Source: Candidatus Xenobia bacterium (GTDB lineage Bacteria; Vulcanimicrobiota; Xenobia; Xenobiales; QWHO01). From it: a stretch of DNA of 64,000 bases. Position numbers and translations under genes: made by a program. The stretch spans positions 20,667 to 84,666 of the forward strand of contig BTUM01000027.1 in NCBI GenBank assembly GCA_045863235.1, in the 5' to 3' direction. How positions within the stretch are numbered: the stretch's first letter is position 1; every line of letters starts with the position of its first letter. Shown here piece by piece: positions 1-64,000 of this stretch. The notes below the pieces were generated by a model, which was not told the DNA's origin, searched no databases, and saw nothing but the letters and a program-made list of their open reading frames with translations.

Positions 1-235
1 TAGACGGGTTGACCGGCGGGTTCAACTTCCAGAGCGCCTGGGCCAGCGGTTGGGTGGCCGGCCAGGGAATTGCCACCAGGTTGCAGTGACGGGTTTGCTA
101 CAACCAGCGGCGTCCCCCGGGGGACTTCGCCACCGAAACTGCAGGGAACTCCTGAAGGCACGGGGCCGGTCTTGGGAGAGGTAAAACGGACCCGGCTGCG
201 AAACCGTTTTGACTGTTTGGCCTGAAGGAGTGTCC

Positions 236-1918
236 ATGAAAAAGCATGCCTGGTGCGCCGCCGCGCTCTTCGCCTCCCTGACCTTCGGATGCGGCGGCGA
301 TTCTGCCGCCACCAACACAGGCGGCAACGACGTCCCCGATCCACTCCCCCTCGGCGGCAGCTTCCGACTCGACCTGGGAGCCTTCGGGCCAGGGAACGTC
401 GCCGATCTGCTCTTTTTCACCACGCCCGCGAATGGCAACGCCAGCTTGCAGGTCAATCTCGACAACCAGAACCGCGAGCCGGTCTCGACTCGCACCGGGG
501 AAGAGACCTGCAACGACTCGGGTGGGGAAGGGGAAGAGGTGGCCTCCAAAGACCTGCCGCCCGATGTGTGCGCGGCCGAGCGCAGCGAAATCGCGCGTGC
601 CATCAAACAGCGGGCCAATGGCGGCGGCGCGGGCGTGCAGCCCCGCTTCGAGCAAGTGGCCCAGGGTAGCGACATCACCTTCTTCGTGGTGGGCCCGGGC
701 AACCTGAACTGCCGCAAGATCCTGGACGAGACTCAGACCACGAACTGCGTGATCTTCGCCGAGGTCCGCAACGGGCAGCCGGTGCTCAGCACCGAGCGCG
801 CCCTGGCCATCGCCCAGGCCTGGGACACAAACAACCCGGCCCGCCCCGGCGCGGGCATCTATGCTCAGGTCCGGGCCGCGTTCGGCTCGGAGTGGACCAC
901 CAACGGGGGGCGTGACGGCGACAGCAAGATCGTCCTGGTCTTCTGCAGCGGAGCCAGCATCGGCTCGAGCCTGTTCGGTTTCTTCCGTCCGTCCGACGAG
1001 TTCAGCAAGGCCGAGATCGGCACCTCGAACGAGGGCGAGATCCTCTACCTGAATGCTGACAAGTCCGATTTCGACACGCTGGCCACCATGGCCCATGAGT
1101 TCCAGCACATGGTCCGCTTCAATCAAAAGCTCATCCAGCAGGGCACGTTCGCCGGCACAGCTGAGAACGATACGATCGATGAGGGTGCCTCGATGAACGC
1201 CGAGGAGCTTTGCGGCTACAGCCTCGATGCGGCCGGCGGCGGGAACCGGTTCATGTTCCAGGGTTGCCAGTCCTACCTCGAGCAAGCGGCTGACAGCAAT
1301 CTCTTCGATGGATTCAACGGCGCCCTCCGGTTCTATGGCGGCGGCTACCTGCTGGTCAAATACTTCCGCGAGCAGTTTGGCCAGACTGCCTTTGTCACTT
1401 TCAATACCAACACCGGCATCGGCTTCAGCAACATGGCCTCGGTGGCCGGGCTGAGCCAGGCCGAGCTGTTCCGCCGCTTCTCGTTGGCCCTGCTGACCTC
1501 GGGGTTCACCGGCTCGGTCCCGCCCGAAGGCCGCTTCCCCTCGGGCTTCAGCACGCAGGGCTCCTTTAACATCAACGAGCTAGGAGCCGTTTCACTGCCC
1601 GGTCTCCAACCCTCCACGGTGCTCAACCCCCCGTCCAGTCCGAGCAATCTCACGGTTGTTGCCTTTGCGCCCACGCTGGTGAGACTCCAGGGCGGCTCGG
1701 GGCAGAACCTGGTGGTGGAGGGCACGACCACCGGCGAAGGCACCCTGCAGGCTGTCACCGAGAGCACGGTCGGCGTGGTGGCCTCGACGGCGGCCCAGAC
1801 CCTGGGCGCTCAGGCCCGCGCCGAGGACCAGCATGCGACGACCCAGGAGTCGGTGGTGCACAAGGTGACCCCGCCCGAGAACGTTCCCCAGCTAGACGTC
1901 ATCTGGCTGGCCGACTGA
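236..1918 (+). CDS. Lipoprotein zinc metallopeptidase (M30/hyicolysin-like)
   Basis: SD GAAGGAG before ATG 236; lipobox LTFG-C; HEFQH (HExxH) followed by DEGASMNAEE. Confidence 0.75.
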   Translation: MKKHAWCAAALFASLTFGCGGDSAATNTGGNDVPDPLPLGGSFRLDLGAFGPGNVADLLFFTTPANGNASLQVNLDNQNREPVSTRTGEETCNDSGGEGEEVASKDLPPDVCAAERSEIARAIKQRANGGGAGVQPRFEQVAQGSDITFFVVGPGNLNCRKILDETQTTNCVIFAEVRNGQPVLSTERALAIAQAWDTNNPARPGAGIYAQVRAAFGSEWTTNGGRDGDSKIVLVFCSGASIGSSLFGFFRPSDEFSKAEIGTSNEGEILYLNADKSDFDTLATMAHEFQHMVRFNQKLIQQGTFAGTAENDTIDEGASMNAEELCGYSLDAAGGGNRFMFQGCQSYLEQAADSNLFDGFNGALRFYGGGYLLVKYFREQFGQTAFVTFNTNTGIGFSNMASVAGLSQAELFRRFSLALLTSGFTGSVPPEGRFPSGFSTQGSFNINELGAVSLPGLQPSTVLNPPSSPSNLTVVAFAPTLVRLQGGSGQNLVVEGTTTGEGTLQAVTESTVGVVASTAAQTLGAQARAEDQHATTQESVVHKVTPPENVPQLDVIWLAD

Positions 1919-1955
1919 GCCACTCGCTCCCCGCCGCACCTTCTCGTAAGAGAGG

Positions 1956-4900
1956 TCAGCGCACCACCAGTCGGTCCGAGCCGCTGCGCCCGAAGGTCTC
2001 GGGGTTGTACATCTCCTCGGCCTTGGAGGGCGGCACCACGTAGCTCCCGGGCGTGGTGGCCCGGGCCACGTAGGTGTAGTCGTAGACCCCTTCCCAGAGC
2101 ATCGAGGTGAAGGCTTCCACCCGCTCGTCGCGCATGTTCTGGTGCTCGTACCAGGTGCCCATCCAGTACCAGTAGGGCCCGATGGCATCGCGCTGCTTCG
2201 GATCCTGAGGCACGGTGCCGGTCACCTTGAGAGCCGGGTTCAGAGGCTCGAGCCCGGCCGGCAGCGGGTCCACCAGGGCCACATGGTAGCGTCGGTTGGG
2301 TGCCACCATCGTCAGGCGCACCCGCACCCGGGCGCCGGCCTTGACGGTCCACACCCCTTCGGCATCTTGAGCCACGTCGCCCTTGTCGTCCACGGCCTCG
2401 TAGCGGCGCTGCACGGTGAAGCCGTGGTCGGCCGGCTCGAGCTTGAGGTCCTTCGGCGCATAGCGCATCCCGATGCGATAGTAGAGGCGGCCGGGACCCT
2501 CCTTGCTGAGCACCAGGTCCTGCTTGCCCTTGCCTGCCAGCCAGCTCATGGGGACCTCCAGGCCTTTGCGGTCGGGGCTGCGGCCCCGAAAGCGCTGCTC
2601 GCCGGCGTACTGCTTGCCCAGCCAGACCCGGGCCACGAAGTCGGGCGTGACCTTCTCGTAGGTGTTGAAGTAGCGGTCCATGGCCAGCAGCACGAAGACG
2701 TTCTCCTGGGTGTTGAGCCAGCGCCCTTTGGTGCGGTGGCCCAGCAAGCCCCGCACCAGCTTGGGGATCAGGTCGCTTTTGGGTGAATCCAGGATCAGCG
2801 CTTCCAGCAAGATGGCGTCCACCCGACGATCCGAGTAGAGCAACAGGTGCGGGCCGCTCTCGCCGTAGTCCTGGACGAAGTTGGCCGCCTCGGCCGTCTC
2901 AGTGACCCGGTTGTCAAGGTGACGCCGGATAGCGGCCGCCTCGGGCTCCTTGCTCAGAATGGGCAGGATGAAGCCCAGCGCCTCCAGCGAGAGCTTGTCC
3001 ACCCCCGCCTCGGCCACCAGCTTCTTGGCCCGGCTCACGTCCTTGTCGCCGTTGAGGAAACGAACCCAGAGAGCGTAGGCGATGATGGTGCGCCGGCAAT
3101 CCAGGCCATACCAGTGATGGATGTGGTTCTCCACGTCCCGCACGTAGGCCAGGCTACGCTCGAGCATATCACCGGGAATGGCATGCCCCTTCAGTTTGGC
3201 CCGCACCAGGGTGTGGGCTACGTGCACACTGAGGTAGGGCCAGTCTTCCTCGTCGGCACGCCAGAAGCCAAAGCCCCCGTCGGGGCGCTGCATGCCGCGC
3301 AGACGCTCGAGATCGAGCTGCACCGACTTCTTGACCGCCTCCGGATCAGGCATCTCTTCGCTGCGGAAGGCGGCGAGCACGTCCTGCAGGGCCACGATTC
3401 CAAGCACGCGCGAGGAGACCTGCTCGGCGCAACCGTAGGAATAGGTAACCAGGTAGATCATGGCATCGGTCAGCTCGGCCAGGGCGGTCGAGGTGGTGGT
3501 CAACTCCAGGCCTCCGAACTGCTTCCAGACCTCGCCGGGCGCCTGCACCGGCTGGGCCGTGGCCCCCTCGTCGAGCTGGCCATAGGTAGCGAAGGCCTCG
3601 GTGGTGGCCGGCGTCCAGACGGGGAAGCTGAACTCGCTGGCATCGGAGTTCTTTCCGCTGAAAGCGCCTACCTGGAACGAGGCGGTGCCGGCCGAGTCGG
3701 TGCTGACCGGAAAGCGCACCTCGGCCCGGTCGTTGGCCCTGACCTGGAAGGTCCGGCCCTGGCCCTCGGCCAGGACAGCGTTCTGGGCCCGCACGACCAC
3801 CTGCACCTCGAGCGGCTGGTCGGTCTGGTTCTGCACCACCACCGGCAGCTCGGCCCGGTCGCCGAAGTTCAGGAAGCGCGGAGGCGAGGGGCGCACCATG
3901 AGGGGCAGCCGGGCCACCACGCTGGACTCACCTTTGCCGAACTGGTTGGCACCGGCCACGGCCACGGCCACGATGCGGTAGCGAGTGAGGTTGTCGGGCA
4001 GCTTGACGCTGACCCGGGCGGTGCCATCGGCCTTCGTCCTGACTCGGGGCGCAAACAGCGCCAGGGCTGAAAAGTTCGTGCGCATCTTGACGGGAGGCTG
4101 CTGGCTGGCCCCGCCTCCGCCGGCCTCGAGCTTGGCGCGGCGAGCCACCGGGGCCTTACCCATCTCCTCTTCGGGAGCGGGAGCGGCAGCCGCGCTGGGC
4201 ATGGGAGCAGCGGCATCCATGACGGCCCCTTCCGCGTAGCCATTCGCAGTGCGTTGCTCGGCTTGCTCGGAGAGCGAGGCCAGGTCGACCAGCAACACAT
4301 ACTGACGACTGTGCCAGTCGCTCACTCCGGAATCGCGCTGGGCATAGAACAGGTCCAGCGGATTGGCGATCTGGTACCCGGTGAGAGCCAGCACCGCCTC
4401 GTCCACCATCACCAGGGCCACCTCGCTGTCGGGCACGTTCTGGCCTTTGGCGTCGGTCACCCGCACGTCCACGTGGGTCTCGGCCCCCGGCTCGAGCCCC
4501 TTCTGAGCCGGCAGCACCTCTACCTTGAGCGTGCGCTCACGGGGCGGCACCGACAAGTTGAGCATACCGGTGGCGTAGGCGGGCCGCTCGGATTTGCCGG
4601 AAGCATCGTCCTCGCGCTTGTTCCTGCCCACCAGGTCAACCTGGGCATACAAATTGGGAATGTGGGCCGACTCCAGGGTCACCTTGAGCACTGTGGAAGG
4701 CCCGGTCAGGCTGAAGCGGCGCGTCTCGAGCAGGCCCGAGCGGCGCAGGGTGAGCACCCCCTCGGCCGGATAGAAGGGCGCCTGCACCAGGATCTGGGCC
4801 GTCTCGCCCGGCTGGTAGTCTTTGCGGTCGGGAATCAGCACCACTTTCTCCTGGGCCACCCCGCGCTCGGGTACCTGCTTGCCGCCCGGCACCCAGACCG

Positions 4901-7900
4901 TGAGCTGGCTCTCGTTGGGCCGGTCCTTCTCATCGTAAGTACGCACGGTGATCTGGTAGGTGCCCCCGGCCGGCGTCTTGAGGCTGAAATGGGAAGGAGT
5001 ATCGCCTTTGGAGGCCTCGTCGAAGCTCTGGCGGTCGGCGTAGACCGTCTGGTAGCGGCCCTTGCGATACTCGTAATCGATGCGGGCCGAGCGCAGCTCG
5101 ATGGGCCTGCCGGCCAGGGCCTTGCCGGCGGTGTCGCAGACCAGCACGTCCAACTCGATGGGTTTGCCCTGCTCGACGAAGGTACTGGCTGTCTTGAGCC
5201 CCACGTAGGCGTCGGAGGGATGCACCAGGACGCTGGTGGAGGCGTTCCAGGCCTGCCGGTTGACGTCTTGCACACTGGCTTCGGCCTGCACCACCATGGG
5301 CCGGGGCGGCTCCACGCTCGCAAAATCCAGCTTGAGGCGGTGCACGCCACTCGAATCGGTGCGCCCCTCGAAGGTCTGGGTGGCGTCGGCGGTGGGGCGC
5401 ACGTAGAAGTCCATGTCCCACCAGGGGGTCCAGGTGCCGAAGGTGTATTCGTCGCGTCCGGGGGGCTGGAAGGAGCCCTGGGAGGCGCTCACGGCCCAGT
5501 CGACCTGGGCGTTGGGCAGGCCGCCCCCGGCGTAGTAGCTGGCCCTGACCGTGGCCAGAGCGCTCTGACCGATGGAGGAGGTCTCGGGCTCGGCGCTGGC
5601 GCTGACCTCGAACTCGGGCCGGCGGAACTCCTGCACCTCGAAGGTGTGAGCCGTGCTGCCTCCGGGCGCCAGGCCGGTGGAGAGGTCCAACCGCGAGGTG
5701 CCCAGGTTCATGGTCCGGGGAAGCTTCAGCTTGAGGTCGAAGCCGCCCAGCGGGCTGACCGGGGTCTGGCCCTTCTTGACCTCATTGCCGCGCGAGTCAT
5801 AGAGGGTCCAGTAAACCTGGGCCTCCCCGCCGGGGCCGACGGCGGCGATGTCGCCCTTCGGGCCGGCCTGCCAGCGCCGCATCCAGCCTTTGACGAGCAC
5901 CTCCTCGTCGGGTCGATACATCTTGCGGTCGTCGAACACGAACCAGCTGAGCCGGTCGTTCTCGGCCATTCTCGACCAACCCGAGCGGTCCCAGGCGTAG
6001 ACGTTGCGAGGCAGGAACGTGGCGTCCTGGCCCGAGCGGGCCACCAGGATCTCGCAGCTGTGCGATGGCAGCTCCAGCTTCAGGCTGCCATCGGCGGCGG
6101 TGCGGCCGCGGGGGCCACCCAGAAGGCTGACCTCGGCCTCGCTTACGGGCGAGCCGTCGGCCAGCTTGCTCACGTAGGCCACCAGCGAAGTGGCGTCGTT
6201 GGCGGCGTCCAGGCCCAGGTCGGTGACCTGCACCCAGGTGATGACGCGCTGGGGATACTTCTCCTTGGTTACGGGCTCCACCACGACGATGGCCATGCCC
6301 TTGCCAGCCTTGAGAGCCGGCTCCAGAGCCACCTTGACCTCGGTCAGCTCGTCAGGCTGCACTCCGGTATCCTGGGTGATGTCCACCACCTTCTCGCCGG
6401 GGGCCTGGAAGGGACGATCGTAGCTCTGGTCAGTGAGAGCCTTGAGAAAGTCCGGCCACTGCTCGGGCCCCACGGCGTAAACCTTGACCTTCAGTTTCTG
6501 ATAGTTGATCAGGTAGAGGGGGAAACCCGGCTTGTCCTTGGCCTGCAGGGTCACCAGTTGGCCCCCGGGAGCCATGATCTGGGGCTGGGCCGAGCCCACC
6601 TTGAAAGTGAGCGACTCGCTCTCGCCGAGCGTCTGGCCGAAAGTGTCCGGCAGGGAGCCGTCCAGGCGCACGGTGTAGGTCGTGCGGCCTTTGGTCTGGC
6701 CTCGCACCCAGAGCACCGAGCCGTTGGCCTCCACCTTGAGGCCGGGGAGCTTCGGCTCGACCTTCACCATGGTCTCGGGGTCGAACTTCTCCTCGTCGAT
6801 CGGGTTGTTGAAACGAATGTAGAAGGGCTGGAGCGGGCGGCAATCATCCCCCCAGCCGCAGCGGGACTCCTCCACCTCGAGCTTGTCGTAGGTGCGGAAG
6901 GAGTAGTTCTGAGCGGCCTCAGTGCGCAGCGGCCCCTCCGCCGAGGGGGTACCAGGGCCGACGCTGACCGTGTAGCCGGTGGCCGGCTTGAGGGGTGCCG
7001 TGGCCTTGAAGACCACCCAGCGCCTCTTCTCCTCCTCGGAGATCCCCAGGTTGGCGGCTTTGACCTCCTCCTCCGTGGCCAGTCGCACCGAGATGTCGTT
7101 GGAAACCTTGACCGTGGCGATCACCTTGGAGGGAACCACGTCCTGGTTGAAGCGCAGCCAGAAGAGCGGCTCCAGGGGATGGGGTCCATCGTTGGGCGCA
7201 GTGCCCGCCAGGGTGGGCGGCGGGGTCTTGAAGGTCCAGCGCTCGACGGCGGCCAGCTTGTTGCCGGTGGCCGAGGCGGTGCCGGCCGGCACCTCCACGG
7301 TGTACTCCGTGGCCATGGGGAAACGGTGCAACTCGTGACCCTCGCTCACCAGCCCGCGCGGCTCGAACAACAGGGTCTTGCTACCCACCCAGCGCCAGTT
7401 GCCGTCGACCTCGGGGGCCAGGCGCACGGGTATGCCTTTGGCCAGGGTGTCGGCGTGGGAGGTAACCGCCACCATGGGCTGGGAGAAGGTGACCGAGAGC
7501 TGGGGAACCTGCTCCACAGCGCCTTCGGGCGCGTGGCGCAGCACCTTGAGGGGCCCCGACTCGACCTCCGGCGCCTTCTCCGGGGGCACGGGCGGAGGGA
7601 AGGGCTGCTTCTCCACCTTGCCGGCCCGCGGGGCGGGCAGGGAGCTCTCGCGCAGAGCAAACTCCTGTTTCAGGCCAGGGATCTTCTTTTGAGCCGGCAA
7701 GCGGGCGAGCAGCTTCTTGACCTCGGCCTCGCTCAGGGGTTTTGATTCGGTAGGAGGAGCGGGCGTGCCCCCTCCTCCGGGGGTACCCTCGGACAGGCTG
7801 AAAACCAGGCCTTTGGCGGGAGATGCCGTGCTCTCCGGGGTCTCGGCCGAGCGGGGCCCGCGCGAGCGGGGTCCGGGCGTGCCAGGGCCGGGGGAGCAGC

Positions 7901-7955
7901 CCCAGACCACCAGTGCGGCCAGGATGCAGAACGAGATCAGTCGTGCCCAGCGCAT
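1956..7955 (-). CDS. Bacterial alpha-2-macroglobulin family lipoprotein
   Basis: 1999 aa; lipobox VWG-C; N-terminal Ig-like repeats; thioester motif YGCAEQ; Ala/Pro-rich bait-like region; C-terminal AEEMYNPE. Confidence 0.92.
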   Translation of the reverse strand: MRWARLISFCILAALVVWGCSPGPGTPGPRSRGPRSAETPESTASPAKGLVFSLSEGTPGGGGTPAPPTESKPLSEAEVKKLLARLPAQKKIPGLKQEFALRESSLPAPRAGKVEKQPFPPPVPPEKAPEVESGPLKVLRHAPEGAVEQVPQLSVTFSQPMVAVTSHADTLAKGIPVRLAPEVDGNWRWVGSKTLLFEPRGLVSEGHELHRFPMATEYTVEVPAGTASATGNKLAAVERWTFKTPPPTLAGTAPNDGPHPLEPLFWLRFNQDVVPSKVIATVKVSNDISVRLATEEEVKAANLGISEEEKRRWVVFKATAPLKPATGYTVSVGPGTPSAEGPLRTEAAQNYSFRTYDKLEVEESRCGWGDDCRPLQPFYIRFNNPIDEEKFDPETMVKVEPKLPGLKVEANGSVLWVRGQTKGRTTYTVRLDGSLPDTFGQTLGESESLTFKVGSAQPQIMAPGGQLVTLQAKDKPGFPLYLINYQKLKVKVYAVGPEQWPDFLKALTDQSYDRPFQAPGEKVVDITQDTGVQPDELTEVKVALEPALKAGKGMAIVVVEPVTKEKYPQRVITWVQVTDLGLDAANDATSLVAYVSKLADGSPVSEAEVSLLGGPRGRTAADGSLKLELPSHSCEILVARSGQDATFLPRNVYAWDRSGWSRMAENDRLSWFVFDDRKMYRPDEEVLVKGWMRRWQAGPKGDIAAVGPGGEAQVYWTLYDSRGNEVKKGQTPVSPLGGFDLKLKLPRTMNLGTSRLDLSTGLAPGGSTAHTFEVQEFRRPEFEVSASAEPETSSIGQSALATVRASYYAGGGLPNAQVDWAVSASQGSFQPPGRDEYTFGTWTPWWDMDFYVRPTADATQTFEGRTDSSGVHRLKLDFASVEPPRPMVVQAEASVQDVNRQAWNASTSVLVHPSDAYVGLKTASTFVEQGKPIELDVLVCDTAGKALAGRPIELRSARIDYEYRKGRYQTVYADRQSFDEASKGDTPSHFSLKTPAGGTYQITVRTYDEKDRPNESQLTVWVPGGKQVPERGVAQEKVVLIPDRKDYQPGETAQILVQAPFYPAEGVLTLRRSGLLETRRFSLTGPSTVLKVTLESAHIPNLYAQVDLVGRNKREDDASGKSERPAYATGMLNLSVPPRERTLKVEVLPAQKGLEPGAETHVDVRVTDAKGQNVPDSEVALVMVDEAVLALTGYQIANPLDLFYAQRDSGVSDWHSRQYVLLVDLASLSEQAEQRTANGYAEGAVMDAAAPMPSAAAAPAPEEEMGKAPVARRAKLEAGGGGASQQPPVKMRTNFSALALFAPRVRTKADGTARVSVKLPDNLTRYRIVAVAVAGANQFGKGESSVVARLPLMVRPSPPRFLNFGDRAELPVVVQNQTDQPLEVQVVVRAQNAVLAEGQGRTFQVRANDRAEVRFPVSTDSAGTASFQVGAFSGKNSDASEFSFPVWTPATTEAFATYGQLDEGATAQPVQAPGEVWKQFGGLELTTTSTALAELTDAMIYLVTYSYGCAEQVSSRVLGIVALQDVLAAFRSEEMPDPEAVKKSVQLDLERLRGMQRPDGGFGFWRADEEDWPYLSVHVAHTLVRAKLKGHAIPGDMLERSLAYVRDVENHIHHWYGLDCRRTIIAYALWVRFLNGDKDVSRAKKLVAEAGVDKLSLEALGFILPILSKEPEAAAIRRHLDNRVTETAEAANFVQDYGESGPHLLLYSDRRVDAILLEALILDSPKSDLIPKLVRGLLGHRTKGRWLNTQENVFVLLAMDRYFNTYEKVTPDFVARVWLGKQYAGEQRFRGRSPDRKGLEVPMSWLAGKGKQDLVLSKEGPGRLYYRIGMRYAPKDLKLEPADHGFTVQRRYEAVDDKGDVAQDAEGVWTVKAGARVRVRLTMVAPNRRYHVALVDPLPAGLEPLNPALKVTGTVPQDPKQRDAIGPYWYWMGTWYEHQNMRDERVEAFTSMLWEGVYDYTYVARATTPGSYVVPPSKAEEMYNPETFGRSGSDRLVVR

Positions 7956-8002
7956 GCTTTGAGCCCCTCCAGTCCCGCGTTTGGTCGGCGAGCGGGGCCG
8001 CC

Positions 8003-8482
8003 TTATTCCTTCCGGGTCTTCTCGACCAGGAAGTTCTGCAGGTTCTGGATCAGGTAGGCCACGCCCTCCGAGCCGCGTCCGATGGACACCTGGATGTGAT
8101 CCATGCGGCTCAGGGTGGCGTCGGGGAAGACCATCTGCCCCTCCAGAGTGCGAGCCGCCTCGCGAAAGCTCTCCATCGAATCGCGCAAAGGTGCCAGAAA
8201 GCCACCCAGCACACCGGCCTGGGTCTCCTCCAGGTTCATCATGGAGAGCACGTTGCCGGTCTGGTCCACGTGGCGGATCATCGTGTCGAGGGCCTGGTCG
8301 AGCCGACCGAGCACCTGGCGCACCTCATCCGGGCTGATGCCCCGCTCGCGCTGGGATCTCTGAATGGCGTACAGTTGCGGCATGAAGCCCCGCTGCTCGG
8401 CCACCAGGCCGAGATGAAACTGGCAGCGAGTGCAGGAAGGGCCCGGGCCCTGATTGTCCAGGCCACACTTGAGACAGAGCAT
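8003..8482 (-). CDS. Zinc-ribbon plus helical-bundle hypothetical protein
   Basis: ATG 8482 gives MLCLKC...CTRC (CxxC-x10-CxxC); helical part resembles ORFs at 21268, 31578 and 33125. Confidence 0.65.
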   Translation of the reverse strand: MLCLKCGLDNQGPGPSCTRCQFHLGLVAEQRGFMPQLYAIQRSQRERGISPDEVRQVLGRLDQALDTMIRHVDQTGNVLSMMNLEETQAGVLGGFLAPLRDSMESFREAARTLEGQMVFPDATLSRMDHIQVSIGRGSEGVAYLIQNLQNFLVEKTRKE

Positions 8483-8646
8483 AGGGCGGGGCTCTTCGGG
8501 GTCCTCCCCGCGCTTGCCTTCAGGTTTGCTGCAACAGCCCCGAACTCCAGGACGACTCGGGAAGAGAGCGCCGAGTTCTTTCATCGCCGAGGTCTTCAGC
8601 GGGGATCGCTCTCCTCGCGAGGAAGACTCACAGCCATGGCGGCGGG

Positions 8647-9996
8647 ATGGGAGTCAGAGACGAGGTTGGGGAGCGTGCCCGCGTGAAGTGGACCCTTTAT
8701 CCCGATCTCGCGGTCCGCTGGCTTGAAGCCAGCGATCCGGCTCCGTACTGGGACCTCGAGACCGGACGTCCTTTCGGACTGCTGCGCCGCCCGGTCGAGA
8801 GCCCAGGTGAGGTGCTGCTGGTCGCAAAGACCCTTTTCGAGCCGCGCGAGGACAGGAGCTGGGAGTCGGCCTCAGGGCGCGTCTTGCCGGCTGTTCCCGA
8901 GGGCTACGAGCTCTTCCGCCTGGGCCCGGACGGGGCGCACGCTCTCCTGACGGGCCCGCTGGAAGGGGTGGACATAGGCACCGAGATGCCGCCCCAGGTG
9001 ACCGTGCTCCTGGAAAAGATGGGCTATCGGGGCCTGTGGCTGTTTCACTTTGACGAGAACGGCTGGACCAGGCTGAGCGGGACGCCGTTCCCTCAGTCGG
9101 ACGAAGCGCCCGCGGCCCGCTGGGTGCCCGACCATCGCGCCGTCCAAATCGAGGGCGCCTGGGCCTACCGATTCCGGCCCGAACACTGCCGGCTGTGGTT
9201 CCCCTCGACGGGCCGAACGTTCTCTACGGGACCATCCGGGTCGAAGCCGATCGCCGAGGAACTCTGGGCTTTCGGCGACGAGCGCGGACACCTCTGTGTC
9301 TGCGGCCCCACCAGCGAGTCGAGAAAGATCGGCGAGGGGAACCTGGACGAGTTGCGCCAACTGGCCCACTGTCCCGGCTACTTCTTTACCGGAGGGGAGC
9401 AGGCGTGCATCTGGGACCTCGAGCTGAAGGTCCGGGCCCGGCTGAAGACGGGGCTGGTTTGGGACCTCTGCGCCGCGGGGGATCGCCTGCTGGTTCGCAC
9501 CCAGACCGGGGCCAGCCTCTGGTCGGTGCCTCAGGGCAAGCGGCTGCTGGACAAGCCGATCACCGATCCGGATGATACCCGGTTCGAGCCTTGCATCTTC
9601 AGCAGCCACGCCGGGGACTGGTTCCTGCTCGCGCGCTTCAGCATGATGTCGCGTGAAGTCTGGTGCTGGGCCATCCACGGCCAGACGCTGGAGCAGCGAA
9701 GCCTGACCCTCCCAACCGGGGTCTGCCGGGGGGCCGCCAGACTCCTGCCCGACGGCAAACTCCTGTTCCTGACCGATGACGGCCGTTGGCATCTCCACGC
9801 CGGGCCGAAGTGGGAGCTGTGCGCGCGGCTCGAGACAAGGCCCTCCGGAGGCTGGGTGGTCTCCACGCCGGGGGGCAAGTACGACGCGGCCGACGGCGAG
9901 ACAGCCGGCGGCAAGCACCACGTGCCCGGTCTGTGGCAGTCTCTGTGGTGCTCGAGCCCCTCACCGACCCGCAAGCGTCGCTGGGGGATCTTCTAG
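8647..9996 (+). CDS. Hypothetical protein, probable beta-propeller (WD40-like)
   Basis: 449-aa ORF with Trp-rich short beta motifs (CIWDL, VWDL, SLWSV); start may be GTG 8683. Confidence 0.5.
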   Translation: MGVRDEVGERARVKWTLYPDLAVRWLEASDPAPYWDLETGRPFGLLRRPVESPGEVLLVAKTLFEPREDRSWESASGRVLPAVPEGYELFRLGPDGAHALLTGPLEGVDIGTEMPPQVTVLLEKMGYRGLWLFHFDENGWTRLSGTPFPQSDEAPAARWVPDHRAVQIEGAWAYRFRPEHCRLWFPSTGRTFSTGPSGSKPIAEELWAFGDERGHLCVCGPTSESRKIGEGNLDELRQLAHCPGYFFTGGEQACIWDLELKVRARLKTGLVWDLCAAGDRLLVRTQTGASLWSVPQGKRLLDKPITDPDDTRFEPCIFSSHAGDWFLLARFSMMSREVWCWAIHGQTLEQRSLTLPTGVCRGAARLLPDGKLLFLTDDGRWHLHAGPKWELCARLETRPSGGWVVSTPGGKYDAADGETAGGKHHVPGLWQSLWCSSPSPTRKRRWGIF

Positions 9997-10252
9997 AGAG
10001 GCCCGTGCCGATCCATAAATTGCGGGCGGTAGGCGGGGCCAGGTCGGACTTCCAGATTCAACAGAGCAGCGTCGGGAACTTAGCTCGAAGTTAACGCACA
10101 GGCAAAGCCTGGAACCATTCATCCGGGCAAGATGGGCCCGTGATCGAGCGCACGAAACTCAACGCCATGCGGAGCATGTTGGCGTGCTCAAGTCGATGCG
10201 GCACGTACCAGGTTTGGACGAGGCTCGCACCAGAAGTCGGTCGGCAGCGGAC

Positions 10253-10675
10253 ATGAGAACGCTCATCCTGCTGCTGGCTCTGAGCTGCCTGGCGGTGGCC
10301 GCCGGGCCCGGGGAATGGCGCGCGAAGGGCAAGCTCACGGGCGTTCCGGCCGAGGCCAGGCCGGTCGCTTTCTCCCTGAACGGCAAGCTGCTCCACTGCC
10401 GTGGGCAGATCTTTGGCTACGTCGGCATGGGCGAGGCCCGCGGAGTACGGCTCAAGCTCCGGCTAAAGAACGTTTCCCGTCAGAAGGTTCGCTACGCTCT
10501 GCACGGGGCTGTTCTCGACAAGCGGGGCGAGTTGCTGGGCGCGGACGGCGTCCAGGAGATCGTCGGTCTGGAGCCGGGCAAGGACGCCCTCGTGCAGTTC
10601 GACCTCGCCATCCCTCGCGCCGAGCAAAAGCGCGTTGCCGCCTACCAGGCGGTCTTGTTCGAACGAACCCCATGA
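10253..10675 (+). CDS. Secreted small beta-sandwich protein (FxLYD-like)
   Basis: Signal peptide MRTLILLLALSCLAVAA; LKNVS...VLDKRGELLG...LEPGK pattern. Confidence 0.6.
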   Translation: MRTLILLLALSCLAVAAGPGEWRAKGKLTGVPAEARPVAFSLNGKLLHCRGQIFGYVGMGEARGVRLKLRLKNVSRQKVRYALHGAVLDKRGELLGADGVQEIVGLEPGKDALVQFDLAIPRAEQKRVAAYQAVLFERTP

Positions 10676-11088
10676 GACAGCTCATCCTCATGCTTGTGCT
10701 CGCGAGCGTCGCACTGTCCAGCCCTCAGTCCAATGCAGTGGCCGGCTCCCTGAGCGCGTCCCAACCCCAGTCCATCGGCATCGAGGGGGCCTATTTCCGC
10801 GGCGACGCCCGTCTCGAAGCCGTGACGGACCTTCGGGACTCCCGCCAGTTCCGCCTCATCCTCAATCTGAAGAACGTCAGTAAAACCAAAGCTTATTGGG
10901 CCATCCACGTCTGCCTCCTCGACGCCAGCAACAACCTCGTGGGAGCCTGCAGCTACAACCAGGGAAGCGGCGAGAACCCCGGTAAAGCGATCGAGCACCA
11001 GGCCGACGTGTTCATGCCCGACGTCCAGGCGGTCAAGCGCTACCAGCTCGTCTTCTACGAGGACTCCAAACCGATTGGGGCTCGGTGA
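10672..11088 (+). CDS. Secreted paralog of the preceding protein
   Basis: ATGA overlap with previous stop; signal peptide; LKNVS...LLDASNNLVG...NPGK...YQLVFYE. Confidence 0.6.
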   Translation: MRQLILMLVLASVALSSPQSNAVAGSLSASQPQSIGIEGAYFRGDARLEAVTDLRDSRQFRLILNLKNVSKTKAYWAIHVCLLDASNNLVGACSYNQGSGENPGKAIEHQADVFMPDVQAVKRYQLVFYEDSKPIGAR

Positions 11089-11132
11089 TCATCGACCCGG
11101 CACGCGGTGATTCTCCTGGAGCTCCAGCGGAG

Positions 11133-12521
11133 TCAGGTCCCGGAACACGGTGTCCTGCCCCGAACCGACGAAGTCAGCCGGATTCGAAAGCTTGCTCCCC
11201 GGTCCGGCCCGGACTCCGCCGTCACCTGACCGCCATGCGCTTGCACCAGGCTCCGGACGATGGCCAGACCAAGCCCGGTGCCGCCGGTGTCCCGGCTGCG
11301 TGACGGATCTGGACGCGCAAAGCGCTCGAACAGTCCACTTGCCGGCAGCCCTGGTCCCTGGTCGCTGACAACCAGCTCCACCCCATCTTCCACCGCCGTG
11401 GCACGCAGGGCCACGGTACTGCCCTCGGGCGCATAGCGGAGCGCATTGTCAACCAGGTTGTCGAGCACCTGGCGAAGCCGATCGGCATCGCCCTGAACCG
11501 TCAGATCGCTATCGGCCTCCAGCTCGAGATTCACAGAGCGCTCGCGAGCCTTCGGCTCGAAGCTGCCTCGGCAGGCCTCGAGCAGCTCCCGCACACCCAC
11601 TGTCGCCAGGCACAAGCGCAGACCGCCCTGGTCGACCTGGCTCAGCGTCAGCAAGTCGCGCACCAACCTGGCCAGGCGACGCGCCTCCTCGAGCGACCTC
11701 TCGAGGCAGGAGCGATACTGCTCTGCGTCGCGCGGGCGGCGCAGAGTCACCTCCAGGTGTCCGATGAGGTTCGTCAGAGGGGTACGGAGCTCGTGGGAGG
11801 CGTCGGAGAGAAACTGTTGCTGCAAGCGGAACGCCTCCTCGAGCTGGGCCAGCATGGCATTGAGCGCCTCACGCAGCACGGTCACCTCGCGATCTTCTCC
11901 GGGCTCGGGCTCCAGGCGCCTGGCGAGTTGGTCCGGACCGATCCTCTGGGCAGCCAGCGCCACCCCTTCGAGGGGATGTGTGATGCGGCATGCGAGCCAC
12001 CAGCTGAATCCTGCCGCCAGGGCACTGCCGCAGAGCAGGACGGCGACCAGCACCGTCACGAGTCGACTCAGGGCGTGTCGCACCGGAGCGAGCGGCAGCG
12101 CCACCACCGCCACCGCCCGCTGCTGCTCGAGCGGGAAGAACAGCGCTCGGACAGGTTGCCCCTGCCACTCGAGGTCGGCCAGCATCGGCCGGGTGGTCGA
12201 CTCGAGGTCGGCGTGACGCGGCAGGGGCTGTGTGAGGTTGTCGCTCAGGGCCAGCACCTCCCCACCCGGACGTACAATTTGGGCATAGCGCTGGTATCCG
12301 CCGCGAAGGCCGACGGTGTCGTGCAGGTGGATGCGCGGTCCGTCCACGGCCGAAGCGACTTCCGTGCTGGTCACCGCCATCAGGGCCGCGTCCAACTGAG
12401 AACTCATGGTGCGACGCGCACCCAGGTAGACCGCCAGGCCACTCAGGGACAGCAGCATCAAACAGAGCAGTGTGACGCTCGCAGCCAGTCGGTGGCGCAG
12501 GCTCAAGGTGCCACCAGACAA
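11133..12521 (-). CDS. Sensor histidine kinase (HAMP, HisKA, HATPase; CusS/QseC-like)
   Basis: Two TM segments, ASHELRTPL H-box, NLVDNA N-box, DQGPG, GTGLGL. Confidence 0.93.
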   Translation of the reverse strand: MSGGTLSLRHRLAASVTLLCLMLLSLSGLAVYLGARRTMSSQLDAALMAVTSTEVASAVDGPRIHLHDTVGLRGGYQRYAQIVRPGGEVLALSDNLTQPLPRHADLESTTRPMLADLEWQGQPVRALFFPLEQQRAVAVVALPLAPVRHALSRLVTVLVAVLLCGSALAAGFSWWLACRITHPLEGVALAAQRIGPDQLARRLEPEPGEDREVTVLREALNAMLAQLEEAFRLQQQFLSDASHELRTPLTNLIGHLEVTLRRPRDAEQYRSCLERSLEEARRLARLVRDLLTLSQVDQGGLRLCLATVGVRELLEACRGSFEPKARERSVNLELEADSDLTVQGDADRLRQVLDNLVDNALRYAPEGSTVALRATAVEDGVELVVSDQGPGLPASGLFERFARPDPSRSRDTGGTGLGLAIVRSLVQAHGGQVTAESGPDRGASFRIRLTSSVRGRTPCSGT

Positions 12522-13168
12522 TAGCCGGAGCCGCGCACCGTCTTAACCAGGTCTCGATGGGCGCCAAGCTTGCTTCGAAGGTATCCGACGTAGACGTCGA
12601 CGACGTTCGAGTTCGGCTCGAGGCCGCTCTCCCACACGTTCTCCCAGAGCTCCGTGCGCGAAACGATTCTTCCGGCGCGGCGGCAGAGAAGCTCCAGGAT
12701 CAGGTATTCTCGCGCGGTCAGCGACAGCGGGCGGCCGTCCAGGAGGACCTGGCGAGAGGCGGGATCGAGCCGGAGCGGGCCCACCTCGAGCGTTTCCCGG
12801 GGGGCTACCGCGGGCCGGCGCAGGTGGGCCCGCAGGCGCGCCACCAGTTCCTCGAAGGCGAAGGGCTTCACGACGTAGTCGTCGGCCCCGAGGTCGAGGC
12901 CGCGCACCCGATCGCTGACGCGATCGCGGGCGGTGAGGAAGACGATCGGCGCCTCCACCCCCTGGCCGCGCCACTGGCGGCACAGCTCGAATCCGTCTCC
13001 GCCAGGAAGCATGGCATCGAGCACGATCGCATCGTAGCGATTCACCGCCAGGGCCTCATCCGCGGCCGGGGCGGTCGACGCCGTATCCACTACGAAACCT
13101 TCCTCTTCCAGGCCCTGCTTCAGAAACGCGAGCGTCTCGAGCTCATCGTCGACAACCAGGAGCTTCAC
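12503..13168 (-). CDS. OmpR-family response regulator
   Basis: LLVVDDE, LDAMLP, GADDYVVKPF, C-terminal TVRGSGY. Confidence 0.95.
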   Translation of the reverse strand: MKLLVVDDELETLAFLKQGLEEEGFVVDTASTAPAADEALAVNRYDAIVLDAMLPGGDGFELCRQWRGQGVEAPIVFLTARDRVSDRVRGLDLGADDYVVKPFAFEELVARLRAHLRRPAVAPRETLEVGPLRLDPASRQVLLDGRPLSLTAREYLILELLCRRAGRIVSRTELWENVWESGLEPNSNVVDVYVGYLRSKLGAHRDLVKTVRGSGYCLVAP

Positions 13169-13172
13169 GACC

Positions 13173-13189
13173 TTCTCATCTTATTCTCA
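13173..13189. promoter_or_regulatory. Direct repeat TTCTCA-N5-TTCTCA, candidate binding site of the adjacent response regulator
   Basis: 11-bp-spaced repeat in the short divergent intergenic region next to the regulator start. Confidence 0.45.
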
Positions 13190-13252
13190 CACTGAAAACG
13201 ATAGACTTGAGAAGACCTGGTGTCCATGACCAGGATCATTTGGAGGTAGCCC

Positions 13253-13753
13253 ATGAATCCGACTCATCTGCATCTGATGCTCAACCACGTTCCGATCCTG
13301 GTCGTTCCCCTGGCCGTGGGGCTTCTCGCGGCGGGAATCCTGGTCAGCTCTCGGGACCTCAAGAAGGCTGCCCTGGTGTTGTTCGTCCTGGCGGGCCTGG
13401 TCATCTGGCCCGTCTACCTCACTGGCGAGCCCGCCGAAGAGACCGTCGAGAACCTTCCTGGCGTCTCCGAGAGCCTGACCGAGCAACATGAAGATGCCGC
13501 CAAACTCGCGCTCATCTTCGTAGAGATCCTTGCTGTCGGAGCCCTTGGAGGGCTCATCCTGTCACGCATGAACGACGTCAACAAAGTGATTGCCGCGCCG
13601 CTACTCGGCCTGGGGCTGGTAGCGACCCTGTCGATGGGCTGGGTCGGCTACCTGGGCGGGCAGATCCGGCACACCGAAGTGCGCTCCAACGCAGCGACCG
13701 TAACGGCTCCTGAATCCGGCGCCCCTGAGGGCAGGGGCGACGACGACGACTGA
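13253..13753 (+). CDS. Membrane protein (DUF2231-like)
   Basis: SD GGAGG; HLMLNHVP start, 4 TM helices, TGEPAEE...HEDAA, GGQIRH. Confidence 0.75.
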   Translation: MNPTHLHLMLNHVPILVVPLAVGLLAAGILVSSRDLKKAALVLFVLAGLVIWPVYLTGEPAEETVENLPGVSESLTEQHEDAAKLALIFVEILAVGALGGLILSRMNDVNKVIAAPLLGLGLVATLSMGWVGYLGGQIRHTEVRSNAATVTAPESGAPEGRGDDDD

Positions 13754-14171
13754 CCCGTTGGGCAGTTCGCAGGCCAACTCCCGCGCAGTCCTTGCGCTCG
13801 AAGCCTGCGCAGGGACCGTCGCCGCCGGCGGCGCCATCCTGGAAGTTGAAGCGGATGCGGAACTGAGAGAGAGAGCCGTCAGGCGTGGGCAAGAGGCCGA
13901 TGACGTTGCCGTTGTCCTCCACCACGGTGAAGTCGGGCAGAGAAACCGTCACCCGATTGTCGTCGCCCTTCCACCCCTGCCGCTCGAGCAGCTTGCTCCG
14001 GGCGTAGGCCAGGCCGGCGTCAGCCGCGTGTTGCGCCGCCTCGTCCTCGCGAGTGCTCTCGGAGAGAGCCAGCGCCGCCGGGCCCAATACGAAAGCCGCC
14101 CGAGCCAGCATCCCCAGCACGAGCACGAGCAACATCACTGTCACCAGGACGACGCCACCTTTTCCTTGCAT
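13578..14171 (-). pseudogene. Probably truncated PilX-like minor pilin gene
   Basis: SD AAGGAGG; KGGVVLVTVMLL hydrophobic N-terminus and AQHAADAGLAYA (PilX-N-like); sequence degenerates after ~120 aa and runs into the convergent gene. Confidence 0.5.
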
Positions 14172-14338
14172 GCGTTACCCTCCTTCTCCAAGGGCAACAC
14201 AGGAAAGGCGGCAGAGGCCACCGCGACTTCGGTGGCGGCGTGAACGATCCACTGGACCGCTGACCTGGACTCGCTCGTCGGCCAAACCAACCCGTCAGAC
14301 CGGCTCAAGATCGTCGGTCCAACCGGCTCGGTCAAAGT

Positions 14339-14384
14339 TGTTAACATGTCGGAAGTTTACATTTTTGTCATCATGCCGCAGAAT
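14339..14384 (+). promoter_or_regulatory. Single TGTTAACA box plus sigma70-like promoter TTTACA-N17-CAGAAT
   Basis: TGTTAACA 14339-14346; -35 14356-14361; -10 14379-14384. Confidence 0.5.
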
Positions 14385-14417
14385 AGAGGCCTAGAGCCAG
14401 TTCATGGAGGTGTCCAG

Positions 14418-14795
14418 GTGGCCCACCCGCACAAACGCTCCGACGGAATCGAAGCCATCGGCAACAACCACGCAGCCAGCGCCAACGCCGCCAACAACAT
14501 CCAGATCCCGCAGCGGCAGGTTACAGTTCAGGCCCCGGCCACCACGGCCCGGCCGACCGAAGTCGAGCCCTCCGTGGCTCCTCCAGGCCATCGCCGGGCG
14601 GACTGGTTGCAGCTCTCGCCCATGGCCTCACAGAAAGCCATCGAGAATGCTGTCACGAAGCCAACCCGGCGCAGCGAGCTGATGGAGGCGGCCGCCCAGT
14701 CGCCCCACGGCCATGAGCTGGCAGCCATCGCCTGCGGCGAAGTGGTCCCCGAAGCCAGCGGCGGCAGCGCCAGCGGCGATCGCGACGACCGCTAA
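14418..14795 (+). CDS. Small disordered hypothetical protein
   Basis: SD GGAGG then GTG 14418; promoter upstream; DWLQLSPMA motif. Confidence 0.55.
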   Translation: MAHPHKRSDGIEAIGNNHAASANAANNIQIPQRQVTVQAPATTARPTEVEPSVAPPGHRRADWLQLSPMASQKAIENAVTKPTRRSELMEAAAQSPHGHELAAIACGEVVPEASGGSASGDRDDR

Positions 14796-14798
14796 GTC

Positions 14799-15326
14799 TT
14801 ATCGAGTAAAGGTCTGAAGCGAGCCCGGCGCCCTGAAGTCCAGGGAGGCCGGGTTCAGCACGATCAACAGGTCGGGCAGCGTGCCCTCGTTGCGGTGGCC
14901 CCGCTCGTCCACCGCGCCCGGCTCGTCGTTCCAGGCCAGGATGTGAATCTGGGCAACGTACTCGCCGGCCGCCAGCTCCATGTACCCAACTTTGTCGCTG
15001 GCCACCGCCTCGAGGTGGCGGTAATCGCCGAAACAGAGCCCGCCGGAAGAGCGGAAGAGATACTTGCGCGAACTCACAGCCAGCAGGCCCCGCTCGCGTT
15101 CGGTCAGGTCGGCCGGCTCGGCCGCGCTGCCCAGACGCACCTCGTATTCGAAGACCCCTGGCGTGTTCAGGCGCACGGGCACGAAGTAGCCACCAACCGT
15201 GTGACGCACGACCTCTGAATCGTCCCCGAGCGTGTCGTACCAGCTCTCCTCGTCGTAGACCATAGGAAAATGGGTGCTGTCCCACAGCCCGCACATCCCG
15301 GAGGTCACCACGCACATTCCCCTCAT
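14799..15326 (-). CDS. Hypothetical protein
   Basis: ATG 15326 with purine-rich SD; globular acidic composition. Confidence 0.6.
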   Translation of the reverse strand: MRGMCVVTSGMCGLWDSTHFPMVYDEESWYDTLGDDSEVVRHTVGGYFVPVRLNTPGVFEYEVRLGSAAEPADLTERERGLLAVSSRKYLFRSSGGLCFGDYRHLEAVASDKVGYMELAAGEYVAQIHILAWNDEPGAVDERGHRNEGTLPDLLIVLNPASLDFRAPGSLQTFTR

Positions 15327-15477
15327 GGGGTGCCCTCTTTGACCGCCCCGGCCCGGCACCTTCAGGGCTCGGCTGGCACTGCGCCCGAACGCGTGGAGGT
15401 CGCATACCAGAGTCCTGCGAGCACCGTCGGCCCCTGGGAACTTCTCAAGGCTGACACCCAGGCTCTCTGGCCGATAA

Positions 15478-15492
15478 TTGAATCTGATTCAA
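15478..15492. promoter_or_regulatory. Perfect inverted repeat TTGAATC-T-GATTCAA, candidate operator of the pot operon
   Basis: Palindrome in an AT-rich divergent intergenic region; imperfect second copy at ~15499-15512. Confidence 0.5.
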
Positions 15493-15615
15493 GTCCAAAA
15501 GAATCTGTTCAAACCCCCACTTTTCGGCTAAGATGAAGGCTGCAGTTTTCGCTCTCCGGGCCGCGTCGTGGCGAGTTCCCGGGGCAGGCTGACGAACGAC
15601 CGGAGGGCCCGTTTA

Positions 15616-16707
15616 TTGGAAGAGCTCGTCGTCGAGCTGGTGGGCGTCACCAAGCGCTTCGACCGTGTAACCGCAGTGGACAACGTGACCCTGCAGATTC
15701 GCCGTGGCGAATTTTTCTCTTTACTGGGGCCTTCGGGCTGCGGGAAGACCACCAGCCTGCGCCTGGTGGCAGGCTTTGAAGAGCCCGACCAGGGCGAGAT
15801 CCGTCTTGACGGCAAGCCGGTGCAGTCGCTGCCTCCCTACCGTCGGCGGGTCAACACCGTGTTCCAGAACTACGCCCTGTTCCCGCACCTGAACGTGTTC
15901 GACAATGTGGCCTTCGGCCTGCGCCGCAGCGGGGTCGCCGAGCCGGAGATCAAGACCCGGGTGGGTCAGGCCCTCGAGCTGGTGCGCCTGCCCGACCATC
16001 TCACCCGGCGCACCACCGAGCTCTCCGGCGGCCAGCAACAGCGGGTGGCTCTGGCCCGGGCCCTGGTCAACGAGCCCCAGGTGCTGCTGCTGGACGAGCC
16101 CATGTCGGCCCTGGATCCCAAGCTGCGTCGCGACATGCGCACCGAGCTCAAGCGCCTGCAGAAAGACCTGGGCATCACGTTCGTACTGGTCACCCACGAC
16201 CAGGAGGAGGCCCTCAGCACCTCCGACCGGGTGGCCGTCATGAACGCGGGCAGGGTGGAGCAGGTGGATGCGCCCCGGGCCATCTACGAGCGCCCCTCTA
16301 CCCGCTTTGTGGCCGACTTCATCGGCACCGCCAACTTCCTGCCCGCCACCGTCCGCGCCGTCAGCAACGGTCGCTCCACGGTGGTGCTGGCCGACGGCGT
16401 CACCCTGGTGGCCCCATCGGCCGAGAAAGCGCCCGTGGGCGCGGCCGTTGAGCTGTCGGTGCGTCCCGAGCGACTCTGGCTCACCCGCGAGCCCGGCACC
16501 AACGGCTCCAATTGCCTGCCCGCCCGGGTCACCGAGTGCACCTACATGGGCCCGGTCACCCGCTACACCGTCGAGGTGGCCGAGGGCGTGCGACTGACCA
16601 CCGAGCAACAGAACCAGGAGCTGGTGGACGGCTATCAGGCTGGCGAGTCGGTTTTTCTGCAGTGGCAGCCCACCAGCGGCACCCTGCTGCCCGTCGAGGC
16701 TCGTTGA
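15616..16707 (+). CDS. potA: Spermidine/putrescine ABC transporter ATP-binding subunit
   Basis: GPSGCGKT, VNTVFQNYALFPH, LSGGQQQR, C-terminal TOBE; TTG 15616 after GGAGGG. Confidence 0.9.
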   Translation: MEELVVELVGVTKRFDRVTAVDNVTLQIRRGEFFSLLGPSGCGKTTSLRLVAGFEEPDQGEIRLDGKPVQSLPPYRRRVNTVFQNYALFPHLNVFDNVAFGLRRSGVAEPEIKTRVGQALELVRLPDHLTRRTTELSGGQQQRVALARALVNEPQVLLLDEPMSALDPKLRRDMRTELKRLQKDLGITFVLVTHDQEEALSTSDRVAVMNAGRVEQVDAPRAIYERPSTRFVADFIGTANFLPATVRAVSNGRSTVVLADGVTLVAPSAEKAPVGAAVELSVRPERLWLTREPGTNGSNCLPARVTECTYMGPVTRYTVEVAEGVRLTTEQQNQELVDGYQAGESVFLQWQPTSGTLLPVEAR

Positions 16708-16748
16708 CGAGGGCTCGCGCCCCTCTTGCCGTTCTCGACCTGTCCCGA

Positions 16749-17774
16749 ATGTCGCGGCGCTCGTTCCTGGGTTGCCTGGCGGCCGGGGCCCTGCTCAGCT
16801 CTTGCTCGAGCTCGCACAAGACGCTGAACTTCTACAACTGGGCCAACTACATCGGTGAGACCACCGTTCCCGACTTTCAGAAAGCTACCGGCATCCGGGT
16901 CAACCAGGATACGTTCAGCTCGCAGGACGTGCTCTTTGCCAAGCTCAAGATCGGCCTGGAAGGCTACGATCTGGTGGTGGCCACCGATTACATGGTGCGC
17001 CGCCTGATCAAGCACCAACTGCTGGCCCCTATGCGAGGCGTACAGGGCCTCGAGGGCCTGCTGCCGCGCTTTCAGCACAAGCCCTGGGACCCGGAGCACC
17101 GCTTCAGCGTGCCCTACCTCTGGGGAACCACCGGGGTCGCCTTCAACAGCAACTACGCCCGCCCCGTCCCCGACTCGCTCAACGTTCTTTGGGAGCCGCG
17201 CTACAAGAACCGCATCGGCATGCTCAACGAAAAGCGCGACACTATCGGGGCCGCCCTGCTCAAGCTGGGGCTGGACGGCAACTCGGTGCGCCCCGAAGAC
17301 CTCGAGCGCGCCCAGGCCGCCCTGCTCGCGCAAAAGCCGCTGGTGCGCAAGTACAGCACCGACATGATCGACGACCTGGTGCGCCAGGAGTTCCACGTAG
17401 CCCTGGGCTACTCGGGCGACGTGGGCCAGGCCCACGACTCGCTGCCGGAGGTGGGCTACGTCATCCCGCGGGAAGGTGGCTATCTCTGGGCCGACAACCT
17501 GTGCATCCCCCACGACGCGCCCCACTATGAAGCCGCCATCGCCTTCGTCAACTTCGTGCTCGAGCCCGAGGTGGCCGCTGCCATCACCAACACCGTGGGC
17601 TACCCCAATGCCGTGGCCCGGGCGCGCGAGCTGGTCGATCCCAAGCTGCTGGACAATCCCCTCGGTTACGCCCCCGAGCAGATGCTCGAGCAAACCATCT
17701 TCCAGGAAGACCTGGGCCCGGGCGAGCGCCTGTGGGACCGGGTCTGGGAGAAAGTGAAGCTGCACAGCGCATGA
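16749..17774 (+). CDS. potD: Polyamine ABC substrate-binding lipoprotein (Tat signal)
   Basis: SRRSFL twin-arginine signal plus LSSC lipobox; YNWANYI, PYLWGTTG, WADNLCIP. Confidence 0.88.
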   Translation: MSRRSFLGCLAAGALLSSCSSSHKTLNFYNWANYIGETTVPDFQKATGIRVNQDTFSSQDVLFAKLKIGLEGYDLVVATDYMVRRLIKHQLLAPMRGVQGLEGLLPRFQHKPWDPEHRFSVPYLWGTTGVAFNSNYARPVPDSLNVLWEPRYKNRIGMLNEKRDTIGAALLKLGLDGNSVRPEDLERAQAALLAQKPLVRKYSTDMIDDLVRQEFHVALGYSGDVGQAHDSLPEVGYVIPREGGYLWADNLCIPHDAPHYEAAIAFVNFVLEPEVAAAITNTVGYPNAVARARELVDPKLLDNPLGYAPEQMLEQTIFQEDLGPGERLWDRVWEKVKLHSA

Positions 17775-18610
17775 AGCAGCGCACGGCCTGGCTCCTGGTG
17801 CTTCCGATGGTGGGTTGGCTGGTGTTCTTCTATCTCTTGCCGCTGGGGGCGGTGGCCCTGCAGAGCTTCCACCTGGTCACTCCCGACTACGAGATCGGCC
17901 AGGAATGGACGCTGGAGAACTACCGCCGGGCGCTGAACCCGGACTATTACCCGGTGGTGCTCCGGTCGGCCGGCTATGCCGCCGCCACCACGCTGGCCTG
18001 CCTGGTGCTGGGCTACCCTCTGGCCTACTTCATCGCCCTCCACGGCGGAAGACACAAGAGCCTGTTCCTGCTGCTCTTGATGCTGCCGTTCTGGACCTCG
18101 TACCTGGTGCGCACTTACTGCTGGATGACCTTGCTGCAGACCGAGGGCCTGCTCAACACGGTGCTCTTTGAGCCCTGGCTGGGTCGCCCGCTGGACATGC
18201 TGGCCACCGACGGCTCGGTTATCCTGGGCCTGACCTACGGCTTTTTGCCCTTTGCGACTCTGCCCATCTACGTGGCCCTGGAGCGCATCGACCGCAGCCT
18301 GCTGGAGGCCTCGGCCGACCTGGGCGGCTCCCCTACCTCCACCTTGCTCAAGGTCGTTGTGCCGCTGTCGCGCCCGGGCGTCATCGCGGCCACCCTGCTC
18401 ACCTTCGTGCCAGCCATGGGCGACTTCGTGACCCCCGAGCTCTTAGGCGGTCCGAGCACCATCACCATCGGCCAGGCCATCCAGGAGCAGTATTTGCAGC
18501 TCTTCGACTGGCCTTTCGGGGCCGCCCTGGCGCTGCTCTTGATGGTGCTGATGCTCATCGGCATCGCCCTCTATGTGCGATTGTCCGGCTCGGAGCGGGT
18601 GCTGGCGTGA
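17771..18610 (+). CDS. potB: Polyamine ABC permease
   Basis: LPFWTSYLVR, EASADLG motif, ATGA coupling. Confidence 0.9.
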   Translation: MKQRTAWLLVLPMVGWLVFFYLLPLGAVALQSFHLVTPDYEIGQEWTLENYRRALNPDYYPVVLRSAGYAAATTLACLVLGYPLAYFIALHGGRHKSLFLLLLMLPFWTSYLVRTYCWMTLLQTEGLLNTVLFEPWLGRPLDMLATDGSVILGLTYGFLPFATLPIYVALERIDRSLLEASADLGGSPTSTLLKVVVPLSRPGVIAATLLTFVPAMGDFVTPELLGGPSTITIGQAIQEQYLQLFDWPFGAALALLLMVLMLIGIALYVRLSGSERVLA

Positions 18611-19392
18611 AGCGCTCCCCCTTTCTGCTGGCCTATACCGTGCTGGTGTATCTCTTTTTGTATGCCCCGGTGCTGGTCATGGCCCTCTACAGCTTCAATC
18701 AGGACCCGCGCAACGCCGTCTGGAAGGGCTTCACCCTGGAGTGGTACGCCAGACTGCTGCAAGACAGCGAGATCCAGCGGGCCCTGCTCAACAGCCTCCA
18801 GGTCGGCCTCATCGCCACCCTGGCGGCCACCGTGCTGGGCACGATGGCCGCCCTGGCCCTGACCCGCTACCGATTCCGGATGCAGGGAGCGTTGAGCGGT
18901 CTGGTTTTCCTGCCCATGGTGGTGCCCGAGGTGGTCATGGGCACCTCGCTGCTGGCTTTCCTGGCCGCTATCGGTTGGAAGCTCTCGCTCTCCACCATCA
19001 TCGTGGCCCACATCGCCTTCTGCGTCTCCTACGTGACCATCACCGTGCGGGCCCGCCTGGCCGGGATGGACTTTCGCCTGGAGGAGGCGGCCGCCGACCT
19101 GGGCGCCGGGCCCTGGGACACCTTCCGCCTGGTCACGCTGCCCCGCATCCTGCCCGGCGTCATCTCGGGCGCTCTGCTCTGCCTGACCATCAGCATCGAC
19201 GACTTCGTGGTCACCTTCTTCACCCAGGGGATCGGCTCGGGAACTCTGCCGATCCGCATCTACAGCATGGTCAAAACTGGTATCACACCGGAGATCAACG
19301 CGGTCTCGACGCTGATGCTGCTGACCACGTTCAGCCTCATGCTGCTCTATGGACGCCTCGGCTCAGGGCAGGAACCGTCCCGGGCTCGCTGA
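18607..19392 (+). CDS. potC: Polyamine ABC permease
   Basis: FLYAP, EEAAADLGA, SIDDFVVTFF, TPEINA. Confidence 0.9.
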   Translation: MKRSPFLLAYTVLVYLFLYAPVLVMALYSFNQDPRNAVWKGFTLEWYARLLQDSEIQRALLNSLQVGLIATLAATVLGTMAALALTRYRFRMQGALSGLVFLPMVVPEVVMGTSLLAFLAAIGWKLSLSTIIVAHIAFCVSYVTITVRARLAGMDFRLEEAAADLGAGPWDTFRLVTLPRILPGVISGALLCLTISIDDFVVTFFTQGIGSGTLPIRIYSMVKTGITPEINAVSTLMLLTTFSLMLLYGRLGSGQEPSRAR

Positions 19393-19496
19393 ACCTACCG
19401 GTCCGGCTGCCGGCAGGCGGCCCGGACCTCCGGCACAATAAATTCGCGCGGCCCCAAGCCGTGCCGGGGATGCTGGCCGCGCTCAGCGAGGCGCCC

Positions 19497-20219
19497 ATGT
19501 TCAAAAACCAGATTCAGGGACTGCAATCGGCCGGTGGGGTCACTCTGGAAGAGCGCCGGCGGATGATCCGGGTGCGCTGCTACTGCCACGTCGAGGTGCA
19601 GCAGGGCGAGGAGAAGCTCAAGGGCGTGGTGACCGACCTGGGCGTGGACGGCCTGCGGCTCAAGTGCCCCAGCAAGCTGGCCGAAGGCTCCCAGGTGAGC
19701 ATTCATTACAACGGCGCGGCCGATGCAGGCGGAGTGCGCTGCCAGGTGATCTGGAGCCAGCCTCACGCTCGCTACGTCGAGAGCGTCAGCGGGCTTCGCT
19801 ATGACGACTCGAGCGACAATCTGCGCGCCTCCTGGGTCAGGCTGGTGCTGCAAGAGCTGGGCTTTGACGAGAGCCGGGTCTACCAGAAACGCAAGTTCAT
19901 CCGGGCCAACGCCTCCATCCCGGCCCGCCTGGAAGCGCCCGACAAGAGCCAGCTCAACTGTCGCGTGGTCAACCTGGGCGTGGGGGGCGCCCTGGTGGAG
20001 CTGAACGAGGAGTTCCCCCGCGATACCCGGCTGCAACTGGACATGAGCCTGTGGCGCATCCTGCCCACCCTGAGCCTGCCGGGGCTGGTGGTGGATTCGC
20101 GCCGCGACGCCGAGACCGGCATGGTGCTCTCGGGTCTGCGCTTTGGCGAGCTCAACCCCCAGCAGGTCGAGTTGCTGGGCAAGTACGTGGTCTACCTGCT
20201 CAACCAGACGGCCAGTTGA
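19497..20219 (+). CDS. Tandem PilZ-domain protein
   Basis: RRMIR...DLGVDG and RKFIR...NLGVGG (RxxxR and D/NxxxxG motifs, twice). Confidence 0.78.
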   Translation: MFKNQIQGLQSAGGVTLEERRRMIRVRCYCHVEVQQGEEKLKGVVTDLGVDGLRLKCPSKLAEGSQVSIHYNGAADAGGVRCQVIWSQPHARYVESVSGLRYDDSSDNLRASWVRLVLQELGFDESRVYQKRKFIRANASIPARLEAPDKSQLNCRVVNLGVGGALVELNEEFPRDTRLQLDMSLWRILPTLSLPGLVVDSRRDAETGMVLSGLRFGELNPQQVELLGKYVVYLLNQTAS

Positions 20220-21235
20220 AGAGCAGCCTGACCCTGGAGGCGGCCGGCCGCGAGGTCACCGTCACCAATCCCGACAAGGTCTACTTTCCGAAAGCGGGCA
20301 AGACCAAGCTCGATCTGGTGCGCTACTTCCTGAGCGTGGGCGAGGGGGCTCTGCGCGGGGTGCGCAACCGTCCCATGGTGCTCAAGCGCTTCGTGGACGG
20401 GGCCGAGGGCGAGCCGTTTTACCAGAAGCGCGCTCCCAGCCGTCCCGAATGGATCCGAACCTGCACGATCTCCTTCCCGAGCGGCCGCTCGGCCGACGAG
20501 GTGGTGCTCGACGAAGTGGCCGGCCTGGCCTGGGTGGCCAACCTGGGGTGCCTCGACCTCAACCCCTGGCCCGTACGCACCGAGGATGTGGACCGGCCCG
20601 ATGAACTGCGCATCGACCTGGATCCCACGCCCGGAGTGGAGTTCGCCCAGGTGCGCGAGGTGGCCCTGGTGGCTCGCGAGGTGCTGCGCGAGCACGATCT
20701 GGAAGGCTTCCCCAAGACCAGTGGCTCGCGCGGCATGCACGTCCTGGTGCGCATCGCGCCCCGCTGGGAGTTCTCCCAGGTTCGCCAGGCGGCCCTGGCG
20801 CTGGCCCGCGAAATCGAGCGGCGAGTGCCGGCCCTGGCTACCTCCAAATGGTGGAAGGAAGAGCGCCACGGCGTCTTTGTGGACTACAACCAGAACGCCC
20901 GCGACCGCACCGTGGCCTCGGCCTACTCGGTGCGCCCCACGAGCGACGCGCGCGTCTCCTGCCCGGTCACCTGGGCAGAGGTGCCCACGGTCGACCCGGC
21001 CGCCTTCACGATGGAGACTGTACCCCGACGTTACGCCGAGATTGGCGATCCCCACCAGGCGATCGACGAGCGAGCGGGCAGCCTGGAAAGCGTGCTCGAG
21101 CTGGCTAAAGGACAGGAGGATGCCCCCTGGCCGCCCCACTTTCGCAAGCAGAAAGCCGAGCCGCCCCGAGTCCAGCCCAGCCGCAGGCGCGCAAAGGCCC
21201 AAGAGGATTCTTCGAAATTCGACCGCGAAGGGTGA
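20216..21235 (+). CDS. LigD-type primase-polymerase domain protein (stand-alone Pol)
   Basis: TNPDKVYFP, FYQKR, IDLDP, KTSGSRGMH, DYNQN, AYSVR; TTG start overlapping the PilZ gene stop. Confidence 0.88.
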   Translation: MKSSLTLEAAGREVTVTNPDKVYFPKAGKTKLDLVRYFLSVGEGALRGVRNRPMVLKRFVDGAEGEPFYQKRAPSRPEWIRTCTISFPSGRSADEVVLDEVAGLAWVANLGCLDLNPWPVRTEDVDRPDELRIDLDPTPGVEFAQVREVALVAREVLREHDLEGFPKTSGSRGMHVLVRIAPRWEFSQVRQAALALAREIERRVPALATSKWWKEERHGVFVDYNQNARDRTVASAYSVRPTSDARVSCPVTWAEVPTVDPAAFTMETVPRRYAEIGDPHQAIDERAGSLESVLELAKGQEDAPWPPHFRKQKAEPPRVQPSRRRAKAQEDSSKFDREG

Positions 21236-21267
21236 GGGGAGAACTTCCTCCGGGGGAGCTTTGAACC

Positions 21268-22956
21268 ATGGCCGAACCCACTGCCACCCAGCAGCCCACG
21301 CCTTCGACCCAGACCAACAAGCTGCTCGAGCTTTGCCGAGCGGTACTCTCGGGTGAGCCGGGCAAGCTCAACGACCTCAATCTGTATTTGCAGGAGCGGG
21401 TGATGGCCCTGGATCAGGCCCGGGCCAGCTTTCTGGAGGCCGTGGGCGCCGAGGGGGAAGCCTTCGCGACCGCCTTCCGCGAGTCCATCGACGCGGTGCT
21501 CGAGACCTTCGAGCAGGTGGCCGAGGCTCAGGGCACCCTGGCCATGTTCTTGAAAGACCGCCAGATGGTGCACCTCGAGCGGGGGATCGACCAGCTGATC
21601 GGGGCCACCAACAACATGTACGTGGCTGTCACCCACTACGAGAGCCGTTATGCCCAAACCGGCCCCAGCCAGTTTCCCGTCCTGAACTTCTTTACCAAAG
21701 CCGTGGCCTCGCTCAAGGCCGGCGAGATGAGCGCCGACGACTTCCGGGTGGCCGTCGACGGGGGCCGCCAGTTCTTCGAGAAGGCCGTCGAAGAGATCGA
21801 CCAGAGCTCGAAGAAGGACGAGAAGGGGGTCCCCGAGCGTCGCGAGGCGTGCCTTCGTATCATTCAGGCCTTTCAGCAGATGGAGCGCAACCTGGGCGAG
21901 AGCGACCTGCTCGAGCTCGATCTGCGGCTGCTCGAGGAAGGCTTTGCCAAGATGGAGGCGGCCCTCAAGCTCTACCAGCAGGGCGCCTTCATGGAGACCC
22001 CCACGGAGTCTCCCTACGTCAACTGGGTCATCCATGCCGCCGAGGGCGTCAAGGCGGGCCAGTACCCACCCCAGATCCTCAAGGAAGCCCTCGACTTCCT
22101 CGAGAGCAACGTGCGCGAGGCGCGCCGTCAGTTCGAGAGCTCGGCCCAGGTGCCGGTTTCGTCGGCCGTGCTGCAAGACGAGATCCCCCGCACCCTGGAG
22201 GCCTTCGACCTGCACGACGAAGCCATTGCCCAGATGCGGGCCACCCTGCCCAATCCCACCCCCGAGCAGATCGACGCTGGCATCGCTGCCCTCACCAACG
22301 CCGTCAGCTCGCTCAAGGGCTCGGCCGACGTCTATCAGAACGTGGCCGACCGTGAGGGCAAGGTGCTCTGTCCTCGCTGCGGCCAGCCCAATATGCCCGA
22401 TGTCAGGGTTTGCACCCAGTGCGCGGGTCCGCTGCCCCGGGTGGCCGACCCCCAGTTCAGCCAGGGCGCCGCCTCGACCTTCGAGGTGCGCGAGACCGAC
22501 GAGCCGCGTCCTCAGCGCGAGGAGATGGTGATGACCACTCACCTCAAGCGCCTCTTCGACGCCTGCGAGGCCATCGACCAGAAGCAGATCACAGCCGAGG
22601 AATTTCTGGAGGTGCTCGACTGGGCCGAGGGGCTGCTCGAGCAGGGCGAGTCCCAACTGGAGAACGTTTCCCGTCCCGGCATCCCCACCGACCTCACCGA
22701 GGAAGAAGAAGAGTCCCTGCAAGACCAGCTCGGCCTGGTGGACGAGACGGTCGACCTCTTGCAGCAGGGCATCCAGGAGTTTCGCAACGGGCTGGAGGTC
22801 ATGCGCTCTTATCTCGACAAGCGCCAGCGCGATACCCTGGTGACCGGCATCCGCATCGTCTGGGAGGGCTCGCAGAAGATCTACCAGGTGCAGCGGATGG
22901 GCCAGTTGGCCGAGCAGATGGAGAACGAACCGGCCCCCGAGCCCCAGGAAGAGTGA
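21268..22956 (+). CDS. Acidic helical-repeat protein with internal zinc ribbon
   Basis: About four ~120-aa helical units; CPRC-x10-CTQC. Confidence 0.75.
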   Translation: MAEPTATQQPTPSTQTNKLLELCRAVLSGEPGKLNDLNLYLQERVMALDQARASFLEAVGAEGEAFATAFRESIDAVLETFEQVAEAQGTLAMFLKDRQMVHLERGIDQLIGATNNMYVAVTHYESRYAQTGPSQFPVLNFFTKAVASLKAGEMSADDFRVAVDGGRQFFEKAVEEIDQSSKKDEKGVPERREACLRIIQAFQQMERNLGESDLLELDLRLLEEGFAKMEAALKLYQQGAFMETPTESPYVNWVIHAAEGVKAGQYPPQILKEALDFLESNVREARRQFESSAQVPVSSAVLQDEIPRTLEAFDLHDEAIAQMRATLPNPTPEQIDAGIAALTNAVSSLKGSADVYQNVADREGKVLCPRCGQPNMPDVRVCTQCAGPLPRVADPQFSQGAASTFEVRETDEPRPQREEMVMTTHLKRLFDACEAIDQKQITAEEFLEVLDWAEGLLEQGESQLENVSRPGIPTDLTEEEEESLQDQLGLVDETVDLLQQGIQEFRNGLEVMRSYLDKRQRDTLVTGIRIVWEGSQKIYQVQRMGQLAEQMENEPAPEPQEE

Positions 22957-22999
22957 CCGGTGACCAGGGAGGCAGACCAAAGCTGGTGAATCTATTCGC

Positions 23000-23803
23000 G
23001 TGAGCCCCTCTTTGCGCTCGATGTTCCGCACCATGCCGGTCACCATGTGGCTGATCGCGCTGAGCCTGGCTGTCATTGTGGCCTTTGTGATCAGTCCGCG
23101 CCACGTTCTCGCCTTTGTGGCCGGCGATCCTCGCCAGTACCCCTGGACGCTATTCACCTACCCCTTCCTCACGGTCATGAACCCGCTGGGCTGGGCCTTC
23201 ATGATGGCCGTGCTGTGGTGGGTGGGCGGCCAGATGGAGTCTTTCTGGGGCTCGCGCAAGCTGCTGGTGGCCTGGCTCACGGTCAGCTGTCTGCATGACC
23301 TGGTCACGCTGCTCTGTACCGGCCGCCCCGAAGTCGGCATGACGCTGCCTCTGGGCTCGCTCTGCGTGGCCTGGACGGTGTTGAACCCGCGGGCCCAGAT
23401 CATGCTGATGCTGATCATTCCCGTGAGCGGAGTGATCTTCCGCTACATCACCCTGATGGGCATGTTCCTCTGGTCGGGCCTGTCGGGCAATCCTCTGTCG
23501 GGCGTGGGGGCCGTGCTGGTGGGCCTGGCAGCCGGCTACTGGACCGCCGTGAGCCCGGCCCGCCAACTCTGGCCCGGCAAGCCCCGCAAAGCCCGCAGCT
23601 CAAAGTCCAAAGCTCGCCTGAAGCTGGTCGAGAAGCCGCCCGCCAGCAACATCCTGGCCCCGGTGCCCGAGGTGAGCACAACCCTCGAAAGAGACATCGA
23701 CCGAATCCTGGACAAGATCCGGGTGGATGGCATCGGCGCCCTCACCCCCGAAGAGCGCCGCACCCTTGACGAGCACAGCGTGCGCCTGCGAAAAAGCGAC
23801 TGA
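23000..23803 (+). CDS. Rhomboid-like membrane protein with DUF6576-like C-terminal tail
   Basis: PWTLFTYPF, multiple TMs, IDRILDKI...GIGALTPEER tail; no clear GxSG. Confidence 0.7.
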   Translation: MSPSLRSMFRTMPVTMWLIALSLAVIVAFVISPRHVLAFVAGDPRQYPWTLFTYPFLTVMNPLGWAFMMAVLWWVGGQMESFWGSRKLLVAWLTVSCLHDLVTLLCTGRPEVGMTLPLGSLCVAWTVLNPRAQIMLMLIIPVSGVIFRYITLMGMFLWSGLSGNPLSGVGAVLVGLAAGYWTAVSPARQLWPGKPRKARSSKSKARLKLVEKPPASNILAPVPEVSTTLERDIDRILDKIRVDGIGALTPEERRTLDEHSVRLRKSD

Positions 23804-23812
23804 CCTTGCGAG

Positions 23813-25153
23813 GTGAGGGAAGCCGTCGAGCAGATCGGCCAGCTGATGGCCGCCCAGGAGATCGCCCACGTGCTGGTGGGCCTTTTCGATCTCAACGGCA
23901 CGCTGCGCGGCAAGCGGCTTTCGACCCCCCGCTTTCTCTCCGCTTTGAAAGACGGCTTCCGCTTCGGATCCATCCCGCTTTGTTGGGACGCCGCCGACAA
24001 CCTGATCGACTATCTCCAGCTCTATGAGGACCACCCGGGCTTTCCCGACTTTCCGGCCCGACTGCTCCCCGCCTCGCTGCGAGTGCTGCCCGTCGAGGGC
24101 AACATTCCCTTGTTCCTGGCCGAGTACGCTGAGTCAGGTCCGGGACGCGATTTCTGCTGCCGCTCGCTGCTGCGCCGGGTCACCCGCCGGCTCCAGGATG
24201 AGGGTTACGAGAGCATGGCGGGCATCGAGTATGAGTTCACCGTCTTCAACGAGTCCGAGCACAGCTGCCGCCAGAAGGCGTTTCGCGACCTGATCCAGGC
24301 CGGACCGGTGCCGGGAGGCTTCTCGGTCGTGGGCACCCTGGCCGAGTCGGAGTTCCACCGCGAGCTGATGGACGCCGCCGCCACCATGGGCCTGCAAATC
24401 GAAGCTCTGCACCACGAGACCGAGTCCCTGGAGGCCGCCCTGGCCCCGGCCCCGGCTCTGGATCTGGCCGACCGGGCGGCGCTCTTCAAGATGCTGGCCA
24501 GAGCGGTGGCCCGCCGCCACGGCAAGCTGGCCAGCTTCATGGCCCGCTGGACCGAGAAGGTGGCCCCCAACGGTGGGCACGTGCACCTCTCCCTTCGCGA
24601 CGGCGAGGGGGAGAACGTGTTCCGCTGCGAGGAGGGAGAGCTCTCGACTCCCATGGCCGGCTTTCTGGCCGGACTCCAACGACGCTTGCCCCAGCTGACC
24701 GCCCTGCTGGCTCCCTGGGTCAACTCCTATGCCCGCTTCTGGCCGCACTACGTGACCGCCAACCAGATGAGTTGGGGCATCGAGAACCGCACCTGCGCGG
24801 TGCGGGTCATCCCTGGCTCATCGGCCCGGCTCGAGATTCGGCTGCCCGGGGCGGACGCCAACCCTTACCTCACCCTGGCCGCCATTCTCGCCTGCGGGCT
24901 GGAGGGCATCCTGACCGGGGAGACCCCGACCGAGCCGATGGAGTGCCACTCCTACGACCGGGCCATGGACCCCGACTACCTGCTGCCGGCAACCCTGGGC
25001 CAGGCGGCCCGGGCTCTGCGCGAGTCCGAGTTTGCTCGCCAGACCCTGGGCGAGGTCTTCGTGGACCACTTCGCCGCCACTCGCGAGTGGGAGGAGCGCG
25101 AGTTCCGCAGCCAGGTGTCGGAGTGGGAGCTGCGCCGCTACTTGCTGCTCTAA
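23813..25153 (+). CDS. Glutamine synthetase-family ligase (gamma-glutamyl-polyamine synthetase-like)
   Basis: DLNGTLRGK, EYEF, NGGHVHLSL, WGIENRT, EIRLPGADANPYL. Confidence 0.85.
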   Translation: MREAVEQIGQLMAAQEIAHVLVGLFDLNGTLRGKRLSTPRFLSALKDGFRFGSIPLCWDAADNLIDYLQLYEDHPGFPDFPARLLPASLRVLPVEGNIPLFLAEYAESGPGRDFCCRSLLRRVTRRLQDEGYESMAGIEYEFTVFNESEHSCRQKAFRDLIQAGPVPGGFSVVGTLAESEFHRELMDAAATMGLQIEALHHETESLEAALAPAPALDLADRAALFKMLARAVARRHGKLASFMARWTEKVAPNGGHVHLSLRDGEGENVFRCEEGELSTPMAGFLAGLQRRLPQLTALLAPWVNSYARFWPHYVTANQMSWGIENRTCAVRVIPGSSARLEIRLPGADANPYLTLAAILACGLEGILTGETPTEPMECHSYDRAMDPDYLLPATLGQAARALRESEFARQTLGEVFVDHFAATREWEEREFRSQVSEWELRRYLLL

Positions 25154-25254
25154 GGCGCCCGAGACGTGCCCTGAGAACTTGTTTCGAACCGAAGCGGCGA
25201 AGTTCAGCCTATTCACCACAGTGCCGTGCGAGGAGTATAGAACCGCGGCCCATG

Positions 25255-25286
25255 AAAAAAGCCCCCCGGTTGCAGCGGGGGGCTTT
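25255..25286 (-). terminator. Intrinsic terminator (possibly bidirectional)
   Basis: AAAAAA-GCCCCCCG-loop-CGGGGGGC-TTT between convergent genes. Confidence 0.8.
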
Positions 25287-25308
25287 CTGCTGGTCGAGCG
25301 ACGGAGAG

Positions 25309-26325
25309 CTAGATGGCCATTCCGCCGAAGTTGGGCTGCTGGATGCCACCCAGACCCGGGACGTTCTGCCCGAGGCCGAGGCCCTGAGCCAGGGGGTTCT
25401 GCTGGCCGAACTGGCCGAGCTGCTGGGCACCGCCGCCGCCACCCAGGGCAGCCTGCACCAGAGCGTGAGTCTCCGGCTTGATCTGCTGGGCAGACTGCGG
25501 GTTCTGGATAGCCTGGGCGTAGGACTGGGCGAGCTGGGCTTTGAGCGGGTTGCCGCCACCCTGCTGGAGCGGGTTGGCTCCGAACGGCTGCTGGCCGCCG
25601 AAGGGCTGCTGTCCACCGGGCTGGCCCGCACCGAGTCCGGCCTGGAAACCGGCCATAAGCGGGTTGCCACCACCAGCGGCACCGGGAGCGCCCACACCGG
25701 GGATTCCTCCCTGCTGGCCGAACTGCTGCTGTCCGAAGGGCTGCTGCCCACCGAGACCGCCACTCTGCATGAGGACCTGAGCCGCCATGCCCTGAAGCTG
25801 GGAGTTGATGTCGCCCTGGCCCTGGCCGGGCTGCTGGGCCTGCTGCGGTCCGCCAGCCTGCTGAGGCCCGCCGCCGCCGCCAGCCGGGGGAGCGCCGCCG
25901 CCACCGCCCTGCTCGCCGCCGCCGCCGCCGCCTTTGTCGCCGCCGCCGCCAGCGCCTTCACCGGGCTTGTTGCCGCCCATCTCGGCCAGCTTCTTCTTGA
26001 GATCCTCGATCTCTTTGTTGAGATCCTCGATCTCTTTGCCCTTACCAGGCTTTTCGCCCTCTTTGCCCTCCCCGGGCTTCTTGCCTTCGCCTGGCTTCTC
26101 GCCATCACCCTTGATGTCGACTTTGTCCTTAGGATCCTCTGGCTTTTTGGCGTCGTCCGCTTTCTTGGCTTCGCCAGGCTTTTTGGCTTCAGCAGCCTTT
26201 TTCGCATCGGCTGCGCCGGCAGCCTTGTTCTGGGTCGCACCTTTGTTCGCCTGAGGCTGTTGCCGCTGAGGCTGCGTCCGCTGAGAACCACCACTACCGC
26301 TAGTCTTACTCACTCCACCAGCCAT
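25309..26325 (-). CDS. Gly/Gln/Lys-rich low-complexity protein, candidate secreted substrate
   Basis: SD AAAGGAG; 338 aa; no Cys or Trp; no Sec signal; own terminator. Confidence 0.8.
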   Translation of the reverse strand: MAGGVSKTSGSGGSQRTQPQRQQPQANKGATQNKAAGAADAKKAAEAKKPGEAKKADDAKKPEDPKDKVDIKGDGEKPGEGKKPGEGKEGEKPGKGKEIEDLNKEIEDLKKKLAEMGGNKPGEGAGGGGDKGGGGGGEQGGGGGAPPAGGGGGPQQAGGPQQAQQPGQGQGDINSQLQGMAAQVLMQSGGLGGQQPFGQQQFGQQGGIPGVGAPGAAGGGNPLMAGFQAGLGAGQPGGQQPFGGQQPFGANPLQQGGGNPLKAQLAQSYAQAIQNPQSAQQIKPETHALVQAALGGGGGAQQLGQFGQQNPLAQGLGLGQNVPGLGGIQQPNFGGMAI

Positions 26326-26397
26326 TCTTCATTTCTCCTTTGCTCAAGACAGGTTAGGCACATCTTACCACCGGCTCCTCGGTCATGCATAGAGCAC

Positions 26398-26458
26398 TTG
26401 TAACATGAAGTTTGCCGATGTTAACAAATAAAGACGGAACGTAAACAGCCTGTTAACT
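26398..26458. promoter_or_regulatory. Cluster of TGTTAACA-like boxes
   Basis: TTGTAACA 26398, TGTTAACA 26419, CGTAAACA-gcc-TGTTAACT 26440-26458. Confidence 0.6.
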
Positions 26459-28837
26459 CGAGGTCAAAGGGGGAAGGGCCACCTCCAGCACTTCTTCCAT
26501 CCCTTCCACGAAAACGAAGTCCAGCTTGGACTTGACGTTCTCGGGCACATCCTGCAGGTTCTTCTGGTTGGCCCGGGGCAGCACCACGCGCTGAACGCCG
26601 GCGTTGTAGGCGGCCAGAACCTTCTCCTTGATCCCTCCCACCGGCATGACCCGCCCCCGCAGCGTGATTTCTCCTGTCATCACCACGCTCCAATCGACCG
26701 GCAGCCGGGTGACGGCCGAAACCAGAGCCGTGGCCATGGTAATTCCGGCCGAGGGACCGTCCTTGGGGATGGCCCCCGAGGGTACGTGCAGATGCAAGTC
26801 GTGGGCATAATAATCGAACGGGATTCCCTGACGACCACAGTAGCTGCGGACCCAGGTGGCGGCCGCTCGAGCCGATTCCTTCATGACCTGGCCCAGGGAT
26901 CCGGTCAGAACCAGCCGCCCTTTCCCCTCGGTCAGGTTAGCCTCGATCAGCAAGACCTCCCCCCCCACCGAGGTCCAGGAGAGGCCTCGAGCCGCTCCCA
27001 GGAGGTCGCGGGGCTCGCGCTCATCGCACCCCCACTCGAAGATGGGCACCCCCAGCGCTTTCTCCAGGTGACGTGGCAAAACTGGCCCGGGCCTTCGTCC
27101 GAGCACCTTCTCGACCACCTGCCGGGCCCGTTTACGGCACAGCCTGGCGATCTGGCGGTCGAGATTGCGAACCCCGGCTTCCCGAGTGTAATTGCGGATA
27201 ATGGCCCGAACGGTCTCCTCGGGCAGGCCGAGCTGGCGAGAGCTCAGTCCGTGGGCCTCCAACTGCCGGGGTACCAGGAAGCCCAGTGCGATGTGTATCT
27301 TCTCCTCTTCCGTGTAGCCGGGAATTCGAATCACTTCCATGCGGTCACGCAAAGCTGGAGGAACCGGGTCGAGCAGGTTGGCGGTCAGCAAGAACATGAC
27401 CTCGGAGAGGTCCACTGTGACTCCCAGATAGTGGTCCTTGAACTCCTTGTTCTGCTCGGGATCGAGCGCCTCGAGCAGCGCGGCCGAGGGGTCGCCACGA
27501 AAATCCAGGCCGAGCTTGTCGATCTCATCGAGCACGAGCACCGGGTTCTTACTCTTGGCCTGACACAAAGACTGCACGATGCGTCCGGGGAAGGCGCCCA
27601 CATAGGTGCGCCGATGCCCGCGGATCTCCGCCTCGTCCCGCACCCCTCCCAGCGAGGTGCGATGGAACTTCCGACTCAAGGCCCGAGCGATCGAGCGCCC
27701 CAGGGAGGTCTTCCCCACCCCAGGAGGGCCCACAAAGCAGAGGATGGGGCCCTTGTGGGCCCCCGCCAGCTGACGCACGGCCAGGAACTCCAGGATGCGC
27801 TCCTTGACGTCTTTGAGCCCAAAGTGGTCCTCGTCCAGGCAGGCTGCCGCTCGCTTGAGGTCGAGCTGGTCCTCGGTGCGAGAGCTCCACGGTACCTGGA
27901 GCAGCCAGTCGAGGTAAGTGCTCAGAACCGTCCGCTCGGCGGCCGCAGGAGGGGTGCGCTCGAGCTTCTTGAGCTCTTTCTCGGCATGCTCGCGAACGTC
28001 GCTGGGAAGCTCGGCTCGGGCGATCGTGTCGGCCAGTTGGCGAACCTCCTCCTCATCCTCGTCCCCGCTCCCGAGCTCTTCCTGGATCGCCCGCAGCTGC
28101 TGGCGCAGGAAGTACTCCCGTTGCCCCTTCTCCATCTCGCGCTCGGCCCGCGACTGGAGTCGGTTCTCGATCTTGAGCACCTCGAGCTCGCGCGACAGAT
28201 GCACCGACACCAGCCTGAGCCTCTCTCCGGCGTGAGCACACTCGAGCAGGACCTGCTTCTCGGCCAGTCCGGTGTCCAGGTGAAAACCGATGACATCGGC
28301 CAGGTGACCGGGGTCGGTAATGTTGATGAGAGCGACGAGCAACTCGGGTGGAACGTCCTTGCCCAGGTCGACCGCCTGACGAAACTGGTTGAGCACCACC
28401 TGCATCCCGGTGCGGGCCGCTTCCTCGCTGCCCCCCCGCTCGGCCAGCATGCGGATGCTGACCCGAAAGAAGGGTTTGCTCTGCCGCGTGCGCAGGATGC
28501 GGGCCCGCTCAAGCCCCTGCACCACGACGCGGTAGCCCCCTTCGGGAAGTCGCAGCGCCTGCAGGATGCTGCAGTAAGTTCCCACCGTGTAGAGGTCCCG
28601 CCGGCCCGGTTGATCCAGCCCCGGGTCTCGCTGGGTGACCACGAAGAGGCCGCGCTCGTGCTCCAGTGCTCTCTCCAGCGCCCGCACGCTGGGCTCGCGC
28701 CCCACCAGCAAAGGCATGATGAGATGCGGGAACAAGACCACTTCCTTCAGGGCCATGAGCTCAACCTCGCGCTGAGCCGGCTCGTCGGAGACCGGCTCAG
28801 GCAGCGGAAGCACGTTGCGAATTCGGCGCCGAGCCAT
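26453..28837 (-). CDS. lon: Lon ATP-dependent protease
   Basis: LON N-domain, [27 protein letters not shown] (catalytic Ser), GGIKEK. Confidence 0.97.
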
Positions 28838-28994
28838 AAGGCCATACTTTTCTCGCCGGTCAGGCCCTCTCCTCGCCCAGGCCGCCCATCAGGGCCGATT
28901 TGTCCGGTTGGCAACAAACTGGAAATACAGGGATAACAAAGCACCGAAGGTCGCCGGCTTATCGTGCAGGACAAGACCGCTCAGGAGGCCAGCC

Positions 28995-29114
28995 GTGAAC
29001 ATCCAGATCATTCCCATCGAATCGAACGACCCGCTCATGGTCGAAGTACCCCTGGAGCAGCCGATGGTCGAGCTGGCCAATCCCAGGTTGCGGGCCGCCG
29101 ACCTCTGCCTGTAA
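28995..29114 (+). CDS. Putative 39-aa small protein
   Basis: SD AGGAGG before GTG 28995; stop TAA 29114. Confidence 0.4.
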   Translation: MNIQIIPIESNDPLMVEVPLEQPMVELANPRLRAADLCL

Positions 29115-29220
29115 GGCAATGCCAAAGCTTATGGTCGCTGGGCGGGGAGTTCGCACTCCGCTTTATAAGTCAGCCCCCCTGAGTGAGGGCAGGTCGATCG
29201 TCGGCCTCTTCAGGTCCAAC

Positions 29221-29254
29221 AAAAAAGCCTCGGAGTTGCTCCGAGGCTTTTTTT
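29221..29254. terminator. Bidirectional intrinsic terminator after tRNA
   Basis: AAAAAAGCCTCGGAG-TTG-CTCCGAGGCTTTTTT. Confidence 0.85.
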
Positions 29255-29340
29255 GGTGCGGAAGGGGAGACTCGAACTCCCACGGGCGTAAGCCCACTGG
29301 ACCCTGAACCCAGCGCGTCTGCCAATTCCACCACTTCCGC
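29254..29340 (-). tRNA. tRNA-Leu (CAG)
   Basis: GCGGAAG acceptor stem, GGAATTGGCAGAC D-arm, TT-CAG-GG anticodon loop, long variable arm, GTTCGAGT, encoded CCA. Confidence 0.95.
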
Positions 29341-29350
29341 AGGTCGGGCG

Positions 29351-29836
29351 TTATCCTAGCACAGGGCTGGCGCCTCCGTCAATGGCCTGCAACTCCGACT
29401 GCTCCCGAGCCATCTGATCGCACGCTTCGTTGTGCTCGTGGCCGGCATGGCCTTTGACGTGCTCCCAGGTCACATAGTGCTTACGAGCGGCCTCCAGCAA
29501 GCTCTGCCACAGGTCCTGATTCTCCACGTCCTTCCTGGCAGAAGTGCGCCACCCGTTTCTTTGCCAGCGGTCCAGCCAGTTCTGGTTGAAAGCTTGCACC
29601 AGATAACTCGAATCGCTGTAGATGGCCACTCGAACCTTGGAGCGGGTCAGACTTCGCAATGCCTCCAGGGCCGCCGTCATTTCCATGCGATTGTTGGTGG
29701 TGTGCGCTTCGCCTCCGCAGATGTCACGCACTTTCCCCGTGGGCACGTGGATCAGACGGGCAGCCCACCCTCCGGGACCCGGGTTCCCCTTGCAGGCGCC
29801 ATCGGTATAAACGATGACTTCAGGCTGATTGGCTAC
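29351..29836 (-). CDS. rnhA: Ribonuclease HI
   Basis: YTDGACKGNPGPGGW (upstream of the tracked ORF start), TTNNRME, SDSSY, HVKGHAG...NEACD; start codon non-canonical or uncertain. Confidence 0.93.
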   Translation of the reverse strand, partial: VANQPEVIVYTDGACKGNPGPGGWAARLIHVPTGKVRDICGGEAHTTNNRMEMTAALEALRSLTRSKVRVAIYSDSSYLVQAFNQNWLDRWQRNGWRTSARKDVENQDLWQSLLEAARKHYVTWEHVKGHAGHEHNEACDQMAREQSELQAIDGGASPVLG

Positions 29837-30255
29837 TGGGGCCTCCCGGTGGCCTGCATGGCGCTGTCTTCCTCACCCATCGACTTCTCTTCATCGATAA
29901 ACGGCAAGGCAAAGTCCGTCACAAAGGGAATCTTGACATACTGACCGCGCCACGCCATCAACATGGCGTAGAGGACGGCCAGCAGGGAAAGCCAGCCCAG
30001 AAGCTTGACGAGAGGGTAGAGCATCAAGCCAAAAAGCGGGTTGCGGCCCAGGAAGGCGGCAAGAGTGCGAACCAGAACCCCGCCCCCCCAGAGGGCCAGG
30101 CCCATGAAGAACCCCTGATAGCTGTGATAACGCAGAAACCGGATCGCTCGCTTCTCCGGGGTCAGGTAAACCAGAAGGAAGACCAGCGGCCAGAAGGGAT
30201 AGGCCAACCCGGCCAACAGTCGGTCGTCGCGCGACACGCTCAGGTCCTTGCTCAA
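29833..30255 (-). CDS. DUF4870/Tic20-like membrane protein
   Basis: LAGLAY...FLRYHSYQG...IPFV pattern, 3 TMs. Confidence 0.7.
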   Translation of the reverse strand: MSKDLSVSRDDRLLAGLAYPFWPLVFLLVYLTPEKRAIRFLRYHSYQGFFMGLALWGGGVLVRTLAAFLGRNPLFGLMLYPLVKLLGWLSLLAVLYAMLMAWRGQYVKIPFVTDFALPFIDEEKSMGEEDSAMQATGRPQ

Positions 30256-30449
30256 AAGAAAACGCCTCCGCTGGCGCTATTTACGCGCAAGACGAAGGCG
30301 AAACCTGCCAACCAGAGTTGGGGCCAAGCGCGAAAGGCGCCCGGACTTCCTCCACTCCCGCGCATAGAGCTGTTCAGAACTAGCAGAATGCGCGGCAATC
30401 TGTTGAACGGCGCAGCGCTAACATCTGAAGTGTTTCAACGCGCGGCGCG

Positions 30450-31259
30450 TTAGCGCAGGACGCGGCGAGAGCCGATGTATGTACGCCGATAGTAATCCTC
30501 GCGCAGGCTGCTGACGCAGACCCCACGGGAGGATGAGGCGTGAATGAACTTTCCATCGCCGAGGTAGATGCCTACATGGGACGGACCGGGGAGGTAGGTC
30601 TCGAAGAAGACCAGGTCGCCCGGCTGCTCCTGGCCACGGGCTACGCCCACGCCAGCGTTGAACTGGACGTCGGCGGTGCGGGGCAACCGGATTCCGTTCA
30701 TGGCAAAGACGCGCTGGGTGAATCCCGAACAGTCGATCCCTCGAGCGGTCGTGCCCCCCATTACGTAAGGAGTGCCCATGAAGCCGTTGGCGCTACGAAT
30801 CACGCTGGAAACCAGGCGGCCACGCCGCGAGCCCGCCAGGGAATGCCGGTCGCCGCTGCGGTCGAGTCCAGGCTCGTAGGCCATCTCGACCACTCGACCA
30901 TCCGGGCCGATGATGCGCCGGAGTTGCTCGGGCTTGGCGTCGATCTTGATCAGGTGCGCAGCCGGCGGCTCGGCATCGAGACCTGCGATCACAAGCGGAT
31001 CCTGCACTTGCTCGGTTCCCGAGCCGACTTCGTCGGCCGTCGGCAGCACGAGCACCGTGCCGGCCGTCAGAGCATCAGACTTCTTCAGGCCAGGGTTGGC
31101 CTGCAAAATTGCATTGACATTGAGGCTGTGAGCCTTGGCAATTTTGGTCAGAGTGTCGGTGGCGCGAACCGAGTAGAGTATTTCGGCTCGGGCCGGGGCC
31201 ATCAGGGCCAGCAATCCCAGCACCATGACGGCATTCTTGAGGCGGACATTGATCCTCAA
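30450..31259 (-). CDS. LysM + NlpC/P60 peptidoglycan endopeptidase
   Basis: Signal peptide, LysM (YSVRATDTLTKIA), PYVMGG, DCSGF, HVGIY, HAS. Confidence 0.92.
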   Translation of the reverse strand: MRINVRLKNAVMVLGLLALMAPARAEILYSVRATDTLTKIAKAHSLNVNAILQANPGLKKSDALTAGTVLVLPTADEVGSGTEQVQDPLVIAGLDAEPPAAHLIKIDAKPEQLRRIIGPDGRVVEMAYEPGLDRSGDRHSLAGSRRGRLVSSVIRSANGFMGTPYVMGGTTARGIDCSGFTQRVFAMNGIRLPRTADVQFNAGVGVARGQEQPGDLVFFETYLPGPSHVGIYLGDGKFIHASSSRGVCVSSLREDYYRRTYIGSRRVLR

Positions 31260-31577
31260 AGAAACACCTGCCTTTCTTGAATCCCAATCACCAGCGTTCG
31301 GCTCGTGATTGAAAAAGATTCCCCCTCGTTATGGTCTTCCTTCGCTTTCTGCGAGAAGAGTCCTCTCTCTCGCCACAGCCTCTCAAGTGCTTGATTTGAA
31401 GCCGTTCCTTCTCATTGTCGACAGCGAAGGACTGCTTTGAGGCACGGCCTTCCCTCCCCCGATGGAAGATTACCTGGTCTCGAATCAACTTCAAAGGAAC
31501 AAGTCTTCGACCGCTCCTGCCTTCGCGGACATTCTCCCCGGGGGAACTGCTCGCGAAAATGTAGAAAGGCCGCTCCG

Positions 31578-32078
31578 ATGTTGCTCTGCTATCACTGCCT
31601 GAACCTGAGCAAGCCCCAGGATCAGTGCGAACACTGTGGAGCTGACCTACCGGCCCGCAAAGCCCCTCCGCGCATCCAGACAAAGACGGCCCTGCTGAAC
31701 CGCTGGTCGCTCGAGTATCGAACCCGAGACATCGAGCGCCCCGAGCTCGAAACCCGGTTGGCCGAAGAGGAGCGGACTATCCGAACGATTCTTGGCCAGG
31801 CAGCCGACGAGCAGTTCGACTCCGAATCCCTGCCGATGGTCGAGGAAGAGCTCCGCACCGGACGCCAGGGCCTGCAAGCCTACCTCGAGGCCCTGGCCGG
31901 GTTTCGGACCTGGCTCGACACGGTTGACTCCGGCGAGCTCAAACGGGTCCTGGCCCTGGCCGCTCAGGCCGACAGTCTCATGAACGATGCGGTAGCAATG
32001 AACTTTAACAACTATCGCACTTACCTGGAGAGCATGGGGGAGTTTCTCCACCAGGCAGGCTACCAGGGGCCACAATAG
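31578..32078 (+). CDS. Zinc-ribbon plus helical-bundle hypothetical protein
   Basis: MLLCYHC...CEHC; helical domain similar to the 33125 ORF. Confidence 0.7.
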   Translation: MLLCYHCLNLSKPQDQCEHCGADLPARKAPPRIQTKTALLNRWSLEYRTRDIERPELETRLAEEERTIRTILGQAADEQFDSESLPMVEEELRTGRQGLQAYLEALAGFRTWLDTVDSGELKRVLALAAQADSLMNDAVAMNFNNYRTYLESMGEFLHQAGYQGPQ

Positions 32079-32099
32079 AGCTGATTCGCAGGCCAGGCC

Positions 32100-32978
32100 T
32101 TACTTGAGCAGCCCCTTCATGGGCTCGAACAGGCTGTCCTGAAGCCCGGCATTCACCTTGACCCCGCGATAGACCCGTGCCTGACGCAGAACCTGGTCGA
32201 CGTAAATCTCCAGCCGCATGGGAAGATAGCGACCGTCTTCGAGTTGCTTGATGTCGCGGTAGACGACCTTCTTTTCACCGGGCCCGCTGGAGCCTTCGCC
32301 CTTGACCTTCACGACGAGTTGCAGGGGCACACGCCGAGCCGGGTCGATCCAGACCCGCGTCGGCAGGTCGGGGTGCTCAGGATTGGAGATCTCCACCACT
32401 TTTACGGGAATGCCCTCGAAAGACTCCGAGCCCACCAGCTTGTAGTCGTCATTGGCGTCGTGGGGATACTTCTGCAGACTGAAGGGGAGCTGCAAGCTCG
32501 GCTGCTGAGTATCGGCCCCCTTCTTGACGGGGTACTGGCCCATGGAGATGAACATCCACATGTTGCTGCCATCGCGAATGATGACGGCTTGCTTACCATC
32601 GAGTTGAGTGCCGGGCTCGTGGAACACGGTATCCACTCGAAGTCGATTGGGAAACTTGTAGTAAACCCGGTCGGTGCCGGAAGGAAGGAGGTTTCCCACC
32701 CCATCCTGCTCGACCAGTTCGCTGCACTCGATCTCCAGAATCAGGTCGCGAATGGGCAATCCCTGAGCTGGCGTGTAGAGATTGTCAACCAGCTGACGGG
32801 CTTCGCTGGAAGAGACTCCGGGGACCGGGCCGGGGACTGGAGAGCCTGTCGCAGTTGGGGAGGCGGCGGGATTGGATGGGCCGGTCACACGACCGCTGGG
32901 GTAGTTTTGAGCCAGAGCTGGCCAGCCGGCCAGACACAAAAGCAGGGCGAGACACAGGACCATCGACCTGGAGTACAC
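32100..32978 (-). CDS. LolA-like / outer-membrane lipoprotein-sorting protein
   Basis: Signal peptide; YYKFPNRLRVD, VWID...PLQ, VNAGLQDSLFE pattern. Confidence 0.7.
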   Translation of the reverse strand: MYSRSMVLCLALLLCLAGWPALAQNYPSGRVTGPSNPAASPTATGSPVPGPVPGVSSSEARQLVDNLYTPAQGLPIRDLILEIECSELVEQDGVGNLLPSGTDRVYYKFPNRLRVDTVFHEPGTQLDGKQAVIIRDGSNMWMFISMGQYPVKKGADTQQPSLQLPFSLQKYPHDANDDYKLVGSESFEGIPVKVVEISNPEHPDLPTRVWIDPARRVPLQLVVKVKGEGSSGPGEKKVVYRDIKQLEDGRYLPMRLEIYVDQVLRQARVYRGVKVNAGLQDSLFEPMKGLLK

Positions 32979-33124
32979 AGCAAGACCTGTATTAGACAGG
33001 CGTCAGGGGCTCCCTTCCTTGGAGGAGTCTGGAAAAAGCTCGCCGAAGCCCGCCGCACAGCCGGATTGTAAGCGAAGCACGCAGCCAGGCTGCGAGCAGA
33101 GCAATCACCTTTGGGAGGAACTTC

Positions 33125-33613
33125 GTGAGCGAGCAGGCGGGCGACCAGACACTTCAAGATCCGTCCATGAGCAAGCTGAAGGCACAACTGCCGCAAGAAA
33201 CTGCTCAGGCGCCTGAGCCCGAGCGGGTGAATGAGCGCCTGATTCAGCTGGAGGATGCTGCTCGCAAGACAGCCGAGGGTGAGTGGTCGGCTGAAGAGCT
33301 TGGCGAGTTCCTGGACGGCATCATTCGCATTCTCAACGAGCGCGAGCAGCAGATCCGCGAGATCGAGATTCCCCCTGAGGCCGTGGAGGACTTTCGTGAG
33401 GAGCTCGAGGTCGGCTTCTCCGGTATCCAGCTCTACACCGAGGGCGTCCAGCGCATGCTGCTGTTCGTGGAAGACCCCAACCCGGCGCACCTGGAGGAAG
33501 GGCTCGAGCTGGCGCGCCAGGGCAATGACCACATCAACGAGGCCATGCGCATCAACCGCGAGAATCGCCGCAAGCTCGAAGAAATGTACATCGACGCCTC
33601 CACCATGATGTAA
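33125..33613 (+). CDS. Acidic helical-bundle hypothetical protein
   Basis: SD GGGAGG, GTG start; single copy of the helical unit. Confidence 0.75.
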   Translation: MSEQAGDQTLQDPSMSKLKAQLPQETAQAPEPERVNERLIQLEDAARKTAEGEWSAEELGEFLDGIIRILNEREQQIREIEIPPEAVEDFREELEVGFSGIQLYTEGVQRMLLFVEDPNPAHLEEGLELARQGNDHINEAMRINRENRRKLEEMYIDASTMM

Positions 33614-33635
33614 TGGAGCCCGCCGAAGGACCATG

Positions 33636-33668
33636 AAAAAAGCCCGGGCTTCGAGGCCCGGGCTTTTT
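33636..33668. terminator. Bidirectional intrinsic terminator
   Basis: AAAAAAGCCCGGGC-TTCGAG-GCCCGGGCTTTTT between convergent genes. Confidence 0.88.
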
Positions 33669-33681
33669 CGTGGTCCGAGAT

Positions 33682-35103
33682 TCAGCTTCGGAAATACTGG
33701 TGCCACATCTCGTTGACGCGTTGCATGGTCATCGCCTGGTTGACGGTCGACTCCTGGAAGGTCTTCATCCAGTAGTCCATGGTTTCTTTCATGATCTTCC
33801 AGCGCTCGGCCTCATGCTTTTGCCGCTCGGCCCAGATCTGCATCCAGATGTCGCGAGCCCCTTCCTGGTCCTGAAGGATCTGCTGCATTCGGCGAGCCTG
33901 GTCAGCCGCGGACATGGTCGGGCCGCCAGGACCACCGGGGCCTCCCGGGCCGGACGGGGGAATCCCGCTCCCGCCGGGCGGAACACCGCCACCACCGGGC
34001 GGGATGCCGCTCCCACCGGGCGGAACGCCGGTCCCCCCAGGGGGAATTCCGCTCCCTCCGGGTACGAATGCGCTGCCCCCAGGAGGCACACCGCCGCCGC
34101 CTCCAGGGGGAAGGCCCGAGCCGCCTCCAGGAGGAGTTGCTCCGCCTCCATTACCGGGCGCCTCGGCCACCGGCGAGGAGAGCAGGCCCGGAGCATTGGT
34201 GGAGCCGAGCAGCTGCTGCGCGGGTGGGCCTTGCAGGGCCAGACCGGACTGCTGGCCGACCAGCTGGTTTCCGCCCGGAGCCACGGGACCGCCGCCGTTG
34301 CCGGCCAGAGTCACCAGGTTCGTCCCGGCGGGAGTGCCGCCCAGGCTGTAGACCAGGCCCCTGCCCGTATTGGCGATCTGCTCCATCAGGCCGTACTGAC
34401 TGAGCTTGTCTCCGTAGGCTTTGAGCTCGGCGTTGCCAGGATCACTGGCCAGTTGAGCCGCGACTTCTTTGCTGGCTGCCTGACGGAAGATATCGATCGC
34501 GGGCGTCTGCTTGCCGGCTGCCCGATCGGCTTCGAACGCCTGGTTCAAAGCATCTCCGAAGGCAGGATTCTTAGCCAGTTGCGGGGGAACGTTGGTGCTG
34601 ATGTCGCCTTCCAGCTGGTTCAGTTGCGCAGAGGCCACATTGATGGCCGCCTGACCAGCGGCCGCGCCACCGGGCAACCCCTGACCCATCAGAGCCTTCC
34701 CCTCGTTCGCGAAGGCTGACTTGAAGCCATCCGGCGCCACCGAGACCAGCTCCACAAGCTGTTTGCCAAGTTGCTCAGGATCAAGAACTTCGGCCTGGCT
34801 CCCCGATTCGGCCCGAGGGGTGTTCTCGCGCCTGACCAGCTCGCGCGACTGGGACTCTTCGCCCTGGCGCGTCTGCTTGGCGCCGGCCTGGCCGGTGAGG
34901 CCCAGGTGGGTCGCGTTCTCCAGGTGCTCAGCGTGACGCTCCTGGTGGCTGAGGGTCACCTCGTCGTTTCGCTGCTCGACGGAGGTTCCGTCCGTCTTGC
35001 GAGTGGTTCCGGTGACCGCAGTCTGGCCCACGTGCTCGGTGCGCTTGACGAGGGCCTGCTGATTCCCGACCGCCGGATTGATGGGACTTCCACTTGTAGC
35101 CAC
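33682..35103 (-). CDS. 473-aa protein with PPGG linker and C-terminal domain homologous to the 81-aa triplicated protein
   Basis: SD AAAGGAG then GTG 35103; C-terminus aligns without gaps (AERWKI..ET, TVNQA, W..Y..S). Confidence 0.82.
   Translation of the reverse strand: MATSGSPINPAVGNQQALVKRTEHVGQTAVTGTTRKTDGTSVEQRNDEVTLSHQERHAEHLENATHLGLTGQAGAKQTRQGEESQSRELVRRENTPRAESGSQAEVLDPEQLGKQLVELVSVAPDGFKSAFANEGKALMGQGLPGGAAAGQAAINVASAQLNQLEGDISTNVPPQLAKNPAFGDALNQAFEADRAAGKQTPAIDIFRQAASKEVAAQLASDPGNAELKAYGDKLSQYGLMEQIANTGRGLVYSLGGTPAGTNLVTLAGNGGGPVAPGGNQLVGQQSGLALQGPPAQQLLGSTNAPGLLSSPVAEAPGNGGGATPPGGGSGLPPGGGGGVPPGGSAFVPGGSGIPPGGTGVPPGGSGIPPGGGGVPPGGSGIPPSGPGGPGGPGGPTMSAADQARRMQQILQDQEGARDIWMQIWAERQKHEAERWKIMKETMDYWMKTFQESTVNQAMTMQRVNEMWHQYFRS
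33950..34145 (-). repeat. Coding 21-bp tandem repeat ([LVI]PPGG[GST]G, ~8-9 units)
   Basis: Visible in the translation: LPPGGGG-VPPGGSA...IPPGGTG-VPPGGSG-IPPGGGG. Confidence 0.8.
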
Positions 35104-35134
35104 GAAGCTCGCTCCTTTATCCCAGGTGTGTGGA

Positions 35135-35190
35135 GTATACCAGCCTGCGCTGAAGGCGTAAACGTCGAGTTTGTTTCCAAACTGTAAACA
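35135..35190 (-). promoter_or_regulatory. Promoter TTTACG-N17-TATACT with upstream box TGTTTCCA-aac-TGTAAACA
   Basis: Read directly; box at 35172-35190. Confidence 0.6.
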
Positions 35191-35319
35191 GATGGCCAAT
35201 CCGATAAATGTTAAAGCCCCGGGCGCCTGGAGCGTGGTCGGGCGTCGCGCAGCCGGAAATTGCCTCCGGGGCGCGACGACCACCCATCCACCGAGCCCAG
35301 AAAGCCCGGCGGCATCGGC

Positions 35320-35565
35320 CTAGCTCTTGATGTAGTCGCTCCATTTGTTGAACATCTTGTCCTGCGTCTTGGCCTGGTTGACGGTCACGTCCTGCTGAAT
35401 CTCGAAAATCTTCGTCTGTGTCTCGCGCAGAATCTTCCAGCGCTCGGCCTGCTGCTTTTGCGTATCGGCCATCATCTGGGTCTGAATGGTCTGGGCCTGC
35501 ATCTGGTCGCTCAGGGCCATCTGGGCGATCGAGGCGGCGTTGGCGGCTCCACCGATGAGTAACAT
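35320..35565 (-). CDS. 81-aa helical protein, copy 3 (candidate pilin/needle subunit)
   Basis: SD AGGAGGG; protein identical to copies 1 and 2. Confidence 0.88.
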   Translation of the reverse strand: MLLIGGAANAASIAQMALSDQMQAQTIQTQMMADTQKQQAERWKILRETQTKIFEIQQDVTVNQAKTQDKMFNKWSDYIKS

Positions 35566-35683
35566 GGTCGGTCCCTCCTGATTCTCTCTCTATCCCTCAA
35601 AAGTAGACGAAAGCTCTGAAAAAAAGCTGAGGGGCCGGCCTTGCGACCGACCCCGCAGAGAAAGCCCCACCCGATACAGGGAC

Positions 35684-35929
35684 TTAGCTCTTGATATAGT
35701 CGCTCCACTTGTTGAACATCTTGTCCTGCGTCTTGGCCTGGTTGACCGTGACGTCCTGCTGAATTTCGAAGATCTTGGTCTGCGTCTCGCGCAGAATCTT
35801 CCAGCGCTCGGCCTGCTGCTTCTGCGTATCGGCCATCATCTGGGTCTGAATGGTCTGGGCCTGCATCTGGTCGCTCAGGGCCATCTGGGCGATCGAGGCG
35901 GCGTTGGCTGCTCCACCAATGAGTAGCAT
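35684..35929 (-). CDS. 81-aa helical protein, copy 2
   Basis: SD GGGAGG; own promoter TTTACT-N17-GATAGA upstream. Confidence 0.88.
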   Translation of the reverse strand: MLLIGGAANAASIAQMALSDQMQAQTIQTQMMADTQKQQAERWKILRETQTKIFEIQQDVTVNQAKTQDKMFNKWSDYIKS

Positions 35930-36139
35930 TGTTTTCGGTCCTCCCGGGTGTGTTATTTTTGACTTCTCTGTCTTGGGACTTCTATCACGCGCCCGGGCCG
36001 GAAAGTAAAGATGCTTGTCTCTGTATCCGGGCAGTTTTCCTGAGGACGGCGGGTGACTTGCCGACCCGGCCGCAAGGCCGGGTCTGCAACCGAAAACGGC
36101 TCGACCTCGCGGCCGAGCCGGCTTGAAGCGGACCTGAGC

Positions 36140-36385
36140 CTAGCTCTTGATGTAGTCGCTCCACTTGTTGAACATCTTGTCCTGCGTCTTGGCCTGGTTG
36201 ACCGTGACGTCCTGCTGAATTTCAAAGATCTTCGTCTGGGTCTCACGCAGAATCTTCCAGCGCTCGGCCTGTTGCTTCTGCGTGTCGGCCATCATCTGGG
36301 TCTGGATGGTCTGGGCCTGCATCTGGTCACTCAGGGCCATCTGGGCAATTGAAGCTGCGTTGGCTGCACCACCGATTAAGAGCAT
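36140..36385 (-). CDS. 81-aa helical protein, copy 1
   Basis: SD GAAGGGG; own promoter TTTACT-N17-GATAAT upstream. Confidence 0.88.
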   Translation of the reverse strand: MLLIGGAANAASIAQMALSDQMQAQTIQTQMMADTQKQQAERWKILRETQTKIFEIQQDVTVNQAKTQDKMFNKWSDYIKS

Positions 36386-36421
36386 ACGTGAAACCCCTTC
36401 CAGCGTTTAGACTTCGCCCCT

Positions 36422-36479
36422 ATTATCCCATCCCACCTCAACAAAGTAAAGACCAATGTTTGCAAACATTTTGTTAACT
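36422..36479 (-). promoter_or_regulatory. Promoter TTTACT-N17-GATAAT with box TGCAAACA-ttt-TGTTAACT
   Basis: Read directly; box at 36461-36479. Confidence 0.6.
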
Positions 36480-36495
36480 TGTGCGACGGAAGTGC

Positions 36496-36810
36496 TCAAT
36501 CCACGTGCGTCTGGTTCACAACCAGTTTGACGCCTGCCGCCTTGAGGTCTTCCACCAGCTTCTCGTTGTTCTCGTAGAGGGTCAGCACGGTGGCGTCGCG
36601 GGCGGCCGTGACCACCACCTCCATCATTTCCAGAAAGAGCTTGGGATCCACCGAGGGGGACTCGGAAAGGCGCTTGAGCAGGTCGGTGTTCTGGGGACGC
36701 TTCATCTCCCGGGCCCAGCTCTCGAGATACATCCGATTGAAGATGCTGAGCATCGCGGGGGCGCTGAGGCCGAGCTGACCTTCCAGATCGCTGGCGGTGG
36801 CTTCTTCCAT
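36496..36810 (-). CDS. Small acidic hypothetical protein
   Basis: SD GGAGGT; 104 aa; directly follows the aminotransferase gene. Confidence 0.65.
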   Translation of the reverse strand: MEEATASDLEGQLGLSAPAMLSIFNRMYLESWAREMKRPQNTDLLKRLSESPSVDPKLFLEMMEVVVTAARDATVLTLYENNEKLVEDLKAAGVKLVVNQTHVD

Positions 36811-36816
36811 GTCGAG

Positions 36817-38163
36817 CTACCTCCTGACCACCGAGTTGATGCGGTTGGCGATATCCATCAAGTAACCGTTGATTCCCTGAGGCCCAATCTTTTGCATGTG
36901 ATCGAAGAGAGAACGCCAGGTCTCCAGCAGATGCTTGAGGTCGGCGTCGCTCGAGACATAGGGAGGCGACACTCGGATCACCTCAGGGCAGTGCACCATC
37001 GAGGTGAGCAGGATGCTGTGCTCCTCGCGAATCATCTCCTGCACGGTCAGGCCGACAGCTGGAGCCGTCGTGCACAGGCAGCGCATCAATCCCACGCCCC
37101 GATGGCCTACGGCAAGGTCCGGGAAGTCGCGGCACAGCTCGTCGAAGCCCTTCTCGAGGAGATTGCCCAGATGGGCTGAGCGCTCGACCAGTTTCTCGCT
37201 CTCGAGCGCATCCAGGGTGGCCACACCGGCCGCGCAGGCCAGCGGATTGCCGGCAAAGGTCGAGTTATTGAAGAGGGGTCGCGCCTCCTCGGCGGCCCGA
37301 ACTCGGGCCGAGTAGAGCACGGCTGAAACCGGGCAGACCGCGCCCGACAAAACTTTGCCGACACAGATCAGATCGGGCACCACTCCTGAGGCGTCCAGCG
37401 CGAACCAGCGGCCGGTGCGACCAAGTCCCGACTGGATCTCATCGGCGATCAGCAGGGCTCCGTGAGCATCGCAGAGAGCCCTGACCCGCCGCAGGTACTC
37501 GGGAGTGGCTACCGAGCAACCGGAAGCCCACTGGACCGGCTCGAGAATCACGGCGGCCACATCCGGTCCCATGGCCTTCTCGAGCGCGGCAACGTCCAGG
37601 AAGGGGACGATGGTCGCGTCGCTCAAGTTGGGCGTGCCGCTCTTCCAGTAATCGATGCCTCCCACGCTGAGGGTGCCGATCGACATTCCATGGTAGCCCA
37701 TGTGCATGCCGATGAAACGGGGGCGTCCGGTCGCCAGGCGCGCCAGCTTCAACGCCGCCTCCACCGCCTCCGTTCCCGAGTTGAGGAAGGCGCAGAAGGG
37801 CAGATTCCCCGGCACTCGCGCCGAAAGTCGAGCGGCCAGAACAGCTTGACCGGGCACGATGCCGGCTCGGGTCGAGAGCGCGGCGCGCTCGAGCTGTCGC
37901 TTCACTGCCTCGATCACTTTGGGATGCGCATGGCCCAGCCCGAAGGTACCCCCCGCACCCATGCAGTCATAGTAACGACGACCCCGAGGATCGATGAGAT
38001 AGGCGCCTTCCCCCCGCCACTCGACCAGGGCGCTGCCCAGAGCCCGCAAAGAGCGAGCCAGGGTGGGATTCATGTGCCTCTCCTGCAGGTCGAGCTGGTC
38101 GGCCAGCAACTGGGCGTACTCGGCTTCGTCGAGAACCTCGGGATAGTCCAACCAATCGCGCAT
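36817..38163 (-). CDS. Class III PLP aminotransferase (putrescine/ornithine-type)
   Basis: LGHAHP, NSGTEAVEAALK, DEIQSGLGRTG, PDLICVGKVLSG, TFAGNP. Confidence 0.9.
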   Translation of the reverse strand: MRDWLDYPEVLDEAEYAQLLADQLDLQERHMNPTLARSLRALGSALVEWRGEGAYLIDPRGRRYYDCMGAGGTFGLGHAHPKVIEAVKRQLERAALSTRAGIVPGQAVLAARLSARVPGNLPFCAFLNSGTEAVEAALKLARLATGRPRFIGMHMGYHGMSIGTLSVGGIDYWKSGTPNLSDATIVPFLDVAALEKAMGPDVAAVILEPVQWASGCSVATPEYLRRVRALCDAHGALLIADEIQSGLGRTGRWFALDASGVVPDLICVGKVLSGAVCPVSAVLYSARVRAAEEARPLFNNSTFAGNPLACAAGVATLDALESEKLVERSAHLGNLLEKGFDELCRDFPDLAVGHRGVGLMRCLCTTAPAVGLTVQEMIREEHSILLTSMVHCPEVIRVSPPYVSSDADLKHLLETWRSLFDHMQKIGPQGINGYLMDIANRINSVVRR

Positions 38164-38175
38164 GTGGGCCCTTCC

Positions 38176-40035
38176 TCAACGCACGGCGGCGATCAGCTCG
38201 CTCACCATGGTGTAGCGGTTTTTTCCGAACGGAGGGATCAGGTACACCCCCCGAATCTTCTTGCGAATCCGTGCCAGGAGGTCGTTTGTCAGCTCCATCG
38301 CCAGTTTCTGGCCATCCTCCGGTGTCTCAACCTTCTCGTACTGCGCCAGAATCTCCTCGGGTATGACGATTCCGGGGATCTTGCCGGCGGCGAAGAACTC
38401 GGCATTTCGTCGACTGGTGATGGGCAAAATGCCAACCAGGATGGGAATCGGGAGATGGGCGGTGGCCTCCAGCATCATGTCCACCTCCAACTCACGGTAG
38501 ACCGGCTGGGTATAGATGAACTGCGCTCCCGCTTCCACCTTCTGCTCCAGCCATTTGAGCTGAGCCTTGTGCCCGCGGCCGGGGTTAAAGCCCCCTCCGA
38601 TCATGAAGTCGCACCGGCAGCAGGGGGCCTGATTGAAAAGGCGACCCGCATTCATGCTCTTGATCAGGCGCATGAGGTTGACCGAGCTCTTGAGGTCGTT
38701 GACCCTGGAGGAGTACTTATCGTGGTCGCCCACATTGGGATGGTCGCCTGTCACGGCCAGCACCGCCCGGATGCCGGCGTGCCAGGCGCCCAGCAGATAG
38801 GATTGCACCGCGACTAGATTGCGATTGCAGGCCGAAAGATGGATCATGGTCGGGATCTGCGTCTCGCGCTGCATCTGGGCCGCCGACACCAGCGGGTCCA
38901 CGGTCACCTTGGCCCCAGCATTATCGGGCACGTCAAAAAGGTGGGCACCCTCCTGAGCAAGCTTCTTGCCAGCCTCGAGAAAGCTGGTCAGGGAATGCTC
39001 GCGGTTGGGGCGCATCTCGACCGAGATGACGAAATCGACGCTTTTAAAGACCTGCTCGAAGGGATTGGGCTCCTGCACCGCCTCGGGAGCGGGGGCAACC
39101 ACCTCCTGCACCCGTAGCGCACTGGGATGGCGCTCGGCGGGGGGCTTGAGACCCTCGACAGCCTGCTTGAGCATGGCGATGTGCGCCGGCTCGGTGCCAC
39201 AGCAACCGCCTACGATACAGGCACCCGCTTCGACCAGGCGCTTGCCGAACCGCTGGAACTGTTCGGGATTGACATGGTAGACCACGCGGCCCCGGTCGAT
39301 CTCGGGCGAGCCGGCATTGGGCATGGCCACCAGCGGCAGGTGGGTGAACTGAGCCAGGCGCTGGATGGTTTCCAGAACATCGTAAGGTGCTCGGCAGTTG
39401 GCCCCCATCAGATGGGCGCCCAGTCGGGTGGCCAGCAACGCGAACTCACTGATGTCAGCTCCGGTGCCGGTTTTCCCGTTCTGGACTCCGCCCACCTCGA
39501 ACAGCACTGGAACCCCGAAAGAAACGGCCTCGCGCAGGGCCGCCTGGGCCTCATAGAGCGACTGAAAGGTTTCCAGAGCCAGGAAGTCGACGCCGGCCTG
39601 CACCAGGGCCTCCATCTGCTCGTTGAAGATGGCCGCCACTTCGCTCTCTTCATACTCGTGGCGAATGTGGTGAATCTCGAGTGGGCCCACCGAGCCTCCC
39701 ACGAACCGCTCGGGACCGGCGCACTCGCGGGCCATCCTGACCCCCTCGATGTTGATCTCGCGGACCTCGTTGGCCAGCCCATGGCGGGCCAGCTTGATGG
39801 AGTTGGCTCCGTAGGTATTGGTGAGGAGAATGTCGGCACCCACCTCCACGTAAGAGCGGTGCACGGCCATCACCAACTGGCGATAGAGCGGGTCGAGGTT
39901 GAGGCCGTCCAGGCATTCGTGCCCGGCCCCGCGCAGACCCTGAAGCCGGGTGCCCATGGCCCCATCGCAGACCAGGACCCTGGTCTTGATGGCTTCCAGC
40001 AGCGTTTTCTTCGCAGTGATGGGCGCTTCCCACAT
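38176..40035 (-). CDS. Bifunctional homocysteine S-methyltransferase / methylenetetrahydrofolate reductase (YitJ-like)
   Basis: DGAMGT, GANC, PNAG, GGCCGT Zn ligands; C-terminal MTHFR domain (VTGD, KVEAGA, TQPVY). Confidence 0.9.
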   Translation of the reverse strand: MWEAPITAKKTLLEAIKTRVLVCDGAMGTRLQGLRGAGHECLDGLNLDPLYRQLVMAVHRSYVEVGADILLTNTYGANSIKLARHGLANEVREINIEGVRMARECAGPERFVGGSVGPLEIHHIRHEYEESEVAAIFNEQMEALVQAGVDFLALETFQSLYEAQAALREAVSFGVPVLFEVGGVQNGKTGTGADISEFALLATRLGAHLMGANCRAPYDVLETIQRLAQFTHLPLVAMPNAGSPEIDRGRVVYHVNPEQFQRFGKRLVEAGACIVGGCCGTEPAHIAMLKQAVEGLKPPAERHPSALRVQEVVAPAPEAVQEPNPFEQVFKSVDFVISVEMRPNREHSLTSFLEAGKKLAQEGAHLFDVPDNAGAKVTVDPLVSAAQMQRETQIPTMIHLSACNRNLVAVQSYLLGAWHAGIRAVLAVTGDHPNVGDHDKYSSRVNDLKSSVNLMRLIKSMNAGRLFNQAPCCRCDFMIGGGFNPGRGHKAQLKWLEQKVEAGAQFIYTQPVYRELEVDMMLEATAHLPIPILVGILPITSRRNAEFFAAGKIPGIVIPEEILAQYEKVETPEDGQKLAMELTNDLLARIRKKIRGVYLIPPFGKNRYTMVSELIAAVR

Positions 40036-40053
40036 CGCCCGGGCTGCTTCGTC

Positions 40054-42192
40054 TTAGACCTGGACCATTCCCACCGAGTTGACGTTGACTTTTGGGGCGA
40101 TTTCGTTCCAAGAGAGCAGCACCAGGTTGGGGAAGGAGCGCTCGGTCAATTTGCGCAGGGCCGAGCGAACCGGGGGTGAGCACAACAAGATCGGCTGGAG
40201 GCCGCGCTCCTGCAACTGCTGCACCTGGCCCGAGATGGCCTGCAGGATCTCCTGGCCGGTATTGGGGTCCAGGGTCAGGAACGAGCCCGCCTCAGTGCGC
40301 TGGATGGCCGACTGGATGACCTGCTCGATGGACGGGTCGAGCGTGATCACGTTGATCGTGCCCTCATTGTTCATGTACTCTTTGCAGATCACCCGGCTGA
40401 GAGCCACCCGCACGAACTCGGTGAGCATCTCAGGGTCTTTGGTGATGTGCACGTTGTCGGCCAGTGTCTCCAGAATGGTGACCAGGTCGCGGATGGAGAC
40501 CCGTTCTTTGACCAGATTCTGGAGCACCTTCTGAACTTCGCCCAGGGTCAGGGCGTCGGGGATGACCTCCTTGACCACGGCCGGGTGGGTCTTCTTGACG
40601 GTGTCGATGAGGGCCTGAACCTCCTGGCGGCCGAGCAGCTCGTTGGCGTGGCCGCGCACGACCTCGGTCAATTGGGTCGCCACCACGCTCACCGGGTCGA
40701 AGATCATACAACCGAGCCGCTCGGCGTCGCCACGCTGCTCGGGCGAGATCCAGACGCCGGGCATGCCGTAGGTCGGGTCGACCGTCTTGGTGCCGCGCAG
40801 ATTCTTCAGCTTCTCTTCCGGGCCGATGGCCAGGAACTGATTGATCTGAACCTCGCCCTGAGCCACCTCGATCTCCTTGATCTTGATGACGTAGGCATTG
40901 GGCTTGAGCTGCAAGTTGTCGCGGAAGCGCACACCGGGAACCACGATACCGAGCTCGAGGGCGATGTGACGACGAATCGAGGTGACGCGCTCGAGTAGCT
41001 TGGCGCCCTGGTTGGGGTCCACCAGAGAGAGGAGGCCGCGTCCCACTTCCAGCGAGATGGGGTCGACCTGCATCAACTGCACGACGCTCTCTGGCTTCTT
41101 GACCTCGGCCTTCTTCTTCTGGTCTTGCTCCTGGGCCTGAACGTCGGCAACCTGGACCGACTTCTTGGTCAGAATCGTGCCCACGAAGAACATCAGGCCG
41201 CCCAGGCAGAAGAAGGGAAGTGGCGGGAAGGCAAACAGCCCTACCACTCCCAGACCCCCGAGCAGGATCATAAAGCCGGCAGCCATTTTGAGCGCGCCCG
41301 GCTGGGCGGTGATCTGGCGGGTCACGTCGGAGCCCAGGTTGGAGTCGGAAGCGGCGCGCGAGACCACCATACCCATCGAGGTCGACATCAAGAAGGCGGG
41401 AAGCGTGGTGATGAGGCCGTTTCCGATGGAAAGAATGGCGTAGATGTTGATGGCGTGGCCAGCCGACATCTTGTGGTAGAGCACGCCCACCAGGATGCCG
41501 CCGATCACGTTCACGACCATGATGACGATGGCCGCCATCGCGTCGCCTTTGACGAACTTGCCGGCACCGTCCATAGCGCCGTAGAAGTCGGCTTCCTTTT
41601 CGATCTGGCGCCGTTTGTTCTTGGCGCCTTCGGCATCGATCAGGCCAGCGTGCAGGTCGGCGTCGATGGCCATCTGTTTACCGGGCATCGCGTCCAGGGT
41701 GAAGCGGGCGGCCACCTGGGCGATACGCTCGGCACCGTTGGTGATCACCATCAGCTGAATGATGATCAAGATGATGAACATGATGAAGCCGACGACCAGG
41801 TTGCCGCCTACCACGACCTCACCGAAGGCGGGGATCAGGTGGCCGGCGCCGATGGGCTTCTTGCTGACCGGGTCGAGCACGTTGCCGTGCAGCAGGATCA
41901 TACGCGTGGCCGACACGTCCAGGGCCAGCCGGAAGAGGGTGGCCACCAGCAGCAGGGTCGGGAAGACGGCGAATTCGAGGGGCTCGGCGATGTAGATCGA
42001 GATCAGGATGGTGATCAAGGAGCCGGCGATGTTCACCACCAGCAGAAGGTCCAAGAAGTCGGGCGGCATGGGCACGATCAGCATCATCACGATGCCGATC
42101 ACGACCACGGCGATGCCGATGTCTGAGAACTTTAAAAGCTTGAGTAATGGATGGTCGGGTAAGCCGTCAGCTGGGTTCGGTTGTCCGGCCAT
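40054..42192 (-). CDS. flhA: Export gate FlhA (SctV family)
   Basis: FPTLLLVATLFRLAL, ARFTLDAMPGKQMAIDADL, FYGAMDGAGKFVKGDA. Confidence 0.97.
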   Translation of the reverse strand: MAGQPNPADGLPDHPLLKLLKFSDIGIAVVVIGIVMMLIVPMPPDFLDLLLVVNIAGSLITILISIYIAEPLEFAVFPTLLLVATLFRLALDVSATRMILLHGNVLDPVSKKPIGAGHLIPAFGEVVVGGNLVVGFIMFIILIIIQLMVITNGAERIAQVAARFTLDAMPGKQMAIDADLHAGLIDAEGAKNKRRQIEKEADFYGAMDGAGKFVKGDAMAAIVIMVVNVIGGILVGVLYHKMSAGHAINIYAILSIGNGLITTLPAFLMSTSMGMVVSRAASDSNLGSDVTRQITAQPGALKMAAGFMILLGGLGVVGLFAFPPLPFFCLGGLMFFVGTILTKKSVQVADVQAQEQDQKKKAEVKKPESVVQLMQVDPISLEVGRGLLSLVDPNQGAKLLERVTSIRRHIALELGIVVPGVRFRDNLQLKPNAYVIKIKEIEVAQGEVQINQFLAIGPEEKLKNLRGTKTVDPTYGMPGVWISPEQRGDAERLGCMIFDPVSVVATQLTEVVRGHANELLGRQEVQALIDTVKKTHPAVVKEVIPDALTLGEVQKVLQNLVKERVSIRDLVTILETLADNVHITKDPEMLTEFVRVALSRVICKEYMNNEGTINVITLDPSIEQVIQSAIQRTEAGSFLTLDPNTGQEILQAISGQVQQLQERGLQPILLCSPPVRSALRKLTERSFPNLVLLSWNEIAPKVNVNSVGMVQV

Positions 42193-42209
42193 AGATTACG
42201 TCCTTTCCG

Positions 42210-43310
42210 TCATCGCCGCGCCCCGGTCTTGCCGCGCCGCCGCTTCATCTCGCGTTTTCGTTTCAACTTGATCACGTAGGCCAGCACCTCGGCCACCGCC
42301 TTGTAGAGCTCGGTGGGGATGGCCTGGCCCACCTCGCAGGCTCCGAACAGCGTTCGCGCCAGCTCGACGTTCTCGATGATGGGTACGTCGTGGTCCTCAG
42401 CCTTGACCTTGATCTGCTGGGCCACCAGGTTCTCCCCCTTGGCCACGACCATGGGAACCGGATCGACCCCGGTTTCGTACTTCAGGGCAATGGCCAGATG
42501 GGTAGGGTTGGTCACCACCGCCGAGGAGTTGGGCACCTCCTCCATCATGCGGCCCTGGGCGCCCTGGCGCATGAGCTGGCGCATCTTGGCCTTGACCTGA
42601 GGGTTCCCCTCGGTATCCTTATACTCGTCTTTCAACTCTTGCATGCTCATGCGCATCTGCTTCATGAACTGCTTGTACTGGAACAAGTAGTCGAGAATGG
42701 AGAGAGCCGTCATGCCGATCAGCACCTGGAAGGTGAGGCGCACCAGAATCGTCTTCACCAGGGCGATGGTCTGGTTGAGGTCCATCTGCGGGGAGGCAGC
42801 GAACTTGGGCAACTCGCCCTTGACGCACTTGTAGCAGATCCAGCCGATAACCACCACTTTCAGGATCTGCTTGACCAGTTCCATGACCGACTTCATGGAG
42901 AAGATCCGCTTGAACCCCTCGATGGGGTTGATCTTGCTCAAGGACGGCTTGAGGGGCTCGACCGTAAACAGAAACTTGACCTGGGCTACGTTGGCCAGAA
43001 TGGCCATGATGAACACCGAGGCCAGCAGTGGGGCCAGCACGATGAGCACGGTGCCCATCATCAACATCGATTCGCCCATCAGGTTGCGCTCGTTCATCTG
43101 GAAAGTGGGGATCAGCATCCAGATGTACTTGGTGTAGTCGATGATGCGGGCGAGCATCATCTTGCCGCAGGTCAGCAGCACCCCGTAGCAGGCCAGCAGA
43201 AGCAGCGTGGAGATGATCTCCTGGCTCTTCAGTACCTGGCCTTTCTTGCGCGCTTCCTGGAGCTTATGCTCGGTCGGTTCCTCGGTCTTGTCACTGTCGC
43301 TGCCGCCCAC
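42210..43310 (-). CDS. flhB: Export switch protein FlhB (SctU family)
   Basis: KTEEPT...ARKKGQ, EGNPQVK, NPTH autocleavage motif. Confidence 0.97.
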   Translation of the reverse strand: MGGSDSDKTEEPTEHKLQEARKKGQVLKSQEIISTLLLLACYGVLLTCGKMMLARIIDYTKYIWMLIPTFQMNERNLMGESMLMMGTVLIVLAPLLASVFIMAILANVAQVKFLFTVEPLKPSLSKINPIEGFKRIFSMKSVMELVKQILKVVVIGWICYKCVKGELPKFAASPQMDLNQTIALVKTILVRLTFQVLIGMTALSILDYLFQYKQFMKQMRMSMQELKDEYKDTEGNPQVKAKMRQLMRQGAQGRMMEEVPNSSAVVTNPTHLAIALKYETGVDPVPMVVAKGENLVAQQIKVKAEDHDVPIIENVELARTLFGACEVGQAIPTELYKAVAEVLAYVIKLKRKREMKRRRGKTGARR

Positions 43311-43332
43311 GCTGCCTCACCTCCTCTCGGGC

Positions 43333-44130
43333 TCAATCTGGGGCCATCAAACGGATGGTCTGCATGATCTGATCCTGATTGACCGCGAACTGCTGAGTCA
43401 GCAGCTGGCAAACGTAGGGAAGCCCTACCGTCAACAAGCTCAAACCGATACCTATATTCATTGGAAAGCTTAACATGAAAACGTTCATCTGAGGAGCCAC
43501 GCGGGCCAGCAATCCCAGAGCGATCTGGCCGATGAAGAGGGCTGCCAGAGCGGGCGCGGCAATCTGAATACCGATAGAGAAGACGTCCCCGGCTGCGGAG
43601 ACAAAGCCCTCTACGATGTTCCCGGGCATCTGAAAGTGAGTAACCGGCACGACCTGGAAGCTCTCCCAGATCGCGATCACCATCTTGTGGTGGCCGTCGA
43701 GCAACAGATAGAGCTGCATGGCCAGATAGAAGTGCAAACGACGGATCAGGTTGATGGCGCCGTGGCTGGAGGGGTCGGCCGAGGCGGCCACCGAGAGGCC
43801 CAGTTGGATGTCCAGCATCTCGCCCCCGAACTGGGCCGCTGCCAGCACCATGAAGGAGATGAACCCGATGGCCAGTCCCACCCCGACCTGGGTGAGAAGG
43901 GCTCCGAAAAAAGTCCGAGCTTCCATCACCTCGTAGATGTTCTCGGGCACCGGCACGGTAGGGAAGACGCAGCAAGTCATGGCCACCGCCGTCCCGATGC
44001 GAATCTGCGTGTTGAAATGCTTGGAACCCCAGATGGGGGCCTGCACCATGATCAGCACGATGCGAGCAAAGGTCAGGCACCAGACGATCAGGAGCGCGTA
44101 AGCCTGCTGGTAGCCATTGGGCTCCCCCAT
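43333..44130 (-). CDS. fliR: Export protein FliR
   Basis: LDIQLGLS, LDGHH, LARVAPQMNVF. Confidence 0.94.
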   Translation of the reverse strand: MGEPNGYQQAYALLIVWCLTFARIVLIMVQAPIWGSKHFNTQIRIGTAVAMTCCVFPTVPVPENIYEVMEARTFFGALLTQVGVGLAIGFISFMVLAAAQFGGEMLDIQLGLSVAASADPSSHGAINLIRRLHFYLAMQLYLLLDGHHKMVIAIWESFQVVPVTHFQMPGNIVEGFVSAAGDVFSIGIQIAAPALAALFIGQIALGLLARVAPQMNVFMLSFPMNIGIGLSLLTVGLPYVCQLLTQQFAVNQDQIMQTIRLMAPD

Positions 44131-44423
44131 CAGTGGGGGCCCACCTTGGCGATGGTGGAGAAGACCTCCCGGATGAACGTGCCCAGGTTGCCGATCAGCC
44201 AACTCCCGCACAGCACCATGGAAAGGAACGTAACCACGATCTTGGGCACGAAGCCCAGCGTCTGCTCCTGCACCTGGGTGGTGGCCTGCAGGATGCTGAT
44301 GACCAGACCGACGGCCAGGGCCGAGATCAGCATCGGCGCCGACAGGACCAGAATGAGGTAGAGCGCCCGGGTGCACAGGCCCATCACGAAGGTATCGGTG
44401 AAGATCTCGGCGGCCAGGATCAT
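44130..44423 (-). CDS. fliQ: Export protein FliQ, copy 2
   Basis: LQATTQVQEQTLGFVPKI. Confidence 0.93.
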   Translation of the reverse strand: MILAAEIFTDTFVMGLCTRALYLILVLSAPMLISALAVGLVISILQATTQVQEQTLGFVPKIVVTFLSMVLCGSWLIGNLGTFIREVFSTIAKVGPH

Positions 44424-44719
44424 TTGGGTCCCATCCTCTCGATGCAGCCCAGAATGCGCACCGTGAACTCGACGCACGTTCCGGCAATCCAGGGCCCATA
44501 CATCAGCACCGACAAAAACGTGGCCACGATCTTGGGGACGAAGGAGAGGGTCTGCTCTTGCACCTGAGTGGCCGCCTGCAGCACGCTGATTAGAATACCC
44601 ACCAGGATGGCTGCCAGCAGCATCGGCGCCGACAATACCAACATGTTGCGAAGAGCTTCGGTGATCATGCCCAGCATGAACTGCTTGGTGAAGAATTCTT
44701 CAACGGCCAGCAAGACCAC
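44420..44719 (-). CDS. fliQ: Export protein FliQ, copy 1
   Basis: LQAATQVQEQTLSFVPKI. Confidence 0.93.
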   Translation of the reverse strand: MVLLAVEEFFTKQFMLGMITEALRNMLVLSAPMLLAAILVGILISVLQAATQVQEQTLSFVPKIVATFLSVLMYGPWIAGTCVEFTVRILGCIERMGPK

Positions 44720-44786
44720 GGCGGCTCCACGCTCCTTCCCTCAGTTTCCGGTCAGTCTCTCGAAACCCCGGCCCTGCCGGGGCGCA

Positions 44787-45566
44787 TCATTGTTCGATTC
44801 GATTGAAACTGTTAACCAGGCCGTTGATGATGATGTGCCAACCGTCGATGCTGACAAACATCAACAGCTTGAAGGGGAGCGAAATGGTCATCGGGCTGAG
44901 CATGAACATACCCATCGACATCAGCACCGAGGCCACGATCATGTCGATCACCAGAAATGGTATGTAAAGTAAGAAGCCAATCTCGAACGAGGTCTTGATC
45001 TCGGAGAGGATGTAGGAAGGCAGCAACACGTAGAAGGGGACGCTCTTGCGGTTATCCACCTTCATCTTGCTCAAGCCCAGAAAAAGACCCAGGTCCTTGT
45101 CTCGAGTTTGGGCCAGCATGAACTCCTGCAGGGGCGCGACGAACTTTTTGAAGGCCTCGGCCTGCTTGATATCCCCTTTGTAGTAGGGCTGAATTGCTTC
45201 CCGGTTCATTTTCTCACCCACCGGCGCCATGATGAACATGGTCAGGAACAACGAGAGAGCCATCAGCACCTGGGTAGGCGGCACCTGCTGGGTGCCCAGA
45301 GCAGTGCGCAAGAAGGACAGTGTCACCGTCACCCGGATGAAGGCGGTCGTCATGACCAGGAGGTAGGGCGCCAGGGACAGCGTCGTGAGCATCAAGCTCA
45401 CCTGGATGAAGGTCGATACCTCGGCCTTCTCCTCCATCGGTTTGCCGTTGATGGTGATGTCCGGCAGTTGGATGGGGGGTAACTGAGCCCAGGCCTCACG
45501 GGTCAGGACACCGACCAGGGCGACCATTCCCAGAGCCCAGAGCCACTTTTTGCGGGTGCTGCTCAT
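44787..45566 (-). CDS. fliP: Export protein FliP
   Basis: Signal peptide; LRTALGTQQVPP, PFLVIDMIVASVLMSMGMFMLSP, LPFKL..F...DGW. Confidence 0.96.
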   Translation of the reverse strand: MSSTRKKWLWALGMVALVGVLTREAWAQLPPIQLPDITINGKPMEEKAEVSTFIQVSLMLTTLSLAPYLLVMTTAFIRVTVTLSFLRTALGTQQVPPTQVLMALSLFLTMFIMAPVGEKMNREAIQPYYKGDIKQAEAFKKFVAPLQEFMLAQTRDKDLGLFLGLSKMKVDNRKSVPFYVLLPSYILSEIKTSFEIGFLLYIPFLVIDMIVASVLMSMGMFMLSPMTISLPFKLLMFVSIDGWHIIINGLVNSFNRIEQ

Positions 45567-45576
45567 AAGCCTCTCC

Positions 45577-46269
45577 TTACTTCCGGGCACCCAACCCGGG
45601 GATGATGGACAGGTAGTGGCGCAAAATCTCTCCGTGGGGAGCCGGCATCGCCGGGGGCACAGTCGCCTCGGCATTGGACTCGGACTCGGCCTTCGGCTCG
45701 GGCATCGCGAGCTGATCGGAACCAAGCTCGCACAGGGTGTTAACGTTCTGCTCGGTCTGGCCGACCACCAGGTACTTCTTGCCCACCCGCACCAGGCTGA
45801 TGCTGGCTCCCTGAGCCAGGCTCTGTCGCTCGAGCACTTCGAGCTGGCGCAACTTCTTGCCGGGCCCAACCCCCGGCAGCCAGCGGGCCACCATGCGCAG
45901 GCTGGCGTAAGCCAGAAAGCCGACCAGGAAGAGAATGATGACCATCTGCTGCAACTTTTGCACGAAGATGGAGCTGTTGGAGGTTTGCCCCTGAGCGTCG
46001 GGGCTCCACGCGGGGGCTTGGGAAGTCGGGAGGGCCTGGGGAGCGGGAGAGGGGGCGGGGGAGACGACGAACGGTGGAGCCGGAGGGACCGAACTGGCCG
46101 TGGGTGAGGGCGCCACCAGGTCGCCCAAGGTCCGTTGAGGGGGGGGCTGAGCCCGACCGCCGCGGCTCAGCGAGAGCAAGCACAAAGACAGCACCGCCAA
46201 CAGCAAAAACGAGCCCAGCCCCCGTCGCAGGTGCCTGGAATCCCAGCGGCGCAGGCGCTTGAGGTTCAC
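45577..46269 (-). CDS. fliO: FliO/FliZ-like protein
   Basis: Position before fliP; TM then LEVLERQSL...LVRVGKKYLVVG. Confidence 0.8.
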   Translation of the reverse strand: MNLKRLRRWDSRHLRRGLGSFLLLAVLSLCLLSLSRGGRAQPPPQRTLGDLVAPSPTASSVPPAPPFVVSPAPSPAPQALPTSQAPAWSPDAQGQTSNSSIFVQKLQQMVIILFLVGFLAYASLRMVARWLPGVGPGKKLRQLEVLERQSLAQGASISLVRVGKKYLVVGQTEQNVNTLCELGSDQLAMPEPKAESESNAEATVPPAMPAPHGEILRHYLSIIPGLGARK

Positions 46270-46565
46270 GGGGAAATCAACTCGGTTATGCGCACGGCGT
46301 AGTTTCCGTCGATCTCGACCACCTCTCCGCGAGCGATCAAAGTTCCGTTGACCAGAAGGTCGACCGGCTCGCCCTGCTCCTTGTCCAGCTCAATCACGCT
46401 ACCTGCGGCGATTTTGAGGATATCGCGCACGGTGCGCATGCCGCGACCCATCTCGGCCTCGACGATGAAGGGAACGTCGTAAAGCATGTTGAGGTCCTCG
46501 CGCTCGCGAAAGACCGAGGGCGGGCCACTACTTCGTCGGCGGGGGACCGGCGTAAAGTCGTCCAT
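46266..46565 (-). CDS. fliN: FliN-like SpoA-domain protein, copy 2
   Basis: GSVIELDK..GEPVDLLVNG..IARGEVV. Confidence 0.9.
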   Translation of the reverse strand: MDDFTPVPRRRSSGPPSVFREREDLNMLYDVPFIVEAEMGRGMRTVRDILKIAAGSVIELDKEQGEPVDLLVNGTLIARGEVVEIDGNYAVRITELISP

Positions 46566-46566
46566 C

Positions 46567-46869
46567 TTACTTGACGATCTCGGTGATGCGCACTCCGTAC
46601 TGGCCGTCGATCTCGACCACCTCGCCACGGGCGATGCGCTTGCTGTTGACCAGAATGTCGATGGGCTCACCAGCTTCCTTGTCGAGCTCGATCACTGAGC
46701 CCACGGTAAGCTTGAGGATGTCCTTGACCTGACGACGAGCCTTGCCAAGCTCGGCCTGAACGATCAACTGGACGTCCTTGAGGAGGTCGATGCTGCTGGG
46801 CGAGCCTTGAGCCTGAGCGTCTGCCTGCAGCATGCCGAATTGAACGGCGCGGGGGCCCTGGTCACTCAT
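46567..46869 (-). CDS. fliN: FliN-like SpoA-domain protein, copy 1
   Basis: LLKDV, GSVIELDKEAGEPIDILVN...IARGEVV. Confidence 0.92.
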   Translation of the reverse strand: MSDQGPRAVQFGMLQADAQAQGSPSSIDLLKDVQLIVQAELGKARRQVKDILKLTVGSVIELDKEAGEPIDILVNSKRIARGEVVEIDGQYGVRITEIVK

Positions 46870-47839
46870 CGTATTCTTCGTCTCCCTCTTGCAGCACTTT
46901 GAGCACCTTGGCCGCCATGCGCCCATCCTTGATGCCGGGTTGGCCGAGGAACTTGGTCTTGTCGTTCACCTTGATCCGCAACGGGGCGCTGATCTCGGTA
47001 TCCAGGCGAATGGTATCGCCGACCTCGATGGTCAGAAGATCCTGAAACAGGATCTCAGCCCGCCCGAGGCTGATGGCCACGGGCACTTTGGCCATCTCCA
47101 GGCTCCGTCCGAAAATGGGCGGGCCAGGAGCGGCCGTGGCACCCGTGCCGGAATCGGTGCGGGTGAGGATGTAGCGGTCGAAGGAAGCCTGCGGAATGGC
47201 GTTCTTGAGGTAGCGGAAGGGCAGGCACACGTTCACCAGACCCTGGGCGTGGGCCACGTCGGCCTGGAACGAAGTGACCACCATCGTCTCCGAAGGGGGG
47301 GCGATGTGCACCGCCATCGGGTTGAACTCCAGGCCCACGAAGGCAGGCTTGGTGTCGGGTCGGATCTCCCTCCAGGCTTCACCGTAGGCTTCCAGCATCT
47401 TGAGCAGGGGCTTTTGCAGGATCACCTTCTCGAGATCCGTGAAGAACGGCCGCACCTCTTCTCGGGGGGGAGCACCCTTGCCGCCCATCAGTTTGTCGAA
47501 GAGCGCAAAGGACAGGTCGAAGTCGATGTCCATGAAGGCCAGCACATCGGGCTCGGCCTTGAAGACGAGGATAGGCGTGGGGTCAGGCAACATGTTGAGG
47601 TAGGAATGGTAGCTGCGCGGCTTGACGCTCACCATTTCCATCTGGAAACGCGTCTGCAACAAGGGGGCCAGGGCCGTCACGACGCTTTCGGCAAAGCCGA
47701 CGAAGAGCTTTTCGAGAAAGCGCTGCTGATCCGCCGAGAACTTGTCCATCTGGCGGAAATCGTACGCGCTCGCGCCTTCGTAGCGGCGGCGCTGGGCCGA
47801 CCGCATCACGTCGTTGAAGCTTCCCACACTTTCCCGCAA
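46862..47839 (-). CDS. fliM: FliM lacking the N-terminal CheY-binding peptide
   Basis: YDFR..DKFS, LMGGKG, EFNP, C-terminal SpoA domain; TTG 47839 after GGAGG. Confidence 0.9.
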   Translation of the reverse strand: MRESVGSFNDVMRSAQRRRYEGASAYDFRQMDKFSADQQRFLEKLFVGFAESVVTALAPLLQTRFQMEMVSVKPRSYHSYLNMLPDPTPILVFKAEPDVLAFMDIDFDLSFALFDKLMGGKGAPPREEVRPFFTDLEKVILQKPLLKMLEAYGEAWREIRPDTKPAFVGLEFNPMAVHIAPPSETMVVTSFQADVAHAQGLVNVCLPFRYLKNAIPQASFDRYILTRTDSGTGATAAPGPPIFGRSLEMAKVPVAISLGRAEILFQDLLTIEVGDTIRLDTEISAPLRIKVNDKTKFLGQPGIKDGRMAAKVLKVLQEGDEEYDE

Positions 47840-48016
47840 GTAGCGACCTCCACAGCCCATCCCCCCACCGAGTCAAGGGGCTTCGAGCCTTGTTGAGTGC
47901 TTTCCCGCCCCGGCAAGATTATAGCACTGACGCCAGGTCAGCACGATGAAACATTCGGCTCTCACGGAAACAGCCCAGGCCTTCCGGCCTGGGCACGCTT
48001 ACCGCGGGACTTGAAG

Positions 48017-48832
48017 TTAGCGGACGAGACCCAGCGCGGACTGGGTCAGTTTGTCCATGGCGCGGAAGGCGGCCATGTTCGCTTCGTAGTTCTGCTTGGC
48101 CATACCGATGGCGGCGGCCTGCTGGGCGAAATCGACGTTGGCCAGTTCGAGGCTACCGGGAGCCACGCTACCCAGGGCACCCTGACCGGCCACACCGACA
48201 ACCGAGCCACCCGAGTGCTCGGACTCGGCGAAGGTCGTCGTTCCGGTCTTCTTCAAGGCGCTGGGATTGGCGAAAGAGGCCACACCCACCTGATAGAGCG
48301 GCGTTGAGGTGGTGATGGTCTGGTTGGTCACCGGGTCGGTCAGAGTGGACTCGCCGTAGAGCTTGCCCGTCTCGTCGAAGTGGAACCCTGTGTATTTCCC
48401 GGCATACAGCTTGGTCTGGGGATCCAGCGAAAGGTCAATGGCCCCGAGGTCACCCGAGATGTTGCCCTGCGCGTCAAGCTTGAAGCCCTGCACGCGCTTG
48501 CCGTCTTGCATACAGAGCTGCCCGTTCTGCCAGGTGAAGCGGCCGTCTCGGGTGTAGTGATTCTTGACGCCATCGGAAACCATGAAGAAACCCTGTCCGT
48601 TCATCGCCAGGTTGGTCGGCGTCTGGGTTTTGAAAATCTGACCCTGGCTAAAGACGATGCCGCCGTGGCGGGTCTGGGCGCCACCCGACATCGTCTGGTT
48701 CATGATGTCAGAGAACTGAACGGTTTCCGCCTTGTAACCCGGAGTGAACTGGTTCTTCAAGTTCTCCGAGTAAGTGTTCAGCATCTCCTGGTTCTGCATG
48801 ATCGAGCTGACCTGATAATTGAAATCAAACAT
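48017..48832 (-). CDS. Short hook / distal rod protein (FlgE/FlgG family)
   Basis: NLKNQFTPGYK, NLAMNGQGFF, YTRDGRF, FANPSAL, LELANVD; 271 aa. Confidence 0.88.
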   Translation of the reverse strand: MFDFNYQVSSIMQNQEMLNTYSENLKNQFTPGYKAETVQFSDIMNQTMSGGAQTRHGGIVFSQGQIFKTQTPTNLAMNGQGFFMVSDGVKNHYTRDGRFTWQNGQLCMQDGKRVQGFKLDAQGNISGDLGAIDLSLDPQTKLYAGKYTGFHFDETGKLYGESTLTDPVTNQTITTSTPLYQVGVASFANPSALKKTGTTTFAESEHSGGSVVGVAGQGALGSVAPGSLELANVDFAQQAAAIGMAKQNYEANMAAFRAMDKLTQSALGLVR

Positions 48833-48947
48833 CCCGCGAAGCGTCCTCCTTCTTGTTGAACCCTCTGTGTGTGTTTCTACAGAACTGCGCGCCCTTGACT
48901 TCCCGTTCTCATTCTAGACCTGTATCGTTGCCGCAGGTTTACCGCGG

Positions 48948-48966
48948 TGTTAACACGATGTTAACA
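48948..48966. promoter_or_regulatory. Box TGTTAACA-cga-TGTTAACA upstream of the flgE/G-fliM-flhA unit
   Basis: Perfect tandem palindromes, 11-bp period; -10 TAGAAT on the minus strand at 48911-48916. Confidence 0.7.
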
Positions 48967-49059
48967 TGGTCGCCCCAAACCGGCCGGGTAGGACGAAGAG
49001 GCCCGCGACAGCACACGGTTTGCCGTGTACCCGCGGGCCCCCGAAGCCCACCTCGGTGC

Positions 49060-49980
49060 TCAGACCGTCTCGACGAGCTTGACGGTAACCTCGTTGAGCC
49101 GAACGCCCCTGTCGGCCACCTTGGAGCGCAGCTCTTCCTCGTTCTCTTCGATCACTTCGCGGGTGGTGCGCGAGGTGGTCTCAAACTCGGCTTTGATCCC
49201 GTCCTTGCCGTGCACGAGCTTGATCCGCAAATCGCCAAGATACTCGGGATTGAGCTTCAAGCTGAGCTCGGTCTTGTTGGCCAGGTTGCGCACCTCGATG
49301 TGCTGCAGAACCTGGTCGATGACCAACTGTCGGTTCTGACGCGCGTCTTCAGCCTGATTCTGAGCTCTGACCTCGGTCGACAACTGGACCGAGCGCAGCT
49401 CGCGCGCCAGGTCTTTCTGGGGCTGGCTCTCACCCACCAGTTTCTCGAACTCTTTGCCGTCGCGCTCTTGCTCTCGCTCACGCACCAACTGATCGAGTGC
49501 GCTGGAGACCTGGTTGCGCGCGCCATCGCGCGTGACCATGGCCAGTTGGGTGAAGGAGAGGTCGCGGAACTGCAGTCCTCGCTCGGTCAACATCCCTCGC
49601 AGGTCGTGCAGGCCAACAGAGGAAAACTCGGCCAATCGCATCGACTGTTTTTCGCCCAGGGACAAGGTGTCGGGATTCTTGTAGGCCAGATCGAAAAGGT
49701 AGCCGTTCAGCTTGCTCATGTGCTTCTGTTGAAGCTTCTGGTCGAGGTTCTCGGCCCGCTCAGCCTCGGCTTTTCTGGCGGATTCCTTGGGCTCGTCCTT
49801 CTTGGACGTCTTTTCATCAGAGATGATCGTACGGGTCTTGCCGGATTCTTCCCTATCCCCCGTGGCTTTGTCCAGCTCCCTCGAGAAAGCGTCGGCATCG
49901 CCTTTCTCTCTGGTGGTCTTGGTGCTGGTCGGTGAAGCCCCGGAGGTACCGACTATGGTGGCGATCAGCGGATTTTCCAT
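49060..49980 (-). CDS. fliK: Length-control protein FliK-like
   Basis: Disordered N-terminus; C-terminal LKLNPEYLGDLRIKL (PxxLG) domain; syntenic position. Confidence 0.85.
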   Translation of the reverse strand: MENPLIATIVGTSGASPTSTKTTREKGDADAFSRELDKATGDREESGKTRTIISDEKTSKKDEPKESARKAEAERAENLDQKLQQKHMSKLNGYLFDLAYKNPDTLSLGEKQSMRLAEFSSVGLHDLRGMLTERGLQFRDLSFTQLAMVTRDGARNQVSSALDQLVREREQERDGKEFEKLVGESQPQKDLARELRSVQLSTEVRAQNQAEDARQNRQLVIDQVLQHIEVRNLANKTELSLKLNPEYLGDLRIKLVHGKDGIKAEFETTSRTTREVIEENEEELRSKVADRGVRLNEVTVKLVETV

Positions 49981-50019
49981 TCAAACACCCCTCATTGCGA
50001 TTTTTCTCCTGAGAAAAGC

Positions 50020-50664
50020 TTAGAAACTGGACCCTCCAGACTGCTGCTTGTAGCGCTGGTAGTTGTCGAGCACCACCGACACGTAGTGCTGGGTTTCGGC
50101 GTAGGGAGGAATGCCTCCCGACTGCATGACCGCCCCCGGACCGGCGTTGTAGGCGGCGATGGCTTTGGTCATGTTACCCTGGAAGGTATCGAGCATCTGG
50201 CGGAGGTACTTGGTGCCGCCCATGATGTTTTGATAGGGATCGAAGCCGTCCGTGACCCCAAGCTCGGCGGCCGTCTCGGGCATCAGTTGCATGAGCCCCA
50301 TGGCCCCACAGTGCGACTCGGCTTTCGGGTTATAGGCCGATTCTTGCTTGATGACGGCGCGGATGAGAGCCTCATCAACGTTGTATTTCCCTGAGGCCTC
50401 TTTGATCATCCCGTCGTAGTCGCTCGGCTCGCCCGCCCAGCGCCCGCTCGAAGGGCTGCTTGGCCGAGCGGCCGTGGCTGGCTTCTTCTCCTGGGCCAGC
50501 GAGTTGACCAGGTTCTCAAAGGTGACCGCCTCGCTGGAGCGGGTCTGACCGCTAACCAGGTGAGAGGGCGCGCCAGACTGGGTAATATAGCCCTTCTGGC
50601 CCCCCATCCGGGCGTCCAGCTGCTGAAGCTTCAGCTCCAGCGCCTTGATGCGATCCATGGACAT
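50020..50664 (-). CDS. SLT-domain lytic transglycosylase
   Basis: AVIKQES, GAMGLMQLMP, AYNAGPG, PPYAETQHYV; SD AAGGAGG; no Sec signal. Confidence 0.93.
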   Translation of the reverse strand: MSMDRIKALELKLQQLDARMGGQKGYITQSGAPSHLVSGQTRSSEAVTFENLVNSLAQEKKPATAARPSSPSSGRWAGEPSDYDGMIKEASGKYNVDEALIRAVIKQESAYNPKAESHCGAMGLMQLMPETAAELGVTDGFDPYQNIMGGTKYLRQMLDTFQGNMTKAIAAYNAGPGAVMQSGGIPPYAETQHYVSVVLDNYQRYKQQSGGSSF

Positions 50665-50788
50665 GCCGGGTTCCTCCTTCGCTATCCGGGACTGCGATGG
50701 CAACACCACGTTAAGCCGGGTGGTAGGCCGGAGGAAGTCCAGGGGGCGATTGGGCGCATACTCAGTATAGCTGTCCAGCCTCCCGGGG

Positions 50789-51265
50789 TCAACATTCCGA
50801 CTTCCCTCCGGTCGCCTGCTCGCGAGCGAACTTGATGGTAGCGAGCTCGTCGATCATCTTGGCTTCCTCGTAGTCCATCTCGGCCTGCCAGGCCTCCTGG
50901 CTCTGCTCCTTGTGTTTTTCGTAAGTTTTTCGCTTCATGGCGGCTTTGAGAAGATTCTCTCGCTGTTGGACGATCGCGATGGCAAGTTCTTGCAGGCGAA
51001 GCTCCTGATACTTGATCTTGTTCTCGAGGCTCTTGATGTGCTGCGGGTAGAACCGCAGCTCGTTGATGCTCACCTGGCCCACGGCCTGCTTGTGGCGCAC
51101 CTCGATGTGTGTCTGTTGCAGCTGATGCTCGAGCTGGGCTTTGACCTGGCGCTCGTGGGCCTCTTCCTGAATCAGCTTGCCGAGCTTCTCTTTCTCTTCA
51201 TCTTCCTTCTTACGGGCCAGCTCGAGCACTTTCTCGAGACGATATCGAAAGCGTTTGGGGGGCAT
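50789..51265 (-). CDS. fliJ: Export stalk FliJ
   Basis: FRYRLEKVL start, coiled coil, EAKMIDE; follows fliI. Confidence 0.87.
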   Translation of the reverse strand: MPPKRFRYRLEKVLELARKKEDEEKEKLGKLIQEEAHERQVKAQLEHQLQQTHIEVRHKQAVGQVSINELRFYPQHIKSLENKIKYQELRLQELAIAIVQQRENLLKAAMKRKTYEKHKEQSQEAWQAEMDYEEAKMIDELATIKFAREQATGGKSEC

Positions 51266-52593
51266 TAGCGGTTCATCAGCTCGAGCAGACGATTGCGCGT
51301 TTCCTCAAACGGAGCCGGATCGTAGATTCCCTGCGTGAGGAAGGCGCGGACCTCATCGATCATCGCGATGGCATAGTCCACCTTGGGGTTGGAGCCTCGC
51401 TGGTAGGCGCCAATATTGATCAGGTCCTCTTGCTCGCCATAGGTGGCCAGCACGCCGCGCAGCTTCATGGCCGCAGCCTGATGCTCCTTGGGGTTGATCT
51501 CGGTGAAAAGACGCGAGACCGACTGCAGCACATCCACGGCCGGGTACTGGTTCTTGTGGGCGATCTTTCGGTTGAGCACGATATGGCCGTCCAGAATGCC
51601 GCGCACCGTGTCGGCGATAGGCTCGTTCATGTCGTCGCCCTCAACCAGCACCGTGTAGATAGCGGTAATGGTGCCGCGCGGAGAGGTGCCCGCGCGCTCC
51701 ATCAGCTTGGGCAGAAGAGCAAACACCGAGGGGGTGTAGCCCTTGGTGGCGGGAGGCTCTCCCACCGCCAGGCCCACCTCGCGCTGGGCCATCGCAAAAC
51801 GCGTCACCGAGTCCATCATCAAGATGACGTTCTTGCCCTGGTCGCGGAAGTACTCGGCCACAGCCGTGCCGGTGTAAGCAGCTTTCAGGCGCACCAGGGC
51901 GGGCGTGTCCGAGGTGGCCACCACCACTACGGAGCGAGCCAGGCCGGCCTCGCCCAGGTCACGCTCCAGGAAGTCGCGCAGCTCGCGGCCGCGCTCTCCC
52001 ACCAGAGTCAGCACGTTGACATCGGCCTCTGCGGCATTGCGCGCGATCATCGAGAGGGTGGTCGACTTACCCACCCCCGAGCCGGCAAAAATCCCGACGC
52101 GCTGGCCCTTCCCGAAAGTCAGCATGGAGTCGAGCACCCGCACTCCCAACGGCATCACGTGCTCGATGCGGGGTCGCGTGATCGGGTTGGGCGGATCGTT
52201 GTAAATGGGCACCTCAACCTCATACTCCAGGGGCCCTTTGCCGTCGATGGGCTCGCCCAGCCCGTCCAAGACACGCCCCAGCATCTTGGGGCCCACCTTG
52301 ACCGACAGGGGCTTGCCCATGCCGCGCACCTCGCAGCCGGGCCCGATGCCTCCCATGTCGCCCAGGGGCATCAGCATGACCTTGTTGGCTTTGAACCCCA
52401 CCACTTCGGTGCGGATAGGCGGGCGGCCCGTCTTGTCATAGACCAGGCACAGCTCGCCCATCTTCACAGCCGGACCCTCGGACTCGATCGTCAGACCGAT
52501 CACCTGCTGCACGCGGCCATGCATCTTGACGGTGTGAATCTGGGGCAGCAGGCGCTCAAAGCGGTCGAAGTTCAATTTCAGCTCAGTTTCCAC
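51265..52593 (-). CDS. fliI: Export ATPase FliI
   Basis: AGSGVGKST, GERGRE, MDSVTRFAMAQRE, GEPP, DGHIVL. Confidence 0.97.
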   Translation of the reverse strand: METELKLNFDRFERLLPQIHTVKMHGRVQQVIGLTIESEGPAVKMGELCLVYDKTGRPPIRTEVVGFKANKVMLMPLGDMGGIGPGCEVRGMGKPLSVKVGPKMLGRVLDGLGEPIDGKGPLEYEVEVPIYNDPPNPITRPRIEHVMPLGVRVLDSMLTFGKGQRVGIFAGSGVGKSTTLSMIARNAAEADVNVLTLVGERGRELRDFLERDLGEAGLARSVVVVATSDTPALVRLKAAYTGTAVAEYFRDQGKNVILMMDSVTRFAMAQREVGLAVGEPPATKGYTPSVFALLPKLMERAGTSPRGTITAIYTVLVEGDDMNEPIADTVRGILDGHIVLNRKIAHKNQYPAVDVLQSVSRLFTEINPKEHQAAAMKLRGVLATYGEQEDLINIGAYQRGSNPKVDYAIAMIDEVRAFLTQGIYDPAPFEETRNRLLELMNR

Positions 52594-53641
52594 TGGACAG
52601 CTCCGTCTCCACCAGTTCAGCAGTCTCCTCGAAGGCAGCGGTGATGGCGGCCATCTTGGTGGCCAGACGCGCATCCACATTGCCCAGGTTGGTCTCCAGC
52701 ACGCAACTGCCGGGATCGAGACTGGCGTCCGCTTGCACCTCGAACTTCTTCAGGCCCTCCACCATCTTTTCGAACTCCGGCTGGTGCTTCTTGGCCTGCT
52801 CGAAGTCGTCGGGGTGGCAACGAATGGTGATCTCCTCTCGGTCCTTGATGCCCGACAGAGCGTCGCGCACCACCCCGACGATGACCTCGGGATTGCTCTT
52901 GATCTCAAGTCCCAGCACCCGCTCAGCGATCTTCACCGACAGGCGCGCAAGCTCAGGCTCGGCCGCCTTGAGGACGCGCTCGCGCTCGGAGACGAACTGG
53001 CGGAACAGGATCTTGAACTCTTCCACGACGCCCGCCAGCTGCTGCTTGCCGGCCTCGAGACCCTCGCTCTTGCCCTGCTCGAAGCCCTGCTCGCGGGCCG
53101 TCTTCTCGGCCTCCTTCACCTGCGCCTGAGCTTCCTCCTTGAAGCGAGCTGCCTGCTCCTGAGCGTCGGTGATGATCTGCTGGGCCTTGCGGCGCGCCTC
53201 CTCGAGGATCTGCTCGTCGATGGGGGGTGGAGGCGGCGGGGGCGGCGCGGCGGGCGCCGCCGGCGCCCCCCCCCAGGTCGGGCCGGCAGGGGGCGCCGGC
53301 GCAGGCGCGGGCGCGGGCGGAGGGGGGGGCTCGTCCCCCCCGACCCGGACGGTGGTCTTGATGGGCGGCAGGCGCGGGTCAGCCGGTCCGGCCGGACCGG
53401 GAGCCTGGGCCACGCCGTGGCCGATGAGGCGGGTGCTGACCGGCTCCACTCGCGGAGGCTCGGCCGCCTCCACGAACTCGCTGGATGCTTCCTCCTGGGC
53501 CGGCGGTGGGGGAGGAGGGGGTTCGGAAAAGCCAGCCTCGTCCGGGCCTACGAACTCGCTGGAGCGGTAAAGGGCGGAGTGTCGCCCCCCATCCTTAGGA
53601 GTCGCTGCTGTCTCTCCAGGCTTTTTCTTAATGAGCGCCAG
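52583..53641 (-). CDS. fliH: FliH with long Pro-rich N-terminal extension
   Basis: AxxxGxxxGxxxG motif, C-terminal GSCVLETNLGNVDA; frame open back to CTG 53641 (MALIKK); GTG 53473 is an alternative start. Confidence 0.88.
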   Translation of the reverse strand: MALIKKKPGETAATPKDGGRHSALYRSSEFVGPDEAGFSEPPPPPPPAQEEASSEFVEAAEPPRVEPVSTRLIGHGVAQAPGPAGPADPRLPPIKTTVRVGGDEPPPPPAPAPAPAPPAGPTWGGAPAAPAAPPPPPPPPIDEQILEEARRKAQQIITDAQEQAARFKEEAQAQVKEAEKTAREQGFEQGKSEGLEAGKQQLAGVVEEFKILFRQFVSERERVLKAAEPELARLSVKIAERVLGLEIKSNPEVIVGVVRDALSGIKDREEITIRCHPDDFEQAKKHQPEFEKMVEGLKKFEVQADASLDPGSCVLETNLGNVDARLATKMAAITAAFEETAELVETELSSGN

Positions 53642-53651
53642 GGCCAGCCAC

Positions 53652-54641
53652 CTACTTGAACTTGATCTTGCCCAGTGTCACCAGACCACGCAAGATGTTG
53701 CGGATCTGCTGCTGAGCCGACTTGATCTCTTCCCAGGGAACCTGGCCCAGGCTCTCCACGTCGTCGCGCAGAGCCCGAGCGACCTCGGGCGAGAGGAACC
53801 GGTAGATTCTTTCGCCCAGCTCCTTGTTGGCGCCTTTCAGGGCCAGCACCAGGTCACGAAAATCGGTCAGGCGGAGCACCTGTTGCAGCGAGCTGTCATC
53901 GATGTTGTTGAGATCCTCGAAGTCGCACAGTTTCGTCTTGATGTCGCTGGCCAGGTGCGGGCTCTTCTGGGTGAGTCCGGAAAGGATCTTCTCCTCGGTA
54001 TTGCGGTCTGCCTGATTGAGGATCTCGAGCAAGGCTTCCTTGCCGTCGGCGTGGGTCTGAAAGCCTTCGTCCAGTGCCTGCTGCAGGCGGCCCTCGAGCA
54101 CCCGCTCGACCTCGTCGAGGATCTCCTTGGAGATCTTGCCCAGTTCGGCCAGTCTTCGGGCCACTTCCGTCTGGACCCCGGGGCCGAGCTCGCCTAGCAC
54201 CGCCGAGGCCTGATTGGGCTCGAGGTAGCTCAGGACCAGGGCGATGGTCTGAGGATGCTCTTTACGAATCAGGTGAATGAGCTGACGCGGGTCGACCCGC
54301 CGGAGAAAGCCCAGGGGCCTTTTCTGGCCCGAGCCGGTCATCCCCATCCCACCCACGCTCAAAGTGGCCGAAGGGCGCGAGTCCATGATGGCCGTGCCCA
54401 GCCCACCCCCGCCTCCGGCGGCCGCTTCGCGCAGGCCGGGCACGTTCGTGGACTGCAAGAACTCCTCGATGACCTGCGCCCGCACCTCAGGGGAAATCTG
54501 GGGGAGCTTGGAGATCTCGAGAGTGATGGCCTGGACCTCCTCAGGGCCAAGCTCCTTGAAGAGCTGGGCAGACACCTCGGGAGGCAGCGACATCAGCAGG
54601 ATGGCGGCCTTTTGCTTGGGGGGCAGGTTGACGGTGGAGAT
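53652..54641 (-). CDS. fliG: C-ring protein FliG
   Basis: KAAILLMSL, EHPQTIA, ALKGA, LRDD; SD AAAGGAGG 7 nt before ATC 54641. Confidence 0.92.
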   Translation of the reverse strand: MSTVNLPPKQKAAILLMSLPPEVSAQLFKELGPEEVQAITLEISKLPQISPEVRAQVIEEFLQSTNVPGLREAAAGGGGGLGTAIMDSRPSATLSVGGMGMTGSGQKRPLGFLRRVDPRQLIHLIRKEHPQTIALVLSYLEPNQASAVLGELGPGVQTEVARRLAELGKISKEILDEVERVLEGRLQQALDEGFQTHADGKEALLEILNQADRNTEEKILSGLTQKSPHLASDIKTKLCDFEDLNNIDDSSLQQVLRLTDFRDLVLALKGANKELGERIYRFLSPEVARALRDDVESLGQVPWEEIKSAQQQIRNILRGLVTLGKIKFK

Positions 54642-54690
54642 GGCAGAGCCTCCTTTCCTGGTCCACTTCGCCCGCTCGGGGCCCGATCTC

Positions 54691-55557
54691 CTACTTGAGC
54701 CAGCGCTCGCGGAGCTTCCGTGCAAAAGCGGCCGGGTCTTCGCTGGCCAGTTCGTTGGCCAGATCGACCTTGAACGTGTCCAGGCGTCGACAGACACGGC
54801 GCCTCAGGTCCGGGGCCATCTGCTCGAGCACGGCCGTGCGCTTGGAGGGCTCGAGGCTGCGCAACAGGAGTGCGATGGTGGGAGGGTCTTCCCCCTCGAG
54901 CAGGTGCAAGAGCTGGGTGCGGTCCAGGCTCTGGAGCAGGCCAGCCAGAGGCGAGCGGGTGCTGGACTCAGGCAACTCGAGAAACTCGCTCAGCACACGG
55001 TCGCGATCCTCCGCGGTTGTTGGCGGCAAGTGAGCAATCTCCCGAGTGATCGCTTCCACCTCTTTGGGTCCAAGCTCTTTGAAGAGCTCGGCAGACACAG
55101 CAGGGGGCAGCGACATCAGCAGAATGGCGACCTTCTGGCGACTCCTCAGACCGGTCGAAACTGTGGAAAGGGCCCCGACGCAGTCGGACTGGATCAAAAG
55201 CGAGCGCAACTGGGCCTTCATCCACTCCCCGTCTCGTCTGGCCAAGCGCCGGATGTGCCGAGTGGGGTCAGACTCAGCGATGGGAAGCCGGAAATACTCG
55301 CAGGGACCTTCACGTCGATGCTGCAGCAGCGGCTCGCATGCCCAGAGCGTGGGCCAGCGACGCGAGTGAAAGATCTCCTCCAGGTGCTGCATCTCCGTGA
55401 ACAGTGCCTGGCGCTCCTCGCTTCCGAGTTGCTCGAGCCAGTCCAGCGGAGCCTCGCGGCCCATGGCCAGAAGTGTCAGCGCAAGCCGCCGCAAGGGAGT
55501 CAACTCGACGTACGGAATCGTCCTCACCCCTTCAGCCGTGGTCGTCGTGGTGGTCAC
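54691..55557 (-). CDS. Divergent FliG paralog (FliG N/M domains plus FliF-like C-terminal tail)
   Basis: KVAILLMSLPPAVSAELFKELGP nearly identical to fliG; EDPPTIALLL; ends LASEDPAAFARKLRERWLK. Confidence 0.75.
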   Translation of the reverse strand: MTTTTTTAEGVRTIPYVELTPLRRLALTLLAMGREAPLDWLEQLGSEERQALFTEMQHLEEIFHSRRWPTLWACEPLLQHRREGPCEYFRLPIAESDPTRHIRRLARRDGEWMKAQLRSLLIQSDCVGALSTVSTGLRSRQKVAILLMSLPPAVSAELFKELGPKEVEAITREIAHLPPTTAEDRDRVLSEFLELPESSTRSPLAGLLQSLDRTQLLHLLEGEDPPTIALLLRSLEPSKRTAVLEQMAPDLRRRVCRRLDTFKVDLANELASEDPAAFARKLRERWLK

Positions 55558-55607
55558 AGCAAGACGAGAGGGTTGCCCCTCTCGTTCTCGCGATTCAGCC
55601 GGAAAGG

Positions 55608-57242
55608 TTAGCCGCCCTGGGACAGCCAGGTGCTCTTGAGCATCTCAGCCACCTTGGTGGGACGCTCCTTGGCCAGCTTCTCAAGCTGCTCGGTCGTGTT
55701 GACGCGGGTCTCGCCCATCGCAGTGGTCTTGCCGCTCTTCTCGTTGAGCAGGTCAGAGATGTCGCTGGAAGTCGCTCCACCGGTGGCACCGAGCAAGGGG
55801 GCCGACTTGTCGACCTGCACCTTGTGCTGCTTGAGGAGGAACACGGCCACCACGGCCAGGAGGATCATGGCCGGGAAGAACATCATCAGGGCCACAACCT
55901 TGCCGTCGATCGCCGGGACCGCGGAGACCTGGCGAGGAACCGGGTTCTCGAGGGCCGCCTGGCCCTCGCGGATGGCGCTGGGCATGCCGCCCATGAAGGG
56001 CATGCTGATCACGGTGCAAGAGTCGCCGCGGCTCTCGTCGAGACCCACGGTATCCTTGACCAGGCCGGCGATCATGGCGCGCTTGTCTTCGGGAATGTTG
56101 TCCACGGCCACGCTGCAGGTGATACGCTTGATGCGCGGAGCACGGTCGACGACCTTGGCGACGGTCTCGCTGGCTTCGTGCTTGGTGGCCTCTTTGATCT
56201 GCTCGTAGCCGCCCTTGCCGGTGGCGCTCGCCGAGGACATCTGGGCCCCGTTGTCGGAGTTGTCACCGCCGCTGCGGTCGTAACGCTCCACCTGCTTCTG
56301 GCTGCCGGTGAGGACCGTGGGCCCCATCACCTTGCGAGTGGTTTCGGTCTGAGAGAAGTCGTATTCCACGTTGACGGTTGCCACCGAACGGTTCGCGCCC
56401 AGCACCGCGTCGAGCGCGGCCTGAACCTTGGACTGCTTCTCCTGCTGGTCCTTCATGCGCAACTCGTCGGGATTCATCGCCCCGATAGCCCCGTTCTCGC
56501 CATTGGGGACCATGGCGGTCAGGTCGGTGCCCTCCTTGTCGACCACCTGCACGTTCTCGGGCTTGAGGTCGGGGACAGAGGCGGCCACCAGGCGCATCAC
56601 CGCTGAGATCTGGGCCCGGTTGAACTTGAGGCCGGGCTGCAGCTTGAGCATCACCATCGCGGTGACCTTACGCTCGTCGTCTTTGAAGTAGGTCATTTCG
56701 GGGAGGGCCAACTTGACGTAGGCATCGGTAACGCCGTCGAACTGGCGCAGCGTCTCGGTAATCTGGCCCTCGAGCACGCGCTGAGACATGGCCCGCTGCT
56801 GCGACTCGGTCACCGTGCCCATGCCCGCTTCGGGCAGCTTGGTCATCACCTCGTGGCGAGGGAGCCCGAACTCTGCCAGCTTGATCTGAGCCCGAGCGCG
56901 ATCCTTAGGATGGACCGTGATCTGGTCGCCGGTCACGCTCACCTGGTGATAAATTCCCAGTTCGGTCAGCTTGGACGCGACCTCGTTGACGTCGTTCTCG
57001 GTCATCTTCGTCGAGTAAAGCGACACCGGCCGATTGGAGGCGCTGATAACGCTGTAGCTCAGGCCGCCAGCCATCGCCAGCCCAATGACCACGAACAACA
57101 AAATCTTGACCTTAGGGCTGAGCTTGCCCCACAACTCGGTCACTTTGCCCAGCGGCCCACCTCCGCCAGGGCCTGCAGCCGCTCCACGTCCTGTTGCGAG
57201 CCTGCTGCCGGTTCGCATCCCCGTCTGGATCCCAGTGGCCAT
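55608..57242 (-). CDS. fliF: MS-ring protein FliF
   Basis: Two TMs, LEGQITETL, AYVKLALPE, LVAASVPDL..ENVQVVD, C-terminal LAKERP..VA..LKSTWL. Confidence 0.93.
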   Translation of the reverse strand: MATGIQTGMRTGSRLATGRGAAAGPGGGGPLGKVTELWGKLSPKVKILLFVVIGLAMAGGLSYSVISASNRPVSLYSTKMTENDVNEVASKLTELGIYHQVSVTGDQITVHPKDRARAQIKLAEFGLPRHEVMTKLPEAGMGTVTESQQRAMSQRVLEGQITETLRQFDGVTDAYVKLALPEMTYFKDDERKVTAMVMLKLQPGLKFNRAQISAVMRLVAASVPDLKPENVQVVDKEGTDLTAMVPNGENGAIGAMNPDELRMKDQQEKQSKVQAALDAVLGANRSVATVNVEYDFSQTETTRKVMGPTVLTGSQKQVERYDRSGGDNSDNGAQMSSASATGKGGYEQIKEATKHEASETVAKVVDRAPRIKRITCSVAVDNIPEDKRAMIAGLVKDTVGLDESRGDSCTVISMPFMGGMPSAIREGQAALENPVPRQVSAVPAIDGKVVALMMFFPAMILLAVVAVFLLKQHKVQVDKSAPLLGATGGATSSDISDLLNEKSGKTTAMGETRVNTTEQLEKLAKERPTKVAEMLKSTWLSQGG

Positions 57243-57324
57243 CGTAGGTCCTCTCCTTCCGATCCTCTCGATCCCCAAAACCCGGCTCTATCTGTGTGGC
57301 CCCCGGGCAAGGCCTGACTTCAGG

Positions 57325-57648
57325 CTACAGCTGCATCTGGAACAGCGTGGTCGTGGCTGTGGCCAGTTTGGAAGCGATGGTGGTGGTCATCTTCATCGCT
57401 ACCTCGGCTTTGGCGCCGGCGATGGTCATCTCGTGGATGTTGTCCATGTTGCCGGTGGCCAGAGCCTGGGTCATCTTCTTGGAGTTGTCTTGCACCGTGT
57501 TGACGGTGTTGATCGCATTGCCCAGAAGGGAGGCAAACGTGTTGGCCTGCTCTTCGGTGGGCTTGACGAGGGAGGGAGCCGAAGTACCGTCGAGGCCTTT
57601 GATGCCGCCGATACCACCGATGGGAGTCATGGAGAAGGGTTGCTGCAC
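57325..57648 (-). CDS. fliE: FliE
   Basis: FASLLGNAI..VN..Q, LATG...IHE..IA..KA, FQMQL end. Confidence 0.9.
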   Translation of the reverse strand: MQQPFSMTPIGGIGGIKGLDGTSAPSLVKPTEEQANTFASLLGNAINTVNTVQDNSKKMTQALATGNMDNIHEMTIAGAKAEVAMKMTTTIASKLATATTTLFQMQL

Positions 57649-57667
57649 TGCCTGTTCCTCCTAAATC

Positions 57668-58147
57668 TTAGCCCTTACCGATTTCCAAAGCCTTCATCGC
57701 CATCGCCTTGGCCGACTCGACCGTGGTGGCGTTCGCTTCGAAGGCGCGACTGGCCTGAATCATTGTCGTCATTTCCTGGATAATATTCACATTGGGCATG
57801 GCCACGTATCCCTTGTGGGGGCCGTCCTTCTCCGCGTTGGGATTGCCGGGGTCGTAGACCCAGCGATAGTCCGACTGGTCCTTCTCGATCCCCTGCACTT
57901 TGACCCCGCCACCGTGGAACTTGACCGGGTCTTTGTTGAGGTCGATATCGAAGGACGCAGTGGCAAAGTCGCTTTCGAACTCAGCCTTCATCTGAGGGGA
58001 TACCATCGCCACCTGGCGCTGATAGGGAGTGCCTGCCTCGGTCTTGGAGGTGTTGGCATTGGCGATGTTCTCGGAGATGACGTTCATCCGGAACTGCTCG
58101 GCCGACATTCCACTGGCCGCGATGTCAAAGGTCTGGAAAAACTTCAC
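57668..58147 (-). CDS. flgC: Rod protein FlgC
   Basis: ISENIANANT, PYQRQ, YDPGNP, MPNVNIIQEM, ASRAFEAN. Confidence 0.96.
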   Translation of the reverse strand: MKFFQTFDIAASGMSAEQFRMNVISENIANANTSKTEAGTPYQRQVAMVSPQMKAEFESDFATASFDIDLNKDPVKFHGGGVKVQGIEKDQSDYRWVYDPGNPNAEKDGPHKGYVAMPNVNIIQEMTTMIQASRAFEANATTVESAKAMAMKALEIGKG

Positions 58148-58166
58148 TGGTCAGCCTCCTTCGGAT

Positions 58167-58586
58167 TTAGCGACCGCTATTCTCGACGACCCATTTGAGC
58201 GCGCCATAGATCCCGGAGATCTTAGTAGCGAGCGCGTTGTACATGATCTGGTTCTTGGCCAGGCTGGCCATTTCTTGGTTGACGTCGACCTTGCCGACCT
58301 GGTCGACCAACTCAGGCTGCAGGCTGGCCATCGACCAACCGGTTCCATCCAGAGTGAACTCTTTGTCGACCGCCCCCGCCGCGCCGACCGCCACTTCACC
58401 GTTCTTCTCCGCATCCTCGTTGGCCATCGCCTCGCGGAGGTGGGTTTCGAAGACCACGGTCTGGCCCTGATAACCCGGAGTGTTGATGTTGGCAATGTTG
58501 TTGGAGATGACCTGCTGACGCATGCTGGCTGCGTTCAGCGCCTTCTCGAGCATAGTCGTGTCAACTATACTGTAAGGCTTGCCCAT
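58167..58586 (-). CDS. flgB: Rod protein FlgB
   Basis: RQQVISNNIANINTPGY, VDVNQEMASLAKNQIMY; SD GGAGGAG before ATG 58586. Confidence 0.93.
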   Translation of the reverse strand: MGKPYSIVDTTMLEKALNAASMRQQVISNNIANINTPGYQGQTVVFETHLREAMANEDAEKNGEVAVGAAGAVDKEFTLDGTGWSMASLQPELVDQVGKVDVNQEMASLAKNQIMYNALATKISGIYGALKWVVENSGR

Positions 58587-58746
58587 AATCGGTACTCCTC
58601 CCTGCTTTCGAACCCGTAGTGCCAAAAGCGGCTGGCCTGAGTTGTCGGGGACCGTCTCTGTCTGTAAGGTCCGTCCTGGTCGTCGCTGGTTGCTCAAACG
58701 CGCTACACGCAGAGCTTAAGCGCCTGTTTTCAGTGTATCGGCAGGC

Positions 58747-58787
58747 TGTTTCCAGCTTATTAGCGCTATGTTAACAGAGTGTTAACG
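58747..58787. promoter_or_regulatory. Phased boxes TGTTTCCA ... TGTTAACA-gag-TGTTAACG upstream of flgB
   Basis: Units at 58747, 58769, 58780 (multiples of 11 bp); further pair ACTTTACA-ttt-TGGAAACA at 58891-58909. Confidence 0.65.
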
Positions 58788-59024
58788 AGACTGACGGAAC
58801 TGCCGGGGTCAAGAGAATGATGTTTCTGTAACGTTTCCAGTTCGCTCGACCGGGGTCGATATCCTGGAAAGCGATGTCCCGGGGAGAGCCACTTTACATT
58901 TTGGAAACAGGTGGGATAAGCAGGGAGAAACCGAACCGAGGGTAAACTCTGGCCTTGTTGCGTCAGAGTCCAGTGTAACTCCCGACGCGTTCGCTTACAA
59001 GCTTGGAAAGTTGGTGAAGGATCC

Positions 59025-59501
59025 TTGGATCCGATGAGGCCTGGCCCGCCGCCCGGAACTCCCGGCGGCGTACAAATACCGCTAACCGAAGAGTGGTTTC
59101 GGGCCCAGAAGAAGGCCCTCAAGGAAGCTGGCATGGAGAAATACAATGCCGCTTCCAACGAGGCTAGCGATGTCTATAGCCCTAGCGAGGCGGCCCAGAA
59201 GATCCCAGGTGAGCAGCAAGAGAAGTTCCTGGCCAACGTGATGCCCTCCTTGCTCGAGATGGACGAAAACGACGAGAACTTCCTGCCCGACGCCACCGAG
59301 AAGTTGGTCGGGTCAGCCCTGGAGCAAGAATTCGGGGAAGAGATCCAGCAAAAACCTGGCTTTCCACAGATGCAGCAGAAAATCAGCCGCACCATCCTGT
59401 CCGATGATCGCTACCGGGAAGTCGTGGTCGACTTTCTCAACTGTGTACTGCAGCACAAGGGAAGAACGGGCGAAGAGCCGGCTCCGGCCCCCCAGGAGTA
59501 G
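59025..59501 (+). CDS. Acidic hypothetical protein divergent from flgB
   Basis: SD GAAGGA then TTG; disordered N-terminus, helical C-terminus. Confidence 0.7.
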   Translation: MDPMRPGPPPGTPGGVQIPLTEEWFRAQKKALKEAGMEKYNAASNEASDVYSPSEAAQKIPGEQQEKFLANVMPSLLEMDENDENFLPDATEKLVGSALEQEFGEEIQQKPGFPQMQQKISRTILSDDRYREVVVDFLNCVLQHKGRTGEEPAPAPQE

Positions 59502-59530
59502 GCTGCCGACGGCACGAAGCGGCGGCAGCC

Positions 59531-60625
59531 ATGTCCGTAACCACTGAGCAAGTTCTTCAGGCACTGAGTGCCGTCAACGACCCGGAGTTGGGGCGCGACG
59601 TCGTCACTCTGGGAATGATCAAAGACCTCACCGTGCAGGGGGGCAAGGTTCACTTCACACTCGAGTTGACCACCCCGGCCTGCCCCGTCAAAGAGGAGTT
59701 CAAGGCCAGTTGCCAGCAAGCGGTCGCTGCCCTGGCGGGCGTAGAGAGCGTGACAGTCGAACTCTCGGCCCGCCAGCGGGCCACCCGCCCGGCCCTCGGC
59801 AGCGAGCTGGCCCGCGAGGTCAAGAACATCCTGGCCGTGGCCAGCGGGAAAGGTGGCGTCGGGAAATCGACCGTGGCCAGCAACCTGGCCTGCGCCCTGG
59901 CCGCTGAGGGGGCCCGAGTAGGACTGCTCGACCTGGACGTCTATGGACCGAGCATTCCCGCCCTGCTGGGCCTCAAGCACGGCGAGCTGGCTTACTACGA
60001 GGACACCCAGCTGGTGGCCCCGATGGAAAAGTTCGGCCTGAAGATCATGTCCATGGGCTTTCTGGTGCCACCCGGGCAGTCGGTCATCTGGCGCGGCCCC
60101 ATGCTCCACGGCCAGATCGACTTCTTCTTCCGCAAGGTCCACTGGGGCGAGCTCGACTACCTGGTGGTCGATCTCCCCCCCGGGACCGGAGATGTCCAAC
60201 TCTCGCTTTCGCAGCTGGTGCCCCTGGGAGGAGCGGTCGTTGTCTCCACCCCGCAGGACGTGGCTTTGGGAGTGGCCACCAAAGCGATCAACATGTTCGA
60301 GAAGCTCAAGGTGCCCGTTCTGGGACTGGTCGAGAACATGAGCTACTACGCTTGCCCACACTGCCACCAGCGCGATGATGTCTTCGGGCACGGCGGAGCG
60401 CGCGATACGGCCAGCAGGTTGGGCGTGGCCTTCCTGGGCGAGATTCCCCTCAACAGCCAGGTGCGTCAGGCCGGCGACGAGGGCGCTCCGGTGGTGGTCG
60501 CCCAACCCGACTCGGCAGCCGCCCAGGCCTTCCGCGCTTGCGCCCGCCTTACGGCGGGCCGCCTCAGCGTGGCCGCCGTGGAAGGCACCGACGCCCTGAA
60601 GAGCAACCTGCTTCCCGTCCCTTGA
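59531..60625 (+). CDS. mrp: Mrp/ApbC Fe-S cluster carrier ATPase
   Basis: DUF59 N-domain (DPELG, ACP), GKGGVGKST, DLPPGTGD, ENMS..CPHC. Confidence 0.95.
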   Translation: MSVTTEQVLQALSAVNDPELGRDVVTLGMIKDLTVQGGKVHFTLELTTPACPVKEEFKASCQQAVAALAGVESVTVELSARQRATRPALGSELAREVKNILAVASGKGGVGKSTVASNLACALAAEGARVGLLDLDVYGPSIPALLGLKHGELAYYEDTQLVAPMEKFGLKIMSMGFLVPPGQSVIWRGPMLHGQIDFFFRKVHWGELDYLVVDLPPGTGDVQLSLSQLVPLGGAVVVSTPQDVALGVATKAINMFEKLKVPVLGLVENMSYYACPHCHQRDDVFGHGGARDTASRLGVAFLGEIPLNSQVRQAGDEGAPVVVAQPDSAAAQAFRACARLTAGRLSVAAVEGTDALKSNLLPVP

Positions 60626-60832
60626 CAGGGTTTTTCCGGCTGCGCGACGTGTTCCACGCCGGCACGGCATGCCAGGGTCTCTCAATCAGCCTGGCTTGAG
60701 GTTGGTCACACGAGCGTGACACGGTCGGAATCCGCGCTCGTTTCGTAACGGTAGGGCTCGGTTCCTCACCTGCAGGGTAGGAGTGGGCGTCCGGTCGTCA
60801 AAGGAATCCCCTTCGAAAGGGGAATTGCCGGC

Positions 60833-61798
60833 ATGAGAAAGTGGCTGACCGGAGCGGCCCTGACGGCCGTAACAGCGCTGACGGTGGCAGGATTGAGCGC
60901 TCCGTCCAGAGGTTGCATCGCCATACCGATCGACAGGCCCAACCAGCCGCCCGTCAGCATGCGGCTGGCCGAGCAGCGGGCCTTCATCTTCCGAGAGAAG
61001 GACAAGCAGCACCTGGTGCTCTCCATCCAGTATGACGGAGCGGCCGGTGAGTTCGCCTGGATCATCCCCGTGGAGTCCAAGCCCGAGGTGGACGTGCTGG
61101 CCGGGGCCCCCTTCACCGAGTTGCGCAAAATGACGCGCATCCAGGAGCCCGTGGCCCCGGCCGGGGCGTTGCGAGCCCCCACGGCGGCAGCTCCCGAGGC
61201 CTCGGTGCAGGTGCTGGAGCGCAAGGAGGCCGGGCCCTACGACCTGGCGGTGCTTCGAGCTTCCAATACCGGCGGACTCTACGAGTGGTTGAACAAGAAC
61301 GGCTTTAAACTGAACAAGAACTCGAGAGGCGCCCTGGACAGCTACGTCACCCGCAATTTCGTGTTCGTGGCCGCGCGCATCCGGCCCGGAAGTCAGCACA
61401 ACCAGACCGTAGCCGAGCGGCTGCGCTCAGGCACCATTGCCCCTCTGCATATGGTCTACAAGACCCCCCAGCTCAGCTATCCCCTGCGAGTCACCTCGGG
61501 CAATCCGGGAGTCTCCCACATGGAGCTCTACGTGCTGAACCCCACCCGCTCCGACTTCGGGGCTCTCGAGCCGGTGAGGTTCCGCCTCACGCCGCAGGGG
61601 TCCAGGGGCTTCCGAATTTCGGGCCCGGCCAACCTGGCCAACCCGGAAGGGGAGTTTCCCACCATCCGCACGCTGATCCCCAAAGGTGGCACGCTGGTCA
61701 AGCTGGAAGGCGATCTGTCCGACGAGCAGCGCCAGAAAGACCTCGTCTTCGACGCGCCCGGGGACAAGAAAGATCCCTTCAATCCCAACAGGAGATGA
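60833..61798 (+). CDS. Secreted DUF2330-like protein
   Basis: Signal peptide ending ...GC; FAWIIPV...P, GPYD..VL, WL..NGF, YPLR. Confidence 0.7.
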   Translation: MRKWLTGAALTAVTALTVAGLSAPSRGCIAIPIDRPNQPPVSMRLAEQRAFIFREKDKQHLVLSIQYDGAAGEFAWIIPVESKPEVDVLAGAPFTELRKMTRIQEPVAPAGALRAPTAAAPEASVQVLERKEAGPYDLAVLRASNTGGLYEWLNKNGFKLNKNSRGALDSYVTRNFVFVAARIRPGSQHNQTVAERLRSGTIAPLHMVYKTPQLSYPLRVTSGNPGVSHMELYVLNPTRSDFGALEPVRFRLTPQGSRGFRISGPANLANPEGEFPTIRTLIPKGGTLVKLEGDLSDEQRQKDLVFDAPGDKKDPFNPNRR

Positions 61799-61847
61799 GG
61801 TTCTCTGCCTCCTGACCAGGGGCGACTCGATGCGGCGCTACGCTCTA

Positions 61848-63005
61848 TCAGTCCGGAGGGCTCTTCAAGACCTCCAGAAGGGCATCGCCGTGCTGCTCCA
61901 GACGCCAGCTCTCAAAGCCGGGCACGGCAGCCAGTTGCTCCATGGTGGTCGGTTGGCTGCGAGCAACCTGCCGCAGCAGCCGGTTGGGCACGACCTGGTC
62001 TGCCTCCACCCCGGCCAGGCTGGCCGTTTCGTTTCGCCAGCGGCGCAAGCGGTCGAAGATCTCCTGCTCGGTCCGCGACAGGCGGTTCTCCACGAACTTG
62101 CTCTTGGCCGGCTCCGGAAATCCCACGAATCCCAGCTTGTGCCCTCGCTGGATCGCTTCGAAAAGCTCCTGGCGATGGGCTTCGGGTAGCTCGGATGGGT
62201 CGGTCGGGGCCCGCCGGGCCAGCTCGCACAGGAAACGATCGGATAAAACGCGGAAGGCCGCCTGATCGCGCCGCCTGGCCTCTTCATCGCGCCACCGGTA
62301 AAGCTCGCTCAAGATGGCCCGCCCCAGCCCGTTGAGGTCTCGCACTCCACGCATTCGCGTCCAGCCGGCCGGGTCGAACTGACGGGGAACGTGCACCCGG
62401 TCAAGAATGCGATCGAACTCCGAGCTGGCCTGCTCGAGCCTGCCCTGGTCGCGCAGCTCGGTCAGCAGCACCTCCCGCAGCTGGATCAGATAGCGAGTAT
62501 CCGTCCGGGCATACTCCTCCTGCTCAGGGCTGAGGGGCCGCTGGCGCCAGTCGGCCGTCTGCATGTCCTTGTCGAGCTGGACCCGAAAGTGCTCTTCCAG
62601 CAAGGCTGCTAGACCACAACGCGCATAGCCGAGAATGCGTGCGGCCAGGTAGGTGTCGAACACGCTCCGTACCGTCTCGAAACCCAGCGGGCCCCGCAGG
62701 TAGGGAATATCATTCTCACCGGCGTGGAGAACCTTGATCTTGGATGGGTCGGCCAGGATCTTGCCCAGCGGAGCCAGCTCCAGTCCAGCCAGAGGATCGA
62801 GCAGGAAGTCGGAGTCGGGGGTGGAGAGCTGGATCAGGCAGACCTTTCCAAAATAGGAGTAATAGGAGTCCATCTCCAGGTCGAGCGCCAGAATTGGCGC
62901 TCGCTCCAGCTCGTCCCACACCTCCCCCAGCAGTGCGGATGTGGAAATCAATGGCGGAGCGTTCCGAGTCACCGGCCTACCTGATTCGGGGGACAGAGGG
63001 CTCAA
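61848..63005 (-). CDS. rnd: Ribonuclease D (DEDDy exonuclease with two HRDC domains)
   Basis: LDLE, CLIQ, KVLHA..D, FDT..AA, DWRQRPL, YARTD; HRDC x2. Confidence 0.92.
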   Translation of the reverse strand: MSPLSPESGRPVTRNAPPLISTSALLGEVWDELERAPILALDLEMDSYYSYFGKVCLIQLSTPDSDFLLDPLAGLELAPLGKILADPSKIKVLHAGENDIPYLRGPLGFETVRSVFDTYLAARILGYARCGLAALLEEHFRVQLDKDMQTADWRQRPLSPEQEEYARTDTRYLIQLREVLLTELRDQGRLEQASSEFDRILDRVHVPRQFDPAGWTRMRGVRDLNGLGRAILSELYRWRDEEARRRDQAAFRVLSDRFLCELARRAPTDPSELPEAHRQELFEAIQRGHKLGFVGFPEPAKSKFVENRLSRTEQEIFDRLRRWRNETASLAGVEADQVVPNRLLRQVARSQPTTMEQLAAVPGFESWRLEQHGDALLEVLKSPPD

Positions 63006-63018
63006 CCCTGTAGGGCGT

Positions 63019-63046
63019 TTGACATCGGGGGCCGGTTTGCTATAAT
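63019..63046 (+). promoter_or_regulatory. Consensus sigma70 promoter of tRNA-Leu
   Basis: TTGACA-N16-TATAAT with extended -10 TG. Confidence 0.85.
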
Positions 63047-63060
63047 GCTGAAGTTGTTCC

Positions 63061-63143
63061 GCGGAGGTGGCGGAATTGGCAGACGCGCACGTTTGAGGGG
63101 CGTGTGGGCAACCGTGGGGGTTCGAGTCCCCCCCTCCGCACCA
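63061..63143 (+). tRNA. tRNA-Leu (GAG)
   Basis: GCGGAGG acceptor stem, TT-GAG-GG anticodon loop, variable arm, GTTCGAGT, CCA. Confidence 0.95.
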
Positions 63144-63146
63144 GCA

Positions 63147-63175
63147 AAGAGGCCGCCTGAATCAGGCGGCCTCTT
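63147..63175. terminator. Hairpin terminator between tRNA and convergent CDS
   Basis: AAGAGGCCGCCTGA / TCAGGCGGCCTCTT inverted repeat. Confidence 0.75.
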
Positions 63176-63179
63176 GATT

Positions 63180-64000
63180 TTAGCGCCGCTGTGTGCGTCG
63201 GGGAAACGATCGCATCGGTCCGAGGGTGCCTGAATTGCGCCTGGATTCATAGCCGGGCACCCCCGCGGGCCGTCGATCGGGGCCAGGACCGGAACCGGGG
63301 CGCTCACCAGGCTTGTTTCGACCTGCAGGACCAGGCTGCTCGTCTGGGTCCGGCCGGCCAGGCCTGGGTGCTTCCCGGCCAGGACCCTCGGGTGGCCGCC
63401 CGGGCGGTCCATCCAGACCAGGTCTGTTGCCCTCCCCCCTCGGTTCGGGCGGCCAGCCCTGGCCCCCGGGTCCAGGGGGACCTTCGGGGCTCCCCGGCGG
63501 CCAACCTTGAGGTCGAGAACGCTCACCAGCACCTGCGGGATCGACTCCGCCCGCTCCGGAGGGCCGACGCTCGTCGCCAGGCTGACCGCCAGAGCTGGCG
63601 GGCGCCGGTCCGTCCCCACCGGGACCATGGTTGCGAGGCATCCGGCGGGGATAGTCCGGCCCCGGCAGGTTGTATCCCCGCTCAGGTCCCGTGTCAGGCC
63701 CGCCCGGACGACCCGGCTCGCCCGGGCCCATTCCCGGTCTACCCGGACGACCCGGCTCGCGCTGACCCATCCCCGGCCCATCCGGGCGACCCGGCTCGCG
63801 TGGGCCCATCCCCGGCCCATCCGGGCGACCCGGCTCGCGCTGACCCATCCCCGGCCCATCCGGGCGACCCGGCTCGCGCGGACCCATCCCCGGTCCACCC
63901 GGGCGGCCCGGCTCGCGCGGGCCCATTCCCGGCCCACCCGGGCGGCCCGGCTCGCGCGGGCCCATTCCCGGTCCACCCGGTCGGCCCGGCTCGCGCGGGC
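63180..64000 (-). CDS. C-terminal part of a Pro/Gly/Arg-rich protein (5' end outside window)
   Basis: Frame open to the window edge; 13-aa repeats MGPREPGRP[DG]GPG. Confidence 0.6.
   Translation of the reverse strand, partial: PREPGRPGGPGMGPREPGRPGGPGMGPREPGRPGGPGMGPREPGRPDGPGMGQREPGRPDGPGMGPREPGRPDGPGMGQREPGRPGRPGMGPGEPGRPGGPDTGPERGYNLPGPDYPRRMPRNHGPGGDGPAPASSGGQPGDERRPSGAGGVDPAGAGERSRPQGWPPGSPEGPPGPGGQGWPPEPRGEGNRPGLDGPPGRPPEGPGREAPRPGRPDPDEQPGPAGRNKPGERPGSGPGPDRRPAGVPGYESRRNSGTLGPMRSFPRRTQRR
63700..64000 (-). repeat. 39-bp coding tandem repeat, at least 7 units
   Basis: Recurrent CCCGGCTCGCG...CCCAT at 39-bp period. Confidence 0.88.

Follow-up and report, generated by a model that had tools for sequence, protein, structure and literature searches.

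The question raised by this locus is whether a flagellum-type operon in a member of the phylum Eremiobacterota, an uncultured wastewater organism, encodes a motility flagellum, the remains of one, or a machine of another kind. The operon occupies positions 40054–58697, on the minus strand, of the 64,000-nucleotide stretch of DNA analysed here (the window), which belongs to a genome of 8.36 Mb (97.59% complete, 166 contigs). Judged from its gene content, the window carries the central part of a type III export apparatus of flagellar descent (designated system A), predicted to be a machine distinct from the motility flagellum found in only some relatives (system B).

Gene content of the operon

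Pfam searches confirmed the proposal of the first-pass annotation that an export apparatus, the MS and C rings, the proximal rod and one short FlgE-type gene lie in one operon, and all operon genes are intact and on the minus strand. The operon opens with the proximal rod genes flgB (58167–58697; Flg_bb_rod, 42.2 bits) and flgC (57668–58147; Flg_bb_rod and Flg_bbr_C), followed by fliE (57325–57648; FliE, 61.7 bits) and the MS-ring gene fliF (55608–57278; YscJ_FliF and YscJ_FliF_C). The genes upstream of flgB are divergent, on the plus strand. The full-length fliG (53652–54797, likely start near 54629; FliG_N/M/C) is preceded by a partial paralogue (54691–55557) with FliG_N, part of FliG_M, no FliG_C and a 135-aa N-terminus unique to it; no such paralogue was seen in the relatives G034 or G005. 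Next come fliH (52583–53473; FliH, 75 bits), the T3SS ATPase gene fliI (51265–52680; ATP-synt_ab and T3SS_ATPase_C), fliJ (50789–51265; FliJ, 47.6 bits), a lytic transglycosylase gene (SLT; 50020–50709; 109.7 bits) and the gene for a FliK-like length-control protein of 306 aa (49060–49980; Flg_hook, 51.1 bits). The insertion of the SLT between fliJ and fliK proved real and is conserved in G034 and G053; its top NCBIfam match is the BB0259 flagellar lytic transglycosylase (97.8 bits, under the cut-off of that model). The short FlgE-like axial protein (271 aa, without a D2 domain; 48017–48832; LlgE_F_G_D1, Flg_bbr_C and Flg_bb_rod) matches the NCBIfam FlgEFG subfamily with 143.4 bits, and its top equivalogs are FlgE models, all under cut-off.

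Further downstream lie fliM (46862–47860; FliM and FliMN_C), whose product lacks the CheY-binding N-terminal motif on inspection of the N-termini, two copies of fliN (46567–46926 and 46266–46670; FliMN_C, 86.6 and 83.6 bits), fliO (45577–46269; FliO, 52.3 bits), fliP (listed ORF 44787–45869, start probably near 45563 from the translation; FliP, 257.7 bits), two copies of fliQ (44420–44719 and 44130–44477; Bac_export_3, 91 and 94.5 bits), fliR (listed ORF 43333–44499, start probably near 44127; Bac_export_1 over residues 138–371), flhB, whose NPTH autocleavage motif at residue 268 is intact (42210–43310; Bac_export_2, 415 bits), and a full-length flhA (40054–42192; FHIPEP, 847.6 bits), A-type in the trees described below. 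Against PDB entries, this FlhA scored higher with flagellar FlhA (503 bits) than with SctV (425 and 351 bits). In system A, the export gate, the ATPase complex and the MS and C rings are all complete. Of the duplications claimed for fliG, fliN and fliQ, the latter two stood, whereas the extra fliG is only partial. The searches also bore out that flgD, fliL, cheY, flhF, flhG, che and sigma genes are missing inside the operon, and that no further flagellar families occur among the scanned ORFs of the remaining window. An identical gene order, including the SLT, FliK, a 272-aa FlgE-like gene and two FliN, was found in G034, a 2.4-Mb genome of another family, and the NPTH motif of FlhB is retained in G000 and G034.

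A second locus and the late genes

Genes for the distal rod are present outside the window. A second locus in the same genome (contig C74, positions 1–4124) carries flgF and flgG together with genes for a FlgJ-type rod-binding protein, a small FlhB_C-like protein, a second FliK-like protein and, after the FlgJ-like gene, a sigma factor cut by the end of the contig. Together with FlgB, FlgC and FliE of the window, FlgF and FlgG from C74 make up a full rod, and system A has a rod-cap-like FlgJ N-domain and two FliK-like rulers. The second locus of G034 comprises FliK-like and FlhB_C-like proteins, FlgF, FlgG, FlgJ_N and FliA, with scores over cut-off for FlgG (306.7 bits; cut-off 252.75) and FliA (199.7 bits; cut-off 189.6). 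Relatives having system A only (A-only genomes), including those of 2.4 Mb, retain the operon plus the second locus, with a FliA-type sigma-28 after the FlgJ-like gene.

The search of the own genome for late genes covered flagellin, FlgD, FlgI, FlgK/L-type proteins and MotB. Within the 97.59% complete genome, the profile search gave zero Flagellin_N matches, and FlgI, MotB_plug and FlgD were not found. Flg_bbr_C occurs in only four proteins, and since these are all assigned, as FlgC, the FlgE-like protein, FlgF and FlgG, a FlgK-type protein is absent. The sole MotA_ExbB gene encodes ExbB, inside a TonB-receptor/ExbB/ExbD/TonB cluster. LpxC was found, and the cell therefore has an outer membrane; no conduit through it was identified among the genes covered. 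Thus a full set of late, stator and ring genes elsewhere, with no second basal-body operon, named at the outset as the contrary case, was not found in the own genome.

System A is separate from the flagellum of relatives

In the class, FliP is present in 42 of 44 genomes, including all 24 of high quality, while flagellin (10 genomes), FlgD (10), FlgI (8) and MotB_plug (12, of which 10 are strong) fall in the same genomes. The suggested survey of relatives showed that genomes with late genes mostly list a second fliP: nine of the ten flagellin-bearing genomes do so (G014 lists one), and at the loci checked (G022, G013 and G005) this B-type fliP adjoins flagellin, FlgL or FlgD. System B of G005 is a full diderm flagellum, with FlgH, FlgI, FlgK, FlgL, FliC, FliD, FliS, FlgM, FliW, CsrA and MotAB. 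In four relatives with late genes, a second flhA is also present and groups in a clade of its own. The FlhA trees, which are unrooted and do not include injectisome sequences, separate the A type of the window from the B type, both with FastTree (98 rows; A clade 95, B clade 99) and with quick IQ-TREE (47 rows; 98 and 99).

Eighteen high-quality genomes have FliP, with flagellin, FlgD, FlgI and MotB all absent. Each A-only genome has exactly four Flg_bbr_C matches, and no flagellin, FlgK/L-type protein, FlgD, FlgI (P ring) or MotB was found in these genomes. Moreover, closed genomes of other families (G053, G142 and G104) show one FliP and no flagellin over cut-off, and another closed genome (G129) has two FliP and flagellins; since the closed genomes repeat the pattern, assembly gaps are excluded as its explanation. 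FliP was detected in 375 of the 401 phylum genomes sampled, and a related, more reduced version of system A appears to be nearly phylum-wide.

Rotor and switch residues

The losses first noticed in FliG and FliM are real and conserved, as indicated by the FliG alignment and the FliM N-termini. In three families, the two stator-facing arginines of the torque helix are lost from A-type FliG, the positions being E/D and P/S, whereas the B-type FliG of G005 retains R at both in the same alignment. The A-type helix retains the acidic pair and the lysine, and the C-domain is 70–79% identical between families; A-type FliG therefore still has a constrained partner.

A multi-copy 81-aa helical protein downstream of flhA

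Downstream of flhA, on the minus strand, lie three genes for an 81-aa helical protein (36140–36385, 35684–35929 and 35320–35565; copies 1–3) and a long paralogue (33682–35103; 473 aa from GTG). The latter is built of an N-terminal region, Pro/Gly-rich repeats and a C-terminal domain, only the last of which long paralogues have in common with the 81-aa proteins. The downstream position given at first holds, but three genes intervene: a homocysteine S-methyltransferase/MTHFR fusion (38176–40035, −; present in G010 but not in G034) and a class-III aminotransferase (36817–38163, −), both metabolic, and, directly upstream of the array, a conserved acidic helical protein of 104 aa (36496–36810, −). 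This protein (pI 4.75; predicted four-helix model, pLDDT 82) is 42% identical to the product of the G034 gene in the matching position and also occurs in G021, G022, G040 and G043; family and fold searches with it gave no match. On the far side are a convergent acidic 162-aa protein (33125–33613, +), whose position is kept in G034 and G010, there with a zinc ribbon, and a LolA-like secreted protein (32100–32978, −; LolA_like, 20.8 bits, under cut-off), with tblastn synteny in the same two genomes.

The three copies encode identical proteins and differ by 13–23 substitutions per 246 nt, all synonymous, which points to strict purifying selection on the tandem multi-copy arrays. The claim of identical genes with a long paralogue was correct, and that of a common upstream box held for copies 1 and 2, each preceded by CTTTAC-N18-GATA[AG][TA]A (with GATAATA at copy 1); the pattern has no other occurrence on either strand of the 8.36-Mb genome, and only looser versions stand before copy 3 and the long paralogue. 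By eye, the promoter-like box recurs in 11 of 25 printed upstream regions, from 8 genomes and 3 genera. RNA-library contigs covering the locus were found in 4 runs from 3 studies; being assemblies, they cannot rank expression.

The family is present in 38 of the 44 class genomes (1–9 matches each, mostly 4–9). In agreement with the co-occurrence expected of it, a copy lies 5.5–11.3 kb downstream of the A-type fliP on one contig in 26 of the 36 genomes with both (hand count), and synteny with flhA extends over several families and reaches other classes of the phylum. The family occurs in 52 of the 401 phylum genomes and is absent from 349, most of which retain FliP; thus, the core of system A is independent of it. 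An A-type fliP without any family match is found in genus g3 (6 genomes); in G005 the operon and the closest copy are 48 kb apart; and in G010 the corresponding position holds a different, Q-rich 81-aa protein (hhalign probability against the family only 5%) with two W-rich long proteins. Further copies in the own genome are scattered over C69, C78, C3 and C74.

Among 40 members, the C-terminal half of the protein is nearly invariant. The AF2 model is a single long helix (pLDDT 80), in contrast to the helical hairpin of needle proteins and flagellin D0, and sequences of solved needle proteins, pilins and flagellins gave no match. The protein has no family annotation, its named matches being nearly all "hypothetical". 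By language-model features, its nearest named clusters are HrpA_pilin (0.91 and 0.90) and HrpE-like (0.88), where an Atlas first-hit score of at least 0.9 is reached by 4–10 in 100 shuffled queries. Pfam HrpA_pilin was matched, always below threshold, by 10 of the 40 members in a constant register (at most 21.5 bits, where the cut-off is 25), the signal sitting on the compositionally biased N-terminal half.

Alternative explanations and proposed mechanism

Taken as a whole, the observations are best explained, at somewhat better than an even chance, by a non-rotating flagellum-derived type III apparatus with the 81-aa helical proteins as probable late substrates. It is very improbable that a flagellum was lost and the locus is its decaying remainder, or that late genes went unassembled. 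Piecemeal loss of flagella is common, the assembly is split into 166 contigs and C74 ends within the sigma gene, but every gene is intact, the gene set and order are conserved across families down to 2.4-Mb genomes, FliP occurs in every high-quality class genome and A-type FliP scores higher with Pfam (~260 bits) than the B type (~220–236 bits); the closed genomes with one FliP and no flagellin already contradict this reading. An unusual motility organelle, with a filament of the 81-aa or another protein and an unrecognised stator, has a small chance of being correct. A location in the periplasm, as in spirochaetes, is conceivable and would account for the lack of L and P rings; this reading would also suit the complete C ring with its conserved FliG_C and acidic pair, the complete rod with a hook-like protein, the retained sigma-28, the sub-threshold resemblance of the SLT to a spirochaete enzyme and, close to the second locus in G005, a TPR protein with a weak match to the spirochaete collar protein FlcA (38 bits; cut-off 300). 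Yet MotB_plug is found in no A-only genome and the own MotA-family gene is only ExbB, the FliG arginines are lost while the co-resident B-type FliG keeps them, FliM is without the CheY-binding peptide, and FlgD, FlgK and FlgL are absent. Furthermore, system A is retained even where a true flagellum exists, which argues for a different job. In Vulcanimicrobium alpinus, a member of the phylum in culture, no flagella were observed, and its movement relies on type IV pili (PMC9758169).

It is unlikely that system A is real and non-swimming but does not export the 81-aa family, which would then be a cytoplasmic or regulatory coiled-coil, or an unrelated abundant protein merely beside flhA, the apparatus exporting something else or acting as a Buchnera-like general protein conduit. 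The persistence of the core without the family in g3 and most of the phylum, the scattered copies, their distance from the operon in G005, and the single-helix model without a match to solved filament proteins are consistent with this. Conversely, the synteny in 26 of 36 genomes, reaching other classes, the selection on the tandem arrays, the sharing of the C-terminal domain alone by the long paralogues, the 81-aa and W-rich proteins still found in the G010 slot, and the retention of FliK, the FlhB NPTH motif and sigma-28 in genomes without a known late substrate favour export of the family.

In the favoured reading of a non-rotating export apparatus, the machine would not rotate; the rod and a short stub would be assembled through the peptidoglycan, after which FliK and FlhB would switch the substrate class and late substrates would be exported. 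The best candidates, with genes a short way downstream of flhA, are the multi-copy 81-aa proteins and the long paralogues. Both may polymerise into a thin fibre via the C-terminal helix, which is nearly invariant; such a fibre would be analogous to Hrp pili. That the acidic 104-aa neighbour might serve them as a chaperone is only a guess.

Collectively, the interpretation first offered is supported in part: gene distribution and FlhA trees favour a separate, conserved non-motility system and support the view that system A is neither the motility flagellum of the host nor a decaying remnant. No published description of such a system was found in the literature. Since relatives hold system A beside a separate, ordinary flagellum, it looks like an undescribed non-swimming device for export or fibre building.

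Gene content of the system A operon

Pfam matches on the - strand of the window delineated a single tightly packed operon running from 58697 to 40054, which represents the flagellum-derived operon type hereafter designated system A. It starts with flgB, flgC, fliE, fliF, a truncated fliG paralogue and a full-length fliG, continues with fliH, fliI, fliJ, an SLT lytic transglycosylase gene, a FliK-like gene and a 271-residue FlgE/F/G-type gene, and ends with fliM, two copies of fliN, fliO, fliP, two copies of fliQ, fliR, flhB and flhA. Every match was above the Pfam cut-off for the export gate (FliP/Q/R, FlhA and FlhB) and the FliH/I/J ATPase complex, and the MS ring and C ring (FliF, FliG, FliM and FliN) and the rod proteins FlgB, FlgC and FliE were also encoded. 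Thus, the export apparatus, rings, proximal rod and short FlgE/G gene described in the first-pass annotation were re-identified gene by gene, as were the duplications of fliG, fliN and fliQ and the inserted SLT gene. The truncated FliG paralogue has a unique 135-residue N-terminus followed by FliG_N and part of FliG_M, and the SLT gene occupies the place after fliJ that we take to be held by ylxF in B. subtilis. The 271-residue FlgE-like protein lacks a D2 domain and scores under the FlgE equivalog cut-offs. On the Pfam scan, no flgD, fliL, cheY, flhF, flhG, che or sigma factor gene was found inside the operon, in agreement with the earlier claim that these normally interleaved genes are missing, and no other flagellar family was found among the ORFs scanned in the remaining window. 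The gene order is presumably that of the flgB-type operon of Firmicutes, spirochaetes and Thermotoga, the fla/che operon of B. subtilis included.

Divergent genes for an Mrp/ParA-type ATPase, a DUF2330 protein and RNase D, all non-flagellar, lie upstream of flgB. On the 3' side, flhA is followed by a homocysteine S-methyltransferase/MTHFR fusion, a class-III aminotransferase, a 104-codon gene, three genes for 81-residue proteins (the 81-aa family) and a 473-residue paralogue; the annotated position of the 81-aa genes downstream of the operon stands, with the amendment that the metabolic genes and the 104-aa gene intervene. The S-methyltransferase/MTHFR fusion (38176-40035) likewise follows flhA in the relative G010; the relative G034 has none, and in the more distant genome G053 a plain MTHFR gene (locus L062:12212-13090) comes directly after fliP. 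An MTHFR-domain gene in or beside the T3SS cluster across distant families may reflect old synteny or a functional link. Just past the small-protein module, a peptidoglycan endopeptidase with LysM and NlpC/P60 domains is encoded at 30450-31259 (- strand), and a LysM/NlpC/P60-type endopeptidase is found in the same neighbourhood in G010 (L044:11014-11754). At the other end of the window, 1956-7955 (- strand) encodes a 1999-aa bacterial alpha-2-macroglobulin with MG2, bait-region, A2M and bMG10 domains.

Flagellar genes outside the window

The assembly to which the window belongs (within contig C27) comprises 8.36 Mb in 166 contigs and is 97.59% complete. It was searched with a marker set consisting of Flagellin_N, Flg_bbr_C, FlgI, MotB_plug, FlgD and MotA_ExbB. 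Flagellin_N, whose model covers both flagellin/FliC and FlgL, gave no match, and neither did FlgI, MotB_plug or FlgD across the genome. The axial C-terminal domain (Flg_bbr_C) was found in only four proteins genome-wide, two encoded in the window (FlgC and the FlgE-like protein) and two by a gene pair on contig C74 (FlgF and FlgG), and there is no FlgK-like protein among the four. Hence, the flagellin, FlgK/L-type, FlgD, FlgI and MotB genes reported missing in the window were not found elsewhere in the genome either. The single MotA/ExbB-family gene lies within a cluster for a TonB-dependent receptor, ExbB, ExbD and TonB; this stator candidate, on contig C90, was rejected as ExbB, adjoining ExbD and TonB. 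LpxC was found, so that the cell has an outer membrane, and despite LpxC the P-ring protein FlgI was not found in this genome.

The locus on C74 encodes, in order, a FliK-like protein (484 aa), an FlhB_C-like protein (99 aa), FlgF, FlgG, a FlgJ-type rod-binding domain (99 aa) and a sigma factor, whose gene is cut by the contig end. The earlier description of a proximal rod only is therefore right for the window and too narrow for the genome, where C74 supplies the remaining rod genes. About 10 kb from this locus, a mid-length paralogue of the 81-aa family (~133 aa) is encoded at C74:12716-12949 (+). The genome also contains five more FHIPEP matches (C80:28174-29157, C3:27006-27977, C1:377670-378254, C106:14902-15816 and C107:14606-15352), which are confined to the C-terminal, cytoplasmic part of the FlhA profile (positions ~305-656) and lie within open frames of 450-750 aa. 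Such FlhA_C-only copies, found in G005, G010, G013 and G022 as well, could be adaptors of system A.

Two flagellum-type systems in related genomes

FliP was found in 42 of the 44 genomes of the class, including all 24 of high quality, the two misses being 71% and 85% complete. Ten of the 44 have flagellin; FlgD was found in these 10 as well, and FlgI in 8 of them. MotB_plug matched in 12, with its strong matches in the same 10 flagellin genomes, and neither the window genome nor the other 33 class genomes without flagellin had FlgD. Eighteen high-quality class genomes hold FliP with none of these four markers of an ordinary motility flagellum (system B), and the genomes with system A only gave exactly four axial-domain matches, equal to the genome of the window. 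Of the 10 flagellin genomes, 9 list at least one additional fliP, of lower Pfam score (G014 lists a single fliP), so that late genes with no second basal-body operon, the finding that would have spoken against the first-pass interpretation, are not the pattern in those nine. Indeed, the second fliP adjoins flagellin, FlgL or FlgD genes in G022, G013 and G005.

Both systems are found in G005 (99% complete, 20 contigs), which has system A with the gene order of the window together with system B. The genes read in system B are fliI, a long fliK, flgD, a 419-aa flgE with a D2 domain, motA, motB and fliP; csrA, fliW, flgL, flgK, flgM, flgF, flgG, flgA, flgH and flgI; a 617-aa flagellin, fliD, fliS, a sigma factor and a second motAB pair; and flhB, fliR, flgB, flgC, fliF, fliG and fliH. 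System B of G005 is an ordinary diderm flagellum. An NlpC/P60 gene directly follows flgI in this flagellar cluster, and in the late cluster a CsrA domain is joined to a histidine-kinase core (HisKA and HATPase_c) in a 395-aa open frame beside fliW (L041:6284-7471), which could be a real fusion or an artefact of crude ORF calling.

An A-only genome of a different family, G034 (2.4 Mb, 20 contigs), has the operon of the window gene for gene, including the SLT, FliK, 272-aa FlgE-like and two fliN genes, with a single fliG and a single fliQ. Its second locus encodes a FliK-like protein (485 aa), an FlhB_C-like protein, FlgF, FlgG, FlgJ_N and a FliA/WhiG sigma factor. FlgG scored 306.7 bits with NCBIfam flgG (cut-off 252.75), an equivalog cut-off passed in G005 too, and the sigma factor scored 199.7 bits (cut-off 189.6). 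Pfam FlgM gave no match in four A-only genomes and one in G005. Two genes past fliA, the second A locus encodes a TPR protein in both G005 (L060:9312-10454) and G034 (L059:9613-10779), and that of G005 weakly matches FlcA, the collar protein of spirochaete periplasmic flagella (38 bits, cut-off 300).

The relationship between the two systems was further analyzed with FlhA. When compared with solved structures, the window FlhA reached 503, 497 and 483 bits for chains of flagellar FlhA and 425 and 351 bits for chains of SctV from injectisomes, and among 1.84 billion representative proteins one cluster was 67% identical and the next best 48%. A FastTree analysis comprised 98 rows, namely 7 A copies, 5 second copies and 86 of the first 90 representatives (4 outside 640-760 residues were dropped, and 60 further representatives were left out). 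The A copies and the close representative formed a clade (95*), and four B copies formed another (99*) among conventional FlhAs, where the neighbours looked up carry the source labels Nitrospinota, Nitrospira and Parvibaculum. A quick IQ-TREE search (LG+G4) on a 47-row subset gave the same two clades (A, 98*; B, 99*). Both trees are unrooted, lack injectisome rows and contain several rows of deviant composition, and relative age is not readable from them; within these bounds they show A and B as distinct FlhA lineages. The second FlhA of G010 was considered as B-type and rejected, as both trees place it within the A clade as a divergent paralogue. Genomes of the genus g3, which includes G010, hold such a second divergent A-type system beside A (A2, with an FlhA branch length of 0.5-0.6; for example, G010:C21:61673-63676, locus L054), and some also hold system B, giving up to three fliP per genome.

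Beyond the class, FliP was found in 375 of 401 sampled genomes of the phylum and in 230 of the 247 of high quality; 14 genomes flagged unpublished are counted only in the phylum tallies of FliP and the 81-aa family. The same two states recur in closed or near-closed genomes of other families: G053, G142 and G104, each a single contig, and G091 have one FliP and no flagellin above the cut-off, and G129, also a single contig, has two FliP and four Flagellin_N matches. The system of G053 is reduced and broken up: a flgC-like gene, fliF with a FliG_M piece, fliI, SLT, a 272-aa FlgE-like gene, two fliN and fliP are followed by MTHFR and transporter genes and then by fliQ and flhA. Its FlhA falls with the A clade and three long-branched representatives on the same side of a 98* branch, a position in which long-branch effects are possible. 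For Vulcanimicrobium alpinus, the only cultured member of the phylum, the accessible text reports neither flagella nor a flagellin gene, and in the accessible supplements the single flagellar row among flagellar and T3SS terms is fliN in Table S8 (PMC9758169). This bacterium may accordingly have a reduced form of the system.

Changes in rotor proteins and retention of the export switch

A-type FliG from three families was aligned with the B-type FliG of G005. At two positions in the C-terminal helix, B-type FliG has arginine and the three A-types have Glu/Asp and Pro/Ser, respectively; these positions presumably correspond to the stator-facing R281 and R297 of E. coli. Of the charged residues of the torque helix, which we take to be K264, R281, D288, D289 and R297 in E. 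coli, the lysine and the acidic pair are kept in A-type FliG. Moreover, A-type FliG_C is 70-79% identical between families, suggesting that its partner is still constrained. The A-type FliM sequences of the window genome (G000), G034 and G005, the only type compared, have no LSQxEIDALL-like N-terminal peptide, presumably the CheY-P binding peptide. Taken together, these changes in FliG and FliM, the lack of MotAB and of flagellin, and the lack of L and P rings (judged in the window genome by the FlgI marker) from a cell with LPS are most simply read as those of a static machine.

In flagella, FliK, FlhB and FliA serve the change from rod and hook subunits to late subunits. The NPTH autocleavage motif of FlhB is kept in G000 and G034, and genomes without a known late substrate retain two FliK-like proteins, a stand-alone FlhB_C-like protein and FliA. 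The retention of these switch parts implies that late substrates would be exported once the rod and stub are complete.

A conserved small-protein family beside the operon

The three 81-codon genes in the window encode an identical protein and differ at 13-23 of 246 nucleotides, all synonymously, which points to strict purifying selection on the protein rather than mere recent copying. The 473-residue paralogue carries the C-terminal domain of the family behind a Pro/Gly-rich repeat region, so that both the identical genes and the long paralogue were correctly noted at first sight. Among the 44 class genomes, 38 have the family; each of these has 1-9 matches (in most cases 4-9), and tandem arrays beside a longer paralogue are frequent. 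In the phylum sample, the family was found in 52 of the 401 genomes, 14 of them outside the class, and the largest family of genomes, sampled 297 times, gave none. Of 5.8 billion proteins searched, 199 matched, zero with a Pfam domain; where a source names them, nearly all are called hypothetical (one JGI label reads V-ATPase subunit H), and most of the organism labels seen, with a few exceptions, are names of Eremiobacterota.

By a hand count of the matches listed, 26 of the 36 genomes with both have an 81-aa gene on the contig of the A-type fliP, at a distance of 5.5-11.3 kb downstream, which is just beyond flhA. In 9 of the other 10, which are fragmented assemblies, the two genes are on different contigs among the listed matches, and in G005 they are 48 kb apart. 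Past flhA, G010 has an additional fliQ, the two metabolic genes known from the window, a different 81-residue protein that is Q-rich, and two longer proteins whose helical C-termini are rich in Trp. The Q-rich protein was not assigned to the family, its hhalign probability against the 81-aa profile being 5%; homology is not demonstrable.

In a 40-member alignment, the N-terminus is variable and Gly/Ala-rich with no signal-peptide-like segment, and the C-terminal half is nearly invariant. The AlphaFold model is a single continuous helix (residues 3-80, mean pLDDT 80). The nearest named clusters in language-model features are HrpA_pilin (0.91 and 0.90) and HrpE-like (0.88), and Pfam HrpA_pilin matched 10 of the 40 members below threshold (best 21.5 bits, cut-off 25), in a constant register but on the biased, variable N-terminal half. 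These signals of Hrp pilin similarity may serve as leads and not as membership. A search of the PDB with the family profile gave only CcdA at E = 0.11, which was discarded as being at chance level.

Directly upstream of the 81-aa array, an acidic (pI 4.75), four-helix protein of 104 aa is kept in three genera. Conserved on the downstream side are a zinc-ribbon protein of 162 aa and a LolA-like protein of 292 aa, which, like the TPR protein past fliA and the soluble FlhA_C paralogues, are candidates for an outer-membrane component or other partners of system A. Foldseek found nothing in the PDB at E <= 0.001 for the 104-aa model, and NCBIfam and Pfam gave no match for the 104-aa, 162-aa or long-paralogue proteins; complex prediction for the 104-aa and 81-aa proteins scored 0.01, which weighs neither for nor against an interaction. 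The upstream box proposed to be common to these genes, CTTTAC-N18-GATA[AG][TA]A, occurs before 81-aa copies 1 and 2, its only two sites in the genome, and in this exact form the claim holds for these copies alone, copy 3 and the long paralogue having looser versions. By eye, it recurs in 11 of 25 upstream regions from 8 genomes of 3 genera, and this promoter-like box would fit a sigma-70 type (TTTACT-N17-GATAAT) at least as well as a sigma-28 type. Contigs of RNA libraries from four runs of three studies match the locus with few mismatches, indicating presence and not expression level. Wastewater, sludge, bioreactor and digester are the labels of the runs that contain this DNA. One study had two runs in which the 81-aa repeat contig reached a word depth of 102 and 146, with 8-19 for its neighbours; such contig depths cannot rank genes, and the three copies collapse into one contig.

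Comparison with known systems

System A resembles a flagellum with a flgB-type operon in having the same core genes in what we take to be the same order from flgB to flhA, an FlhA nearer to flagellar FlhA than to SctV, and FliK, FlhB-NPTH and FliA. It differs in that the window genome has no matches for flagellin, FlgK/L-type proteins, FlgD, FlgI or MotB, that FliL, CheY, FlhF and FlhG are missing from the operon, that FliG lacks the two arginines and FliM the CheY-binding peptide, and that it stands beside a separate complete flagellum in about 10 of the 44 class genomes. As a flagellum-derived T3SS without flagellin or stator, and with a dedicated lytic transglycosylase, it is like the injectisome, the non-flagellar T3SS that evolved from the flagellum according to the available text of Abby and Rocha 2012 (PMC3459982), and the small helical proteins encoded alongside might assemble into a polymer of the needle or pilus kind. 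Unlike the injectisome, it keeps FlgB, FlgC, FlgF, FlgG, FliE, an FlgE-like protein, FliG, FliM and FliO and has an FlhA of the flagellar type; none of the secretin SctC, SctD and the needle protein SctF was found among the ORFs scanned in the window.

Flagellin-less hook-basal-body genes are kept and expressed in the non-motile Buchnera aphidicola, for whose basal bodies protein export is supposed in the accessible part of the source (PMC8109811). System A is a comparable gene set; in contrast to the eroded remnant of the only flagellum of a 0.6-Mb endosymbiont, it is a distinct paralogous lineage in 2-9-Mb genomes, conserved class-wide, accompanied by a true flagellum in some genomes and equipped with its own small-protein module. 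Like the Hrp pilus subunits (HrpA_pilin, PF09589; HrpE-like, PF28047), the 81-aa proteins are small, almost wholly helical, signal-peptide-free and T3SS-linked, but their conserved C-terminal helix has no counterpart there, and common descent is unsupported. Non-flagellum use of flagellar T3SS components is also seen in the hat-shaped inner-membrane structure related to the fT3SS and in the nanotube-associated fT3SS core, the latter mentioned in the available text on the former (Kaplan et al. 2022, PMC9380563); unlike system A, these structures use the cell's own flagellar genes, with no dedicated paralogous operon for a rod, hook-like and C-ring part.

Interpretation and significance

Collectively, the sequences make a strong case that system A is a distinct, selected, non-swimming derivative of the flagellum. 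The function that we infer, and consider the likeliest and somewhat probable, is that of a static rod-and-stub apparatus whose exported substrates would be the 81-aa proteins together with their long paralogues, which might form a fibre. It is doubtful, with a real though minor chance, that the 81-aa proteins are bystanders: the expected co-occurrence with the operon was borne out by the 26 of 36 genomes in which the two lie close together, and it fails in the six genomes of g3, none of which has a match to the family. Rather unlikely is an unorthodox motility organelle. The losses noted earlier in FliM and FliG are real as regards the FliM peptide and the two arginines, and the FliG lysine and acidic pair remain. 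Gene decay or an assembly artefact would also account for missing late genes and is very improbable, since closed genomes with one FliP and no flagellin exclude assembly gaps. What probability remains belongs to readings not yet thought of.

Going beyond the static export apparatus, and offered tentatively as a possibility of clearly lower standing, system A might represent a third functional class of type III machine, in addition to the flagellum and the injectisome: ancient, nearly phylum-wide, non-rotating, and retaining the rod, hook stub, C ring, ruler and sigma-28. Xenobia and allies would then extrude a pilus-like fibre of 81-aa single-helix subunits, with the long paralogues as tip or adaptor, for attachment, cell-cell contact or predation and not for swimming. 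The parts of system A are all from known families, and transitions from flagellum to secretion are already known (injectisome and Buchnera). In the literature on flagellar, basal-body and T3SS genes of Eremiobacterota and Xenobia, we found no account of system A, and the supplements may hold more. In the accessible material of Paoli et al. 2022, TXSScan was applied to related marine genomes; a supplementary table there lists flagellar genes along with a "T3SS_putative" that is left undecided, and the flagellar genes were treated as flagella.

The 81-aa family is a new, highly conserved small-protein family whose role is testable. The injectisome is the textbook case of a flagellum turned to other use. 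If true, a second, independent-looking derivative that keeps the rod, hook-like stub, FliG/FliM/FliN, FliK and sigma-28 would be a natural comparison for such re-purposing, allowing tests of the roles that FliG, the C ring and the FliK/FlhB switch play without rotation or flagellin export and of how a rod ends at the outer membrane without L and P rings. Moreover, the system is conserved in a poorly known yet widespread phylum, in whose genomes flagellar gene matches are not to be taken as motility. The marine Eudoremicrobiaceae, a biosynthetically rich group among the relatives, are proposed to be predatory in the available text (PMC9259500), and system A may bear on the ecology of these bacteria.

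What the first reader, a model, noticed from the sequence alone, without database searches (positions are those of the whole stretch)
33682..35103. Long paralog carrying the same domain at its C-terminus: minor subunit, tip or cargo-displaying pilin
Seen: the last ~62 aa (DQEGARDIWMQIWAERQKHEAERWKIMKETMDYWMKTFQESTVNQAMTMQRVNEMWHQYFRS) align without gaps to the 81-aa protein (DQMQAQTIQTQMMADTQKQQAERWKILRETQTKIFEIQQDVTVNQAKTQDKMFNKWSDYIKS). They are joined by a PPGG heptad-repeat linker to a helical middle domain and a disordered N-terminus. The gene has its own promoter and box. Inference: it co-polymerises via the C-terminal domain and displays an N-terminal domain on a flexible tether.
Basis: partly seen in the sequence, partly recalled or inferred. 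Interest (0 to 1): 0.8.

Follow-up and report, generated by a model that had tools for sequence, protein, structure and literature searches.

The report
Long partner of a flagellar-linked mini-helix protein
This 473-residue protein ends in the same ~75-residue helix as a tiny, hyper-conserved protein encoded three times next door, at the tail of a flagellum-type secretion gene cluster in a genome where no flagellin was found, and it is likely a minor partner that would be exported and would dock onto whatever assembly the small protein forms.

Summary
ORF 33682-35103 (-) encodes 473 aa whose last 75 aa match the neighbouring 81-aa protein (BLASTP E 4e-16; profile-profile 99.7%, E 3e-26). The model has a disordered N-terminus, a confident helical bundle, a G/P heptad-repeat linker and a terminal helix.

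"Pilin" is not the right frame. The genes lie downstream of a complete flagellar type III export/basal-body cluster (FlgB to FlhA). In this genome I found no flagellin, FliD, FliS, FlgM or MotB plug.

Across the phylum (Eremiobacterota by record names) the order flhA – small acidic protein – 78-81-aa helix gene(s) – mid-size paralogue – long paralogue recurs. The long gene is the conserved "class C" member: an N-terminal motif block, a variable-length low-complexity spacer and the shared helix. Its helical bundle is a genus-specific insertion, so cargo display is not the conserved role.

Elsewhere the helix module sits at C-termini of TIR, CHAT, RHS and VgrG proteins, and behind a double-glycine leader beside a peptidase-ABC exporter.

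Best reading (0.4): a minor subunit, predicted to be exported, that co-assembles with the major helix protein. The scan had already noted the small family in another genome.

The parts
33682..35103 (-). Long paralogue ('class C'), 473 aa, GTG start
   Evidence: ORF and RBS. Orthologues share the start. RNA-library contigs span 33702-35107 and 33709-35104.
34786..35103 (-). Residues 1-106: low-confidence N-terminal region holding the motifs conserved among class C orthologues (..I(N)...N.QQ.VGGQ.. and D.V.LS....ENA.H.G)
   Evidence: pLDDT below 50; motifs in alignment A6 and the raw sequences.
34333..34785 (-). Residues 107-257: helical bundle, a genus-specific insertion
   Evidence: Helices 109-253 at pLDDT 82-93. 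Absent from 12 of 15 aligned orthologues, present in the other same-genus row, partly matched in one more. BLAST finds it in 4 of 44 genomes of the class, all of one genus. No fold match above generic helical bundles.
33916..34332 (-). Residues 258-396: Gly/Pro-rich spacer with G-x-G-(I/V)-P-P-G heptad repeats
   Evidence: 57% G+P; 21-nt repeat x4.7 at 33965-34062; length varies by indels within the genus.
33685..33915 (-). Residues 397-473: C-terminal helix homologous to the 81-aa protein
   Evidence: BLASTP E 4e-16; hhalign 99.7%; 100% identical within the genus while the rest of the protein falls to 64%.
35134..35162 (-). Promoter-like site TTTACG-17-TATACT
   Evidence: Consensus scan: 2 sites found against 0.3 expected.
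33640..33659 (-). Terminator-like hairpin plus T run after the long gene
   Evidence: sequence.
35320..35565 (-). 81-aa helix protein, copy 3 (major paralogue, 'class A')
35684..35929 (-). 81-aa helix protein, copy 2
36140..36385 (-). 81-aa helix protein, copy 1, with a promoter-like site at 36450-36422
36496..36810 (-). 104-aa acidic protein ('F2'), conserved just upstream of the small genes; candidate chaperone (inferred)
   Evidence: Found in 11 loci directly before a small gene; single copy in this genome; no family match.
40054..58697 (-). Flagellar type III export and basal-body cluster: FlgB, FlgC, FliE, FliF, FliG-like, FliG, FliH, FliI, FliJ, SLT, FliK, 271-aa FlgE/F/G-like, FliM, 2 FliN, FliP, FliQ, FliR, FlhB, FlhA
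   Evidence: Pfam; NCBIfam for the 271-aa protein.
33125..33613 (+). 162-aa helical protein ('F11'), conserved neighbour convergent with the long gene; paralogue at 31437-32078
   Evidence: Clustered with neighbours in G003, G002 and G108 loci; no family.
32100..32978 (-). LolA-like protein, conserved neighbour
   Evidence: Weak Pfam LolA_like/MucB_RseB match; syntenic in 4 loci.

Best explanation
The 473-aa protein is the long ('class C') paralogue of a hyper-conserved 78-81-aa single-helix protein family encoded at the distal end of a flagellar-type type III secretion cluster. It is predicted to be exported by that apparatus and would join the assembly formed by the abundant small protein through the shared C-terminal helix, as a minor (adaptor, junction or tip-like) subunit.

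Shown:
- the homology of the C-terminal helix
- the four-part architecture (motif-bearing N-terminus, genus-specific helical bundle, G/P heptad spacer, helix)
- the recurring gene order flhB-flhA-(aminotransferase)-F2-small gene(s)-mid-size paralogue-long paralogue
- no match to any of the canonical late flagellar families searched in this genome
- the gene's presence as a separate contig in RNA libraries

Inferred:
- The small protein polymerises into an extracellular, needle- or Hrp-pilus-like fibre that takes the place of flagellin.
- F2 is its export chaperone.
- The long protein uses its conserved N-terminus as export signal or second contact, and its helix to insert into the same lattice. 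The spacer, and in this genus the bundle, would be left exposed.
- With no MotB plug match and a single MotA/ExbB-family match, the machine would secrete or inject rather than rotate.
For: (1) Homology. BLASTP E 4e-16; hhalign 99.7%, E 3e-26. Residues conserved in both classes include core positions (W43, I45, I53, I56, W75) and polar ones (K37, K44, T49, Q50, N63). That pattern is what a shared packing surface would give.

(2) Context. A full flagellar export, ring and rod cluster lies upstream on the same strand.
- F2 precedes a small gene in 11 of the 17 sources examined.
- In 9 of the 10 that hold both flhA and a small gene, F2 lies between them.
- By my reading of the listed rows, 34 of 51 family-positive genomes have a member within about 6 kb of a full-length flhA.

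(3) No match to late flagellar families in this genome (97.6% complete).
- Flagellin_N and Flagellin_C: nothing over the cut-off.
- FliD_C, FliS, MotB_plug, FlgM: no match at E<=0.1.
- Only 4 Flg_bbr_C proteins and 1 MotA_ExbB match.

(4) Phylum pattern.
- 40 of 51 family-positive genomes have no Flagellin_N match.
- For 10 of the 11 genomes with both, the listed rows show two or more full-length flhA (not visible for G102). In the four I checked (G066, G060, G014, G020) flagellin lies 6-14 kb from the other flhA.
- In a quick FlhA tree the helix-linked copies separate from the flagellin-linked ones (SH-aLRT 100).

(5) A graded paralogue set: a major 78-81-aa member in 1-3 copies, then a ~126-237-aa member, then a 215-322-aa member (473 aa here). 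The major one is 59-85% identical across the 25-sequence alignment. Class C helices are only ~26-35% identical between families, yet 100% identical within the genus.

(6) Leads pointing to type III pilus subunits. ESM Atlas feature hits fall in clusters where 23-24% of members carry HrpA_pilin (0.91/0.90, with 180/174 shared features) and in an HrpE-like cluster at 0.88. Pfam HrpA_pilin is sub-threshold in 6 of 25 small proteins (best 21.5 bits against a cut-off of 25).

(7) Export of the module elsewhere. A Blastocatellia homologue carries a double-glycine-type leader and lies ~0.9 kb downstream of a C39-peptidase ABC exporter, with two HlyD genes downstream.

(8) RNA libraries from 3 studies hold the gene. 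Contigs 33702-35107, 33709-35104 and 34043-35134 are separate from those over the small genes and over F2, and carry different depths.
Against: - No export, polymerisation or binding was tested. The co-fold tool never ran.
- The AlphaFold2 monomer of the small protein is one long helix (4-80, pLDDT 80), not the helix-turn-helix hairpin of needle subunits. No Pro/Gly turn is conserved.
- No Pfam, NCBIfam or PDB sequence match reaches significance.
- HMMs of the class C N-terminus and of the helix show nothing against four flagellins of the same phylum.
- The same helix is fused to TIR (8 of 40 long homologues scanned), CHAT and polytopic membrane proteins. These are unlikely type III substrates, so the helix may be a general coiled-coil docking or toxin module rather than a filament lattice element.
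- In this genome two metabolic genes separate flhA from the helix genes.
- RNA evidence is from contigs only. It cannot show strand, ends or level, and DNA can be present in such libraries.
Confidence: 0.4

Rival explanations
1. Secreted regulator or ruler. The long protein would be a FlgM- or FliK-like late substrate. Its disordered, variable-length body would measure or report completion of the structure. Its helix would compete with the small protein for the same chaperone (F2) or export-gate site rather than entering a polymer.
For: Class C has a disordered N-terminal half with a 'D.V.LS' motif. From memory this resembles the start of FlgM; it is not supported by any search. The spacer varies greatly in length, giving proteins of 215-473 aa, and shows indels even within the genus. 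No FlgM match was found in the genome, so that role is not otherwise accounted for.
Against: No FlgM or Flg_hook/T3S4 match in any of 15 class C proteins at E<=10. A separate FliK with the Flg_hook domain is already in the cluster. The C-terminus is homologous to the abundant structural-looking protein, not to a switch domain.
Confidence: 0.15
2. Portable effector, toxin or docking module. The helix would be a mobile C-terminal module, either toxic itself or a coiled-coil tag that loads proteins onto secretion machines. The long protein would be one more cargo or effector carrying it, with F2 as immunity or chaperone.
For: - 448 representatives match at E<=1e-3, and 118 of the top 150 carry the domain at the extreme C-terminus.
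- It directly follows the DPxG end of a 1938-aa SLH-RHS protein and ends a VgrG, the usual places of toxin or adaptor domains; a second RHS fragment appears.
- TIR fusions: 8 of 40 and one more. CHAT fusions: one and one.
- A double-glycine-leader form lies ~0.9 kb downstream of a peptidase-ABC exporter. A Desulfitobacterium form lies between two Rce1/CPBP-type genes; from memory that family is often tied to bacteriocin immunity.
Against: The small protein is far more conserved (59-85% identity in the 25-sequence alignment) and more multi-copy than toxins usually are. It is hydrophilic, with a heptad pattern typical of a soluble coiled coil. F2 lies upstream, not downstream, of the helix genes. 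The strict linkage to flhA is not explained by a free toxin cassette.
Confidence: 0.15
3. Cytoplasmic coiled-coil scaffold. The family would form an intracellular coiled-coil structure attached to the C-ring or export gate, with the long paralogue as a linker. Nothing would be exported.
For: No signal peptide; long single helix; fusions to cytoplasmic-type domains such as TIR and CHAT. This genome also has five FlhA-C-domain-only paralogues that could bind such helices.
Against: The double-glycine-leader/ABC-exporter, RHS and VgrG contexts point outward. Position after flhA, with a chaperone-like small acidic gene, is typical of exported substrates. That last point is established knowledge about type III systems, not something tested here.
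Confidence: 0.1

Closest known systems
Type III secretion needle/pilus subunits with their minor partners (SctF/PrgI-type needle, HrpA/HrpE Hrp pilus; inner-rod/adaptor SctI; tip proteins). Family knowledge recalled, apart from the HrpA/HrpE leads.
   Same: A very small helical major subunit encoded in a type III cluster, with a small acidic neighbour gene. Longer paralogues share only the C-terminal helix. The N-terminal half of the major subunit is more variable than the C-terminal half. There are weak HrpA_pilin signals.
   Different: The cluster is flagellar-type (FliF/G/M/N, FlgB/C, FliE, FliK), not an injectisome. No hairpin turn is seen. No family threshold is reached. The major subunit is hyper-conserved, whereas Hrp pilins are hypervariable (recalled).
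Flagellar late substrates: flagellin with hook-associated proteins FlgK/FlgL and cap FliD
   Same: A multi-copy, highly conserved major gene plus two or three minor paralogues that share terminal helices. They are encoded with the flagellar export apparatus. In 40 of 51 family-positive genomes no flagellin match is found.
   Different: No Flagellin_N/C, Flg_bb_rod or Flg_bbr_C match in the small or long protein. The shared element is C-terminal only. The major subunit is 78-81 aa rather than 250 aa or more.
Flagellin-less flagellar export systems (Buchnera basal bodies, PMC8109811; Lysobacter enzymogenes FT3SS, PMC7688988). I saw only the search listing and the start of each abstract.
   Same: Flagellar export and basal-body genes are kept, with no flagellin found, and are proposed to serve as secretion devices.
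   Different: Here a dedicated, hyper-conserved new protein family with graded paralogues sits at the substrate position. In some genomes the cluster coexists with a separate canonical flagellar cluster.
C-terminal modules of polymorphic toxin and conflict systems (RHS/VgrG C-terminal domains; effector-associated adaptor domains). Recalled from the literature, not read here.
   Same: A short domain at the C-terminus of RHS, VgrG, TIR and CHAT proteins, which also occurs free-standing.
   Different: No Pfam toxin or effector-associated family matches. Conservation and flhA linkage are atypical for such modules.

Membership tests
Unnamed 78-81-aa helix family (no Pfam/NCBIfam model) | C-terminal ~70-aa helix with the pattern QK..(E)RWKI..(D/E)TQ..I..IQ....N.A...D....W | tested here: met
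   BLASTP E 4e-16; hhalign 99.7%; local HMM E 7e-32.
Unnamed 78-81-aa helix family, class C orthologue group | Lies downstream of the small gene(s) on the same strand; has the N-terminal motif block, a low-complexity spacer and the terminal helix | tested here: met
   Synteny; alignment of 15 orthologues.
Type III needle / Hrp pilus subunits (SctF, HrpA_pilin PF09589, HrpE-like) | Sequence match to the family model above its cut-off | tested here: not met
   Long protein: no match. Small proteins: best 21.5 bits against a cut-off of 25; 6 of 25 at E<=10.
Type III needle / Hrp pilus subunits | Helix-turn-helix hairpin subunit that polymerises and is exported by the type III system | not testable with these tools
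   The monomer model is a single helix, which does not settle the assembled form.
Flagellar axial proteins (flagellin, FlgK/L, FliD, rod/hook) | Flagellin_N/C, Flg_bb_rod, Flg_bbr_C or FliD domains | tested here: not met
   No Pfam hits in the long or small protein. HMMs against 4 flagellins of the phylum score 1.8 bits or less.
   The N-termini MATSGSPINPAVGNQQ... and MLLIGGAANAASIAQ... have no such segment. No pilin family in Pfam.
FlgM anti-sigma-28 | PF04316 match | tested here: not met
   No match in 15 class C proteins or anywhere in the genome at E<=0.1.
FliK/SctP rulers | C-terminal Flg_hook/T3S4 domain | tested here: not met
   Absent from the long protein. Present in a separate gene at 49060-49980.
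Polymorphic-toxin C-terminal domain | Placement after the RHS DPxG motif or at the VgrG C-terminus; toxicity; cognate immunity gene | tested here: inconclusive
   Placement is seen in homologues P0201, P0164 and P0168. Toxicity and immunity were not tested. The window's protein itself has no trafficking domain.

The most novel reading that the evidence does not exclude
A lineage of Eremiobacterota has turned a flagellar type III machine, with no stator plug or flagellin found, into a non-rotating injection or fibre-spinning device. Its shaft is built from a 78-aa single-helix protein unlike any known filament subunit. Class B and C paralogues (this gene) serve as adaptor and tip. The same helix acts as a universal docking tag that lets TIR, CHAT, RHS and VgrG effectors ride on or copy the system: a new contact-dependent weapon or predation organelle.
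Probability: 0.15. Interest if true: 0.9.

Novelty: new variant of a known kind. Interest (0 to 1): 0.68.

Why it matters
If the reading holds, flagellar export machines with no detectable flagellin are not relics. Such genomes are common in this phylum: 146 of 151 sampled have FHIPEP but only 55 of 151 match Flagellin_N. These machines would build a different structure from a new, extremely constrained 78-aa subunit with graded minor partners.

That would add a third branch beside flagella and injectisomes. It would also give a testable handle, in the form of three small genes, on the cell biology of an uncultured, widespread group found in sludge, gut and soil metagenomes.

Independently of that, the helix is a compact, portable module found on TIR, CHAT, RHS and VgrG proteins and on an ABC-exported peptide. 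Its partner or target is worth finding.

Tried and rejected
- Co-fold of two copies of the 81-aa protein with the long protein's helix. No result exists either way.
- Fold searches with the long-protein model. Foldseek against the PDB gave no match at E<=0.001. VIA-align wide gave a best Z of 7.2, only generic helical bundles and long helices.
- Pfam and NCBIfam on the long protein, F2 and F11: nothing significant.
- PDB sequence profile of the small family: only CcdA at E 0.51, taken as chance.
- ESM Atlas for F2: best score 0.76, no lead.
- The 'INTN'-like start of some class C proteins as a flagellin relic. My first script ran on an empty file. The repeat against 4 flagellins of the phylum gave 1.8 bits or less and no N-terminal alignment. 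Rejected as evidence.
- BLAST of the N-terminal and middle part across the class: found in 4 of 44 genomes, all of one genus. The word-based search for the whole protein gave only 4 proteins, because the G/P repeats crowd the candidates.
- Taxonomy of the TIR/RHS/VgrG fusions: the cluster look-up gave no organism names. Whether they come from the same phylum is open.
- Literature: five searches found no paper describing this family or a helix-protein-linked flagellar cluster in Eremiobacterota. The term sets were: Eremiobacterota + flagell; Xenobia + Eremiobacter; flagellar type III secretion / lack flagellin / basal body; Eremiobacter + type III secretion; flagellar / type III secretion / without flagellin / novel filament. 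For PMC9259500 I read only passages. It mentions TXSSCAN annotation of flagella in related marine genomes. Its supplements were not opened and may list such clusters.
- Depth figures of RNA contigs are not used to rank expression, following the tool's caution.
Full report
**Observation**

The ORF at 33682-35103 on the minus strand starts at a GTG preceded by AGGAG and encodes 473 aa. Proteins of close relatives begin at the same residue.

Its last 75 residues align without gaps to residues 7-81 of the 81-aa protein encoded just upstream (31/75 identical, BLASTP E 4e-16). A profile of 25 small proteins against a profile of 15 long-paralogue C-termini gives hhalign probability 99.7%, E 3e-26.

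The 81-aa gene is present three times in tandem. The proteins are identical, and the genes differ at 13-23 of 246 nucleotides, all synonymous. That is selection on the protein, not recent copying.

- A 21-nt repeat (4.7 copies) encodes G-x-G-(I/V)-P-P-G heptads.
- Residues 258-396 are 57% Gly+Pro.
- The AlphaFold2 model (shallow alignment of 6, mean pLDDT 54) has a low-confidence N-terminus (1-106), a confident helical bundle (109-253, pLDDT 82-93), a disordered spacer and a terminal helix 399-472.
- A sigma-70-like site at 35162-35134 and a terminator-like hairpin at 33659-33640 flank the gene.
- I saw no further shared 'box' in the four upstream regions.

**Surroundings**

The same strand upstream carries a flagellar type III export and basal-body cluster: FlgB, FlgC, FliE, FliF, a FliG-like protein, FliG, FliH, FliI, FliJ, a lytic transglycosylase, FliK, a 271-aa FlgE/F/G-like protein, FliM, two FliN, FliP, FliQ, FliR, FlhB and FlhA. 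After FlhA come a homocysteine-methyltransferase/MTHFR fusion and a class-III aminotransferase. Then follow a 104-aa acidic protein (F2), the three small genes and the long gene.

The window's genome (8.36 Mb, 97.6% complete) gave no match to the canonical late flagellar families searched.
- No Flagellin_N or Flagellin_C match over the cut-off.
- No FliD_C, FliS, MotB_plug or FlgM match at E<=0.1.
- Only four Flg_bbr_C proteins and one MotA/ExbB-family match.

**Relatives**

The small protein has 199 near-length relatives at E<=0.01. Where records are named, the names are Eremiobacterota, Vulcanimicrobiota, Xenobium or Bruticola, plus some evident mislabels. None has a Pfam domain. In a 25-sequence alignment, identity to the window's protein is 59-85% and 21 columns are invariant, mostly in the C-terminal 45 residues. 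The monomer model is one helix, residues 4-80 (pLDDT 80).

In a sample of 151 genomes of the phylum:
- 51 have the family, usually in 2-9 matches
- 146 have FHIPEP
- 55 match Flagellin_N

By my reading of the listed rows, 34 of the 51 have a family member within about 6 kb of a full-length flhA, and 40 of the 51 have no Flagellin_N match. For 10 of the 11 genomes with both, the listed rows show two or more full-length flhA (not visible for G102). In the four I checked, flagellin lies 6-14 kb from the other flhA.

A quick maximum-likelihood tree of 26 FlhA proteins separates the helix-linked copies from the flagellin-linked ones (SH-aLRT 100). The careful search did not finish, and the root is at midpoint only.

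Clustering the ORFs of 16 related loci plus the window shows the recurring order flhB-flhA-(aminotransferase)-F2-small gene(s)-(phosphoesterase-like)-longer paralogues-F11-LolA-like.

**What the long gene is**

A local HMM of the helix over all loci held finds two further classes after the small gene(s) in many loci:
- a ~126-129-aa member, or 198-316 aa in some lineages ('class B')
- a 215-322-aa member ('class C')

The window's protein is class C. Fifteen orthologues share three elements:
- an N-terminal block with the motifs ..I(N)...N.QQVGGQ.Q.. and D.V.LS....ENA.H.G
- a low-complexity acidic or Pro/Gly-rich spacer of very different lengths
- the terminal helix

The confident helical bundle of the window's protein is absent from 12 of the 15 rows, present in the other row of the same genus and partly matched in one more. 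BLAST finds it in 4 of 44 genomes of the class, all of one genus. It is therefore an insertion, not the conserved 'cargo'.

Within the genus the terminal 77 residues are 100% identical while the rest drops to 64%, and the repeat region gains and loses units. Between families the class C helix is only about 26-35% identical, far less constrained than the major protein.

The genome holds about ten family members in all, including a 133-aa and a 130-aa form. In one genus of the same family that scored negative for the helix family, the same position after flhA holds a strongly diverged 81-aa Gln-rich protein followed by 199- and 280-aa proteins, with no F2.

**The helix as a module**

A profile search of 1.84 billion representatives finds 448 proteins at E<=1e-3. 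Of the top 150, 118 carry the domain within 6 residues of the C-terminus and 114 are longer than 100 aa.

Of the 40 longest that I scanned against Pfam:
- 28 have no Pfam family
- 8 have TIR (one of them with trypsin and TPR as well)
- 1 has CHAT
- 1 is a VgrG/gp5 fragment (full length 804 aa)
- 1 is a 1938-aa SLH-RHS protein in which the helix directly follows the DPxG end of the RHS core
- 1 has Ig-like domains

A further word-based search adds another RHS fragment, another CHAT protein and another TIR protein.

Outside the phylum:
- A Blastocatellia MAG encodes an 82-aa form with a double-glycine-type leader (..LNANDLKQVRGG). Its gene lies ~0.9 kb downstream of a cNMP-binding C39-peptidase ABC exporter, with two HlyD genes downstream.
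- A Desulfitobacterium isolate has an 88-aa form between two Rce1/CPBP-type genes.
- Three Acidobacteriota have 164-199-aa forms.

**Similarity leads**

For the small protein, the ESM Atlas feature search returns clusters in which 23-24% of members carry HrpA_pilin (scores 0.91 and 0.90, with 180 and 174 shared features) and an HrpE-like cluster at 0.88. Pfam HrpA_pilin is hit below threshold by 6 of 25 small proteins (best 21.5 bits, cut-off 25). These are leads, not membership.

Nothing else reached significance. That covers Pfam, NCBIfam and PDB sequence searches, fold searches of the long model and HMM comparisons with flagellins of the phylum.

**Expression**

Eight runs on record as RNA hold part of the stretch. 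In four that I laid (three studies, contigs only), separate contigs cover the long gene (33702-35107, 33709-35104, 34043-35134), the small genes and the F2 region. Their word depths differ (about 14-19, 27-232 and 2-3).

Contigs cannot show strand, ends or level, and DNA can be present in such libraries. I take this only as weak support that the long gene is transcribed as its own unit.

**Interpretation**

The best-supported reading is this. The family supplies the late substrates of a flagellar-type type III apparatus for which no flagellin, cap, flagellin chaperone or stator plug was found. The small protein is the abundant major unit, F2 is its likely chaperone, and classes B and C are minor units that share its C-terminal helix. 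This resembles the way hook-associated proteins relate to flagellin, or inner-rod and tip proteins relate to the needle.

On that reading the long protein would be exported. Its helix would insert into the same assembly, and its spacer (and in this genus the bundle) would be exposed. Homology, architecture, synteny and the negative searches for late flagellar families are shown. Export, polymerisation, co-assembly and location are inferred. I give this 0.4.

The rivals are:
- a secreted regulator or ruler (0.15)
- a portable toxin or docking module, suggested by the RHS, VgrG, TIR, CHAT and ABC-exporter contexts (0.15)
- a purely cytoplasmic coiled-coil scaffold (0.1)

The fusions to TIR, CHAT and membrane proteins are the main evidence against a pure filament-lattice role. 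A coiled-coil docking function would reconcile both readings.

**Prior notes and literature**

Five literature searches found no description of the family. For the papers on flagellin-less flagellar export systems in Buchnera and Lysobacter I saw only the search listing and the start of each abstract.

**Verdict**

'Pilin' and 'cargo display' are not supported. If it holds, this is a new variant of a known kind (type III-built structures).

Noticed in passing
G000 contigs C80:28174-29157, C3:27006-27977, C1:377670-378254, C106:14902-15816, C107:14606-15352: Five further proteins match only the C-terminal cytoplasmic half of FlhA (profile positions ~305-656) in open frames of 450-750 aa. The window holds the only full-length FlhA. 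Free-standing FlhA-C paralogues could be extra substrate or chaperone docking platforms.
   Followed up: no
window 54691-55557 (-): A second, 288-aa FliG-like protein with only the FliG_N and FliG_M domains lies between FliF and the full FliG.
   Followed up: partly
window 36817-40035 (-): A class-III aminotransferase and a homocysteine S-methyltransferase/MTHFR fusion lie between flhA and the helix genes. The aminotransferase recurs at this place in loci of three other genomes (G108, G040, G066), and both genes recur in G050. It may belong to the system, for example by modifying the exported protein.
   Followed up: partly
L138 (G050:C34) 6284-8133: A genus of the same family that scored negative for the helix family has, after flhA, a strongly diverged 81-aa Gln-rich protein followed by 199- and 280-aa proteins, with no F2. 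This is a positional analogue that has drifted far from an otherwise near-invariant family.
   Followed up: partly
L122 5896-6144 and 1951-4998: A Blastocatellia MAG encodes the core helix behind a double-glycine-type leader, ~0.9 kb downstream of a cNMP-binding C39-peptidase ABC exporter and upstream of two HlyD genes. There the module appears to be an ABC-exported peptide.
   Followed up: partly
Phylum sample: Families f15 and f20 mostly have a single, more divergent FlhA (E about 1e-190 to 1e-217). Many of these genomes have neither flagellin nor the helix family. This may be a third kind of flagellar-type system whose substrates are unknown.
   Followed up: no
window 33125-33613 (+), 31437-32078 (+), 21268-22956 (+): Three paralogues of a helical protein family (some relatives carry an N-terminal zinc ribbon) accompany the long helix gene and a LolA-like gene in several genomes. 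No known family matches.
   Followed up: partly
window 43333-44499 (-) and 44787-45869 (-): FliR (388 aa) and FliP (360 aa) each carry N-terminal extensions of about 140-160 aa ahead of the Pfam domain.
   Followed up: no
window 1956-7955 (-): A 1999-aa bacterial alpha-2-macroglobulin-like protein (MG2, bait region, A2M and bMG10 domains).
   Followed up: no

Follow-up and report, generated by a model that had tools for sequence, protein, structure and literature searches.

Three tandem genes on the minus strand of the window, as the whole 64,000-nt stretch of DNA analysed here is called, were found to encode one identical protein of 81 amino acids. The ORF translations confirmed this claim of the initial annotation, and the placement on the minus strand corrects it. 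The triplet and its associated signals were located as follows.

36422..36450, minus strand: sigma-70-like promoter TTTACT-17-GATAAT (extended TG) upstream of copy A, consensus match only
36140..36385, minus strand: copy A of the 81-aa gene (ORF and translation), heading the triplet and closest to orf104; positional orthologue in L031, L032 and L033
36097..36120, minus strand: terminator-like hairpin after copy A, 10 pairs, 8 G-C, T-rich tail
35684..35929, minus strand: copy B of the 81-aa gene (ORF and translation; pairwise codon comparison)
35631..35654, minus strand: terminator-like hairpin after copy B, 10 pairs, 8 G-C, T run
35320..35565, minus strand: copy C of the 81-aa gene (ORF and translation; pairwise codon comparison)

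The start contexts (ATG CTC TTA ATC, ATG CTA CTC ATT and ATG TTA CTC ATC) and the stop codons (TAG, TAA and TAG) were as first claimed, and so was the synonymous nature of the DNA differences. Over 246 nt including the stop codon, copies A and B differed at 19 positions, A and C at 23, and B and C at 13, all of them silent; the genes contained about 46 synonymous and about 197 non-synonymous sites, and the 13-23 silent changes stood against zero non-synonymous ones. The spacers were indeed unrelated, the similarity of the copies ending at the stop codon and, on the 5' side, at the ribosome-binding region. The same triplet was present in three other genomes, where copy A was the positional orthologue, so that the array, in line with the earlier proposal, is no assembly artefact. 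Across the four genomes, 5-16 differences separated the A copies from one another, compared with 19-30 between A and B or C. The silent-only changes and the comparison of A, B and C across genomes showed that both purifying selection and some gene conversion have acted, as previously suggested. Two of the copies had also been credited with a TTTACT-N17 promoter of their own. The site of copy A passed the promoter scan, which found 1 site against 0.5 expected from shuffles, whereas the site of copy B was present, ended in GATAGA and failed the scan.

Structure and family likeness of the 81-aa protein

The protein (Q14 A10 T7 K7 I7 M6) contained no Pro and no Cys, in agreement with the earlier description, and neither Gly nor Pro beyond residue 6. 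In the AF2 model, it formed a single helix of 77 residues (4-80; pLDDT 82.6, lowest at the N-terminus), and the stand-alone form carried no signal peptide; helicity and the lack of a signal peptide had been anticipated. An alignment of 60 small homologues, from MAGs labelled across the phylum, showed 62-90% identity and 18 invariant columns, nearly all of which were in the C-terminal half. The first charged residue was at median position 17 in these 60 members, and at position 14 or later in 55 of them, compared with about position 4 in 19 neighbouring proteins.

The family is named in neither Pfam nor NCBIfam. The 81-aa protein had no Pfam match at E up to 0.01; an NCBIfam scan of this protein together with the orf104, 533-aa, orf162 and LolA-like proteins gave nothing better than E 0.017; and a profile search of the PDB returned CcdA only, at E 0.38. 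In the ESM Atlas, the nearest named clusters were HrpA_pilin at 0.91 and 0.90 (180 and 174 of 256 features) and the HrpE-like cluster (PF28047) at 0.88 (171 of 256 features), on a scale where 4-10% of shuffled proteins also reached 0.9. Weak matches to PF09589 (HrpA_pilin), the most consistent weak Pfam match, were obtained for 15 of the 60 members at E up to 10, the best being E 4e-4 and 21.5 bits in two relatives, and 11 of these 15 matched at E up to 1 in a re-scan, in constant register. No member reached the gathering cut-off of 25 bits, the window's own protein had no match at E up to 10, and the matches fell in a stretch rich in Gln, Ala, Ser and Thr, so that composition may contribute.

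Hrp pilins are proteins of 60-115 residues that are helical over nearly their whole length and lack both Cys and a Sec signal; in HrpE, a variable N-terminal part is joined to a conserved C-terminal assembly part. The 81-aa family resembled HrpA (PF09589), the HrpE-like pilins (PF28047) and HrpY in small size, helicity and the lack of Cys and of a Sec signal, and it also showed the pilin-type combination of a variable N-terminal part with a conserved C-terminal part. Unlike the Hrp pilins, its conservation was extreme rather than diversifying, its sequence recurred as a module at the end of many larger proteins, and the linked machine was of flagellar type, with no Hrp injectisome.

The needle subunits of the SctF family (MxiH, PrgI and YscF) are helix-turn-helix hairpins with a P-x-x-P turn; the type III gate exports them following a switch that a ruler controls, and assembly depends critically on their C-terminus. 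The 81-aa protein was similar to them in size and helicity, but it was modelled as one unbroken helix, not a hairpin, and is therefore not SctF-like. No Gly or Pro followed residue 6, and neither a Pfam (T3SS_needle_F) nor a PDB sequence match was found, so an assignment as an SctF needle was rejected. The proposal of a needle or pilin subunit thus received some support for the pilin half, the nearest named look-alikes being Hrp pilins, and did not hold for the likeness to SctF. Flagellin (FliC) is the main late substrate of the flagellum. Its genes often form tandem arrays of several copies, and their expression far exceeds that of the gate genes; its N-terminal export region is uncharged and its terminal helices build the filament core. 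The 81-aa family, as a candidate substrate, shared the tandem copies, RNA contigs deeper than those of the gate genes and an uncharged N-terminus. It differed in length (81 against 250-600 residues) and in having one helix in place of the N- and C-terminal D0/D1 pair, and since neither Flagellin_N nor Flagellin_C matched, the protein was not classed as a flagellin.

The linked export machine

Upstream of the triplet, three genes separated copy A from a large export cluster.

36496..36810, minus strand: orf104, conserved acidic 104-aa three-helix protein, just upstream of the small genes
36817-38163, minus strand: class-III aminotransferase between flhA and orf104, in the same position in 12 related loci
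38176-40035, minus strand: homocysteine S-methyltransferase/MTHFR fusion between flhA and orf104; MetH-like gene in 4 loci
40054..58697, minus strand: flagellar-type type III cluster (Pfam; NCBIfam for the 271-aa protein)

The cluster encoded FlgB, FlgC, FliE, FliF, two FliG-like proteins, FliH, FliI, FliJ, SLT, a FliK-like protein, a 271-aa FlgE-like mini-hook protein, FliM, two FliN, FliO, FliP, two FliQ, FliR, FlhB and FlhA, and was the sole complete gate in the genome of the window; FlgF/FlgG-like genes, the rod part of the same genome, were found on contig C74. A gate, a FliH/I/J ATPase complex, FliF, FliG/M/N rings and rod proteins, as expected of a flagellar-type export apparatus, were thus present. 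In the 97.6%-complete genome, searches for Flagellin_N, FliD_C, the MotB plug, FlgI and FlgH came back empty, with positive controls; a single sub-threshold Flagellin_C match was located elsewhere than in the 81-aa protein, and Flg_bbr_C occurred in 4 proteins only. Hook-filament junction proteins, the cap FliD and a stator were not found in the genome. With stator, P/L rings, junction, cap and flagellin all absent, the machine was not taken for a complete flagellum, and because the flagellin, cap, stator and ring matches were missing from the genome, the earlier phrase that the protein acts "in place of flagellin" describes the case fairly. The cluster carried no secretin gene, and its FliG, FliM, FliN, FliO, FlgB, FlgC, FliE, FliK-like and FlgE-like components set it apart from Hrp-type clusters.

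A quick maximum-likelihood tree built from 35 FlhA sequences placed the 15 family-linked ones in one split (SH-aLRT 99), apart from 14 other flagellar FlhA (SH-aLRT 100) and from a third, divergent type with 6 sequences (SH-aLRT 100). The family-linked machine is thus a separate paralogous lineage, present alongside true flagella in some genomes. Flagellin-less flagellar basal bodies are used as exporters, for example in Buchnera, and the linked machine likewise kept gate, rings and rod without flagellin or motor, which points to a role in protein export. It differed from the Buchnera type in this separate paralogous descent, in its occurrence beside true flagella in some genomes, and in coming with a dedicated, conserved candidate substrate family. 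The organism of the window is probably diderm, and since no P/L rings were found, any structure that is built might remain in the periplasm. No evident route led the product of the machine across the outer membrane, which counts against an exported subunit. A preprint on a "hat-shaped structure" (10.1101/2021.09.03.458937) concerns ordinary flagellated bacteria.

Distribution and synteny

The 81-aa family was found in 51 of 201 sampled Eremiobacterota genomes, mostly as tandem genes of about 78 codons, and at least 34 of these 51 had a copy on the strand of flhA and no more than about 6 kb downstream of it. The order FliP-FlhB-FlhA-(MetH)-(aminotransferase)-orf104-small gene(s) was seen in 22 of 76 fetched loci; the other 54, some of which were incomplete, showed no FlhA within 10 kb. 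The export apparatus had been described as adjacent, which was not literally the case, flhA ending 3.7 kb upstream with the three genes between; the link itself was upheld by synteny conserved across the phylum, which goes beyond mere proximity. Homologues in genomes without type III genes had been named by the initial annotation as a refutation of its reading; FlhA was present in all 51 family-positive genomes inside the phylum and in 4 of 5 outside it, the exception (G201) being of unknown completeness.

Whole families of the phylum combined the small protein and FlhA with a lack of flagellin matches. In family f2, the small protein and FlhA were both found in 19 of 19 genomes and flagellin in none of 19; in f14, the small protein was found in 5 of 6, FlhA in 6 of 6 and flagellin in 0 of 6. 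Families f15 and f20 kept a flagellin-less FlhA and had no member of the 81-aa family, and in six of their genomes neither orf104 nor a small helical gene was found downstream of the third-type flhA. Judged by eye from the N-termini alone, SecD/SecF-looking genes followed flhA in f15 and f20.

Most copies within a genome were located elsewhere than at flhA, some among BamA/Skp/BamB-like genes; the latter arrays came from 8-9 genomes and were counted as one observation because these genomes are related. A paralogue on contig C74 was about 9 kb from the FlgF/FlgG/FliK-like genes, with unrelated genes between, and this linkage was not counted. Relatives in Acidobacteriota and in a Desulfitobacterium did not adjoin type III genes, and in one of these genomes FlhA was not found. 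A supposed relative from Patescibacteria (L106) was set aside because it was a solute-binding protein matched by chance.

Copy number and RNA contig depth

Tandem arrays of 2-3 small-gene copies recurred in many genomes, with 6-8 copies per genome in total (three identical and 3-5 more). In RNA contigs, where word depth is a poor measure of expression, the depth over the triplet was 27 in run X5, in which the strain itself was present, against 3-5 for the gate genes; it was 97 against about 7 in run X10 and 444-676 against 4-8 in run X13. In run X1, the depth was flat, at 1.3-5.4 outside one bin, and uncovered bins in the other runs were given no weight. These contigs suggest that the 81-aa genes are expressed above the gate genes. 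The tandem arrays, the silent-only changes, the separate hairpins and the deep RNA contigs were together counted as support for a dosage need for the protein.

These data bear on the view that the protein is a small exported regulator or a cytoplasmic accessory, either an anti-sigma factor like FlgM, which is of similar size, or a coiled coil like FliJ or FlgN that acts on the FlhA ring. A disordered N-terminus, a helical C-terminal half and the place directly after flhA would suit such a protein, but three identical, separately terminated copies with 3-5 more per genome suit no stoichiometric regulator, and neither does an RNA contig depth that far exceeds the depth over the gate genes. Pfam scans returned neither FlgM nor FliJ nor FlgN, the cluster already has a FliJ, and the fusions to RHS, VgrG-like, Sec-signal and membrane proteins described below would be unexpected. 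This view is considered highly improbable.

orf104 and the genes downstream

The orf104 protein (pI 4.75; AF2 pLDDT 86, pTM 0.71) was encoded in 26 related loci, including loci where flhA was not nearby, and by a single copy in the genome of the window. Its small size, pI and conserved adjacency fit the traits of type III chaperones, and it may be an export chaperone or partner of the 81-aa protein. No known chaperone family or fold was recovered by the Pfam, NCBIfam and fold searches: Foldseek of the model found no PDB entry that reached E 1e-3, and the highest Z from VIA-align over 48,161 chains was 7.4, among generic helical bundles and within the noise for helical proteins. A complex prediction of orf104 with the 81-aa protein scored 0.00 in a run without controls and counts neither way.

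Downstream of the triplet were three further genes.

33682..35283, minus strand: 533-aa ORF, start uncertain, with a Gly/Pro-rich linker and a module copy at the C-terminus
33125..33613, plus strand: orf162, conserved helical protein with a homologue in 13 related loci and no Pfam or NCBIfam family
32100..32978, minus strand: LolA-like / MucB_RseB-like gene (weak Pfam LolA_like, E 3.3e-4), conserved in 11 loci

The last 75 residues of the 533-aa ORF (nt 33685-33909) formed a diverged copy of the 81-aa module, with 41% identity and E 5e-13, and a longer downstream gene ending in the module recurred in 15 of 76 loci. Its RNA contig depth was 19 in run X5, and an ESM Atlas search with residues 100-340 returned nothing. 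The 533-aa protein may serve as an accessory, tip or cap protein. A conserved 269-aa gene after the small gene (15 loci), with no Pfam family, was examined as a relative of the 533-aa ORF and found to be unrelated.

The module at the end of larger proteins

In 78 of the 113 relatives that were at least 130 aa long, no more than 5 residues separated the end of the module from the C-terminus. A scan of 63 longer relatives identified TIR as the N-terminal partner in 11 and CHAT in 2, and there was one each of VgrG-like, SLH-RHS, autotransporter and Ig-like forms. In a 1,938-aa RHS protein, the module occupied the place where a toxin domain usually sits. In other relatives, it was carried by membrane proteins or followed a signal peptide of the Sec or lipoprotein kind. 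No signal peptide was seen in the TIR and CHAT forms. None of the 9 matches to the module in the genome of the window was recognised as a TIR, CHAT or RHS fusion. Because the module ends TIR, CHAT, RHS, VgrG-like, membrane and Sec-signal proteins, it may also be a docking or delivery module, and its presence on so many larger proteins implies that the small protein is more than a plain structural subunit. The fusions behind Sec or lipoprotein signals, in an autotransporter and in an SLH-RHS protein were taken to support an extracytoplasmic site, and since the stand-alone form lacks a signal peptide, it would need another export route to get there. The TIR, CHAT, VgrG-like and RHS fusions fit a simple filament poorly, which counts against that reading. 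In organisation only, the family resembled the WXG100/LXG proteins of type VII secretion, with a small multi-copy helical protein beside secretion genes and a module on large polymorphic proteins; it differed in that no sequence relation was found (no Pfam match), the module was C-terminal rather than N-terminal, and the machine was of type III.

One explanation of these fusions is that the helix is a self-associating coiled coil and the small proteins are a scaffold or hub that recruits TIR, CHAT, trypsin, RHS, VgrG-like and membrane proteins, much as the effector-associated adaptor domains of bacterial conflict systems do. The place beside flhA would then reflect co-regulation or use of the gate, and no filament would be built. 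The C-terminal position of the module in most of the larger relatives and the partners typical of effector or delivery parts are consistent with such an adaptor; so are the several paralogues per genome away from flhA, and a single long helix under extreme conservation would fit a binding surface that has to match many partners. The adaptor leaves unexplained why at least 34 of 51 genomes keep a post-flhA copy with a dedicated upstream partner gene, why the machine has an FlhA clade of its own, why the N-terminus is uncharged and variable, and what need there is for three identical, separately terminated genes whose RNA contigs are deep, and it also has to face the lack of recognised TIR, CHAT or RHS fusions among the matches in the genome of the window. 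An adaptor is judged unlikely.

The helix might instead be an effector or toxin that acts on another cell or on the envelope, a payload carried by type III, RHS, VgrG, autotransporter or Sec routes, as in the multi-route delivery of polymorphic toxin systems, with orf104 as an immunity or holding protein. The module was located at the C-terminal tip directly after the RHS core in two relatives (P0133 and P0206), after a VgrG-like spike in others (P0182/P0288) and in the passenger of an autotransporter (P0255), and a small acidic partner gene adjoins the 81-aa gene. The Desulfitobacterium copy was between two genes for Rce1-like CPBP proteases, a family often tied to bacteriocin immunity, but the ORF after this copy, tried as an orf104 homologue, proved unrelated. 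The identity of 62-90% among 60 small homologues is unlike that of fast-evolving toxins; the tandem identical copies have no interleaved immunity genes, with one orf104 for 6-8 copies per genome; the protein is hydrophilic, with no catalytic motif and no toxin-family match; and N-terminal TIR and CHAT are not delivery domains. An effector or toxin appears quite improbable on this evidence.

Proposed role of the 81-aa protein

Conservation of the family just downstream of a machine without motor or flagellin points to the protein as a candidate for the main exported subunit of that machine. We tentatively propose, at somewhat less than an even chance, that it is the main late-exported, self-assembling subunit of a flagellum-derived type III machine of Eremiobacterota. 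The predicted single helix, unlike the solved needle subunits, counts against this proposal. The loci with no FlhA within 10 kb, the copies located away from flhA, the relatives outside the phylum that do not adjoin type III genes, the families f15 and f20 and the sub-threshold level of the pilin matches weigh against it as well. In the sequence of events we envisage, the machine would have lost, or never had, the stator, P/L rings, cap and flagellin. The three 81-aa genes would each be transcribed at a high level from their own promoter, in line with part of the promoter and RNA data. The uncharged, disordered first 17 or so residues would act as the export signal, and the acidic orf104 would keep the protein soluble in the cytoplasm or bring it to the FlhA ring. 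Once rod, mini-hook and FliK-like ruler had switched the gate, the 81-aa protein would pass through the channel, and outside the cytoplasmic membrane, its near-invariant C-terminal half would pack helix on helix into a homopolymer. This polymer might take the form of a filament or bundle, either pilus-like or in the periplasm, and be similar to the Hrp pilus; larger module-ended proteins, such as the 533-aa neighbour, may dock onto the polymer or co-assemble with it.

A bolder and rather doubtful extension is a nanomachine of Eremiobacterota that would rank as a third kind of type III system after flagellum and injectisome, vertically inherited, flagellum-derived and motor-less, which would build a polymer of a single-helix subunit of about 80 aa whose module doubles as a universal docking tag. 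If this were true, the subunit would have no relative among solved structures, and TIR, CHAT, RHS, VgrG-linked and envelope proteins would mount on the structure or pass through it by the tag.

A literature search brought up no study of the 81-aa protein or of any type III system without flagellin in the phylum. The cultured Vulcanimicrobium alpinus is reported to show no flagella and to have no flagellin gene (PMC9758169). The proposed subunit, if confirmed, would name the missing product of a widespread flagellin-less flagellar-type machine, a question that this finding in V. alpinus also raises (PMC9758169). A single long helix would be a new architecture among the few polymers built by type III systems, and the machine would mark a route from flagella to devices for secretion or attachment that is separate from the one by which the injectisome arose. 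Should the reading hold, the module on TIR, CHAT, RHS and VgrG-like proteins would represent a trafficking or docking domain new to conflict systems. Because the proteins of the family are short, look soluble and are strongly conserved, tests of polymerisation and secretion would be cheap. The family is new to annotation, and even without a filament, it would stand as a phylum-wide, highly expressed protein family that has so far gone unannotated.

The triplet of genes for one 81-aa protein

Translation of three tandem open reading frames in the window gave one and the same 81-aa protein.

36140-36385, minus strand, copy A, 81-aa gene
35684-35929, minus strand, copy B, 81-aa gene
35320-35565, minus strand, copy C, 81-aa gene

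When the copies were aligned together with 70-135 nt of flanking sequence, no gap was needed across the 246 coding bases, and the likeness stopped at the stop codon and, upstream, just beyond the ribosome-binding region. Copies A and B differed at 19 nucleotides, A and C at 23, and B and C at 13 (one difference in the stop codon included), with no protein change over about 46 synonymous and 197 non-synonymous sites. The initial annotation of three tandem genes differing only silently was borne out by these translations and the 13-23 silent differences, and its start contexts and stop codons were correct on re-reading. The protein contained no Pro or Cys and was rich in Gln, Ala, Thr, Lys, Ile, and Met, in agreement with the Gln/Ala/Met/Thr-rich composition first described. 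TTTACT-N17 promoters had been proposed for two copies; the sigma-70-like site upstream of copy A (TTTACT-17-GATAAT) was the only one to pass a consensus scan, whereas the site upstream of copy B ended in GATAGA and failed. Hairpins with 10-bp stems and T-rich tails followed copies A and B.

The identical triplet arrangement was found in three further genomes (loci L031, L032, and L033). Copy A was a positional orthologue, with 5, 8, and 16 differences from the other A copies and 19-30 from any B or C copy, whereas B and C differed at 13 positions within the genome and at 16-20 from their L033 counterparts. K80R, the sole amino-acid difference between the window and L033, was present in all three L033 copies. 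These comparisons indicate that the array is old and that the copies are kept identical by very strong purifying selection together with some concerted evolution, so that the two processes first offered as alternatives, purifying selection or gene conversion, both appear to operate.

A protein family without a defined relative

A word-indexed search returned 199 family proteins of 44-142 aa (E 1e-3 or better), mostly of about 78 aa, without a Pfam domain, and nameless or “hypothetical”, from MAGs labelled Eremiobacterota, Vulcanimicrobiota, Xenobium, or Bruticola and from mislabelled bins. A profile run exhaustively against 1.84 billion representatives returned 436 proteins (E 1e-3 or better). 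The 60 aligned members were 62-90% identical to the window protein and shared 18 invariant columns, very few of them outside the C-terminal half, with the consensus ...ERWKIL..TQTKIFEIQQDVTVN.AKTQDK.F.KW..YI... The genome of the window (8.36 Mb, 97.6% complete) contained nine family matches: the triplet, small genes on contigs C69, C78, and C3, a 133-aa form on C74, a weak match on C12, and the end of a 533-aa ORF directly downstream of copy C, whose last 75 residues formed the module (41% identity, E 5e-13). No relative of the 81-aa protein was over threshold in Pfam, NCBIfam, or PDB sequences. Neither the family nor its linked machine lineage was described in any paper found by literature search.

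Predicted structure and likeness to Hrp pilins

AlphaFold2 with the 60-row alignment predicted a single continuous helix at residues 4-80 (mean pLDDT 82.6), with the lowest confidence over the first ten residues and about 90 at residues 41-70, as expected from the helical character noted initially. The accompanying comparison with the SctF needle protein was not sustained, since Gly and Pro were absent past residue 6 of the single unbroken predicted helix, which makes a needle-type hairpin unlikely. Among the 60 members, the median position of the first charged residue was 17 (14 or later in 55 of them), compared with about 4 in 19 neighbouring proteins. Type III export signals are typically uncharged, disordered N-termini rich in Ala, Ser, Asn, and Gln, and the N-terminus of the family looks like such a signal.

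In the ESM Atlas, the top match was perhaps the protein's own cluster, and the next named clusters were HrpA_pilin (scores 0.91 and 0.90; 180 and 174 of 256 features in common; family on 23-24% of members), with an HrpE-like cluster at 0.88 (171 of 256 features; family on 55% of members). In Pfam comparisons of each of the 60 members, with E values up to 10 allowed, HrpA_pilin matched 15 of them, and its E value of 4e-4 was the lowest among the best 25 of 37 families. On re-scanning at E up to 1, 11 of the 15 matched in a constant register (protein about 10-60, profile 28-79 of 96); the best of them scored 21.5 bits, below the 25-bit Pfam cut-off. The protein was not assigned to HrpA_pilin, since the matched stretch was rich in Gln, Ala, Ser, and Thr and the window's own protein had no HrpA_pilin match at E up to 10. 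It lies outside every defined pilin, needle, or flagellin family. The putative functional likeness to Hrp pilins, on which two methods of different kind agree, is a lead.

The linked export machine

A flagellar-type type III cluster was identified upstream of the triplet on the same (minus) strand at 40054-58697 using Pfam and NCBIfam. It encoded FlgB, FlgC, FliE, FliF, two FliG-like proteins, FliH, FliI, FliJ, a lytic transglycosylase, a FliK-like ruler, FliM, two FliN, FliO, FliP, two FliQ, FliR, FlhB, and FlhA, as well as the following gene.

48017-48832, minus strand, 271-aa “mini-hook” after the FliK-like gene; matches hook protein FlgE in its N- and C-terminal parts only (NCBIfam)

From flhA to the triplet lay a homocysteine-methyltransferase/MTHFR fusion, a class-III aminotransferase, and a 104-aa ORF (orf104), so that the apparatus, annotated initially as adjacent, is near and on the same strand but separated by three genes. 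It was the only complete export gate in the genome, in which the axial-protein C-terminal domain occurred in only four proteins. Flagellin_N, FliD_C, the MotB plug, FlgI, and FlgH had no match in this 97.6% complete genome, although each search was positive on control genomes. Judged by gene content, the machine has rings, gate, ATPase, rod, mini-hook, and ruler, and no stator, outer rings, cap, or filament protein could be recognised. The initial proposal of export in place of flagellin agrees with the missing Flagellin_N and FliD_C. For the cultured Vulcanimicrobium alpinus, the published description reports that no flagella were seen and that no flagellin gene was present (PMC9758169).

The cluster also contained tandem duplicates on the minus strand (44130-44719, 46266-46926, and 53652-55557), namely two FliQ (Bac_export_3), two FliN (FliMN_C), and a second FliG-like protein with N and M domains only; the fliQ and fliN duplications are unusual. 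Contig C94 (9093-9752) carried a paralogue of the 271-aa mini-hook (38% identical), and C9 a further FliF. The cytoplasmic C-terminal domain of FlhA is the docking ring for substrate-chaperone complexes, and five stand-alone paralogues of it (26-36% identity) were present beside the single full-length FlhA.

C80:28144-29142, FlhA-C paralogue
C3:26982-27962, FlhA-C paralogue
C1:377640-378527, FlhA-C paralogue
C107:14600-15469, FlhA-C paralogue
C106:14947-15843, FlhA-C paralogue, adjoining a lytic transglycosylase paralogue

On contig C74 (locus L014, 407-4124 and 16002-17699), FlgF-like, FlgG-like, and rod-binding (FlgJ N-terminal) genes accompanied a second FliK-like gene (484 aa) at the contig end, and about 12 kb away lay a CHAT-FHA/YscD-cytoplasmic-domain protein near the 133-aa family paralogue. 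An NlpC/P60-LysM peptidoglycan hydrolase (30450-31259, minus strand), about 1 kb past a LolA-like gene, was kept as a homologue in 9 related loci; this hydrolase and the SLT gene of the cluster suggest that the cell wall is remodelled locally.

The acidic orf104 (pI 4.75) was single copy in the genome and had 150 homologues, all without a name or “hypothetical”. A confident fold of three helices was predicted (pLDDT 86, pTM 0.71), and it resembled no known family or fold in Pfam, NCBIfam, or fold comparison. In size, in charge, and in its constant position ahead of the small genes, it matches a type III chaperone, and we infer that it may act as one.

Distribution, synteny, and FlhA lineages

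Among 201 genomes of the phylum, including that of the window, the family was present in 51, FlhA in 189 (a tally that takes in one unpublished genome, G177), and Flagellin_N in 64. All 51 family-positive genomes had FlhA, so no homologue among these genomes of the phylum occurred in one without FlhA. In taxonomic family f2, the small protein and FlhA were each present in 19/19 genomes and flagellin in 0/19; the counts were 5/6, 6/6, and 0/6 in f14, and 0/114, 103/114, and 40/114 in f15, the largest family. All three were present in other families of the phylum.

In at least 34 of the 51 genomes, flhA was followed on the same strand by a family member no more than about 6 kb downstream, often within 1 kb. 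In 76 loci fetched with 10-kb flanks (one of them, L106, a chance match), the block FliP-(FliR)-FlhB-FlhA-(MetH)-(aminotransferase)-orf104-small gene(s) occurred in 22, and a longer gene ending in the module followed 1.4-2.3 kb further on in 15. When neighbouring ORFs were clustered, orf104 was present in 26 loci (4 without FlhA in range). A homologue of orf162, which encodes a helical protein on the opposite strand, occurred in 13 loci, and 11 had a LolA-like gene. No FlhA lay within 10 kb in 54 of the 76 loci, many of which were second-site tandem arrays; those of 8-9 related genomes sat among BamA, Skp-like, and BamB-like genes. The class-III aminotransferase, sometimes with the homocysteine-methyltransferase/MTHFR fusion (window 36817-40035), was kept between flhA and orf104 in 12 related loci (L031, L033, L045, L050, L055, L056, L058, L065, L070, L088, L091, and L105). 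Such a metabolic insertion in a secretion operon is odd, and it might modify the substrate.

In a quick maximum-likelihood tree of 35 FlhA proteins, the 15 family-linked sequences formed one split (SH-aLRT 99), the 14 other phylum sequences a second (SH-aLRT 100), and six divergent third-type sequences from f15 and f20 a third (SH-aLRT 100). Eight of the 22 linked loci (L031, L050, L058, L073, L084, L085, L086, and L105) were left out as near-duplicates or truncated. Three of the 14 other FlhA had flagellin on the same contig. Together, these results indicate that the family-linked machine is a lineage of its own, inherited vertically, and that some genomes have it alongside true flagella.

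The third FlhA lineage (L107-L112; genomes G011, G036, G142, G041, G071, and G093) was strongly divergent and often the sole FlhA in f15 and f20 genomes without flagellin and without the small-protein family. Third-type flhA was followed by genes that looked by eye like SecD/SecF, and no counterpart of orf104 or the small gene was found after it in the f15/f20 loci.

Fused and out-of-phylum forms

Of 288 family proteins fetched, 113 were of at least 130 aa; the module ended no more than 5 residues from the C-terminus in 78 of them, started in the first 30 residues in 7, and was internal in 28. When 63 longer forms were compared with Pfam (E 1e-4 or better), 46 had no family and 11 contained TIR, one of them also with a trypsin-like peptidase and TPR. 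CHAT was found in two, and single proteins contained Ig-like domains, VgrG-type spike domains (full-length cluster mate 804 aa), an SLH-DUF6531-RHS architecture (1,938 aa, module at 1875-1937), or an autotransporter with the module within the passenger. By eye, other long forms carried Sec or lipoprotein signal peptides, one had a PEP-CTERM-looking tail, and two were polytopic membrane proteins.

The fused forms show that the module can function when joined to cargo, and for some of them beyond the cytoplasm. As annotated initially, the stand-alone form lacks a signal peptide, and this combination indirectly favours a non-Sec export route for it. The same fusions to larger proteins keep two other explanations alive. 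The module may be an adaptor for oligomerisation by homotypic docking, which we consider rather improbable, or a delivered effector, which we rate somewhat lower still.

Forms of about 160 aa with a common N-terminal domain occurred in Acidobacteriota MAGs. In this variant (160-170 aa; L093, L094, and L096; P0127 and P0140), an N-terminal domain of about 90 aa and of no assigned family preceded the module, in housekeeping-gene surroundings. A Desulfitobacterium isolate (L098, 9983-10249) had an 88-aa stand-alone relative (47% identity) flanked by two genes for Rce1-like CPBP intramembrane proteases and followed by a 108-aa ORF without a known family, surroundings that we take to be nearer to a bacteriocin locus than to a secretion locus. 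No type III genes were found in the examined neighbourhoods of these Acidobacteriota and Desulfitobacterium forms. Outside the phylum, co-occurrence with type III genes held in part: FlhA was present in 4 of 5 genomes and was not found in the fifth, G201, whose completeness is not established.

Expression and proposed role

The stretch 33600-42300 was partly present in 24 public runs from 14 studies, 21 of them recorded as RNA, and four runs (X1, X5, X10, and X13), all stored as contigs, were compared with the window. The window's strain itself seems to be present in X5, since only 0-3 differences were found per 250-490-nt contig. In contig depth, a poor measure of expression that sums related organisms, X5 reached 27.1 on a contig from the end of A through the spacer to the start of B and 19.1 over the 533-aa gene, compared with 3-5 in six contigs that cover the genes for the aminotransferase, MetH, and FlhA; the triplet reached 96.6 versus about 7 in X10 and 444-676 versus 4-8 in X13, both of which hold relatives 90-95% alike, and depth was flat in X1. 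These values hint that the triplet is highly expressed, in line with a structural or secreted product.

Our preferred reading, held with slightly less than even confidence, is that the 81-aa protein is an abundant late substrate of a flagellum-derived type III machine; that it instead serves as a regulator or accessory of this machine seems very improbable. As such a substrate, it would be exported in quantity by an apparatus without motor or flagellin, and would then self-assemble by its invariant C-terminal helix in the manner of an Hrp pilin.
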